From Octopus sinensis (Eukaryota), in the NCBI RefSeq assembly GCF_006345805.1, contig NW_021832992.1:1-59148 (forward strand): a stretch of DNA of 59,148 bases, read 5' to 3'. The notes under the pieces are model-generated. The model had not been told where the DNA came from. It searched no databases and was given only the letters and a program-made list of their open reading frames with translations. The translations under genes were made by a program, and so were the position numbers. Positions within the stretch are counted from its first letter, which is position 1. Each line of letters opens with the position of its first letter. Below, piece by piece: positions 1 through 59,148 of the stretch.

Positions 1-15
1 ATATATATATATATC

Positions 16-61
<46 letters not shown>

Positions 62-343
62 TTTGATAGGTTTCGGCCATTATTGGCCCAGGCATGTCTA
101 ACTCAATAGCACCACCTGATACATATATATCTCTTATTATAATATATATATACATATATACATATATATATATATAATATATATATACATATATATCTCT
201 TATTATAATATATATATATATACATATATACATATATATATATATATACATATATATCTCTTATTATAATATATATATACATATATACATTTATATATAT
301 ATATATATATATCTCTTATTATAATATATAGATATACATATCA
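1..343. repeat. (TA)n microsatellite with ACATATATATCTCTTATTATAAT minisatellite units; the array resumes at 1580-1720 after the RTE insertion
   Basis: Recurring ctcttattataat unit on both sides of the RTE fragment. Confidence 0.85.
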
Positions 344-1578
344 TCATCATCATCATCATCATTTAACGTCCGCTTTCCATGCTAGCATGGGTTGGACGGT
401 TCAACTGGGGTCTGGGGAGCCCGAAAGCTGCCCAGTCCAGTCAGATCTGGCAGTGTTTCTACAGCTGGATGCCCTTCCTAACGCCAACCACCCTCCGAGA
501 GTGTAGTGGGTGATTTTATGTGCCACCGACACAGGTGCCAGACGAGGCTGGCAAACGGCCAAGCTCGGATGGTGTTTTTATGTGTGCCACCGACACAGGT
601 GCCAGACGAGGCTGGCAGATGGCCACGCTCGATGGTGTTTTTATGTGCCACCGACACAGGTGCCAGATGAGGCTGGCAAACGGCCACGATCGGATGGTGT
701 TTGTTACGTGCCCACAGCACGGAGGCCAGTCGATGCGGTACTGGCTACGGCCACGTTCGGATGGTTTTCTTGTGTGCCACGTGCCACCGGCACTGGTACC
801 ACAAAGATACAAATTCCATTGATGTTCATCTATTTTGATTTGTTTTGATTTTTCACTTGCCTCAACAGGTCTTCGGTCTTCACAAGTGTCACAAGAAGGA
901 AGGTATGCACAGGTGGACTGACTACGTCCCAGGTAGGGGTCACAGGTTATGGCCTGACTAGTCTTGCTGGGTCTTCGGATGGTGTTTTTATGTGCCACCG
1001 ACACAGGTGCCAGATGAGGCTGGCGAACGGCCACGATCGGATGGTGTTTGTTACGTGCCCACAGCACGGAGGCCAGCCGGTGCGGTACTGGCTACGGCCA
1101 CGTTCGGATGGATTTCTTGTGTGCCACCGGCACTGGTACCACAAAGATACAATTCCATTAATGTTCATCTATTTTGATTTGTTTTGATTTGATTTGATTT
1201 GATTTGTTTTGATTTCATTTTGATTTTCACTTGCCTCAACAGGCCTTCACAAGTATCACAAGGAGGAAGGTATGCACAGGTGGACTGACTACGTCCCAGG
1301 TAGGGGCCATGGGATATGGCCTGACTAGTCTTGCTGGGTCTTCGGATGGTGTTTTTATGTGCCACCGACACAGGTGCCAGATGAGGCTGGCGAACGGCCA
1401 CGATCGGATGGTGTTTGTTACGTGCCCACAGCACGGAGGCCGGTCGATGCAGAACTGGCTACGGCCACGTTCGGATGGTTCTCTTGTGTGCCACCGGCAC
1501 TGGTACCACAAAGATACAGATTCCATTGATGTTCATCTATTTTGATTTGTTTTGATTTTGATTTTGATTTTGATTTGG
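344..1578 (-). mobile_element. RTE LINE 3' UTR fragment with a tandemly triplicated ~350-370 bp ORF-end/UTR unit and (ATG)n tail
   Basis: (CAT)n at 344-362; reverse complement matches the 3' end of the RTE at ~9455-10105; unit recurs near 638, 986 and 1354. Confidence 0.9.
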
Positions 1579-1680
1579 ATATATACATATATATATATAT
1601 ACATATATATCTCTTTTTATAATATATATATATACATATATACATATATATACATATGTATCTCTTATTATAATATATAT

Positions 1681-1720
<40 letters not shown>

Positions 1721-1724
<4 letters not shown>

Positions 1725-2324
1725 TTTATAGAAGGAGCTTCTACAAAAAATTAAAATAAAATGAGGAAATATGTGTGTGTATATATGTGCATGTATACAC
1801 ATGTATATACATGTGTGTGTGTATGGGTGTGTATATTCTTTTATATATATGTGTGTAGATATATGTGTGCGTGTGCTCTCATATTGGCGTGTATGTGTAT
1901 ATATGTGTGTATATATATATGTGTGTGTGTATGTATGAGTATGTGTATGTACGTATATGTATATATATGTATGTGTGTATATATATATATATGTGTATAT
2001 ATAAGCGATAGTCTTCTTATGTACCTAAAACTCTATTCTATTCTATTTATTCATTTATCTACTTTATCACTGATTCTTTTGACTACTCCCCTAAGAAAGA
2101 CAGTTTGTGCCCTGCCTAACCCAAAAAAGTCCCCCACCACCACCCCTTTAAATCTGCCTAAATGTGTAAATGCCAAAACTATTCTTGACACCAAGCTTCC
2201 TGATGATTTCATTTGAATGAAACAGTTCTAGTCCTGTAGAAGCTCCTTCTATAAAATATATTAATTTACTCTGCTATGTATTGAGTACCTTATTTACTGT
2301 GGTTAACCCCGACTCAACCGGGAC

Positions 2325-2330
<6 letters not shown>
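1721..2330 (+). mobile_element. Penelope-type terminal fragment in (TA)n with hammerhead and inverted 5' tail
   Basis: Hammerhead at 2194-2244; 1722-1745 is the reverse complement of 2235-2258; (TA)n flanks. Confidence 0.65.
2194..2244 (+). ncRNA. Type I hammerhead ribozyme motif
   Basis: AGCTTC-CTGATGA-tTTCatttGAAt-GAAA-CAG(ttctagtc)CTG-TA^-GAAGCT; stems I and III pair, stem II is weak. Confidence 0.8.
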
Positions 2331-2381
<51 letters not shown>

Positions 2382-2384
<3 letters not shown>

Positions 2385-2915
2385 AGTCAAATTGCGATAA
2401 AATAAAATTAATTATTATCGCTGGTATTTCTAGCACAAGCCATATATTATTCATATATCAGTACATTAAGGCGAAATATGTAGAAACACAGAAGCTAGAT
2501 AAATTTAGTGAAATGAAAATAAAAACATTTACTAACTCGGTTCCTCTTAGACTGCAGTTTCGTTCTTTTCAGCAATAAAGATAATTTATTTGCTCAGGGA
2601 GAATTCATCGGTAAGAGCCCTGTTGTTCTGAGATCCTAACTCACTAGAAGCATGTGCTTCTAATGATTTGCTCTCTCTAACTAATCAGATCACTGCGCAG
2701 ACTCAGAACGTCCCGACATAACTAGGGATTTCTGGTATTGTCTAACGCTCAAAATTTATCGAGAATATTGTAAACAAGTCAAATTGCGATAAAATAAAAT
2801 TAATTATTATCGCTGGTATTTCTAGCACAAGCCATATATTATTCATATATCAGTACATTAAGGCGAAATATGTGCTAGAAACACAGAAGCTAGATAAATT
2901 TAGTGAATTTAGTGA
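2382..2915 (-). mobile_element. Retrozyme-like or Penelope-derived unit: ~392-bp monomer plus ~130-bp terminal direct repeat, with hammerhead
   Basis: gtcaaattgcgataaaataaaatt... at 2386 and 2778; hammerhead between the repeats; (TA)n flanks. Confidence 0.7.
2544..2617 (-). ncRNA. Type I hammerhead ribozyme motif (CCGAUGA core variant)
   Basis: Minus strand: CTCTTA-CCGATGA-(long stem II)-GAAAC-TGCA-GTC^-TAAGAG. Confidence 0.8.
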
Positions 2916-3119
2916 ATATATATATATATATATATTTAAAAAAGGAGATGTGAAACACGAGTTGTGATATATAAAAAAGGAAATGAAGAAAATGCTGACA
3001 AAATAATTTAAGTAATTTAATTAGGTGAAAGTTATTTTTACCGGTTGCGCATTTGTTATGCTTATCAAAAGATAGGATTTTTTCCTCTTATCTCTATATA
3101 TATAGAGATTTTTTCTTCT

Positions 3120-3121
3120 TA

Positions 3122-3156
<35 letters not shown>

Positions 3157-3805
3157 GTAATATATATATATATATATATATATGTATATGTATATATATA
3201 TGTATATATATGTATATGTATATTATATATGTATATATATTATATGTATATATATATATATATGTATATGTATATATATATGTATATATATATATATGTA
3301 TATGTATATATATGTTATATATATATATGTATATGTATATATATATAGTATATGTTATATATATATATATATGTATGTATATATATATATATATATATAT
3401 AGGTATGTATATATATGTATATGTTATATATGTATATGTATATATATATAATATATGTATGTATATATATATGTATAATATATATAATGTATGTATATAT
3501 ATATGTATGTATATTATATGTATGTATAATATTATGTATATATATATGTATGTATATATGTATGTATATATTATGTATGTATATATATATGTATGTATAT
3601 ATAATGTATGTATATATATGTATATATATATGTATGTATATATATATATGTATATATATAATAGGTATATATATTATATGTATGTATATATATATGTATG
3701 TATATATATATGTATGTATATAATATATATATATATATATGTGTATATATAATGTATATATATATGTATATATATGTATATATGTTTATATATATATATA
3801 TGGGT
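3120..3805. repeat. (TA)n/(TATG)n microsatellite
   Basis: Direct inspection; source of spurious Y/I/M/C ORFs. Confidence 0.95.
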
Positions 3806-3830
3806 GTGTGTGATTGTGTATAGAAGAATA

Positions 3831-3951
3831 TATTAATAAGAGGAATTCCAACCTTGTCTGATTTTCACGTTTTATTTACAATCTTATAATGATATATTAT
3901 AAGATTGTAAATAAAACGTGAAAATCAGACAAGTTTGAATTCCTATTATTA

Positions 3952-3953
<2 letters not shown>
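3831..3953. repeat. Near-perfect inverted repeat, ~60-bp arms
   Basis: cttgtctgattttcacgttttatttacaatcttataat / attataagattgtaaataaaacgtgaaaatcagacaag. Confidence 0.9.
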
Positions 3954-3990
<37 letters not shown>

Positions 3991-4024
3991 ATAATTGTTT
4001 AAAACTCGCCAAGAAAAATTTGAA

Positions 4025-4087
4025 CCACCTGATGAATGACTGTGACTGAAAAATTTAAAGACAGCAGGCAGGAAACGATCGTAGTGG
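4025..4087 (+). ncRNA. Minimal type I hammerhead ribozyme motif in a short element (~3992-4210) within (TA)n
   Basis: CCAC-CTGATGA-...-GAAAC-GATC-GTA^-GTGG; the element's 3' end tatgtattggctta...tctctaatttaatata recurs at 11225-11292. Confidence 0.75.
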
Positions 4088-4210
4088 ATATTAATTATAT
4101 CTTTTAATAATTGTTACATATTTAATAATATAAATTAATCATATGTATTGGCTTAAGTCTTTCATGTTTGATTTGCCTAATAGTGGTTTTGTCTCTAATT
4201 TAATATAATA

Positions 4211-4369
4211 TAATATATACATATATATATACATATATATATATACATTTAATTATATATATATATTATTATATATATATATATATATATACATTTATAT
4301 ACATTTATATATATATATACATTTATTTATATATATATATATATAACATATATATATATATACATTTAT

Positions 4370-4402
<33 letters not shown>

Positions 4403-4490
4403 GATATATAATATATACATTTATTTATTTATATATATTATATATACATTTATTTATTTATATATACATTTATTTATTTATATATATATA

Positions 4491-4546
<56 letters not shown>

Positions 4547-5842
4547 TCTATATATACATATATATATATATATACATATTATATATATACATTTATATAT
4601 ATATATATATACATTTATATATAATTATATATACATTTCATTATATATATATATATATACTTTATATATATATATATATACATTTATATATATATATATA
4701 TACATTTATATATATATATATATATATTCATTTATATATATATATATATTATACATTTACTATTATATATATACATTTATATATATATATATATACATTT
4801 ATTATATATATATATATACATTTATGTATATATATATATACATTTATTATGTCTATATATATATACATTTATATATGTAATATATATAACATTATATATG
4901 TATATCTATATATATATATATATATATATATACATTTATATATGTATATATATATATATATATACATTATATATGTATATATATATAATATATATACATT
5001 ATATATATATATATACATTTATGTATAATATATATATATACATTTATATATGTATATATATATACATTTATATATGTATAATATATATATATATATATAC
5101 ATTTATGTATATATATAATATACATTTATATATAGTTATCTATATATAATATAATATACATTTATGTATATATATATATATATACATTTATATATGTATA
5201 TATCTATACATTGATATATGTATATATATATATATATATATACATTTATGTATATATATATATATATACATTTATATATGTATATATATATATACATTTA
5301 TGTATATATATATATATACATTTATTATCTATGTTATATATATATATACATTTATGTATATATATATATATTACATTATGGATAATATATATATTATATA
5401 TACATTTATATATGTAATATATATATATATATATACATTTATATATGTATATATATATATATACATTTATATATGTATATATAATATATATATATACATT
5501 TATATATGTATATATATATATTTACATTTATTTATATATGTATATATATATATATTTACATTTATTTATATATGTATATATATATATTTACATTTATTTA
5601 TATATGTATTATATATATATATTTACATTTATTTATATATGTATATATATATATTTACATTTATTTATATATGTATATATATATATATTTACATTTATTT
5701 ATATATGTATATATATATATTTACATTTATTTATATATGTATATATATATATTTACATTTATTTATATATGTATATATATATATTTACATTTATTTATAT
5801 ATGTATATATATATATATTTACATTTATAAATATATATATAT
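4211..5842. repeat. (TA)n with TACATTTA minisatellite-like units
   Basis: Direct inspection. Confidence 0.95.
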
Positions 5843-6323
5843 GAAATATCTAAAGAAGAAATACGCACAGATCATGAATGGTTAAAGTTAAGTAATTCTT
5901 CTTTCAGCCTCGCTTTCTCTACCTTCTATCTTTGCACGTATCATCATTATTCTTTCACTATTCTTCGATTACTCTCTCATTATATTGTTCTTTCAGTACT
6001 CTCTCATTATACTATTCTTTCTCTCTTTCTTTCAGTATTCTCTCATTACTCTGTCTAGCTCAAACATGTTTTTCGTTTAGTCTTGTCTCCCAGTTCATAG
6101 CCACTTATCTTTCCCCTAAAAATCTCATTTTCTCCGCTTTTTCAAACCTGCTTCCTTGCTCACACGATTAACAGAATCTCTTCCTAGTTTATGGTGCACC
6201 CGCCCTCCCACCCCATCCACACACATGCCGGAAGTTCCTATTCTTTGCCATCCCGGGGTTGCTTCCCATGAAGACTGCAAATGCTCTTTCACCATCCCTA
6301 CCCCTAGTCTCGGCCTAGGTAAG

Positions 6324-6432
6324 GTAATGTTCATACAGTGCAAAATATGAAAGGCTAGTTTTATGCAAGTTGTACTGAAGGCTACTGTATTACTTGCACA
6401 TGAATTCTGCCAAATGCAAGCTTTCTTTTCAG
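6324..6432 (+). other. Putative spliceosomal intron in the RTE 5' region
   Basis: Donors TAG|GTAAGG (6319) and AAG|GTAATG (6324); acceptor ctttcttttcAG (6432); homologous sites at 19654/19659-19750. Confidence 0.5.
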
Positions 6433-6440
6433 GTACATGA

Positions 6441-9400
6441 AACTACTGTCCACGTCCCAGGGTCTCTAGGGCCCATGCCTCCCACACCCTCAGGGTTGGC
6501 ACACTGAAAGGTAGGTCTGGCGAGATAGTCGAGATGCTTGAACGGAGATGTGTGGATATATGTTGCATGCAAGAAATAAGGTGGAGAGGAGGATCTGCTA
6601 GGTTCCTCACAGGCAAGGAACGCAGGTACAAGATTTTCTGGGCAGGGAACACTGACGGTGTTGGTGGCGTGGGTATACTTATTGCTGAGAAATGGGTAGA
6701 TAAAGTAATTGAGGTAATCAGAGTATGTGACAGAATACTTAAGATTAGATTAGTGCTTCATCATAGTTTAGCAATCATTATATCAGCCTATGCTTCTCAG
6801 TCGGGGCTACCCGATGGACAGAAAGACCGATTCTATGACACTCTACTGCAGACTACCTTGTTGACGAACGACAGAGACCTTCTCTTTGTGGCTCGTGACT
6901 TTAATGGTCATGTTGGACGACATGCTGGGGGCTTCCATGGCTATGGTTCCCGCAACGAGGAGGGAACCAGGCTGCTGGAGTTCTGTGATGCAAATAATCT
7001 TATGATTTGCAACACTAACTTCAGGAAATCTACCAGCCACCTAGTCACCTACAGATTGGGCCAACATACCTGCCAAATTGACAACATCCTTGCCAGGCAA
7101 AGGGAGAGATGGCTGCTTATAAATGCCAAAACCTTCCCAGGCGAAGAATGTACCCCACAACATAGACTGGTAGTTAGTGACTTTAGGATCAGGACTAGGA
7201 GGACAACCAGAAGACGACCAACATGGAGAAGAAGGATCTGGAAGCTTAAAGATCCTGCGAATGGACAGAGATTTAGGGACATGCTACTTGAAGCCTTTGA
7301 CGAAGTAGAAGGGGATAGAGTATCACATGGGGTAGAAGGCAACTGGACGTTTCTAAGGGACAACCTGCTGAGAGCCACTGACCAGATCTGTGGCTGGTGC
7401 AAAGTCCCCTCTCGTCCCAAGGTAACGTGGTGGTGGAACAGTGTTGTAGACAGGGCTATTAGAGAAAAGAGACAGACTTGGAAGCACTGGAAGAATGGTG
7501 GTAGCAGGGAATTGTATCAAACTGCCAAAAGAGAAGCTAAGAGACAGGTCTATCTAGCCAGAGGGGAAGCAGATAAGAAAAAATTTGCCAATGTTCTGCG
7601 CCGTGAGGACCAAAGACTGGAGGTGTTTCGCATTGCAAGACAGTGTGTGAGAGAGAATTGTGATGTGGTAGGAGAGAAGTGTGTTCGCATGGAAGATGGT
7701 TCACTTGCGCTAAATGAGGATGCAAAGAGAGAGGTTTGGAGAGGCCACTATGAAAGGTTGCTGAATAAAGAAAATGAATGGGATAAAGAGAGTCTGCCGA
7801 ATGTTGACCCGACAGAGGGACCAGCTATCCGAGTTGATAGTTCCTTGGTGGTTAAGGCAATTAGAAGCATGAAGATAGGGAAACCCCCAGGCCCATCAGG
7901 AATCACTGCAGAGATGCTCAAAATATCTGGTAGTATCGGCTATAGCCTAGTCACCCGTATAGTTAATCAGGTGATACACGAAGGAGTCATACCCAATGAC
8001 TGGTGTAGTCAACTGCTACAAAGGTAAAGGTGACGCCCTAGATACAAATAATTACAGAGGTATCAAGCTGTTGGATCAGGTGATGAAGGTTACGGAGAGG
8101 GTCATAGCCCAACTAATTAGAGAGAGAGTTAGTTTAGATGAGATGCAGTTTGGGTTCATGCCAGGGAAAAGTACCACTGATGCTATATTCCTGGTAAGGC
8201 AGCTGCAGGAGAAATACCTAGCCAAATATAAGCCCCTGTACCTGGCTTTTGTTGACATGGAGAAAGCCTTTGACAGGGTCCCCCGATCCCTTATCTGGTG
8301 GTCAGTGAGGAAACTAGGGATAGATGAATGGTTAGTGAGAGCTGTGCGAGACATGTACAGGGACGCTGCTAGTAAGGTGAGGGTTGGCAACGAGTACAGT
8401 GAAGAATTCTGGGTAGAGGTAGGGGTCCACCAAGGCTCAGTCCTCAGTACCCTCCTATTTATCATAGTCCTCCAGGCAATAACGGAGGAATTCAAGACAG
8501 GATGCCCTTGGGAGCTCCTCTATGCTGATGACCTTGCTCTAATTGCTGAGTCACTGTCAGAACTGGAGGAGAAGTTTCAGGTGTGGAAACAAGGATTAGA
8601 ATCTAAGGGCCTTAGAATCAATCTAGCTAAAACCAAGGTCGTAATCAGTAGGAAGGTAGACAAATCACAAACGCCTTCAGGTAGATGGCCCTGCTCGATC
8701 TGTAGAAAAGGTGTAGGTAGAAACTCTATAAGATGCACCAAGTGTAAGCTATGGACACATGAGAGGTGCAGCAATGTCAAAGGAAGGCTAACTAGGAAGA
8801 TGGTTTTTGTCTGTGGCAGATGCTCAGGAACAATAAACACTGAAAATGCTCTGAGACCAACCTCTGTCACTTTCCAGGGAGAAAAACTAGAAATAGTTGA
8901 TAGCTTCCGTTACCTAGGTGACCAAGTCAGCAGTGGGGGCGGGCGTGCTGAAAGTGTAACTGCTAGAGTAAGAATAGCTTGGGAAAAGTTCAGAGAGCTC
9001 TTACCTCTGCTGGTGACAAAAGGCCTCTCGCTCAGAGTAAAAGGCAGACTGTGTGACGGGTGTGTACGAACAGCCATGCTACATGGAAGTGAAACATGGG
9101 CCGTGACTGCTGAGGATATGCGTAAGCTCGCAAGAAATGAAGCCAGTATGCTCCGATGGATGTGTAATGTCAGTACTCATACTCGACAGAGTGTAAGTAC
9201 CTTGAGAGAAAAGCTGGACCTAAGAAGCATCAGTTGTGGTGTGCAAGAGAGACGTTTGCGCTGGTATGGGCATGTGGCGAGAATGGATGAAGATAGTTGT
9301 GTGAAACAGTGCCACACCCTAGCGGTTGAGGGAACCTGTGGAAGAGGCAGACCCAGGAAAACCTGGGACGAGGTGGTGAAGCACGACCTTCGAACTTTAG

Positions 9401-9477
9401 GTCTCACTGAGGAAATGACTAGAGACCGAGACCTCTGGAAGTATGCTGTGCGCGAGAAGACCCGGCAAGACAAGTGA
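6441..9477 (+). pseudogene. RTE endonuclease-reverse transcriptase ORF, frameshifted at ~8008 by an 11-nt deletion
   Basis: ORFs 6534-8027 and 7996-9477; copy 3 retains cagcatactag at this site. Confidence 0.9.
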
Positions 9478-10139
9478 GACCATAACCCGTTGGTCTTCTA
9501 CATGGGATGTAGCCAGCCCACTTATGCATACCTTCCCTTCTTGGGACACAAAACTCTACTTGTGAAGACCTGTTGAGGCAAGTGAGGATCAGAATCGAAA
9601 TCGATCAATGGAAATTGCAGCTGAGTTACCAGTGCCGGTGGCATGTAAGAGAACCATCCGAATGTGGCCATTGCCAGCGCCGCCCAGACTGGCCTGGTGC
9701 CGGTGGCACGTAAAAAGCACCATCCGTTCGTGGCCATTGCCAGTCTCGCCTGGCCCCCGTGCCGGTGGCACATAAAAAAGCACCATCCATTCGTGGCCGT
9801 TTGCCAGACTCGTCTGGCACCACCATCTGTTCATGGCCATTGCCAGCGCCGCCCCGACTGGCCTCGTGTCGGTGGCACGTAAAAAGCACCATCCATCCGT
9901 GGCCGTTTGCCAGCTCCGTCTGGCCCCTGTGCGGGTGGCACATAAAAAGCACCCACTACACTCACGGTATGGTTGGCGTTAGGAAGGGCATCCAGCCGTA
10001 GAAACACTGCCAGATCAGACTGGGCCTGATGCAGCCTTCTGGCTTCCCAGACCCCAGTTGAACCGTCCAACCCATGCTAGCATGGAAAGCAGACGCTAAA
10101 TGATGAAATGAAATGAAAATATATGAGTTTCTATAAGTT

Positions 10140-11289
10140 AGATTCATGTATATACATGTATTAATAGCATTAATTGTAGTTTTAAATTTCTTATAATTAT
10201 TATTTTAAGTTATATATTGTCTTTTTAAATTGTTATTTGCTAGTTACATTATTCCCATTGATAAATATATTTATAGTATTTATTTGTTACTATATAACTA
10301 CAAATTGATTATTTCTTTAAGTACTTTAAAGATAAGATTTTTGAAAGTTATTATTTAGCCAAAGAGATAAAGATAGTTAATTTACTATAGCGTTCGTTTA
10401 AGATGGTTTGTTTGTATTTTTGAAATTAGCTATTTCATCTTTAAATATGAAAAATTCATTTATTAGGTCTTTATTATATGTGCATATATTTATTTATAGA
10501 GATTAATTAGATCTTAATTATATATTTATATACATATATATATTTTCATTGATAATTTATATATTATTTAAATTTTATATTTTAATAATATGAATAATCA
10601 TTTTTTTTTGTAAAATATTTATGTAAATAGATATTGACTATTACTGATATTAGATTATTGGTGGGTTTCTTACCTTAAAAATTAAAATTAATATTTAACA
10701 TTATAATCATTGTTTTGACATAATCATAATCGTTAAGTTTCTAGTTTGATAATAGAGTTTTTTATAAGAAAATTTATTATATTATTTATTTCTTAAAAAA
10801 ATTGTTTAAATATTTTTGATTATTTATTAAAATATTACAATTAACCTGAAGATTGACTGTAGCCATAACTCGAATTATTAATTGAATTAAAATTATTGTT
10901 ATCCGAATTGGTCACGGGCATGAAACGATCGTGGTGTTTTTACTCTTTATCTTATTAAACTTTTAATGCTTTTTGATAGTTTATAAAAAAATAAATAAAT
11001 AAATAAATATAAAAATATAAAAATATAAAAAATATAAAAATAAAAAAAATATTAATAAAAATAAAATAATAAATAAATAATTAAATAAAATAATAAATAT
11101 ATATATATTTATAATTTTTTAAGTTTAATTATTAATTTAAATAATTTTTAAAATTTTAACTTTAATTTCAATATTTTAATTGGATTTTTATATTTTTTAT
11201 ATATTTTTTAATTAATTTTATTTCTATGTATTGGCTTATGATTTTCACTGTTTGATTTGCCTAGTAGTGGTTTTATCTCTAATTTAATA

Positions 11290-11295
<6 letters not shown>
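10140..11295 (+). mobile_element. AT-rich Penelope-type terminal fragment with decayed hammerhead at ~10843-10937
   Basis: CTGAAGA (10846)...GAAAC-GATC-GTG; 3' end matches 4143-4210; ends at (TA)n. Confidence 0.55.
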
Positions 11296-11323
<28 letters not shown>

Positions 11324-11326
<3 letters not shown>

Positions 11327-13822
11327 TCATCATCATCGTTTAATGTCCGCTTTCCGTGCAGGGGTTGGACGGTTCGACCGGGGTCTGGGAAGCCAGGAGG
11401 CTGCACCGGGCTCCAGTCTTATCTGGCAGTGTTTCTACAGCTGGATGCCCTTCCTAACGCCAACCACTCCGTGAGTGTAGTGGGTGTTTTTTATGTGCCA
11501 CCGGCACAGGTGCCAAGGGAGGCTAGCAGTGTCCACGATCGGTTGGTGCTTTTTATGTGCCACTGGCACAGAAGCCAGTCAAGGCGGCGCTGGCATCGGT
11601 CACATTCAGATGGTGCTTTTTACGTGCCACCAGCACAGGTATCACAACTACTTTTTCCATTTGATATTTATTTTGATGTTCATGTACTTGACTCAATAGG
11701 TCTACTCAAGGACAGCAGGTCGTTCTGCAATCCAAGGTACTTTGAATGGGCTGGGGCTATGCGAAACTGGTGCAGGAAGCAGCCCAGGTCTTTGCAGTCA
11801 CAGCATATCTCCAGAGATCTTGGTCCTTCGACATTGCCTCCGTGATACCTTTCCCCCTGATACCTTCAACTGTTTGGGAGCGGCACTTCTTCATACATCT
11901 CTCCTCATCCATCCGCAGAACATGACCATACCATCGCAAGCGTCTCTCTTGCACACCACATCTGATGCTTCTTATGTCCAGCATTTCTCTCAGGGTGCTT
12001 ACACTCTGGTGTGCATGCACACTGACATTACACATCCAGTGGATCATGTTAGCTTCATTTCTTTCAAGTCTACGCATGTCCTCTGCAGTCACAGCCCATG
12101 TTTCACTACCGTGAAGCATGGCACACATGCATCATACAATCTACCTTTCACTCTGAGCGAAAGACCCTTTGTCGCCAGTAGGGGTAGGAGCTTTCTAAAC
12201 TTTGCCCAGGCTATTCGTATTCTAGTGGTGACACTCTCTGAGCATCCACCTCCACTACTAACTTGGTCACCTAGGTAGCGGAAACTATCAACTACTTCTA
12301 GTTTCTTCCCCTGGAGTGTGATGGAATCTGTTTTCTGAGTATCTGTGGTGTCTTTGGTCTTTGCTACATTTACTCTAAGGCCCTTTGATTCTAAACCTTG
12401 TTTCCACACCCGAAATTTCTTTTCTAGTTCCAGTAGTGATTCTGCTATGAGGGCCAGGTCATCAGCATAGAGGAGCTCCCAGGGCAACCTGTTTTGAATT
12501 CCTCTGTTATTGCCTGGAGGACTATGATGAATAAAAGGGGACTGAGAGCTGAACCTTGGTGGACACCTACTTCTGCCTGGAATTCTTCACTATACTCATT
12601 GCCAATCCTAACCTTGCTGACAGCCTCTCTGTATAGGGCCTGTACAGCCCTTATTAGCCATTCGTCAATCTCCAGTTTCCGCATCGACCACCAGATAAGG
12701 GATCGGGGCACCCTGTCAAAGGCTTTCTCCAAGTCCATGAAAGCTATGTAGAGGGGTTTATCTTTAGCTAGGTATTTCTCCTGCAGTTGCCGAACCAGGA
12801 ATATGGCATCAGTGGTGCTTCTACTCGGCACAAAACCGAACTGCATCTCATCTAAGCAAATTCTCTCCATAATGAGATGGGCTATGATCCTCTCTGAGAC
12901 CTTCATCACCTGATCCAACAGTTTAATACCACTGTAGTTATTTCTATCTAGAGCATCACCTTTACCCTTGTAGCAGTTGACTATGGTGCTGCTACACCAG
13001 TCATTGGGTATGACTCCATTATGAACTACCTGGTTTACAATGTGGGTAACTAGGCCATAGCCCACACAACCAGATGTTTTAAGCATCTCAGTAGTGATTC
13101 CTGATGGGCTGGGGGCTTTACCTGGTTTCATACCCTTAATTGCCTTAACTACTAGGGAGCTGTCTATTCGGATAGCTGGTCCCTCTACTGGGTCAACATT
13201 TGGCAAGCTCTCCTCCTCCCATTCATTCTACACATCCAGCAGTCTCTCATAATGACTTCTCCAAGCCTTTTTCTTTTCAGAAACATTGAAAGCAAGTGCA
13301 CCATCATCCATGCGGATGCATTTCTCTCCTGTGACATCACTATTTTCTCTCACACACTGTCTAGCAATCCGAAATACCTCAGTTCTTTGGTCTTCACGTC
13401 GCTAGACATTGGCAAACTTCTTCTTTTCTGCTTCATCTTTGGCTATGTATACTTGCCACCCAGCCTCCCTTTTGGCTACCTGGTACAGTTCCCTGCTACC
13501 CCCATCCCTCCAGGCTTTCCAGGCTTGTTTCTTTGCTCTAATGGCTTTGTCTACTGTACTATTCCACCACCACGTAACTCTGGGTCTGGAAGGGACTTTG
13601 CACCATTCACAGACTTGGTCTGTGGTACTCGGCAAGCTGTCCCGTAGGAATTTCCAGCTACCTTCTATGTCCGACATCTGTAGCTCCTCCTCCCTCTCAT
13701 CAAATTTCTTGATGAGGATGTCCCTAAATCTCTGACCATGTGAAGGGTTCTTTAGCTTCCAAATCCTTTTCTGGATTGGTCTGTTTCTTGGTATCCTTCT
13801 GGCCTCAAGCCTAAAGTCACTA
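11324..13822 (-). mobile_element. 5'-truncated RTE LINE (copy 2, different subfamily), frameshifted, lacking the PHD finger
   Basis: ORF pieces 13402-13822, 12445-13206, 12089-12487, 11757-12128 homologous to copy 1; (CAT)n at 11324; (TA)n on both sides. Confidence 0.92.
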
Positions 13823-13919
13823 ATGATATATATATATATATATATACACACATTTATAAATATATACATGCATATTTACATTTATATATATATACCTTTA
13901 TAAATATATACATACATAA

Positions 13920-13956
<37 letters not shown>

Positions 13957-14078
13957 CATACATACATATTTAGTCTTGAAATTTAGGATGTTTTTGAAAG
14001 GCACTATATTTTATAATCAGATTATATATACTTTCTCACACAACAATTAAAATACATTTATTTCAAATCACTTATTTA

Positions 14079-15181
14079 TCTATAAAAGGCAGGCTCTGTG
14101 TGTGTGTACGTGAATGTAATTTATGCACGTCCACAAATTAGCATGCATGTTGCTCCAATTTTATGACATTGGTCACAATCATTGCTGTGTTTTTGTCAAC
14201 TTATTTTCCCCGAGGCACCTGCGGATAGTGGTAAAAATCGATTTTCAATTATAACTTTTGCCAATTTCCACATTGGTGAAATTTGTAAGTTTGCTAATAA
14301 TGAGTTAAGTCACCTGTCTAGCAATGGCAAGAAAGAAAAACAAAGGGTAAATTTTTAGATTAACACCCGCACGATTTTCACTAAGAAAAAAGAAAAAAAC
14401 TCGGGTTTTTTGCATGGAATCGAGTACCCTGACCCCCTAATATGCTGCAAATCCCTTATTTTGGTTCGGAAAAAAGTGGGGTAGGGCGAGGGGGTGGCCT
14501 CCCATCCCAGAATCATTGGAAAATTTTTTTTTTTCGTTGAATGAATTCCTGTGACCTCCTAATGTGCAACAAAACCGTTTTGGGGGTTCGAAAAATGGGA
14601 TGGGGTGATGTTGAAGCCTTGGAAATTTCACCTCCACCCCTGTTGATCTTTCCACCCATATGATTTTCACTAAGGAAAAAATAAAAATCTGATTTTTTTT
14701 TGCGTGAAATCATTGGAAATTTTTTTTCATTGAATGAATTCCTGTGGCCTCCAAATGTGCTACAAAACCATTTTGGGGCTCCGAGAAACAGGGTGGGGTA
14801 AGGTTGAAGCCTTGGAAATTTCACCCCCACCCCCATTAATCTTTTCACACATACGATTTTCACTGTAAAGAAAAAAATAAAAATCTGATTTTTTTTGCGT
14901 GAAATCAAGCACCCTGACCTAATATGCTGCAAATCCCTTATTTTCATTCGGAAAAAAAGGAGTGGGGTGAGACCCCCCCACCCAATCCCAGAATCATTGG
15001 GAATTTTTCTTTTTCATTGAATGAATTCCTGTGACCTAATATGCTATAAAACCCTTTTTGGGTCCGAAAAATGGGGTGGAAGCCTTGGAAATTTTACCCA
15101 CTCCCAACATTTTACAGAAATAAATTTTCCAGATTGTGAATTACATGGTTCTCTCTCTCTCTCTCTATACATATATATATA

Positions 15182-15226
<45 letters not shown>

Positions 15227-16507
15227 GTTCTCGTGCTGTTAGCGTTTCGGCGTTTCAGTCGAGTGTATTGGCATTAATGTGGTAACATCTGAAATGTTGT
15301 CATGGTATATGTTTGGCTGATGAAGATAGATCAAGTTTATGGGTGCAGACATATCTTGAAAAATCTGAAACCGGCGCCGGTCCCTCATTATCCTTTCAGA
15401 TGTTCTCCCTGGAGGTAAAACAATTTTTTCTAGTTTGTTGCACTCACGCATTTTTGCTAGTACATACGCGGTGAAGCTATACATTAGCGTCGTATTATTA
15501 CGTTCGCTATTTCCAGTAAATATCGGTACTTCGTTGTGCCATATATTTACTTCTTTATATATATATATATATATATGTAATAGCATGCAAACCTTTGATG
15601 CAACCTTCTCCAATGTAGATCTTCAATGCAGATCTCCGAGGCAACCTTTTCCAATGCATATCTTTGATGCAGCCTTGACTGATAGTACCCCTACGAAGAC
15701 ATTAGGTCTAGATCGGGGTTAGCCGTTGCCTTTCAGAGGCTTCTGAGCCCCCTTTAGCTAGGTTAACTTAGGCTTAGGTTAAGGTTTAGTTGTGATCCGA
15801 ACATAACCTCTTCTGGTACAGAGGATCAGGAGCCCTTTTGGGCTTTCTATTTTCCTTGCTGGAAGGGCTCCCAACCCAGTGGGTTTAGATGGTGGGGGTG
15901 ATGGTTTTGAAAGAGCCAACGTGTGAACCTGATTACCTCTGCTAGTCAACCTCCCAGCACATGCGTTCCCGTCGCAACACTGATTCTGCAAAACTGGGTT
16001 GGGTATGAAAACCAACTTTAAAGTATAAATATCGATTTTTGAATCAGCAATGTTGTGTTCAGTTAAGTCCTATTTGGGGTGAAAAATCAATAAATGGGGT
16101 TTTCCATTCAATGAGGATGAAAAATCAATAAACCGATTCCTTATAGGATTTCTCACTAAAATTGGTTATACCCCATTTTCAACCATAACTTTTACCAATT
16201 TTGATGTATTTTGTTCAAACTTGATGGCGGCGTTACTTAGGACTCATGGGATCTTTGAATGCTTTAAATTCTCCCAAAAAAAAAAAATACAATCGATGAG
16301 TGGAAAAATCGATAAACCGATTCCTTATGGGATTTCCCAATCAAATTGTCTGCAACCCATTTTCAGCCGGACGTTTACCAATTTCAACGGATTTCGCTCA
16401 AATTTGACGTCAGTGTTACTTCGTTGGTTTGAAATAAAGCGCTTGATTAGCTTAATAATCTCACTTAATCTTAGTTAATCCCAGGCAGTGCCGGGCTATA
16501 CTGATAG
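14079..16507 (+). mobile_element. Non-autonomous Helitron with internal tandem repeats
   Basis: 5' A|TCTATAAAAGGCAG; 3' hairpin cccaggcagtgccggg then ctgatag (CTAG-like); ~290-bp repeats at 14350-15110; 15580-16415 matches 29630-30560. Confidence 0.75.
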
Positions 16508-16797
16508 GACATTTATAAATATATATATATATATATACACATTTATAAATAAATAAATATACACATTTATAAATAAATATATATACATTTATAAATATAT
16601 ATATATATATATAAATGGATGAATGAATTATCCTTTGTTTACTGTTGACATGGAAAATTCAATAAACAGTTACCAGGGTAGCAAAATTCACGCAAGTAAC
16701 AAGGATATAGCAACCTATTAATGTGCAGTAATTGGTGTAGTATAAGTAAATAAATGGAGTTGAATGAAGATGCTATTCAAAATCTGTGTTCAACTCC

Positions 16798-16843
<46 letters not shown>

Positions 16844-16854
16844 TTATAAATAAA

Positions 16855-18144
16855 CTAGCAGCATAGCCCGACGTTGCCTGGGTATGTAAGAAACTTTGTC
16901 GATAAGCAATGCCCTTTACCTTTTTACCCTTTTTTGTACTCATTGAACCGTTATTTTGTAAAATGAAGCCTAAAAGGCATTAAGGCATTCAAGGCACCAT
17001 TCCCTTGCATGCATGAAGAAAATCTATGACAGTCAAAGTGCATTTTCTGGTTTTGTTTAGCACACCCAACCCAGTTTTGTGGAATCAGTGTCACGACGGG
17101 AACGCATGGGTTCGGAGTTTGACAGGCAGAGGTGATATGGTTACACATGCCAGCCCTTTTGACACCGCCCCCCTGAACCCAAGTTGGGTTCGGACCACAG
17201 CTAAGTCTAGCGAAAGGGGGCTCGGGAGCCTCTAGTAGGCAACGACTAATCCCGATCTAGTCCTTTCCCTCTAGGGAACGAAGGCGCATGTGTAGGTTGC
17301 AACGTCTTCTCTTCACTCCAATACTTCTGTGTATATGACGTTCCTAGCTGAAGCGGCAAAAATCGACTAAATCGCCTGAAATCCGCAAACTATTTAACAA
17401 AAGTCAGTTTTGTAGGGTTCGCACGGTCGGTCTCAAAGTGATATGGTTTTGTCGATTTCTCCCAATATATGTTAACTGCATTGACAAAAGGTCGTTAGTT
17501 TGACATTTAATGCAAACTTGATGTCCAACATCGGTGTAAGGAAAATCTATGTGAACTTTCAAAAATTATCGCAGAAAAATCGGTTTGCTATGTGTGCCAC
17601 ATATGATGTAATTAACCGATTTTTTCCAGTAATAACATATCCTATTGGAATCAAAAGGGCCATATAGCTCCTTGGAGCAGACATGATGCTCGCTGTGAAT
17701 TTCAAAAAAAATTCCTGCCAATTTGTTAAAGATGTTGAAAATATGTCATCTTGAATTTGAATGCGATTTCCCAAAATGGCATGATTTTATCGATTTTTTT
17801 CTGATGATAAGGTATTGCATGGAAAACTAATGTCAGAATTAAGTTCCTTAGGGTAACATTAAACTTCACCATGAGTTTGGTGAAAATCGATTACAAGTTG
17901 CGAAAACTACAACGGAAAATGTGTTGCATATGATAAGCTTAGATTCTCGACCCCATGTCGAATTTATCGATTTTTTTCAGAACTGGGGGAATTTTTCAAA
18001 ATTTTCGCTGTGTTAGTTTTGAATTATGACATTGGGCTATGTGTGTGTCAAGTTTCATCAGAATCGGTTGAAAGCCGTGGTCAGGGTGAGGGTACAACCT
18101 GACAGACACACAGACAGACAAACTGCCTTTTATATATATAGAGA
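16855..18144 (-). mobile_element. Non-autonomous Helitron with both ends intact
   Basis: Minus strand starts TCTCTATATATATAAAAGGCAG and ends cccaggcaacgtcgggctatgctgCTAG; inserted between A and T. Confidence 0.85.
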
Positions 18145-18293
18145 TATACACATTACGCGAATACCATGAACTTTTTATCCTCTTACCTTACTTAGAGGTC
18201 ATTAGAATAGCTCTTTTGTCTTAATAGCAGTCAATAACACAGTAATTTCCCTTTGTATAACAGTCATTTTTCATAGCGTTTTTCCGATGGCTG

Positions 18294-18354
18294 GATAACT
18301 GAAGAGATGGTGGCGTGGATTTCCACCTCAGCATCTGAAACTCAGAGTTTTATC
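18294..18354 (+). ncRNA. Type I hammerhead ribozyme motif
   Basis: GATAA-CTGAAGA-GATG...CATC-T-GAAAC-TCAGA-GTT^-TTATC. Confidence 0.78.
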
Positions 18355-18464
18355 TTGGCTACTGAATAATTGTCACATATTACATTTACAGATACATTTA
18401 TAAATGTGTTGAAGCATATTCTGTTGTGTCTAGGGAGGATTTATGTAGTGTTTGTGTGTGTAGA

Positions 18465-18503
<39 letters not shown>

Positions 18504-18528
18504 AAACATATATATATATGCATATATA

Positions 18529-18660
18529 AACTAACAAGTATTTTCATTGGAGTTATGATCCCTTAATGAGGTGTATTACCTTTACTTATGTGTGTGTGTA
18601 ATCAAGTAAAGGTAATAAACGTCTTTAGGGGATCATAAATCCAATGAAAATACTGGTTAG
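18529..18660. repeat. Imperfect inverted repeat (~57-bp arms) at the 3' end of a hammerhead-bearing element
   Basis: gtattttcattgga...tattacctttactt versus aagtaaaggtaata...tccaatgaaaatac. Confidence 0.75.
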
Positions 18661-18797
18661 CTACCTATCTACAGAAAATTCAACTATAAAATAACCATAT
18701 AAACCGTGTTTCGTATATTTATGTATTTAAAGAATAAGGAGAAAAATGGAGAGATAATTAAGAAAATTATTTGTTAATTATAAAATATGACAACATC

Positions 18798-18875
18798 TCT
18801 GACAGCTGTTTCAATTCAGAAATCCTTAGATAATTTATAAAATTAAAATCATTATAAGATGAATCTCTTCAGAGA
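18798..18875 (-). ncRNA. Minimal type I hammerhead ribozyme motif
   Basis: Minus strand: TCT-CTGAAGA-GATTCA...TGAATT-GAAAC-AGCT-GTC^-AGA. Confidence 0.78.
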
Positions 18876-19102
18876 TAGTAAAGACATACCGATTAGAAAT
18901 ACATGTTGAGATAATGGCTATAAACTGTTAACTGATAGCATATATACAAAAAGAGCCAGTTATAGAAGGCCTCAATCCAACATAGGGGGAGAAGGTAGTA
19001 TATATTTTGTGTCTTGAAGGAAGAAACGAAGAGGTTAATATAATATCAAAGGGTACAGAGAAGGAGAAAAGGAAGCAGAAAAATGCAATTATATATAAAT
19101 AT

Positions 19103-19245
19103 ATGGCATTAGGAAGGGCACCCAGCCATAGAAACACTGCCAGATCAGACTGGGCCTGATGCAGCCTTCTGGCTTCACAGACCGCAGTTGAACCGTCCAA
19201 CCCATGCTAGCATGGAAAGCGGACGCTAAATGATGATGATGATGA
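19103..19245 (+). mobile_element. RTE 3'-terminal fragment with (ATG)n tail
   Basis: Near-identical to 9974-10105. Confidence 0.9.
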
Positions 19246-19539
19246 TATAATAATGCCTCAGTCCAACATAGGGGGAGAAAGTAGTGTATATTTTCTGTCT
19301 TAAAGAAAGAAAAGATGAGATTAATATAATATCAAAGAGTATAGAGAAGGAGAAAAAGAAAAAGTAAAAAAGGAAACAGAAAAACACATGTATATATATA
19401 TATAATAATAATGTCATATGATATCATACTGATTTATGATACTGCAATACAAAAAATTTAAAGTTATAAAATTTAGGTCAAGTAGAAGCAAACTGTGGCA
19501 ATTATGTATTAACAGAAGTTATCTGAAAGGGTTAAATAA

Positions 19540-20250
19540 TTTCTTGTTTTGCAGTGCGCCTGTCCCACCACCTGTACCAGAAGACTCTATCCTCTGACCT
19601 CTATCGGATGTCTTCAATGAAAACTTCTAGGCTACTTAGAGTTTATCTCCTATGTAAGGTAGCGATCATATAATGCATAAAAATGATGGTGTGATGTATA
19701 CAAGTTAAAGGCTATTGTACGTACATGAATTATGCCTGCTTTCTTTTCAGGTACATGACGCTGCTGTCCCCCATCCCAGGGTCTGATGGGCCCACACCTC
19801 CCACACCCTTAGGGTTGGCACAGTCAATGTGAGCACACTGAAAGGTAGGTCTGGTAAGATTGTTCAGATGCTTGAACAGAGATGTGTAGATTTGTGCTGC
19901 ATCCAAGAAGGTGGAGAGGAGGTTCTGCTAGGTTCCTCTCAAGCACAAAACATAGGTATAAGATTTTCTGGGCAGGAAATATTGATGAGGTCAGGAGCTT
20001 GGGTATACTTCTTGCAGAGAAATAAGTTGATAAGGTAATCAAGGTAGTCAGAGTCTGCAATAGAATATTTAAGATTATATTAACCATTATCTCAGCCTAT
20101 GCCCCTCAGCTGGGGTTACATGATGGACAGAAAGACCAATTTTATGACACCCTCTTGCAGACTACCTTGTCAGCGATTGACAGGGACCTTCTCTTTGTGG
20201 CTGATGACTTTAATGTGCATGTTGGACAACATGCAGGGGACTTCCATGGC
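19540..20250 (+). mobile_element. Older RTE 5' fragment (5' region, putative intron, start of endonuclease)
   Basis: Homologous to 6180-6940; encodes LRVGTVNVSTLKGRSGKIVQMLEQRCVDLCCIQE. Confidence 0.85.
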
Positions 20251-21111
20251 AGTGTTAGTGTTATCTTGTTCGGTGGACGTGTCTTGTTCATCTGTGTCGA
20301 TGTAATAGGCCAAATTGTGTCAACCCTTTAATAATCACTTTCTTTTAGTACTTTTAGTAACTGTTACATACCTAATTAATAAGCAGCTTTCTCCATTATA
20401 ATATAGGTACTGAGAGTGAATGATTGTTGTGTTGTCTACGTTACACATGTTTTGTCCATTTATATATGCCTATAAGTTTCTATAAGTTTTTTTTTCTAAT
20501 ATGTGCATATTATTCATATGCATATCTGTATACCCTTGTGTTTAGGTAGATGTGTGTGCAATATGTTGTGCTCCAATAAATATATTTCCAATATCAATAT
20601 AAGAGTACGGATAATTACCAATCCCCAACACTTATGTGCATGTATACTCATACATACATGTGTGCACATGCACAGATATAGATACATATATATGTATGAA
20701 TATGCATGCATATGTATGCATACATATACACACGTGTGTGTACATGCACGTATGTGCATGTGTGTGCATGCCCATGCAACCATTTGCACACTTGCGTAAA
20801 TACAGGCATGCATGCAAAACCATATGAGCATGTTCATTCACATACAAGTATATACTTGCATATACCGCCCCTTCCTACTTTCCCTCCAACCATGCAACCA
20901 ATTTCCACCACAGTCGATTTCCTGTTCACCATGTGGTATTTTCCAAGTAACTGTTGTCACTGATATACCAACCTCAAACTATGTCACTGCATGACCTTCC
21001 CTCACCATTCTCAGTCCACCTTATGGTTATAACAATCAACTTCTCACATTCAAATTCAAAATGATTAGCATCACGCTTGCATCAAACTGTTTTGATCCAC
21101 ACACACATATA

Positions 21112-21485
21112 TTCTTTTATTTGTTTCAGTCATATGACCGTGGCCATGTTGGAGCACCGCCTTTAGTTGAGCAAATCGACCCCAGGACTTATTCTTTGTA
21201 AGCCTAGTACTTATTCTATCGTTCTCTTTTGCCGAACCGCTAAGTTACGGGGCACGCAAACACGCCACCATCAGTTGTCAAGTGATGTTGGGGGGACAAA
21301 CACATACACACACACACATATACGATGGGCTTCTTTCAGTTTCCATCTACTAAATCCACTTACAAGGCTTTGGTTGGCCCAAGGCTATAGTAGAATACAC
21401 TTGCTCAAGGTGCCACACAGTGGGAATGAACCCAGAACCATGTGGTTGGTAAGCAAGTTACTTACTACACAGCCACTCCTGCACC
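21112..21485 (-). mobile_element. tRNA-derived SINE
   Basis: Minus-strand head ggtgcaggagtggctgtgtag (A box) and ggttcattccc (B box); similar to 22826-23216 and 35224-35540. Confidence 0.85.
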
Positions 21486-21599
21486 TATGTATACATATTA
21501 TATAAAGGATTGTGGGTTAGGCCAGAACAAGCAAAGAAAAATCAAGGCAAATCACAAGAAAACAAATATATAAATTAATGTAGACTTATCTTGCATTCA

Positions 21600-22081
21600 T
21601 TATTTTGGGGTTATGACCCCCATCCTCAAGAAATTAATGAATATTGCAGATGTGCATGTATGTGAGTGTGTGTGAAGTGGGCATGCGCAGAAAGTTGTTG
21701 CTATAGCTTCCTCTAACTCTCTTCTGTTGTTGATGGTTGGTTTCCTTTGGTGTATGAGGATGGCCTTGAAGATTCTAAGGTTGCCCTGATGTGAACTGTG
21801 AATTCCTGGGTCTGGCATTTCTGTAGGTGTCTTCATGGAAGTGTCTGCTTGCATATGTTCCTTTATGCTTATATGCAGTTTTCTTGTTGTGCTTCCTACA
21901 TAGGATACACCACATTTGCCACAGATGATCTCGTATGCAACATAGGTCCTCTGGCACATTTCAGGGTCATTGATGGGCAGTTCGATAATGTGCACTCTTC
22001 GGAGTAGTGAAAGGTGTTGTTCGTGGACAGAGCTTTTCTCAGGGAACAATACATGTATTTAAGCACTACTAATAGTTTCAT
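21600..22081 (-). mobile_element. Penelope-like GIY-YIG endonuclease fragment with a decayed hammerhead at its 3' end
   Basis: YVAYEIICGKCGVSYVGSTTRKLHISIKEH...LRIFKAILIHQRKPTINNRRE; ttgagga-tggggtcataacccc-aaaa at ~21601-21629. Confidence 0.7.
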
Positions 22082-22307
22082 ATGTTGAGAAATACTCCAG
22101 GTGCAAACCAGATATCATAACGAACTAAAAAATAGAATAATAGAAGAGATGTGAAAAAATTGAGAAGGAAACATAGAAAATGAAGAAAGTGAAAAATGGA
22201 AAATGGAAAACATAAATACAGAAACTAAAATGTAAAAATAAAAAAGTAAAACGGTAAAAGAGCTATCTTCCTTAGACCTTAAATGATAAGGCTGGAAAGA
22301 TATCAAG

Positions 22308-22620
22308 TTAGTCAGGAATAGGCGGAATTTTCCAGTTCTTCAAAATATATTTATACATATGCTTGTAACCACTGAAAATTTCGGACCTAGAGTTCAATAG
22401 AGAGTTAGGTATCTTATATCTGAACAGGATCAACTCTCTTTCAGCTAAACAAAGCCTACGCTTATTTGATCCATTTACGTAAGGTATGGATTTCTCAATT
22501 ATTTTCCATTTAATCACATGTAGTGATTCGTTACCTTTCAAAGTCCATACATAGCTAGCCAACTCAGTAGCTTTACTTTTGTCCCTATGTTGGAAGGTGG
22601 CTATGTGATTGGTGTAGAGG
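22308..22620 (-). mobile_element. Penelope-like (Naiad-type) GIY-YIG C-terminal fragment
   Basis: HIATF...ATELASYVWTLK...IKWKII...RLCLAE...LLNSRSE. Confidence 0.7.
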
Positions 22621-24780
22621 TTTCTCCAATGTATGCCATGTTTCTGTCCTTACACACTCCTTCTAAGCACTTTATGCTGTAGACTACATTTCTAGTTTTA
22701 CAGTTAATACCAGGGTTAATGTAACATACTATGCAGTTCTCATTAGTGCATATGGTGTTTTTGAAGGGGTATGTCCTACATAACTGTGATCTGATGAAGC
22801 TTCCTGATTTCTTAAAACTCTTTTACTTCTTTTAGTCATATGACTGCAGCCATGCTGGAACACCACCTTTAGTCGAGCAAATCGACCCCAGGACTTATTC
22901 TTTGTAAGCCTAGTACTTATTCTATCAGTCTCTTTTGCCGAACCACTAAGTTATGTGGACGCAAACACACCACCATTGGTTGTCAAGCGATGTTGGAGGG
23001 ACAAACACAAACACACAAACATATGCACACATACATACATATATACATATATCTGACGGGCTTCTTTCAGTTTCTGTCTACCAAATCCACTCACAAGGCT
23101 TTGGTCGGCCCTAGGCTATAGTAGAAGACACTTGCCCAAGGTGCCACGCAGTGGGATTGAACCTGGAACTATGTGGTTGGTAAGCAAGCTACTTACCACA
23201 CAGCCACTCCTGCGCCTATAATGTTGAGTTTGGTGTATTTCAGAGCCTTCTTAAATCTATGGGCTAATTCCCCATGAGGTGTAGCTTCTACAAACATCAC
23301 TCTTTGATATTTATCAGCCCTGTACCATGTATTCACTCTGTTTGCTTTGTCACAAACCCTCTATACTCTTCCAGTCTTTACTTCTGTATCTAGGATGGGT
23401 ACTACTGGTATCATTATATTTGATGTTATATAATTTCTTTCTACCTTCCCTGTAAACATGAATCCTCTCTTTCTGGTCATATCCAGGAATTGCATGCAGT
23501 GCATGAAGTTCTGTGCATGTTTCCTTGTTTTATTGGGTTTGTTTAGGGAGGACACATCCTAACTAAGTCTGCTATTAGTATGCTAATTTTCAAATTGTGT
23601 GACAATGCTGAGTTCTTGTGAACAATGAATTTAGAAGCTATGGATTTCATGTAATAGGAGTGGAGGAGCTGCATTCTATTGTTTACAGTATCTAACTAAA
23701 GTTCATATCAAGGATTAGGAGTCTATTGTTAGGATGCCTTGGTGGGTAATTTATAGTTACCGTGATACTTCGATGGATGGATTTAGCTATGTGCTGCATG
23801 CTCTCCATTATACTCTTCTCGGTTTCTTTGGTACAGTCACATGGAGTTGTTCTAACTAATATGTCAGCTACAAACCTACAGTAAAGCAATTCTCTTTTAG
23901 ATTGTTCAGCTCAGGATTGTTTGAGTTTTCTGTCCCATCAGGTCATGAAGAGGCAGGCCACATCTCCAACCACATTGACACTGATGGCTGCTCCCTGATC
24001 CTGCATATATAGTTTCTTATCAATCTTTACTATGTGGTTCTTTAAGGTGTTTTTTGTACTAGCTTTTATAGCATGCACAATCGTTCTTTTCACCTGATTG
24101 TCATTCTCAGGTCCTGGGTAGATATGGTCCAGCTACTTCAGTGCTCTGTGGTGCTCTTCTTTGTTACTGAGGTGATGGTGGGTGGGCTTCCTCTTTCAGA
24201 CCTGGTGGGGCAGAATCGTCTTAGGTCATGGTTGTCTTAGGTTAGTTTTCGGAGGCCCAGTTCTCTCATGTTGACTTCACAGAATTCTACTTCACTCTCT
24301 CGGATAATCTCAATGCATTTCTGCACCCTACCTACATAATCTGTGAGATCATTGCAGTGATTGCAGTTACTATTTCTAATGAGGTCCTCTGTCCTCACAC
24401 AGACATCCAGGGTCATTTCAGTGACTGGTCATAACACCTATGAGAGAAAGTAGGATAACCTATGATTGCTGGAGATATTCGCCCCACAAACTAGTCAGGT
24501 TGGGGCCCCATAACAGGGGCTGTGTAGGGTTTATGGTTCTTCCATAACCTGTACAGCATAGGAACATCATTTTTGAATGCTTGGGAATTTTGTGTGGTCT
24601 GTTTTCTGCATTGGAATATGTTGCATTACCCCATATGTGCATTGAGAACTTTTCTACTCTTTCATGTTGTTGTATGGTCTGGACATAATTCTGAAGGCTG
24701 TCTACTGACATATCGCCAGATCTGTCTGTAGGGAGGCACACTAATTGCCAGATCTGTCTGTAGGGAGGCACACTAATTCC
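22620..24780 (-). mobile_element. Decayed Penelope-like (Neptune-type) RT plus GIY-YIG, interrupted by a SINE
   Basis: QGAAISVNVVGDVACLFMT*WD, LYCRFVADI (YxDD position), TINYPPRHPNNRLLILD, HSYYMK, CTNENCIVC..NCKTRNVVYSIKC. Confidence 0.72.
22826..23216 (-). mobile_element. tRNA-derived SINE
   Basis: Minus-strand head ggcgcaggagtggctgtgtggtaag...ggttcaatccc; same family as 21112-21485. Confidence 0.88.
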
Positions 24781-25014
24781 TTGTTCCTAATTAATTGTTT
24801 CAATTTTTGTAGGCTTTTGGTGACTGTTGAGCTTAATTGGTGTGTCTCCCCCTCATGTTTTCTAGTGGTTTTGTTATATTAGTCCAAGATGTGTCAGAGT
24901 CTTACTATCTGTTTGTGGTGAGATACACACCCTTTTGTTGAAGGGAAAGTTTGTGGAGTAAATCCTCATTATGTTGTAAGATTTGTCATTGGAGCTGTAT
25001 AAGACAGAGTCTAG

Positions 25015-25290
25015 GCTGTTATTGGTGTTACTATCATTGTGGTTGTTGTTGCTGTTGTTTTAGTTGATGACATTGCTGCTGGTGTTGTTATCATCATTGT
25101 TGATGTTACTATTGTTGTTGTAGTTGAGGAGGCTTTGGATGTCAATAGTGTTGTTGGTGGTGAAGGTGGTGGTGGCGGTGTGGGTGATGTTGTGGTTATT
25201 GTTGTTGGCATGGGGAATGTTATGGTTATTGTTATTGTCATTGTTGTTGTTATTATCATTACCATTGTTGTTATTGTTTTGGTTTTGTAT
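25015..25290. repeat. Degenerate (GTT/GGT/ATT)n trinucleotide low-complexity tract
   Basis: Direct inspection. Confidence 0.85.
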
Positions 25291-26663
25291 GTTTATGTTG
25301 CCCTAATCTCCACCTTATTTTGAAGAATGTTTTTTCACTCTCAGACAGACAAGCAATTTTGTTGACTTTCTTATATGTAGTGAATTTCGGTGGCAGCTCT
25401 ATGTTATACATTTTGTTCGCATCTAACTTTACTGTGCCGTATATTCCAGGGGTGTATAGTTGTTACTGTTGGTGGTGGTGGTATTGTTTTTCTGTGTACT
25501 GCCATCAAAGTCCTCTGGTAGTTTACACTCTGACATGGTATTCCTGTCGATATTGTTCGGGTATCTGTGTTGATTCTTACCATTCTGTGATTGTTATTGC
25601 TGTTTCATCCACTTGAGTTTGTTGTTAAAGTGTCTGTTGCAGGCATGGTTTACTTGGCAGTATTCTTGTTGGATGAGTTCCATGAATCTGTCTCTTTCAT
25701 ATGTGTGGTGGTGTTTTTCAGTTCATGCTGTAGGATCCCCTTTTGTTTCTCGTGCTGGTTGATTTCTGTGTATATTTTCTTTTGGATGTTTAGTTTTAGT
25801 TTTCTTGCCTGGTGTTCTGTGAGTCTGAGCCACTTAACAGCTGAATTAACTGATTTCACATATAGCCTGGAGGAAATGCATACATTAACGAAGTGGAGCT
25901 GTTAGATGGCTATCTTGATTTTTAGGCAGCAGAACAGTGTCTTGCTAGCTTGGTTAGAGCTTATTTAATTTCGTTTTTGTATCTGGTTTGCAAGATTCTT
26001 TATGTGAATTTATGTGTTGAAACAAATTTTTTTGTGTCTAGGGAGACTCATCATGCCAATATAATTAAAACACACACTGGTCCAATTCCACCCATTTATT
26101 AAATATGCAATTGTTTTGTTTTTGCTTGTCAAAGCTTTTTTGTTGCTTTTTGCAACTTTCTCAGTGACTATCGACTTAGTCTGTTATAGAGGCTGTGTTT
26201 GTTTGTTTGAGATTTTGTTGCATGCATGTGTGTGCCTGCCAGCTTGTGTATGTATGGATGTATTCTGCATATTCATGTGTTTATGTGTGCCTGTGCTTGT
26301 GTGTTTCTGTATGTGTGTGTTTGTGTGTGTACCTCTGCTTCCTTGTGTTTGAGTGTGTGTATAAGTTTGTGTGAGTATGCATGTGTGTATGTGGAGTGTG
26401 TGTATGTATATGTAGTCCCGTGTTTCTGTCTCCTTATGTATGTGTGCGTGCTTGTCTGTCCATATTACCTATGTACCTACCTACTTACCTACATATCTAT
26501 CTGTCTACCTACCTGCCTGTCTGTTTACCTACTTGACTGGTTACTTACAAATGTATCTATGTATGTATACTCTGTGGGTGGTATCTGTGGCATTGGAGTA
26601 TCTCTACCTTTTACATGTATTTCCTATTTAGTATGGGTAATGTTTCAGTTATGAGGACATACT

Positions 26664-27005
26664 CTAATATTTGTCTAAGTGATGGGTCTTTTGGGTACTT
26701 GGACAAAATCTAGGTGTCAATTCAGCCCAGTGTTCCACCATGTTAGTCTCTGGCATGTTTATATCGTATAGAGGACAGTGCTCATTCAGTCCCTTTGCTA
26801 TGCTCCTAGAGGTTTTCCTAATGCATGCTGTATTTCTGTCCTTACTCACTCCTATATACCTTATGCTGTAGACTACATTTCTAGTTTTACAGTTAATATC
26901 AGGGTTAATCTTATATACTATCCAGTTCTCATTAGTGCATGTCATATTTTCAGAGGGTTTATATCCTATATAACTATGATCTGATGGAGCTCCCTGGCTT
27001 CTCAA
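26664..27005 (-). mobile_element. Penelope-like GIY-YIG fragment, same family as 22620-22810
   Basis: CTNENWIVYKINPDINCKTRNVVYSI...GLNEH. Confidence 0.7.
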
Positions 27006-27299
27006 CGATCTTAATGTTGAGATGCAAATAAGGATGATGGCCAGATAGCCTGTTTGGAAATAAAGAAATTTTCAATAAGAATGCACCCTACTATAATGCC
27101 ACTTTAGTCACTACTGGTCACAGGGCTAAAATTCAATACACATGTATTGATGGAGGTCTGTCTAGAAACTCAATAAACGACAATAACAATAACCATTTAA
27201 CCCATAATAGTCACAACAACATGACAAACAATACCAACAAACCCAGAAAAATAACAAGAACAAGTGAGCTAGCAGTAAAACCAGACCTAAAACTGGGGT

Positions 27300-27920
27300 G
27301 AAAGCTACGGGTGGTACACAGAAAAATGACAGTCAATAACAAATGCTCATGCTGGGACAAAACTAAATGCCCTTTGCAGAACTTCTGTATGTGTTGGAAT
27401 GTAATGTAAAAATGCACTGTGAACATCAGAGGAGCCCCATTTGTGTATATTGGCAGCTCTGCTGATATTTTCAAAAATAGATATAGAAGCCACATCACCA
27501 GCTTCAAAAAGGTCAACAAAAAATACTCAACATGAATGGCCGATTTCATCTGGAAACTGAAAGATGAGAAGGTTAGATATGACTTGACTTGGTCAATAGT
27601 AAGACATGCAAGTCCATACAACACCCTTTCCAGGAAATTCCAACAATGTTCTAAGGAATTGTTCATACTGTTGACCAAGGATAGGATTATTAATAGTCTT
27701 TTAGAGAGATTGGTAAGGTGTTTGCACACAAACAAGCATACATTTTCACAGTACAATAGAAACAGGATATAAGGTTTACACATTAACTACAGAAAGCACA
27801 ATGGTTAGATAATCTAAACATCCACCACCAAGCAAAAACATCCTGCTAGACAACCTTGGAACCTACTCCACTGAATAACCTGATGGCTCTGCTATACCAT
27901 GTAAAGTGAACATTAATACT
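27300..27920 (+). mobile_element. Penelope-like (Naiad-type) GIY-YIG fragment
   Basis: KCPLQNFC..NV..KCTV...VYIGSS..FKNRYRSHITSF...FIWKLK...LTWSIV. Confidence 0.72.
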
Positions 27921-28147
27921 GACTGTACACTGTCCTGATTACATATAGTTTTGTCCTTGTAAATTGTGTTAGAAGCAAAGAAAGAATATACCAATGTATG
28001 CATAAAAAATGGCTAACTCCCCACCACGGTATGATATGTGTAATATGTTATATGTTGTGAGTTGTATGTTATTGTGCTTGTGAATGTTATAAGTACAATT
28101 ATAGACAGTTTATCCCGATGTATGTACATCCTTATATTTCCATTTTA

Positions 28148-30560
28148 TCTATATCTATAAAAGGCAGGATGTGTGTGTGTGTACGTGAATGTAAATTATG
28201 TACGTCCACAAATTAGCATGCATAACGCTCCAATTTTAGGACGACATTCGTCACGACCCTAGCTGGGTTTTGTCAACTTATTTTTCCCGAGACATCCTCG
28301 GATAGCAGTAAAAATCGATTTTCATTCATAACTTTTACCAATTTTCACATTGTTTGCTAAAATGAGTTAAGACCCCTGCAGTGGCGACTATTATACAGAA
28401 AAAAGCAAAGATAAACTATTTAGTTTGCAAGATTCTTTATGTGAGTTCATGTGGTCTGAAAGAAATATATATATATATAGTTTTAATTATACAGAAAAGC
28501 AAAGATGAACCGCTCTGAAAGAAATGTATATATAGTATATGTATATATTTAATTTTTCTATATATTTCATTTTAAATGAAATCTTGAATGTTAGATGATT
28601 AATGTTGGTTTATTCAATTAGAAAACAAAAACCAAATGACGATGTAATTAGCAACTAGCATATTTCGTTTCTTAATTTCTGTTTCTGTTAATATTTAAAT
28701 TCTTTATTTGACTTATTTTAAGCCACAACATATTTATTTCTGTTTTTGAAATTCTCTGTATGTACTTTTGCTTTCTTGGCGATCGTAGCAAATCGATGAC
28801 TTTGTGCTGTAGCTGTTTTTCTTCCTATGTGATTTAAAGCATTTTTCAACATTAGAAACAAGTTCCAAACATGTTATTCAAGTTCGCCACTCAAAACAAC
28901 TCAAATGGGATAAAGAGTACACACATCACAACAACAACAGCAAGTGCATGTGTGTGTGTAGACTTATAATATATCCTATTGTTAAGAAAATTTTACACAA
29001 TCATTCAATAAAACTCAAATGGGATAAACTGTGCAATGGGACCTGCTTGGTAGTCAAGTTCCTGATGCCCCACTTTATTGAAGCCACCATTGTTATGGGT
29101 TACAGGAGGGGGGAAATGTTTTCATTTCAAGGATGCACCTTTATCCCACGGGGTCAGACATGCTGTTTAACATCCGCAGATTGCCATGTCCATCAACAAA
29201 TCCCAAGGCCAAACACTATCATCCATTTGGGGGAGCCGTGCTTTTCACATGGGCAACTTTATGTGGCTTGCTCCTGTGTGGGGAGTAGAAACACTCTTTT
29301 TGTGTATGCCCCACAGGGCAGAACATGCAATGTTGTCTATAGCGAAGTTTTATAGACATAGAAAGAAGAACAAATCATCACTGCAGCTGATATGTTTATA
29401 AATAGGTGATAGGGAAGCATTGGCCAGACATATTCTCAAACCATGGCAGCATGACTCATGAACTCTTCCTCTTCTTTATTGGACAATGCTGACTTCAACA
29501 ACAATGCTCACTTGGCCGATATCAGTGCTTGACCAAGTTGCTCATAGAGTTAGGCTAGAAAGGCTAGGCCCCTTATTTTTTTGTTAAGGCTGTTGGTGAG
29601 TTTTCTTAAGTTACTCGAATCCGGATCCCCAATGCAAACTTTTGAATCAACCTTCTCCAATGCAGATCTCTAATGCAACCTTATCCAATCCAAATCTTTG
29701 AGTCAACCTTCTTCACTGCAGATCTCCAATGCAAACCTTCGATGCATCCTTATCCAATGCAAACCTTCAATGCAACCTTCTCCAATGCAGATCTTCAATG
29801 CAACCTTCTCTAATGCAGATCTTCAATGCAACCTTCTCTAATGCATATTTTCAATGCAGCCTTGATTGATAGTACCCCTAGGAGGGGTTAGGACTAGATC
29901 GGGATTAGTTGCTGTCTTTTAGAGGCTCCAGGGCCCCCTTTTGCTAGGTTAGCTTAGGCTTAGGTTAAGGCTGAGTTGTGATCCGAACATAACCTCTTCT
30001 GACACAGAGGATCGGGAGCCCCTTTGGGCATTCTATTTTCCTTGCTGGAAGGGCTCCCAACCCATGGTCCAGGGTCGGGGGGTGGGGATGATAGGGGCAA
30101 ACTCCTAACCCATGCGTTCCATTCGTGACAATGATTCTGCAGAACTGGGTTGGGTATGAAAACCAACTTTAAAGTATAAATATAGATTTTTTGAATCAAC
30201 AAATGTTGTGTTCGGTTAAGTCCCATTTGGAGTGAAAAATCAATAAACTGATTCCTTATAGGGTTTTCTATTCAATCAGGATGAAAAATCAATAAATCGA
30301 TTCCTTATAGAATTTCCCACTAAAATTGGCTACACCCCATTTTCAATCATAACTTTTACAAGTTTTGTTCAAACTTGATACTATCATTACTTAGACTCAT
30401 GGGATCTTTGAATGCTTTAAATCCCCCCCAAAAACAATCGATGACTGGAAAAATCAATAAAACGATTCCTTATGGATTTCCCAATCAAATTGTCTGCAAC
30501 CTATGTTCAGCCAAACATTTACCAATTTTAACAGAATTTGCTCAAATTTGACGTCGGTGT
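28148..30560 (+). mobile_element. Helitron derivative with PIF1-type helicase C-terminal remnant; 3' end missing
   Basis: 5' TCTATATCTATAAAAGGCAG similar to 14079; helicase motifs at 29025-29355; ~28-bp tandem repeat at 29630-29860. Confidence 0.82.
29025..29355 (+). pseudogene. Helitron RepHel PIF1-like helicase C-terminus, frameshifted
   Basis: KLCNGT.LVVK.LMPHFIEATI; AMSINKSQGQTL; PCFSHGQLYVACS; NVVYSEVL. Confidence 0.88.
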
Positions 30561-31317
30561 AACTATATCCATAAAAAACGTATAAAACTATATCATCACC
30601 CTCAAATTTGAGAAACAAGCACTCATAACTTTTTCTTTTAAAACTACATTGCATGAGATTCATACAATGAAATTCTTTGAATTTAGCTCTATCATTTAAG
30701 CGTAATTAATGTATAGTTTGTTTTTAAAATAAAAAAGTTTATAGTTAAATCCAATTTTTTGCTTATATTTTTTCCATGATATTTTACCTCACAACTTTTT
30801 TGATAGAAATTTTTGTTGCATAGGAACAAAACTGTGAAATTTTTCATGCTTTCTTCTATCATTGAAGCTAAGATAAATATATTTTACTTTTAAAATAAAA
30901 AAGTTGTTTAGATCTAAACTTGTTTGGTGGCATTACTTACTCTTACTATAATGTTGCTACAAATTTTGATGTAAGCTTTTTTCTACTAGATCAAATCTCA
31001 ATTTGTTTATGCTAAAGTGTAGCTAGGGACTAGTACTCTTCAAAAATGTTAACAGTTTTCAATTTGGTTAAGAAGTGAATTAGCAACAAGCTCTGAAAGA
31101 TGCTGCATGTGAGTAAATTGTGGCCTTAAGAATATTTTTCAACTGCTACTGTAGTTGAATGATAAAACCCAAGTTTGTCAGTCAAAGACAGTTATTTCTG
31201 AATGAGAAAGTGTTCTTGATGACTACATTTAATGTCTGATGCTTCTTTTTTAAGTATTAAACTTTTATCATATTTTATTAATATATTTATAGACTTGTAT
31301 TTTTTAATTTTTTTCAG

Positions 31318-31521
31318 ATTTTATGAGCATGAATTTTTTTGGTTGGTTGTTGAGAAATTCTGGAGCTTTTTATATTCAACGTAGCTTTGGAGATAACCAA
31401 CTTTACTGGGCAGTATTTACAGAATACGTTCAAACACAGATTGCAAATAGTGATAGACCACTTGAGTTTTTTCCAGAGGGAACTAGAAGTAGAACTGCTA
31501 AATCTTTGTGTCCTAAATATG
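31318..31521 (+). CDS. GNPAT: Internal coding exon of dihydroxyacetone phosphate acyltransferase (glyceronephosphate O-acyltransferase)
   Basis: Polypyrimidine ttttttttcAG acceptor, G|GTAATT donor, phase 1-1, 204 nt; [69 protein letters not shown] has acyltransferase motifs II (GAF.I.R) and III (FFPEGTRSR) plus the GNPAT-like LYWAVF.EY. Confidence 0.9.
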
Positions 31522-32799
31522 GTAATTCTTTGCTTTATTATATATATCTTTTTTTATAATTAAAACAAAATTATGCTTTTTATTCCTTCTACACTAATTA
31601 GCAGAAATAGATCTAAGAATGTAATAATTTTAAATTAAGCTATCTTTTAATTCAAATTACTGTATATTTAATTTTTTATTGATATCAAATCCAAATATCC
31701 TATTTGTTTGCTTTTATTTCTTTTCTCATTAAGTAACTGTTTATTTTTTATAGGTTATATAGAGATTTACAAATGATATCAGCTGTTGATATTGTTTTTC
31801 TTTATTACTGCTGTCATAAATCACAAATGCTTTAATTTGTGCTGATGGCTTTCAAGTTTTACATAAATACTTTGTTTTATTCTGGATCATAAACTAGTCT
31901 TTCTTACTCTTGTAATATTAAATGTTTACAGATTGTTGATTGTTATCAAAAAAATTTCACACCATCCACTGTACTATTCTTTCCAGGCTTTTACTTTCTA
32001 AATGCTTGAAATTCCCACCATCATTCATTATGTGTGTGTGCGTATATGTACATACTTTTATTAAAGCTGCAAAAATCTTCACAAACTGTTACTCAGAATT
32101 TCATGTTTCTGTTTAGAGTTTTACACTTCCAGACAGTTTTAATGAATACTGAATTAAAACTGTGATGATACATGTATTATAATATGATATAATATAATCC
32201 AATTCAACGAATAAGCATTTAAATTTGACTGGATGGTTGATTTTCAAAACATAACTGTGTGGTTTTTGTTACCAGATGGGTGGGTGGGGCATGTGAAAAA
32301 TAACAGTAAAATGTGAATATATTATAATATTATAAGATCTTGTGTAAAATGTGGGGAATGTATATCCAGAAAAGAATTAATAATTAAATTGAATGAATAG
32401 GATTGCCAGCTGGGTGTTTGAAAGGTGAGATTATAGTAGAATATAAATGAAAAACCATGGATGAAAAATTCAATAACGAGCACATGATGCACGGTACATA
32501 GATAAATAATGACATATACAGACATACATACTTACATGTACATACATATATAGACAAAGCATATACACATATATAACCTATACACACACAGCACATATAT
32601 GTACATATATTTACAAGTACAGATATATATATATACGTATACATACACATGTACACCAAATCTACATTGTATATACACGCATAAAAATTTTGCAAGTAAA
32701 AGAAAAGGAAAAGAAAGAGGAGAAATGATGATAGTGATATTTGATTGTGTGGGTGAGGTGGGGAAAGAGAAAGTAAAGTAAGGAAGAGGATAAAAAGGC

Positions 32800-33430
32800 A
32801 TTTAAGGTATTTGTGTTAGGAGAATTTGTTGGATAAATTGGAAAATGGCAATCAGTGATGTGGAGGTACTTGAGAGAAGTGGTAGTAGGAGTGTAGAATT
32901 GATGATTCTACAAAGTTGTTGGAGATGGAGTGGACATCTGGTGAGAATGAGTGATGAAAGACTTTCTAAGCAACTTTTGTATGGTGAGCAAGAAGATGGT
33001 AAGAGGCCAGCACATAAACCCAAAATGAGGATCAAGGACTGCCTCAGAATTGCCCTGACATAGACAGGAGTTTCAGTTGTTGATTGGGAGAGAGAGGCAC
33101 AAGACTGAAATGGATGGCAGAAAAGAGTGCACAGTGGTTGTTTGAAGTTTGAAAGAGAGAGAATGAAGCAGAAGAAGATCAAGAGAAGGCTTAGAAATAA
33201 TGAACCCGTGGAAAACAAGAGAGTATTGCTTTTTATGTGTGTGATTTGTGGTTATAAGAAGGGAGAGGGGAGTAAGCTGGGAGGAAATACTTGAGACATG
33301 CAGGCCTGGTCAGCCATCAGAGAAGTTACAGGAATCAACCCATTGTAAACTGTAATACGGCTATTGTTCACAACAGTGTGTGTGCAACCTGTGGAAAGGT
33401 GTGCCTTTCAGTTGAAGGATTGAAAAGGCA
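32800..33430 (+). mobile_element. Decayed RTE/BovB-type LINE C-terminal fragment, distinct family
   Basis: ISDVEVLERSG..SVELMI..WRWSGHLVRMSDERLSKQLLYGE..GKR..KPKMRIKD. Confidence 0.8.
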
Positions 33431-33739
33431 TGTCTAAAGACTTCATATTGTGGCACTTGTTCTCTCTGCCTGCCAACACAGCTGTGCATTATGCAATAGA
33501 ATGTGCAAATCTCTGGCCAGACTCAAGAGTCATACAAGGGCCTAATATTGCATCATCAATGACTCATTTCAATATTTACATATTTACTGGACCTGTGGAA
33601 AATTCATGGAAAACAAAAAATGTAAGCATCTGTAAATTGTGATGGTGCCAAGAGAAATGTTTCTGTATTGTGACAAGAATATAGAAAGAAGTGTAAAACC
33701 GATAACTATATAATCCAACCAGAATGTCTCAGTTACACA

Positions 33740-34930
33740 AAAGTAAACAGAATTACTATTTAGCCTTAAAATACATTGTACATATTCAAGGAATCTCCTT
33801 GGTTTAGTGGTATGGAACATTCTTTAGTGGTACAGAATGGTCAAGCAGCTACTTCAGGACCCATTCATAATGCCATAAGGACTGTGTGAGGCAGCTTTTG
33901 CCTGCACGGAAGCCATGCTGATTATCATTCAGCATGTGATTTTCTTTTAGGAATGTAATCTGTTTCTGTCTGATGATTCACTCCATGACTTTGCTGATAT
34001 GTGAAGTCAGAGAGATGGGTCTGTAGTTTTTGACTTTTGCTCTGCTTCCACCTTTATGGATAGGGCATACGATGCCTTCTTTTAGCTTTTTGGCAAGTTT
34101 ACCACTTGCAAGGAAACTCTGGAAGAGTATCTGAAGTGTTCCTACTAATTCTTGTTTACATGACTTTAAGAGAATAACTGGGAAACCATCAGGGCTGGTT
34201 GCTGTGTTTCAGCTCATTTCATCTATGGCTGCTATTACATCTTCCTCTTCAATTCAATGTAGTTAATGGCTGCTGCCTTTTCCTGCAGGGTTGCATAGTC
34301 AAAGAAATCAGCTGGGTTTTTTTTATCTGCATGTGACTCAGTGGAGAGATGAAGACACTTTTAAATTTTACACTGAGCACTTCACTTATCCATCTGGGGT
34401 CTGCATTCAATTGGAGCAGGAGTCCTATTTTGTACTGTACTGTGGTGGTATCTTTTTCAAATTCATAGAAAGCCTAAGGGTTTGTTTTTATGCTTTCTAC
34501 AGCTCTCTTCTCCTTTTCATGGGAGAGTTTAATTTTGTTTTCAATTTCCAGCAGTGTCTGTCTTAATGTAGCCTTTTTACTATCCTTCAGTTCTCTATTC
34601 AACTGGTTTGAGACCTTTGTTCTGTGCCTCAATAAGGGTTTTCCTGTCTCTGGGGATCCTAATTATATGTATGCTAGCCTTTCTTTCTGGCACATATTTG
34701 GTGCATATAGCTTGCACAGTTGACATAAAGTGACATAGTTTTAGGTCATTGTCTTGTATAGACAGGCTGTCAGGCCAGTTTTGATTGTGGATCTCTTTGC
34801 AGATTGATTTCCAGTTTGCTTTGTGGAAATTTAGGTTGGATATGGCTTGAGTTCTCCTAATTGGGTGGATGTCAGCTGTTTGCCTGGGACCATATGTTGT
34901 TAATTCTATAATGTTATGATCTGAAAGGGT
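33740..34930 (-). mobile_element. CR1-group LINE ORF2 fragment
   Basis: Minus strand PIHKGGSRAKVKNYRPISLTSHISKVME; homologous to ~55490-56650. Confidence 0.8.
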
Positions 34931-34934
34931 TGTT

Positions 34935-34978
<44 letters not shown>

Positions 34979-34989
34979 TGTACATATAT

Positions 34990-35021
<32 letters not shown>

Positions 35022-35223
35022 ATGTAAAAGTTAAAAAAATACACAAACTGGGACAAGAATGTGAAACATTTAGAAGACGACACAAAAAACACGGACGGGA
35101 CTTTCGAAGCTCTCAGTCAAGAACCGGATCATCTTCGCAATTTCGGCTGATTAACACACATATATATACACACATATATATGCATACATATATACATACT
35201 CATATACACACACACACATACAT

Positions 35224-35540
35224 AGGTGCAGGTGTGGCTGTGTGGAAACAAACTTCGTTCCAAAACACATGGTCCTAGGTTCAGTCCTACTGTGTGGTGA
35301 CTTGGCATATGTCTTCTGCTATAGCCTTAGATCAACCAAAGCCTTGTCAGTGGATTTTGTAGACAGAAACTGAAAGAAATCATTCGTATATATATGTATG
35401 TATATATGCAAGTCTATGTGTGTGTGTGTCTTTGTGTTTCTCCCTCATCACTGCTTCACAACTGCTGTTTGTTTATTTACAGCCCCATAGCTTACTGGTT
35501 TCACAAGAAACTGATAGAATAAGTATCAGGCTTATCAAAA
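35224..35540 (+). mobile_element. tRNA-derived SINE, diverged
   Basis: ggtgcaggtgtggctgtgtgg...ggttcagtcc head. Confidence 0.78.
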
Positions 35541-35800
35541 TTTAAAAAAACCCACTGGGCAGTGTCTCATATTTTTGTTTGCCCACTCAGTTGTATCTAT
35601 TAATTTATCTTTGTGTGTGTATGTATGTATGTATATATATATAACTGTAAAATAATATGTGACAGATAAATTCCTCTATTTACATAATATTGAGGTCTCT
35701 TTTGTTATCTTACCGTTTTTACCAATAAATATATATAATACACACATGCACACACACACATATATATATATATACATGTATGTATATGTGCACATTCATA

Positions 35801-37447
35801 TCTATTATATCAAAGTCAATGTCTTTATGTGTTTGTGTGTTACTTATACATTCGAAAACTGCTGCACTGATCATAATGAAATTTGGAACACAAAATCGAA
35901 GCCTAGGGAGAAGGGTAATGCTGTGTGTTTCATACAATTTCATGGACCAAAATTACTGAATGGATCCTTATGATATTTGAAACTAATATTCAATGCATAA
36001 GAGTGGGTATGATGCAATATATTTGGTTTGAATTTCAGATGGCTTAAAGGGGGGCAGAACCCCTACGAAAATTCATAAATTTTCGATGTTGATGAAATTT
36101 CAACCATGGGTAATTGACACACATCAAGAAGTATTCTCAAAGTTTCCACTTCACATGAGGATTCTAAGACCTCTAATGGGGCCTTAACTCCCAAATTTTA
36201 GTAATTTCTTTTATGATCCAAAACTAGGTCAAAAGTACTGAGTGGATCTTTAGGAAATTTGGAAATTATATTCTATGCATAAAAGCCATAACCCCCATGA
36301 CAATTCATATATTTTTGCTGTTGATGAAATTTTAACCATACATATTAGATACAAATGAAGTAATATTTATAAAATTTCTTCTCCATACAAGTTACAAAGA
36401 CCCCTTCATGAGGAATTAACACCCACAATTTAGTCATTTTATCTAAGCAAAGACGAATACAGTTGTATTCTTGGAAGCTGTATGGTCACCCGAGTATAAA
36501 AGATGAGCATTATTTGTAATTCAGTGGTACAGTGTAAGAGTTTGCTTTCAGATATACTTAGATTGTAATTTCTGCAATGCGCTGCATAAATTGTCAAGTA
36601 AATGAGAGGCATATTTGACCTAACTGATTCAGTTGCAAAGTGTTGAGTAAAGTTATTTGATTGCAGACCTTTCAGTCTTTTTATTATCACTGGGTCACAC
36701 ATAGCCCTCAGATGGTAACATTGATTTCAAGGCCTTCCCAGATGAGTGACTGGTTATTCAAAGACATTTATAGATGGTAAATTTATTCTGTCCATGGTCA
36801 TTTGCAAATTCCAACTTTCATTTCTCCTTAGCCCTCACGTCACACACTTGTTAATGTTTATTTGAGTTGGGTCACGCCCTTCCAATTGCTATAGATTCAT
36901 AATGCATCTTACTGCTGTGCCTGTCACCTGGATGGTGACTACATTGGGAGTGGTAACGACTAGGGTGCTGTAGCTGACTGCTTATTGTGATGATTCATCT
37001 TTTGGTTTCCTGTAGCTTTGCTCTCTTTTATAAACCCAGTGAACATATATTTCCTATTTCAAAGAAATTCGAACAATAGATATAAGACCCAAGTTAAAAA
37101 GATTCTCAACAATTCAACTTCTCTGCTTGACATTAAGATGCCCATCCCCAATAGGGGTCTTAACTCTCATATTTTAGAGCTCCATGACCTCCATTTTTTA
37201 GGAGCAAAATCCTTTTAACAGGTTCTATGAAACTGGAATTTTGGAATCTGTGCATAAAAATCAGTAGTATGGGATACATGTGGCATGATTACAATTTTTT
37301 TAGGGTGTGTAAAGAGGGAAATAACTCTCATCTGCAATTTTGATGAAATTTGAAACATAGGTATTCCAGTTCATTACAGAAAATATAACAGAAAAGTCTA
37401 ATTCTTGAATTGCATATAATACGGGCAACACTGAGTAACTCTGCTAG
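35801..37447 (+). mobile_element. Non-autonomous Helitron
   Basis: A|TCTATTATATCAAAG start; acgggcaacactgagtaactctgCTAG|T end; internal ~235-bp duplication at 36060-36440. Confidence 0.7.
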
Positions 37448-37572
37448 TATATGATAATACATTTATCTAGATCACAAAAAGTACATAATAAATAAACAGT
37501 ATATAATTATTAAAAAGACTACGATCCAAAAACTATTCAATTTAAAAGTATAGTCACTCCTCAGGACAACAA

Positions 37573-40500
37573 TCATCATCATCATCATCATCGTTTAACG
37601 TCCGTTCTCCATGCTAGCATGGGTTGGACGGTTCGACCGGGGATCTGGGAAGCCAGAAGGCTGCACCTGTCTCCAGTCTTATCTGGCAATGTTTCTACAG
37701 CTGGATGCCCTTCCTAACGCCAACCACTCCGTGAGTGTAGTGGGTGCTTTTTACGTGCCACACGCACAGGTGCCAGGCGAGGCTGGCAACAGCCATGGTC
37801 GGATTGGTGCATTTTACGTGCCACCGGCACGGAAGCCAGTCGAGGTGGCGCTGGCATCGGCCACGATTCGGATAGTGCTTTTTACGTACCACCAGTCCAG
37901 GGGTCCTGGCATCTGCCGGGTGCCAGTCATAGGATTGGTTCAATTTCGATTTCACTTGCCCCAACATGTCTTCGCAAGCAAAGGGGGTTGGCATGGGTGC
38001 CTGTCGTTGGATGAGGTTCGATATCGACTTCGCTTGCCTCAACAGGTCTTTGTGTCCAAGGGAGGAAAGGCATGCATAAGTGGGCTGGGCTCACTTGTCC
38101 TGCCTGGTCTTCTCACATACAGCATATTTCCAAAGGTCTCGGTTGCTGGTCATTTCCTCAGTGAGGCCTAAAGTTCAAAGGTCGTGCTTCACCACCTCGT
38201 CCCAGGTTTTCCTGGGTTTACCTCTTCCACGGGTTCCCTCAACTGCTAGGGATTGGCACTTTTTCACACACCTATCTTCATCCATTCTCGCCACATGACC
38301 ATACCAGCGCAATCGTCTTTCTTGCACACCACAACTGATGCTTCTTAGGTACAACATTTCTCTCAAGGTACTAACGCTCTGTCAAGTATGTACACTGACA
38401 TTACACATCCATCGGAGCATACTGGCTTCATTCCTCGGGAGCTTACGCATGTCCTCAGCAGTCACGGCCCATGTTTCACTGCCATGTAGCATGGCTGTTC
38501 GTACACATGCATCATACAGTCTGCCTTTTACTCTGAGCGAGAGGCCTTTAGTCACCAGCAGAGATAAGAGCTCCCTAAACTTTGCCCAGGCTATTCTTAT
38601 TCTAGCAGTTACACTTTCAACGCACCCACCTAGATAACGGAAGCTATCAACTACTTCTAGTTTTTCCCCCTGGAAAGTGACGGAAGTTGTTTTCTGCAGA
38701 TTTTCAGAGGTTAATGCTCCCGAGCATCTGCCACATACAAAAACTATCTTCCCAGTTAGCCTACCTTTGACATTGCTGCACCTCTTATGTGTCCATAGCT
38801 TACACTGGGTACATCTTATAGAGTTTCTACCTACACCTTTTCTACAGATCGAGCAGGGCCATCTTCCTGAAGACATTTGTGGATTGTCTACCTTCCTACT
38901 TATTAGTACTTTGGTTTTAGCTAGGTTGACTCTAAGGCCCCTCGATTCTAAACCCTCCTTCCACACCTGGAACTTCTCCAGTTCTGATAGTGACTCAGCA
39001 ATTAGAGCAAGGTTGTCAGCATAGAGGAGCTCCCAGGGGCACCCTGTCTTGAATTCCTCCGTAATTGCCTGGAGGACTATGATAAATAGGAGGGGGCTGA
39101 GTACTGAACCCTGGTGGACCCCAACCTCTACTTTGAATTCTTCTGTGTACATGTTGCCAACCCTAACCTTACTTACGGCATCTCTGTACATGGCTTGCAC
39201 AGCCCTCACCAGCCATTCATCTATCCCTAGTTTCCTCATTGACCACCAGATAAGGGATCGGGGGACCCTGTCAAAGGCTTTCTCCATGTCAACGAAAGCC
39301 AGGTACAGGGGCTTATATTTGGCTAGGTATTTCTCCTGCAGCTGCCTTACCAGGAATATAGCATCAGTGGTACTTTTCCCTGGCACGAACCCAAACTGCA
39401 TCTCATCTAAACTAACTCTCTCTCTAATTAGTTGGGCTATGACCCTCTCCGTAACCTTCATTACCTGATCCAACAGCTTAATACCTCTGTAATTATTTGT
39501 ATCTAGGGCGTCACCTTTACCTTTGTAGCAGTTGACTAGTATGCTGCTACACCAGTCATTGGGTATGACTTCTTCGTGTATCACCTGGTTGACTATACGG
39601 GTGACTAGGTTATAGCCGACACTGCCAGATATTTTGAGCATCTCTGCAGTAATTCCTGATGGGCCTGGGGCTTTCCCTGTCTTCATGCTTCTAATTGCTT
39701 TAACTACCAAAGAATTTTCAACTCGGATGGCTGGTCCCTCTGTTGGGTTGACATTCAGCAGACTCTCTTTATCCCATTCATTTTCTTTATTCAGCAACCT
39801 TTCATAGTGGCATCTCCAAACCTCTCTCTTTGCATCCTCATTTAGCGCAAGTGAACCATCATCCATGCGGACACATTTCTCTCCTACCACATCACAATTC
39901 TCTCTCACACACTGTCTTGCAACACGAAATACCTCAAGTCTTTCATTCTCAAGGCTCAGAACATTGGCAAATTTTTTCTTATCCGCTTCCCCTCTGGCTA
40001 AATAAACCTGTCTCCTAGCTTCCCTTCTGGCTGTCTGATACAATTCCCTGCTACCACCGTTCTTCCAGTCCTTCCAAGCCTGTCTCTTTTGTCTAATAGC
40101 CCTGTCAACCACAGTGTTCCACCACCACGTTACTCTGGGTCGAGATGGTACTTTGCTCCATCCACAGATCTGGTCAGTGGCTGTCAGCAGATTGTCCCGT
40201 AGAAATCTCCAGTTGTCTTCCACATTAAGTGAAGCTATATCCCCTTCTATTTTGTCAAAGGCTTCGAGTAGTATGTCTCTAAATCTCTGTCCATTTGCAG
40301 GATCTTTAAGCTTCCAAACCCTTCTCCTCCAAGCTGGTCTTCTTCTGGGCAACCATTTAGCTCTGATCCTGAAGTCGCTAACTACTAATCTATGTTGAGG
40401 AGTACATTCTTCGCCTGGAAAGGTTTTGGCATTTATAAGCAGCCCTCTCTCCCTTTTTCTGGCAAGGATGTAGTCAATCTAGCTAGTGTGTCTGCCAGAA

Positions 40501-40870
40501 CGGTAGGTGACTAGGTGAGAGGTGGGTTTCCTGAAGTTGGTATTGCTGACCATAAGGTCATTTGCATTGCAGAACTCCAGCAGCCTGGTTCCCTCCTCAT
40601 TACGAGAGCCAAAACCGTAGCCTCCATGAATGCCATGGAAGCCCCCGACATGCCGTCCAACATGTCCATTGAAATCACCTGCCACGAAGAGAAGGTCACT
40701 GTCATTTGTCAACGAGGTAGTCTGCAATAGGGTGTCATAGAATTGGTCTTTTTGTCCTTCCGGTAGCCCTGGTTGAGGGGCATATGCCGAGATGATGGTA
40801 GCTGACCTATGGTGAAGGATTAATCTAATTTTAAGTACTCTGTCACTTACTCTGACTACCTCGATTACCT
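37573..40870 (-). mobile_element. 5'-truncated RTE LINE (copy 3)
   Basis: 656-aa ORF 38382-40352 highly similar to copy 1; endonuclease pieces to ~40870; (CAT)n tail at 37573-37592. Confidence 0.95.
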
Positions 40871-41421
40871 AATAACAATAATAGTTAAATAAATACATAT
40901 CTTTAATAAATAATCAAACAGAATTAAACAATATTTCTTAAAGAAATAAGAACATGATTCTTCTTATAGAAGAAATTCCATTAACTAAATTTTAAACTTA
41001 AAAAGTAGGACCAAGTGTTTATAATACATTTATCATGTTAAAAACCTAATGTAAAAAAATAGAGCAAATAGGTAGAAATTTGTATTTTATCTGTGAAGAT
41101 ATATTTTAGCTTTGAGAATAATCTAAACAGGCTATAGTATATATTTACTGGAAAAATATAAGTCCAATTAATTAAAATAAAAATACTTCAAATACATCAT
41201 ATACTTAAGTTAAGCTAAATTACTATAATTTAATCTATATTCATTAATTAAATTATATATTAATTTATTAATTAAATAAACATCTAATTTGATCCTTATT
41301 CTATGTACTAAACCCTATACAAATATGTGTAGACTTATAATATATCTTATATTAACAATGCTACAGCCACAACCCTGTAATAGTATTTTGTATATATTTC
41401 AACAATATACTCAAAAATAAC

Positions 41422-42350
41422 TTAGCCCTTTCGTTACTATATTTCTGACCAAAATACACCCCTTATGTGTTTCAATTAATTTCTAACATAATCATAAATT
41501 TAGTCTGGTTTCATTAAACAACTATAACGTTTTTATTTATCAATATATTAATGTGAATTTTGGAAGATAATTTAATGAAATGTTCTCAACCAATTCTATA
41601 CTATAATTTTTGTCACAAAGTGACTCTAATTGCAGGTAGATACAGGTAAATTCAACAAAATATAAAATTATTAAAATTTTGTTCAAACATCGCTATAGAA
41701 AATGGGTTATTAGCTAATATTCAATTGGGTATACAACAAAATTTTACGATAGAATTTGTTATTCTGGGTAACTTTCTGATACCCATAATAATATTTATGG
41801 CAACATCGTCTTAATTTTATTTAAGGTTATGGGAAACCACTAACTATCCTTTCTTTCGTTTCCGCCATAATGATTTCAAATAGGCTCATTCGAAAAAGTA
41901 AAAAGAAATAGTCTAAGGCTTTACTCTTCTGGGAAAGTCTGTGGCTTGGTCCAGTTTCTTCAGAAAAATCACCGAAAGAAACAGTTTTTAAATTTTCACT
42001 CTAGTCAGGTGCCAATTCATTTTCTTTATCGCTGTCGGAGCTCTCGGATTCACTGTTTTCACTTTCGGAAAATGAAACATCAGATTCATTATCAAATATC
42101 ACATGCTTTTTTTTTTCAGTCATAGAGTTAGATTTATGAAGGTCTTCAGTAGAAAATCCTTCGAATTCTGACTCGCTGCTTGATAGATTGAAATTCGTAT
42201 CCATTTTTTGTCAGAATTACAAATTTTGAAAACACAATAGGAACAAATTTCGGAAAAAAATCTCCCAAAATTCACGGAATTAAAATTACACTTCGATTTT
42301 TGTACAAAACTGTAGTTGAACTCTTTACGAAGTATAATACATATTTTCAA
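41422..42350 (-). mobile_element. piggyBac-family internal-deletion derivative
   Basis: Terminus tta(g)ccctttcgttac resembles TTAA+CCCTT; acidic N-terminus MDTNFNLSSSESEFEGF... followed by KALDYFFLLFSNE/FEIIMAET, matching the piggyBac transposase N-terminal motif. Confidence 0.7.
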
Positions 42351-44165
42351 TCAATAGCTAGACTTAATAGTAAAAACATTAAGTTAGCCAGGAGTAGAAT
42401 GAATAGTAACAACATGGATAGTAATAATAATTGTAATAACAGCATCAACAATAGAAATAACAATAATAATAATAATAATAATATTAATAAAAGTAATAAT
42501 AATGGTAATAATAGGGATACTAAAAATAATACTAAAAATGATGATAGCAATAATAACAACATCGATATAAATATAAACAATGATAATAGCAATACCAGTA
42601 ATGTAGGTAATATAGGTATAAGTATGGTAGATGGGAATGATAGTGAAAATGGATTAATAAATAGTAACCCTATTTTGGATATCAATATGACCACTAAAAA
42701 TGAAAATAATACTTATAATATTACTAATATTTTAAATAACAGTAATGTGAGAGAACTATCCTTAAATAATTCCAAATCTGAATATTATCTCCCCAGTTGT
42801 AATTGTAGGATTAGATCAAATTGTCCAGTATCTGGTCGTTGTTCGGTCCAAAACGTAGTTTATAAATGCACTATAATAACTTCTAACGGTAGCTTTTTTT
42901 ATCTCGGATGTTCTGTGGATTTTAAATGACGTCTTAACAACCATTTCTCCTATTTTCGATTAAAACACAAGGCAGGTTGCACTACACTATCTAGCAAAAT
43001 TTGGGAACTTAAAACAAATAATATAGGATACAACCTAAAATGGGATATAGTTAGGAGGGCAAAACCTTATAGAAATAGTAGAGTAGGCTGTCAACTCTGT
43101 CCTATGGAAACCTATGAAATTTTAAAGTATCGAAGTAACAAAAATCTACTGAATAATCGTCTAGAGTTAGGATTATCTTGCATACATTCCACAATTAGAA
43201 CTTTTAAATACTTTAAGTAGAAATTTAAGTTTTCCTACATTTCAAACTTTAATAATATGAGATATACTATACTAACCTTTAATTTACTTTCATAGTCGAC
43301 TAGATTAACTTCACTGTAATCTTGAATTTGTATCCTTCCCCAAATCTATTCTAATTTTAATATTCAATACTATTCCCCCAGTTATAAAATATGACACCTG
43401 CTATAAATTAGATGATAGGTTTGTTCCCCTACCCTTTGTAAAAGAATTTAATTGACCTCTGGACATTGACCTAGATTTTTTCTCACCACATAAAAATAAC
43501 TGGCTTTTTGTTCTAGTGACAACCTGAATTCCCTTCATGTATTCTAAATTCTTCATTTTTTCTTGAACTAACTTAAACCCCTTTTACAGTATTCTTTCAC
43601 ATCCCCTTACCTAAATTCCTACTAAAAAAATTCTGATGGCTCTCAGTTGCAAGTAGGGTTTTGGTCAGTTAGTAGCTGACCTACTACCTCATATGTTCCT
43701 AAGAATTTAATGTTCTTTCTACACTGACCTAAATTTTTTGTCACCACATAGATAAATTGACCCTTTGTTCTAGTGACAACCTGTTCTTCTTTTACATATC
43801 CTGAATTTTCCAGCTCTTTTCTTCAACTAATTTGAATTCTTTACCTGCCCATACCCCAATCCTTATCTTTAAAGAAATTTTCTTACAGCAGTCAGTTGTA
43901 AACAAGGTTTTGGTCAGTTGGCATCTGAACTACAAGACCTCATGTTCCTAAGATTCATATCTACATCTTTATCTGTATATATACCTTCCCTAAGATGTTA
44001 TTAATTGATTTGAAAACTTTATATTATTGGAAAACCTATATAAAATTAGCTGGAGATTACTCGGCATCCTAAATCTGCTGTAATATTTACAGCTTTTAAT
44101 AAAATGTTGTAGTATGAAACAATTGTACTAAATTACTGGATTCATTCTTGTTGCTTATTTTTGAG
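42350..44165 (+). mobile_element. Penelope-like (Naiad-type) 3' part: Asn-rich linker, GIY-YIG, UTR with ~258-bp duplication, hammerhead variant
   Basis: CNCRIRSNCPVSGRCSVQNVVYKC..FYLG..FK*RLNNH..TTLSSKIWELK..CQLCPME..LLNNR..CIH. Confidence 0.85.
44046..44131 (+). ncRNA. Hammerhead motif variant (CUGGAGA core, possibly inactive)
   Basis: TTAG-CTGGAGA-tTAC...GTAt-GAAAC-AATT-GTA^-CTAA. Confidence 0.6.
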
Positions 44166-44285
44166 TATATATATATATTATATATATATATTATATATAT
44201 ATATACATATATATATATTCATACATATCTAGACGTATTTAATATATATATATATTATATATCTGGACATATTTATAATATAATA

Positions 44286-44323
<38 letters not shown>

Positions 44324-44619
44324 CATATATCTCTAGACGTATTTATATATATATATTATATATATATATATACATATATATCTAGACGTATTTATATATA
44401 TATATATATATATATACATACATATCTAGACGTATTTATATATATATATATATACACATACATATCTGGACGTATTTATATATATATTATATATATATAT
44501 ATATATGCATACATACATATCTAGACGTATATATATATATATAACATACATATCTAGACGTATTTATATATATATATATATACACATACATATCTAGACA
44601 TATTTATATATATGTATGT

Positions 44620-44653
<34 letters not shown>

Positions 44654-44677
44654 GATATAATATATACATACATAGAC

Positions 44678-44708
<31 letters not shown>

Positions 44709-44776
44709 CATACATATCTAGACTTATTTATATATATATAATATATATATATATATACATACATATCTAGACTTAT

Positions 44777-44833
<57 letters not shown>

Positions 44834-44880
44834 ATATAGACGTATTTATTTTCTATATATATATATATATATATAAACAC

Positions 44881-44911
<31 letters not shown>

Positions 44912-44940
44912 ACACGTCTATATATATATATATAAATATA
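44166..44940. repeat. (TA)n with CATACATATCTAGACGTATTTA minisatellite, about a dozen units
   Basis: Direct inspection. Confidence 0.9.
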
Positions 44941-45082
44941 AAAGCAATTAAGATTCAAGTACCTTCCAATGAATTTACTTGAATGTGGTACTTAACTTAG
45001 ATGCACCAGAAAAACTATATGGTGTTATCCATACAGTAATGTGGGGTGATTATAAACGAGAAAGAAGCAACAATGGATTGGT

Positions 45083-45173
45083 TTTTAGTACAATTGTTTC
45101 ATACAAAGACAGGCTTTATTACAAGTTGCAAAAATTGCAGCAGATAAAAGTGTCCCGTACTCATCAGCTAAAA
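45083..45173 (-). ncRNA. Canonical minimal type I hammerhead ribozyme
   Basis: TTTTAG-CTGATGA-GTACGGGACA...TGTCTTTGTAT-GAAAC-AATT-GTA^-CTAAAA. Confidence 0.85.
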
Positions 45174-47297
45174 TACATTTGAGTTCTCTAGACATCTTAG
45201 TGGGTGAAGTTATTCATGAAATATTGGAGATAGTTCCATTAGAGGCAGATATAGGTGTAAACAGTTTTCCAAAGTTCCTTAATGATGATGCACAGTCTTA
45301 TCACAAATTTTAAAAAACTTATTAGTTTCGAAGAGAAGATGATCAATCCATAGTGTAGATTTAAATTTCCAGAGATATGAGGAGGATGATGCACAGACTT
45401 ATCACAGGTTTTAAAGACTTATTAGCTTCACAGAAAAGGTGAATAATCATAGTGAAGATTTACATTTCCAGTGGTAGATGAGGGATTTCATACTCACAGA
45501 CGATGTATTTAACCATTATTAATCCACAATCATTTCATGCTATATGATAAGGTAATTTGCCATGTTATTGCTCTCTGTGCAAAACTGCTATGTTGAGAAT
45601 TCTAAAGGCTGAAGGAATTTATTTGTGGGGCAAAGAAAAGAAAATAAGATAAAAGAAAAAGGAAAGAGACAAGGAAAAAAGAGAAAAAGAAAAAGGAGAA
45701 GAAGAAGAAATAAGGAAAAGAAAGAAAAAGAAAAAGAAAAAAGAAAAAGAAGAAAAGGGAAAAGAAAAAAGGAAAAGGTGGAATGGGGAGAAAAGAAAAG
45801 GCGCCTATATAGAGTATACTTAGCGGAGGGGTTTTTTAAGTGACCAAATACAGAAGAATTTGTAGATAGCTTAGTTAGCTTGAATCTTTAAGAATCTTTA
45901 AGAATTCAGGAACTATGAGGAAAGAAAATTATTATTATTATTATTTTTTTTTTTTTTTGACCAGTACACAGCTATTTACTATCAACCTGACACAGATGAA
46001 AGCAGATATGAATCTAAAGAGAATTTAAAGAGATAAACAAGGTCAGGGGTAGAGGGGTCAATAGCTATGCTAAAAGGAAATACAATAAGAGAAAGGATCT
46101 AAGTGCAACCCTTAACCAGAGGTCATTTAAATTATTTATTTATTTATTTATTCATGTTACTGTCTTAAAAATAACATTAAGGGACTACTGGTCAAAACCT
46201 AGAATTTAATTAACAAGGTGTGATGGAATTGTCTATTTTATTGAAGTTTATCATACTACTTTCAAGGGAGTTTCTTCGCTTAATTAATTCTGTGATAGAA
46301 TTGTTAAGCTTTAGTAACTTAATTTATTAAAGTAGTGTTACCTAAACTAGATTAAGTTCCAAAATTTAAAATTTAAAATTTAAAATTAAGATTTAAGAGT
46401 TAAATAAACACTAAAAATTAAGATTTAAGAATTAAGAATTAGATAAACTTTCAATTAAGCAATGTACGAATACTATTTTAATTTCCCAATGTTTAAAATC
46501 AGGTGTAGTTACAAAGAAAAAGATAAGTATAGTGTGAGAAATCGCAGATATCTACTTAAAAAATAATGTTATACTATTAAAGACCCGGTTATATTTATCT
46601 ACCTATCTTGTTACGATTGTTCTATACATTTATTCACTTAAAATATTTAGGGTCTTCAATTTAGCGTGGACACAAACTTCATATGGTTATTTAACAAGTT
46701 TCTATTTTTCTATGCTTAGAATTTCATAGGTCTCCATTGAGCAGAGTTGGCAACCAACCCTGCTATTTTATACGGTATTGCTCTCCTAACTATTTCCCAA
46801 TTAGATTATAATTCTTGTTATTATTTTGAGTTCCCAGATTTTACTTGAAAGTGTGGTGGTACCAGCTTTATGACGTAATCCAAAAGATGAGATGTGGTTT
46901 CTAACCCTTTATGAAAATTTATTGTGCACCCAATGTAAAAAAATTTGTTATTCTCAGTAGATATGGTACATTTATAGATTACGTTATTTTCCCCGCAAAG
47001 ACCGGGTGCCGGGCATCTTGACTTAATTCTACACTTACACGCAGGAGGAACAACTTCAGAAGTTGGATTATTCATGGGTAGATGTCTTATGTTCTTATTA
47101 TGATTATCATGAGTATAATTATCCTTATTATTATTATTATTTTTATAGTTGGTGCTGTTATCTAAAGCATTGTTATTATTTATTGATCCTGTTGCTCCAT
47201 CTTTTAGGTCTAAAGTCCTACCATGATTATTTACATTATTAGTAATGTTACTATTATTGTTAGTATTATTATCAAACTGTATATTGTTACTATAGAT

Positions 47298-47930
47298 CAT
47301 CATCATCATCATCATCATTTAACGTCCGCTTTCCATGCTAGCATGGGTTGGACGGTTCAACTGGGGTCTGGGGAGCCCGAAAGCTGCACCAGTCCAGTCA
47401 GATCTGGCAGTGTTTTCTACAGCTGGATGCCCTTCCTAACGCCAAACCACTCCGAGAGTGTAGTGGGTGATTTATGTGCCACCGACACAGGTGCCAGACG
47501 AGGCTGGCAAACGACCACGCTCGATGGTGTTTTTTATGTGCCACCGACACAGGTGCCAGACGAGGCTGGCAGACGGCCACGCTCGATGGTGTTTTTTATG
47601 TGCCACCGACACAGGTGCCAGACGAGGCTGGCAGACGGCCACGCTCGGATGGTGTTTTTATGTGCCACGACACAGGTGCCAGACGAGGCTGGCAGACGGC
47701 CACGCTCGGATGGTGTTTTTATGTGCCACCGACACAGGTGCCAGATGAGGCTGGCAAACGGCCACGATCGGATGGTGCTTGTTACGTGCCCACAGCACGG
47801 AGGCCAGTCGATGCGGTACTGGCTACGGCCATGTTCGGATGGTTTTCTTATGTGCCACGTGCCACCGGCACTGGTACCACAAAGATACAAATTCCATTGA
47901 TGTTCATCTATTTTGATTTGTTTTGATTTT
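47298..47930 (-). mobile_element. RTE 3' UTR fragment with an expanded ~61-bp tandem array
   Basis: (CAT)n tail; near-identical to 344-850; about 7 units of gtgccaccgacacaggtgccagacgaggctggc. Confidence 0.92.
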
Positions 47931-49029
47931 TTTATCATTGATATTTTCCTTCTCCGCGTTTTCTCTATTAGCCTTACTTCTATTATTAACATTTTTACTT
48001 CTATTAGTATCGGTATTATTACTACTCTTATTACTGCTAATATTATTATTAGTCGTTTTGTGGTTACTGATTCCATCCGTGTTTTGATAGTTACTATTGT
48101 TGCGTTTATTGTTGTTAGTATTGTTATAATTGTTATTGGTATTCATGTTGTTTTATTATTTTTATTTTCATCTTTCCTGGCTAGTTTAATGTTGTTATTA
48201 TTAATCTTAGCTATTAAAGTGGACATATTTTGGGAGGGTTGAATAAGAAATTCTAACTGTTTTCTAGAAATAATTCTATGATATTCTATGAGAGATTGGG
48301 AAATTTTTTCTAGAATTACTTTTTTGAATTTGCTCTGTATATCCGATTGAATCGCACAGTTGAAGGAATATTCAGCCTACTATATCTTTTTTATTTTTAT
48401 TTCTATTAAATTTCCTTGATTAGAATCAGGGTTCGTAAATTATTATTATTATTCATCTTATCAAAGTCATTGTACTTACTACTATAATTGTGTGCATTTT
48501 GATTTATCTAATTCCATTTTATCCGAATTACCTATGCTTTGGTTTTTTACTTCTATTTGAATTATTGGGCTCTGTACGCTAGATTTGTGGTTACCGTGAA
48601 TCTATTTCTACTTCTATTTCGGGCCTGGTTTATATTGCTGCTTATATGATTAATGATAACTTCTTATTAGGAATATGTAAGTTCCCCTTATCTATGAATG
48701 TAATTTTTGGTTGTATCCTGCCTTAGTAAACGCTGTATTATAATGCTCAGAATGGGAGTTAAATATATCCTTATTTGAAGATAATTTTGAAATTCTTAAT
48801 GAATATTTCTGGCTAAAGATTCAATATATTTGGTGGATGGTTGGATAATTGTTTTTCGTATCTCATGATGATTTCGCCTTCTTTTTCTAAATGGGTAATG
48901 CAGCTTGGAGTTAAGGTCTAACGTAATATCTAGGAAATTAACTATTTTGTGGCCAGGTTCATACGTTATGTTGAGGTTAAATCCTTAAAGAACTTATTAA
49001 TTTATTTAAGAAATAATGGTGTAATTTGC

Positions 49030-49815
49030 ATGCTCATTGTATATATATGATATATAATAAGTCGTAGATTGGGCAGAATCTGGATGACGTCCCGCTCTGC
49101 TTGACTAACGAAGCGACTGGTCAAAACAGGAAACAAACATAGGCAGATATAATGCAGCGATTGGTCAAAATAATGATGACGCTCCCGTTCTACTTGACTA
49201 ACGAAGCGACTGGTCAAAACAGGAAACAAACAAGAGGGAGTTATAATGCAGCGATTGGTCAAAATAATGATGATGTCCCATTCTACTTGATTAAAGCCAC
49301 CTAACGAAACGATTGGTCAAACATTGATGACGTCACGCTACGCTAGATTGACCCCTAACAGGCATTATAAAACCGAGCATTTCACAAAAACTCACTAGAA
49401 CCACCCAGCGAACTTCCACCATGGGTCATCACAATTGCTTAGGTAAAAATGAACCTCGCTCTTTTCGCATCAATCTTCTGGAAACATCAATTCGTATTGA
49501 CCGCTTCCACCACTTGATCTCTTTTTTGTATTGTATACGTATCGCCACCGTGGGCCACTGCATCGAACACTTTGAACATATACTTCAAACTATATATCAA
49601 CTATACATGAACTATATATCAACTATACATGAACTCTAAGATGTCTGACTCCGTTGTGTATTATAAATGAATTTTTGTGTTTGAAGGCATGAGCTGTCTT
49701 TTTTTATATATAACTTTTTTGATAAGGTTCATTTCAGGAACTGAAACATGTTATAATGTATATATAAAAATTAAAAATTGTATTATACAGCAGCATTTTC
49801 GAACTTCATTTTTTA
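49030..49815 (+). mobile_element. Probable Penelope terminal repeat with Pol II promoter-like motifs and a decayed hammerhead
   Basis: Repeated ATTGG boxes, TGACGTCA at 49328, TATAAAA at ~49366; ttgataa-ggttc...gaact-gaaac-atgtta at ~49719-49753; ends in (TA)n. Confidence 0.45.
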
Positions 49816-49818
49816 CAA

Positions 49819-49819
<1 letters not shown>

Positions 49820-49850
<31 letters not shown>

Positions 49851-49974
49851 ATATATATATATATAGATATATATATTATATATATTGTATATATATGTGA
49901 TATATATATATATGTATATATATGTGTATATATATATATATATGTATATATATGTGTATATATATATATATATG

Positions 49975-50015
<41 letters not shown>

Positions 50016-50246
50016 ATATATATATATATATATGTATGTATATATATATATATATATGTATGTATATATATATATTATATATATATGTATGTATTATATT
50101 AATTATATATATATATATGTAATTATATATATATATATTATATATATGTATGTATATATATATATCTATATATATATATATATGATGTATATTATATAAT
50201 ATATATGTATGTATGTATATATATATATATATATAATGTATGTATG

Positions 50247-50281
<35 letters not shown>

Positions 50282-50405
50282 ATTATATATATATATATAT
50301 GTGTATATATATATGTATGTATTATATATATATATGTGTATATATATATGTGTTATTATATATATAGATTATATATATGTATGTATGTATATATTATATA
50401 TATAT

Positions 50406-50446
<41 letters not shown>

Positions 50447-50557
50447 GTGTATATAATATATATTATATATATATGTGTATATATATATATATATATTATA
50501 TGTGTATATATATATATATAATTATGTATATATATATGTGTAATATATATATATATG

Positions 50558-50592
<35 letters not shown>

Positions 50593-50665
50593 TGTATATA
50601 TATATATATATATAATATGTGTATATATATATATATATGTATGTATATATATATGTGTATATATA

Positions 50666-50696
<31 letters not shown>

Positions 50697-50955
50697 GTGT
50701 ATATATATATATATATGTATGTATATATATATTGTTATATATCATTATATATATATATGTATGTATATATATATATATATATATGTGTATATTATATATA
50801 TATATATGTGTATATATATATATATATGTATGTATATATATATGTGTATATATATATATATGTATGTATATATATATGTGTATATATAGTATATATATAT
50901 GTATGTATATATATTATGTATATATATGATATGTTTGTATATATATATATATATG

Positions 50956-51014
<59 letters not shown>

Positions 51015-51504
51015 GTATATATAGGTGTATATATATATATATGTATAATATATGTGTTATATTATATATATTATGTATGTAATTATATATATATATATAG
51101 GTGTATATATATATATATATGATGTATATATATTATATATATGTATGTATATGTATATATATTGTATAGTATATATATATATATGTATGTAAGGTATATA
51201 TATGTGTATATATATATATATATATATGTATGTATATGTATAATATATGTGATATCATATATATTAATCTATATATGTATGTATATGTATATATATGTAT
51301 ATGTATATATATGTGTATATATATATATATATGTATGTATATGTATTATGTATATATATATATATGTATGTATATGTATGTATGTATAATATAGCTATAA
51401 TTATATATGTAGTATATATATGTATGTATATATATGTATGGATATATATGTATGTATAATATATTATGTAGTTATATATATATATGTATGTTTATATATA
51501 TGTG

Positions 51505-51537
<33 letters not shown>

Positions 51538-51596
51538 GTATGTATATATATATATATGTATGTATATATATATATGTGTATATATATATATATGTG

Positions 51597-51643
<47 letters not shown>

Positions 51644-51736
51644 TGTATGTATATATATATATATGTATGTATATAATATATATATGTATATTATATATAT
51701 ATGTATATTTATATATGTTATATATAGATATATATG

Positions 51737-51767
<31 letters not shown>

Positions 51768-51769
51768 GT

Positions 51770-51800
<31 letters not shown>

Positions 51801-52066
51801 GTATTATATATAATATGTATAATATATATATGTATATATATATATATATATGTCTATATATATATATATGTTATATATGTATATGTATATGTATATATAT
51901 ATGTATATGTATATGTATGTATATATATATATATGTATATGTATATGTATGTATATTATATATATATATATATATATATATGTGTTATATATATATAATA
52001 TCTATATATATATATGTGTATATATATATATAGATATATTATATGTGTTATATATATATATATATA

Positions 52067-52099
<33 letters not shown>

Positions 52100-52128
52100 G
52101 TGTATCTATATATTATATATATATATAT
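49820..52128. repeat. (TA)n/(TATG)n microsatellite, ~2.3 kb
   Basis: Direct inspection. Confidence 0.95.
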
Positions 52129-52129
52129 G

Positions 52130-53221
52130 CATCATATAATAAGGGCTAAAGAGGGTTATTCTAAAGCCAAATACACTGTTTTATCCACTTATAATCCGCT
52201 TGTTACAGGAAAATGAAACTGAAAACGGGCAACTAACCTTTAGAAATTAAATTTCGTTATCTCTATATTGAATCAATTTCGGACTTAATCTTATAAAAAA
52301 AAGATATATTCTTCTTCAGTAGAACTTTCGATGGGATATAAATAAAATACTCACGTATGATCATGGAAAAAGCACAAGCTAAAAACATAACTACACTTGA
52401 GTACATCACTTATATCTAAAAATAAAAATTCTTTGGTCAGCCTCAGAAAACAACGTCCAGACCTTTCGCCGCTTACACATTGTAATGGTTACAGTCCTCC
52501 TGTAGCAAGCATCGAGTTTACTACTAAGCAATATAGGATGAAGTCCCTTACTCTACAGCAAAGGAATTCATCAGGAAGCGTGGGCAGTATATTTAAAAAA
52601 ACCGTTACGGTTGCAATATACATCATATAATTAAGGGCTAAAGGGTTATTCTAAAGCCAAATACACTGTTTTATCCACTTATAATCCGCTTGTTACAGGA
52701 AAATTGAAACTGAAAACGGGCAACTAACCTTTAGAAAATTTAAATTTCGTTATCTCTATATTGAATCAATTTCGGACTTAATCTTATAAAAAAAAGATAT
52801 ATTCCTTCTTCAGTAGAACTTTCGATGGGATATAAATAAAATACTCACGTATGATCATGGAAAAAGCACAAGCAAAAACATAACTACACTTGAGTACATC
52901 ACTTATATCTAAAAATAAAAATTCTTTGGTCAGCCTCAGAAAACAACGTCCAGACTTTCGCCGCTACACATTGTAATGGTTACCAGTCCTCCTGTAGCAA
53001 GCATCGAGTTACTACTAAGCAATATAGGATGAAGTCCCTTACTCTACAGCAAAGGAATCATCAGGAAGCGTGGGCAGTATATTTAAAAAAAAGTTACGGG
53101 TTGCAATATACATCATATAATTAAGGGCTAAAGAGGGTTATTCTAAAGCCAAATACACTGTTTTATCCACTTATAATCCGCTTGTTACAGGAAAATTGAA
53201 ACTGAAAACGGGCAACTAACT
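52130..53221. repeat. ~490-bp tandem repeat, 2.2 copies, inside (TA)n
   Basis: catcatataat(t)aagggctaaag at 52130, 52621, 53111; copies near-identical. Confidence 0.92.
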
Positions 53222-53313
53222 ATGTATATATATATGTATATGTATATGTATATTATATGTATAGTATATATAGATGTGTATATATATATATATATATAGA
53301 TATGGGATATATA

Positions 53314-53349
<36 letters not shown>

Positions 53350-54286
53350 TATATATTATATATATATGTGTGTATATATATATATATGGTTATATATTAT
53401 AGAATTATATATGTGTATATATATATTATATATATATTATGGTATATATATATATAATATATATATATGATATGTATATATATATGTATATGTATATGAT
53501 ATATATATGTATGTATATGTTATATATATATGTATATATATATGTATATGTATATATAATATATGTATATGTATATTATATGTATATGTATATATATATG
53601 TATATGTAATATATAAGTATATGTATATAATATGTATATGTATATAGTATATGTATGTATATATGTATATGTATATATATATGTATATGTTATATATATA
53701 TGAATGTATATGTTATAATATATATATCTATGGATATATAATATATATGTATATGTATATGTATATATATGTATATGTATATATATATTATGTATATGTA
53801 TATGTATATGTATATATATGTATATGTATATATATGTATATGTATATGTATATATATATGTATATGTATAGTATATATATGTATATGTATTTATATGTAT
53901 ATATATGTATATGTTATATATATTATATGTATATGATATTATAATGTATATGTATATGTATATGTATATATATATGTATATGTATATGTATATATATATA
54001 TATGTATATGTATATGTATATATATATGTATATGTATATGTATATATAATGTATATGTATATGTATATATATGTATATGTATATGTATATATATATATGT
54101 AGAGTATATGTAATTATATATATATATATATATAATATATGTATATATTATATAGGTATATATATATATTGTATATGTATATATATATATGTATATGTAT
54201 ATATATATATGTATATGTATATATATATATGTATATGTATATATATATGTATATATATATATATATGTATATGTATGTATATATAT
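53222..54286. repeat. (TA)n/(TATATG)n microsatellite
   Basis: Direct inspection. Confidence 0.95.
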
Positions 54287-57200
54287 GTGAGAAACCTGCC
54301 CGGGAGGTAAACCCAAGTGCGGGTGCTCCTACCGGCACCAAAAGCTATGGACATGGAGATGAAAGAACCAAAAAAGGAGGAAAAACTAAAACTCAGGCAA
54401 AACCAAAAAACGAAACAGCCAAGGATAGAAGCAAACCATATCCATATACCAAAAAGGATGGAAACAAGCAGCGCACACGGGTATGTAGGTTCTACCTGAG
54501 AGGTGCCTGCCGGCATGGAGAGGAAGGTGCAGGCTGCTGTTTTGCACATCCGGGACCCTGCCGCAGAAACCAACCACCGAAAGGAAAAGGGATGGACCAC
54601 GCACCACCTGCCCCAAAACGGAGGTACGCAGATGTGGTGCGTGCCACAAACCGCAACGTGTTGTGAAAGGGCAGCTGCTGAGCAAGAATCTTTTTTGTGG
54701 CAACACAAAAGATTGTACAGCAGCTAACCTGGCTCCATCAAACTCAAGCTCGCAGATGGGACTACCCACAGTTCACGAGACCACCACAGCAAATAGACCC
54801 AAGGTGGACACCACCGGCAACAGCATACACCTCACCTCGATGCTCTTACTGAACATCAGAGGACTACTAACACACAAGTAACAGGACAAAAGTCCCGTTC
54901 TTGAGAGACTTTGTTGCATGCAGTCAAGCTTATGCATAGCACTTAAGGAAACACACCTGAAACCGGACATAGCGATTGCGGAATTACACATACACAGTAT
55001 GTTGTACTGGACGACGAACAGAAAGAAAAGAAAGGAGTCATGGAGGATGTTGCTATTACATCCGTGAGGACTCACACCCCAGGTCCTTTTGTCATACTCA
55101 AACTTGGTGTGTGACACTCTAATTGTACATGTAAGGCAACTTGGTGTAGTTGTGTGTGCTACATATCGCCCTCCAGATGCCCCAAGCCATATGGGCAAGT
55201 TTGAAGACTGCCTTATAAAAATAGAAGAAGTTCTAGTCACACTAGAACAGCACATAAGTGTACTTCTCATGGGAGACTTCAACCTACCCAATGTCAGATG
55301 GCCCGAGGGCCTTCTCTCCAGGAATGACACAATGTGAACGGGGGACAGGCGAGGTCCCTCCTGAACATCATCAACACCTGTACAAGGAGCAAGTAATACT
55401 CCAACCAGCCAGGGCGGAGGTAACACATTGGACCTCTGCTTCACAAATAATATGGATCTCATCCATAATGTGAAAGTGACACCGACACTACTCTCGGATC
55501 ACAACATGGTAGAGCTGACTATGTACGGGCCAAAGGAAAGCAAGGACATGCAGCCTACAAGAAGTCTCTCAGAATCTTTCCAGCTTAACTTCAATAGGCA
55601 AACTGGAAACAAATTGAGAAAAGAGATCCTTAAACAAAACTGGCCTGATGTCTCTCCTCGCCGGACATCGACATGAAACTTCAACAATTCATGTCTGTAA
55701 TGCAAGCCATATGCTACAAATGTGTCCCAGAGACAAAGGCCACTGTACACAAGAACAAAATCCCCAGACAGAGGAAAATTTTAATGAGATGGCATACAAA
55801 AATTTCAAATCGCCCAAACAAACAAATTGAAAGCAGTGAAAAGTCCCACCTGAAAATAAAACTGTTGGAAATTGAAAAATGTCTACAACTCTCCCATGAA
55901 AAGGAAAGAGCAGACAAAGAAGCCTGGGCTATCGACAACATAAAAACTAACCCCAGAGCTTTCTACAGGTATGCCAAAGAAACAGCTACGGTGCACGGTA
56001 GGATAGGGCCACTCCTTGAAAAGGATGGCACACTCACAGGAAAACCAATGAGGGTAAGTGAAATACTGATGAGCAATTCAAGAGTGTTTTCACTCCACCC
56101 CTGGGCATTTCCAAAAGCAATCAACTGATTTCTTTACCACTGCAGATATAAAATCAGAGGCGGCGACGATAAATTACATCGATATAAAGGAAGACGATGT
56201 AATAAAGGCTATGATGAAATGAAAAACAGACTCAGCTATTCCCGATGGATTCCGGCAATCCTCCTAAAAGTATGTAAGAGAGTCCTAGCAAGACCACTGC
56301 AGTTTCCTCTTTCAGAGCTTCCTTGCAGCTGGCAAACTTCCAAGAAAACTGAAGGAAGGTAAAATATGCCCTATTCATAAAGGAGGTAGCAGAGCGGAGG
56401 CCAAGAACTACAGACCTATCTCTCTCACCTCACACATCAGCAAGGTCATGGAACGAATAGTTAGAAGGAAACTAATCACCTTCCTTGAAGAAAATGACTT
56501 GCTGCCTGACACCCAACATGGTTTCCGACCAGGAAGAAGCTGCTTCACTCAGCTCCTACAACACTATGACTGGGTGCTGAAACGACTGCTCAACCACTCA
56601 AATGTGGAAGTCATATATCTCGACTTTGCAAAGGCCTTTGATAAAGTCGATCATGGAATGATATGTCACAAACTGCGTGATCTTGGCATAGTTGGAAAAT
56701 TGGGAGAATGGCTTCATGACTTTCTGAAGAATAGAAGTCAGGTGATAGCAGCCACTTCCATTAACACGCAAATAATGAGCGGTGTTCCGTAGGGCACTGT
56801 TTTGGGACCACTACTGTTCATAATGGCCCTCTCAGACATGCCCTCAGCCACGCAGAGAGCCACGATCACAAGTTATGCAGATGATACAAAAGTTTCACAC
56901 GCAATACAGAACCCTGAGGACACTAAGCACCTGCAATGTGAGCTGGACGAAATATACAAGTGGGCTGAAAAGAATAGCATGCAGTTCAATGCTGAAAAGT
57001 TTCAAGCTTTATACTATCAGCATGAAAACTTAATGCAATACCCAATGAATACACTGGACCCGGATGGGAGGGATTGCAATCCCAGAGGCACAATCAGTGC
57101 GTGACCGGGTATTCACATGAGTGATGACGCGACCTTCATGTACATGTTGCTAAACTGCAATGAAATGTAGACGGCTGGCTGGATGGATTCTTAGAACCTT

Positions 57201-57880
57201 TAGACAAGAGAACAAGAAACCATGATGGTCCTCTGGAAGACACTTGTCCTAGCCACTTTGACTATTGCTCTCAGCTATGGTCACCATCCAGTGTCAAGTT
57301 GATCACAGAACTTGAGGCGTTCCAACGAAGCTACACGAAGAAGATAGCCTCTGTGAAGCATATGAGCTACTGGGAAAGACTCAAGAGATTAAAGCTCTAT
57401 TCCCTGGAGCGTAGGCGAGAAAGATATGCCATAATATACATCTGGAGATCCTGGAAGGACTTGTCCCAAACTTTGGCATCGAGAGTCACACAAATGCCAG
57501 AACGGGCGCCACTGCGTAGTACCAAGGACTCCAAATTTGCCATCAAGATGTAGGACAAGATACTGTGATAGCCTGGGCTTCAGAGGCCCACAGCTCTTCA
57601 ATATCCTCCCGAAGAAGGCTGAGGGACCTGCATGGTGTAGATGCGGATTGTCTTTAAAGTAGGACTGGATTTCTTTCCTGTCAGGTGTCCGGATGAACCA
57701 ACTTCACGACAGGAGGTGCAGATGAGGGCAGCTGCATCGAACTCTCTCATGCAGCAGATGGCGTTTGCTAAAAAGCATCCGTGAGGTAAAATCGTGTAGC
57801 CAAACCAAATGGCGGTGCCCCAGCATGGCCACAGCTCATTAGCTGAAACTGGAAAAATCAAAATCAAAATCAAAATCAAA
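54287..57880 (+). mobile_element. CR1-group LINE, near full length but disrupted; ORF1 remnant with CCCH finger
   Basis: CRFYLRGACRHGEEGAGCCFAH; LNIRGL, ETHL, YRPP, MGDFNLP, SDHN; NYRPISLTS, QHGFRPGRSC, YLDFAKAFDKV, GVP*G, YADD, LERRRER; (AAAATC)n tail. Confidence 0.9.
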
Positions 57881-57893
57881 TTATATGTATGTA

Positions 57894-57949
<56 letters not shown>

Positions 57950-57950
<1 letters not shown>

Positions 57951-58855
57951 GAGAAAGAAGCAACAAGAATGGATTAGTTTTTAGTACAATTGTTTCATAC
58001 AAAGACAGGCTTTATTAAAAGTTGCAAAAATTGCAGCCAGCAGATAAAAGTGTCCCGTACTCATCAGCTAAAATACATATGCATTTTCCAAACATCTTAG
58101 TGGGTGAGGCTATACTCATGAAGTATTGGAGATAATTTCATTACAAGCAGATTTAGGTTGTAAACTGATTTCCGAAGTTCCTTAATGATGATGCACAGTC
58201 TTATCACAGGTTTTTAAAAAAAGCTTATTAGGTTCACAGAGAAGGTGAATTAAGCCGTAGTGTAGATGTAAATTTCCAGAGATATGAGGAGGAATTTCAT
58301 ACTCACTGACGATGAATTTATCCATGGTTAATCCACAATGAGGTGGGTATCATTTCATGCTATATGATAAGGTATTTGCCACATTACTGTTCAATTCACA
58401 AGACTGTTAAGTTATGACTTCTAAAGGCTGAAGGAATTTTTTGTGGAGCAAAGAAAAGAAAAGAAAGGAAAGAGAAGAAAAGAGACAAGGAAGGGGAAAA
58501 AGAAAGAAAAAGGAAAAAGAAAAAGAAAAAAGAAAGAAGAAAACAGAAAAAAGGAAAAGAAAAAGAAAAAAGAAAGAAGGGGAGAAGAAAAGAAAAATGA
58601 AAAAGAAGAAAGAAAGAGGAAAAAGAAAAAGAAAAAGGGGAAAGAAAAAAGAAAAAGGGAAAGAAGGGAGAAAAGAAAAAACGCCCACATAGAGTGTACT
58701 GTGACAATTTTGAGGGAGGGGAGTTCTAAAGTGACATACTATACAGAAGAATTTGTAGACTGCCTGGCTGGCTTGAATTTGCAAGAATCCAGGAACTATA
58801 AGGAGAATATTAATTTTGACCAGTAAAACAGCTATTTATTGTCAACTTTATACAT
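57950..58855 (-). mobile_element. Second copy of the Penelope 3' terminal region seen at 45055-46000
   Basis: Collinear similarity including the A/G-rich tract and hammerhead. Confidence 0.82.
57979..58073 (-). ncRNA. Canonical minimal type I hammerhead ribozyme
   Basis: Same core and stems as 45083-45173. Confidence 0.85.
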
Positions 58856-58859
58856 ATGG

Positions 58860-59115
58860 AAAATCCTGGAGGGACTAGCACCAAATTTTGGAATTGAGAG
58901 CTGTTCCAATCCCCGTACAGGACGTCACTGTGTGGTGCCAAAGGTCCCGTCTTCCACATCCAGGGTAAGGAGCAGATACTGTAATAGCCTGGGGTTCAGG
59001 GGCCCTTAGCTGTTCAACAAACTGCCAAGAAAACTAAGAGATCTACATGATGTGGATGTGGACATTTTCAAAAAACATCTAGACAAGCTGCTTTCCGGGA
59101 TCCCAGATGAACCCT
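58860..59115 (+). mobile_element. CR1-group LINE 3' ORF2 fragment
   Basis: Similar to ~57440-57700 (YCNSLGFRGP.LFNKLP...IPDEP). Confidence 0.75.
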
Positions 59116-59148
59116 ATATATGTACATATATATGTATATAAGGTATAT

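What the first reader, a model, noticed from the sequence alone, without database searches (positions are those of the whole stretch)
2544..57995. Stem III loops are different palindromic tetramers, implying dimer-dependent, family-specific cleavage
Seen: the segment between GAAAC and GUH is TGCA (2544), GATC (4025, 10926), AGCT (18798) or AATT (44120, 45092, 57988). These are four different sequences, all self-complementary. Established: minimal hammerheads with very short stem III cleave as dimers in tandem transcripts. Inference: solo intronic copies are safe for the host, and the palindrome may act as a family pairing code.
Basis: partly seen in the sequence, partly recalled or inferred. 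Interest (0 to 1): 0.7.

Follow-up and report, generated by a model that had tools for sequence, protein, structure and literature searches.

The report
Dimer hammerheads of octopus Penelope elements
The seven motifs are real hammerhead (self-cutting RNA) sequences left in the introns of an octopus lipid gene by Penelope-type jumping genes and related repeats; their palindromic loops are the published sign that such RNAs likely cut in pairs, and genome-wide counts show the loops are kept self-pairing but are shared between families, so they are not a unique family code.

Summary
All seven palindromic loops exist, each inside a type I hammerhead fold. They come from four families; three copies are damaged, and one has GUG, not GUH. 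They lie in introns of octopus GNPAT, four of seven on the antisense strand. E, F and G belong to Hydra-clade Penelope-like elements (PLEs); A belongs to a ~400-nt tandem repeat. Genome-wide the motif has 36,750 matches (reversed control 1,715); 75 of the first 100 loops are palindromes and 13 more self-pair through G-U. Palindromic loop III and dimer cleavage are published (2011, 2014, 2021). The family-code idea is only partly true: four loops carry 53% of matches, unrelated families share loops, and one lineage carries GATC, GATT and AATT. Stem I, also exchanged in a dimer, discriminates better. Not found in print: G-U self-pairing loops outnumber their equally mutable mismatched twins (GATT 2,060 vs AATC 309; ATGT 2,421 vs ACAT 196). 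This suggests selection on the dimer helix and a wobble route between palindromes. No cleavage was tested. The scan noted the same idea earlier in another genome (e1-9578834).

The parts
2544..2617 (-). Hammerhead A, loop TGCA (2553-2556), stem I 6 bp, core damaged (CCGAUGA); single full motif in a partial copy of a ~400-nt tandem repeat; antisense to GNPAT
   Evidence: 2375-2907 matches the tandem arrays L240-L243 at 87-88%; arrays with ~398-nt spacing listed
4023..4089 (+). Hammerhead B, loop GATC (4077-4080), intact core, GUA triplet, stem I 4 bp; the only intact sense-strand copy among the seven
   Evidence: relatives L088, L049, L047
10840..10939 (+). Hammerhead C, loop GATC (10927-10930), same lineage as B; triplet GUG and only 2 contiguous stem I pairs, probably dead
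18795..18878 (-). Hammerhead D, loop AGCT (18804-18807), intact core, GUC triplet, stem I 3 contiguous bp; antisense
   Evidence: relative L056 at 82%
42636..43202 (+). GIY-YIG endonuclease fragment of a Hydra-clade PLE (CxCx5C at 42798; CxxC-E-N-CxH at 43089) upstream of hammerhead E
   Evidence: tblastn; motifs
44044..44133 (+). Hammerhead E, loop AATT (44121-44124), core damaged (CUGGAGA); 3' end of the PLE above; predicted cross-compatible with F/G in helix III and helix I
45083..45173 (-). Hammerhead F, loop AATT (45092-45095), intact core, stem I 6 bp; young family with at least 36 identical genomic copies; antisense
45174..48981 (-). 5'-truncated, interrupted Hydra-clade PLE body: RT C-terminal part, Asn-rich linker, CxCx5C (47039), GIY-YIG endonuclease (to ~46650), 3' region ending in hammerhead F
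57979..58073 (-). Hammerhead G, loop AATT (57988-57991), intact core, same lineage as F (87% over 45051-45386); ends 35 nt before a (TA)n run; antisense
31318..31521 (+). Internal exon of host GNPAT (dihydroxyacetone phosphate acyltransferase), aa ~184-252; sets the sense strand and makes the rest of the window intronic
   Evidence: Pfam PF01553; 100% to Octopus proteins P0002/P0003; AG/GT ends; spliced contigs in 4 of 4 runs; other exons on C11 and C10986
2194..2244 (+).
15312..15387 (+). Further hammerhead-like motif with a 10-nt palindromic helix III segment
18294..18354 (+). Further hammerhead-like motif with an odd-centred 7-nt helix III segment, stem I 5 bp
52261..52818 (-). Two hammerheads in true tandem (494 nt apart) with an odd-centred 9-nt helix III segment; antisense to GNPAT

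Best explanation
These are type I hammerhead sequences at the 3' ends of Hydra-clade Penelope-like retroelements and related tandem repeats, and they likely cleave as double hammerheads, in which two copies pair through the palindrome in helix III and swap their stem I strands. Shown: the fold, the PLE context for E/F/G, the genome-wide palindrome enrichment and the wobble-over-mismatch asymmetry. Predicted: one C-G pair plus a tetraloop is unstable as a hairpin (+1.9 to +2.9 kcal/mol) and stable as a two-copy helix (-6 to -14). Inferred: pairing happens mainly in cis, between tandem pLTR or repeat copies on the source transcript. Inferred: selection keeps the loop self-pairing, Watson-Crick or G-U, without caring which palindrome. 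Loops therefore drift between palindromes through G-U forms (GATC-GATT-AATT, ACGT-ATGT-ATAT), which pair with both neighbours. Incompatibility between families is then a by-product of drift in stem I and helix III together, not a selected code. The window's copies are truncated, mostly antisense or damaged relics in GNPAT introns.
For: Palindromic loops: 75 of first 100 matches, plus 13 wobble-palindromic; GATC 4,964, AATT 4,965, ACGT+ATAT 9,696 of 36,750. Wobble vs mismatch: GATT 2,060 vs AATC 309; ATGT 2,421 vs ACAT 196. 24 of the first 30 GATT copies fall in two expanded lineages, while sporadic GATT (6) and AATC (11) are similar over the same 42 Mb. No sense-strand A>G or C>T excess among singleton changes (2.6 vs 3.0 and 3.7 vs 4.9 per 1,000). 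Energies. Hydra motifs CxCx5C, CxxC-E-N-CxH, RWK, DKT; GIY-YIG look-alikes in the Atlas at 0.95; endonuclease upstream on the same strand in 19 locus hits. Stem I: 24 clusters, 24 different 5-mers, self-pairing 4.4 of 5, cross-pairing 2.45, 2% of cross pairs perfect. Published dimer model and assays: PMC4209133, PMC7229834.
Against: No cleavage assay on these sequences. Only 9 of the first 100 copies have a same-strand neighbour within the fetched stretches; 33 are inverted pairs and 58 solo, so few genomic copies can use the cis route. No full-length element with two direct pLTRs was found in my loci. Counts are of copies, not independent events: I saw two expanded GATT lineages and about three ATGT lineages (the latter by eye). 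A third comparison shows no clear asymmetry (GGCT 3 vs AGCC 2 among 100 listed). Energies are for isolated helices and ignore loop I-loop II contacts that could rescue a monomer. PMC11167929 (passages) reports that hammerhead cleavage is not needed for in vitro insertion of a lizard PLE. Pfam and PDB searches gave no significant hit for the PLE proteins.
Confidence: 0.82

Rival explanations
1. Selected family pairing code: loops diverge so that co-expressed families cannot pair and cut each other in trans, as the HIV-1 DIS palindrome sorts partner genomes.
For: The four window families are predicted to be mutually incompatible in helix III and helix I. Loops are nearly fixed within young subfamilies (19 of 20 ACGT, 6 of 6 TGCA). 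Related families with compatible stem I but incompatible loops exist (ACGT vs ATAT; GATC vs AATT). A palindromic partner code is real in HIV-1 (PMC3187697, one passage).
Against: 15 multi-copy clusters in the first-100 sample use 6 Watson-Crick palindromes plus GATT; a uniform draw gives 9.9 (P=0.02 for 7 or fewer), so there is clumping, not spreading, though kinship explains clumping. AATT occurs in 5 stem I lineages, GATC and ATAT in 3 each. Wobble subfamilies pair with both neighbours (GATT/GATC -7.9, GATT/AATT -6.1). E and F, about 67% identical in endonuclease DNA, are cross-compatible. None of 17 inverted pairs of the F lineage joins two different stem II subfamilies, so there is no trace of two-source pairing.
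Confidence: 0.1
2. The palindrome is kept for RNA-RNA pairing itself (holding two template RNAs or two ends together during reverse transcription), with cleavage secondary or dispensable.
For: Same selection signature expected. A third of copies are inverted pairs, mostly with 3' ends pointing outward. Cleavage is not needed for in vitro insertion of PAc, and its protein is predicted dimeric (PMC11167929). F copies keep sequence beyond the cut site.
Against: The full catalytic core and an NUH triplet are kept across tens of thousands of copies and many families. Arms of inverted pairs share private variants, which fits one source.
Confidence: 0.15
3. The wobble excess comes from strand-biased mutation (A-to-I editing or C deamination on the RNA), not from selection; palindromes persist only by descent.
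For: Both wobble forms are reachable by sense-strand A>G or C>T. Heavy A-to-I editing in octopus is recalled, not from a call.
Against: Singleton spectrum in 10 families shows A>G 30 vs T>C 44 and C>T 26 vs G>A 29. Sporadic GATT and AATC are similar in density. Many different palindromes across lineages need compensatory change.
Confidence: 0.05
4. The motifs cleave well as monomers because the long stem II and tertiary contacts stabilise the weak helix III; the palindrome is a leftover.
For: Invertebrate retrozyme hammerheads with a 2-bp helix III cleave efficiently as monomers (PMC7229834). Stem II here is long (36-69 nt).
Against: Helix III here has one pair plus a palindromic tetraloop, the design of axolotl HHR_Amex1 (6% cleavage in one hour as a monomer). 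G-U pairing across a tetraloop cannot help a hairpin, yet is favoured.
Confidence: 0.08

Closest known systems
Canonical type I hammerheads of Hydra-clade PLEs (Craig et al. 2021, PMC8557442; read: passages, section 11, supplementary Files S1 and S2)
   Same: C-terminal GIY-YIG with CxCx5C, CxxC and CxH, RWK and DKT motifs, (TA)n targets, inverted 5'-truncated copies, hammerhead near the 3' end. File S2 lists family-variable, self-complementary stem III/loop III, including Hydra-1_oBim of Octopus bimaculoides, and several Hydra families share one sequence.
   Different: The listed motifs mostly have 2-3 extra pairs with 1-3-nt centres and short stem II; these families have one C-G pair, a 4-nt palindrome and a 30-69-nt stem II. 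No genome-wide loop tally in what I read.
Metazoan type I and PLE hammerheads with small palindromic helix III (Cervera and De la Pena 2014, PMC4209133; read: parts 1-2 of 4)
   Same: States that helix III has 1-2 bp capped by a 2-4-nt palindromic loop, that monomers cleave poorly, that tandem copies form an active dimer, that most genomic copies are single, and that families vary widely within a genome.
   Different: Their min-HHR has no loop 3; no octopus in the parts read; no wobble or family-code analysis in those parts.
Repeat-type hammerheads in Perreault et al. 2011, Fig. S8 (PMC3088659; read: passages and the text of Fig. S8, layout garbled)
   Same: Tabulates different palindromic loop III sequences, two each for Schistosoma and Aedes, as a sign of dimeric folding.
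   Different: A handful of sequences; no counts.
Axolotl HHR_Amex1 non-LTR retrozyme (PMC7229834; read: passages) and retrozymes as non-autonomous PLE derivatives (bioRxiv 10.64898/2026.07.22.740005; read: part 1 of 5, passages, section 13)
   Same: One base pair capped by a palindromic tetraloop, poor as monomer and efficient as dimer; 170-400-nt tandem units like window family A.
   Different: Amphibian; canonical short stem II.
HIV-1 dimerization initiation signal (PMC3187697; read: one passage)
   Different: Kissing loop without catalysis, shown to act in trans; nothing here shows trans pairing.

Membership tests
Type I hammerhead ribozyme | Core CUGANGA ... GAAA and NUH triplet | tested here: met
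   Intact in B, D, F, G; one change each in A (U4C), E (A6G), C (G17)
Type I hammerhead ribozyme | Open helix I flanking the motif, with compensatory variation | tested here: met
   2-6 contiguous pairs in window copies; 24 clusters self-pair 4.4 of 5 vs 2.45 crossed
Type I hammerhead ribozyme | Helix II, usually closed by G10.1-C11.1 | tested here: inconclusive
   Long imperfect hairpins fold, but the closing pair is G-U in D/F/G, A-G in B, U-U in C/E and A-C in A
Type I hammerhead ribozyme | Match to an Rfam hammerhead model | tested here: not met
   No hammerhead family among 114 matches at E<=1; long stem II and short helix III are the likely reason (inference)
Type I hammerhead ribozyme | Self-cleavage after H17 | not testable with these tools
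   Needs a bench assay; only contigs were offered as RNA data
Double-hammerhead (dimer-dependent) class | Helix III of 1-2 bp, unstable as a hairpin | tested here: met
   +1.9 to +2.9 kcal/mol for 16 loops
Double-hammerhead (dimer-dependent) class | Self-complementary loop III under constraint | tested here: met
   75 of 100 palindromic, 88 with G-U; wobble over mismatch 6.7x and 12x
Double-hammerhead (dimer-dependent) class | Second copy on the same transcript | tested here: inconclusive
   9 of 100 in tandem, family A arrays of four; none of the seven window copies has a close compatible partner on its strand, apart from B/C 6.8 kb apart and F/G 12.9 kb apart
Double-hammerhead (dimer-dependent) class | Dimer cleaves faster than monomer | not testable with these tools
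   Shown for other species in PMC4209133 and PMC7229834
Hydra-clade Penelope-like element | RT followed by C-terminal GIY-YIG endonuclease | tested here: met
   L100, L082, window 48981-46650; Atlas GIY-YIG clusters at 0.95; Pfam silent
Hydra-clade Penelope-like element | CxCx5C linker, CxxC and CxH around E and N, RWK and DKT | tested here: met
   CxCx5C and CxxC..CxH in window elements of E and F; RWK and DKT in L090 of the F lineage (against section 11). Not shown for families A, B/C, D
Hydra-clade Penelope-like element | 5' truncation, inverted copies, (TA)n targets | tested here: met
   Variable upstream extents; 33 of 100 in inverted pairs; E and G end 35-38 nt before (TA)n
Hydra-clade Penelope-like element | Placement in an RT phylogeny | not tested
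   No RT tree built
Non-LTR retrozyme (family A) | Non-coding tandem units of 170-400 nt, each with a type I hammerhead | tested here: met
   ~398-403-nt arrays; no long coding frame in L241 or L080
Non-LTR retrozyme (family A) | Expressed as linear and circular RNA | not tested

The most novel reading that the evidence does not exclude
Helix III and helix I together form a partner-selection signal that works in trans, like the HIV-1 DIS. It would decide which PLE and retrozyme RNAs pair, cut and are mobilised together in a genome with dozens of families. G-U wobble subfamilies would be the stepping stones by which a lineage leaves one pairing group for another, a visible route to 'speciation' of retroelements, and intronic solo copies could be cut by transcripts of their own group.
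Probability: 0.1. Interest if true: 0.65.

Novelty: new member of a known kind. Interest (0 to 1): 0.3.

Why it matters
The core claim is published, so the finding itself is ordinary. The useful by-product is genomic: what PLE hammerheads do is still called unclear (PMC8557442), and cleavage was dispensable in one in vitro system (PMC11167929). The excess of G-U self-pairing loops over equally mutable mismatched loops suggests that the two-copy helix matters for element multiplication in the animal. It also supplies a natural mutant series (GAUC, GAUU, AAUU, AAUC on one stem I) for a direct test.

Tried and rejected
Rfam scan: no hammerhead hit. Pfam and PDB on PLE frames: nothing significant; Hydra membership rests on motifs. 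Lunse et al. 2017 (dimer cleavage of PLE hammerheads) is not held; I saw only its title in a reference list. It may already contain loop-swap, wobble or heterodimer data. One supplement of PMC4209133 could not be searched and the bioRxiv supplements are closed. Run search for family F: no RNA holder listed, contigs only, so ends at the cut site could not be examined; a broad look for splicing across the middle of the window was not obtained, only the exon region. Tree of 85 RATY-loop copies: 14 changes among GATC/GATT/AATT, but 5' truncation gave long branches and some changes are single-copy decay, so I use it only as a sketch. The compatibility table included dead AATC types, which inflate helix III compatibility; I use only its lineage lists. 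A first substitution spectrum was too small and was repeated. Mixed-source inverted pairs were sought and not found. MAFFT alignment of the seven motifs misplaces cores and was not used. A candidate at 17801-17893 lacks stem I and was rejected. Searches for the wobble or code idea in print found no paper stating it.
Full report
Observation. The seven tetramers are present and palindromic. Each follows GAAAC and precedes GT, and each has a CUGANGA-like core 36-69 nt upstream and flanking strands that can form helix I. Of 13 GAAAC-NNNN-GTN sites in the window, 8 have a near core and 7 of those are palindromic, against 0.11 in shuffles. The seven form four families: A; B with C; D; E with F and G. 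At least five more hammerhead-like motifs in the window have helix III segments of other lengths. Rfam does not detect any of them.

Host context. A Pfam scan of 110 short frames outside the main repeats found one host exon. It is identical to octopus GNPAT proteins, has AG/GT ends at 31318-31521 and is spliced to the flanking GNPAT exons in contigs of 4 of 4 runs laid (3 studies; RNA status is a guess by the tool). The other exons lie on C11 and C10986, so the window, the whole of contig C9463, is intron on both sides, sense strand +, provided the contig is assembled correctly. B, C and E are sense; A, D, F and G are antisense. Only B is both sense and intact.

What carries the motifs. F has at least 36 identical copies among 44 scored matches (1,076 candidates). 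It ends a truncated element with RT, an Asn-rich linker and a GIY-YIG endonuclease; E ends another. The CxCx5C linker and CxxC/CxH motifs are in the window; RWK and DKT are in L090 of the F lineage. These are the marks of the Hydra clade in PMC8557442 section 11. In 19 locus hits an endonuclease fragment lies upstream on the same strand of a hammerhead, for ACGT, ATAT, ATGT, GATC, GATT and AATT loops among others. A belongs to ~400-nt non-coding tandem arrays of retrozyme type. For B/C and D I found relatives but no linked coding region.

Genome-wide tally. The pattern CTGANGA-N30-60-GAAAC-NNNN-GTH has 36,750 matches against 1,715 for its reversed control; it excludes longer stem II (C, G) and other helix III lengths. 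I fetched all of the first 100 listed matches (C1, 0-6 Mb). Of these, 75 are Watson-Crick palindromes, 13 self-pair with G-U, 11 have one mismatch and 1 none (95% interval 65-83%; copies are not independent). Whole counts: GATC 4,964, AATT 4,965, GATT 2,060, AATC 309; ACGT plus ATAT 9,696 by subtraction, ATGT 2,421, ACAT 196; NGCN 4,784, of whose 100 listed 94 are palindromes by eye. Four palindromes thus carry 53% of matches.

Mechanism. Nearest-neighbour energies put the monomer hairpin at +1.9 to +2.9 kcal/mol and the two-copy helix at -6.4 (AATT) to -14.1 (CGCG). GATT self-pairs at -5.8, ATGT at -6.0 and AATC at +2.0. GATT and AATC are both one transition from GATC and from AATT, and CpG decay makes them at equal rates on the two strands (established knowledge). 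Sporadic copies are indeed similar (6 GATT, 11 AATC in the first 42 Mb), but 24 of the first 30 GATT copies belong to two expanded lineages. Among the 30 AATC loci the only identical twins are two local duplications. Singleton changes in 10 families show no sense-strand A>G or C>T excess. A G-U pair across a tetraloop cannot stabilise a hairpin, so the asymmetry points to selection on the two-copy helix (inference). Single steps are visible inside one insertion, for example GATT and AATT arms in L140. Against: few independent lineages, and GGCT vs AGCC is 3 vs 2.

The code. In a double hammerhead the strand after the cut site pairs with the partner's stem I, so partners must match in helix I as well (geometry of the published model, PMC4209133 Fig. 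1 legend and my inference). The window's four families fail both tests with each other, while E and F/G pass both. Across 254 copies in my loci (partly chosen by loop), 24 multi-copy clusters have 24 different stem I 5-mers, and only 2% of cross pairs are perfect. Loops are far less specific: AATT in 5 stem I lineages, GATC and ATAT in 3 each, and the F lineage alone has AATT, GATT and GATC. Families clump on few loops. None of 17 F-lineage inverted pairs mixes stem II subfamilies. So specificity exists but looks like a by-product; nothing shows it is selected or used in trans.

Safety of solo copies. 58 of 100 copies are solo and 33 in inverted pairs, within the 5-10 kb fetched, so most cannot dimerise in cis. 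Axolotl HHR_Amex1, of the same design, gives 6% cleavage in an hour as a monomer: low, not zero. The only close tandem pair in the window is antisense, which fits but is one case. A 2026 preprint reports retrozymes under-represented in Xenopus introns. An orientation test needs a gene annotation.

What is known. PMC4209133 (parts 1-2 of 4) states the palindromic loop, the dimer and its regulatory reading. PMC3088659 Fig. S8 lists different palindromes, two within one species. PMC8557442 File S2 tabulates family-variable helix III in Hydra PLEs, including an octopus family. Reviews repeat it (PMC6765202 and PMC6466107, passages). Lunse et al. 2017 could not be read. Five searches found no paper on the wobble asymmetry or on a loop code.

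Verdict. Real motifs of a known kind in a known clade; dimer reading likely and published; family code partly true and probably unselected. Interest 0.3, mostly for the wobble asymmetry and the ready-made mutant series.

Noticed in passing
window 2194-2244 (+); L063, L080, L005, L002: Repeated hammerhead family with a 12-nt stem II and a 14-nt helix III segment (3-bp stem plus an 8-nt loop with central CTAG). It might fold as a monomer and lies in sense in the GNPAT intron with an intact core.
   Followed up: partly
window 52261-52818 (-): Two hammerheads 494 nt apart in a 97%-identical tandem, with an odd-centred palindrome that cannot close as a hairpin; the only close dimer-capable pair in the window, antisense to the host gene.
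   Followed up: partly
window 18294-18354 (+) and 15312-15387 (+): Hammerhead-like motifs with 7-nt odd-centred and 10-nt palindromic helix III segments; other loci show 7-, 8- and 10-nt segments too.
   Followed up: partly
G000 C11:53276971-53335259, C9463, C10986: GNPAT is split over three contigs in this assembly; the window contig holds one 204-nt exon within about 59 kb of intron. Protein P0003 has a C-terminus unlike P0002/P0004 and probably reads into a retroelement.
   Followed up: partly
window 19555-19648 (+): Open stretch with a pyrimidine-rich AG before and GT after, exon-like but not matching GNPAT; seen by eye.
   Followed up: no
window 21603-22058 (-), 22377-22628 (-), 26667-27071 (-), 27341-27754 (+): Further GIY-YIG-like PLE endonuclease fragments without a listed hammerhead.
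   Followed up: partly
window 6441-9477 (+), 11757-13875 (-), 38382-40868 (-), 54136-57553 (+): Three LINE copies with endonuclease and RT (a PHD-like finger hit in the first), and another LINE with a CCCH-finger-like first frame.
   Followed up: no
G000 C1 inverted pairs, e.g. L088, L090, L042: Inverted same-family pairs almost always point their 3' ends outward (17 vs 2 links), with spacers from about 0.1 to 9 kb, and arms often share private variants.
   Followed up: partly
window 509-712, 9632-9818, 37741-37864, 47471-47790: A dispersed repeat family with 62-66-nt tandem subunits, one copy inserted into the F element's linker region.
   Followed up: no
many families: The canonical G10.1-C11.1 pair is often replaced family-wide by G-U, A-U, U-U or A-G.
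   Followed up: no
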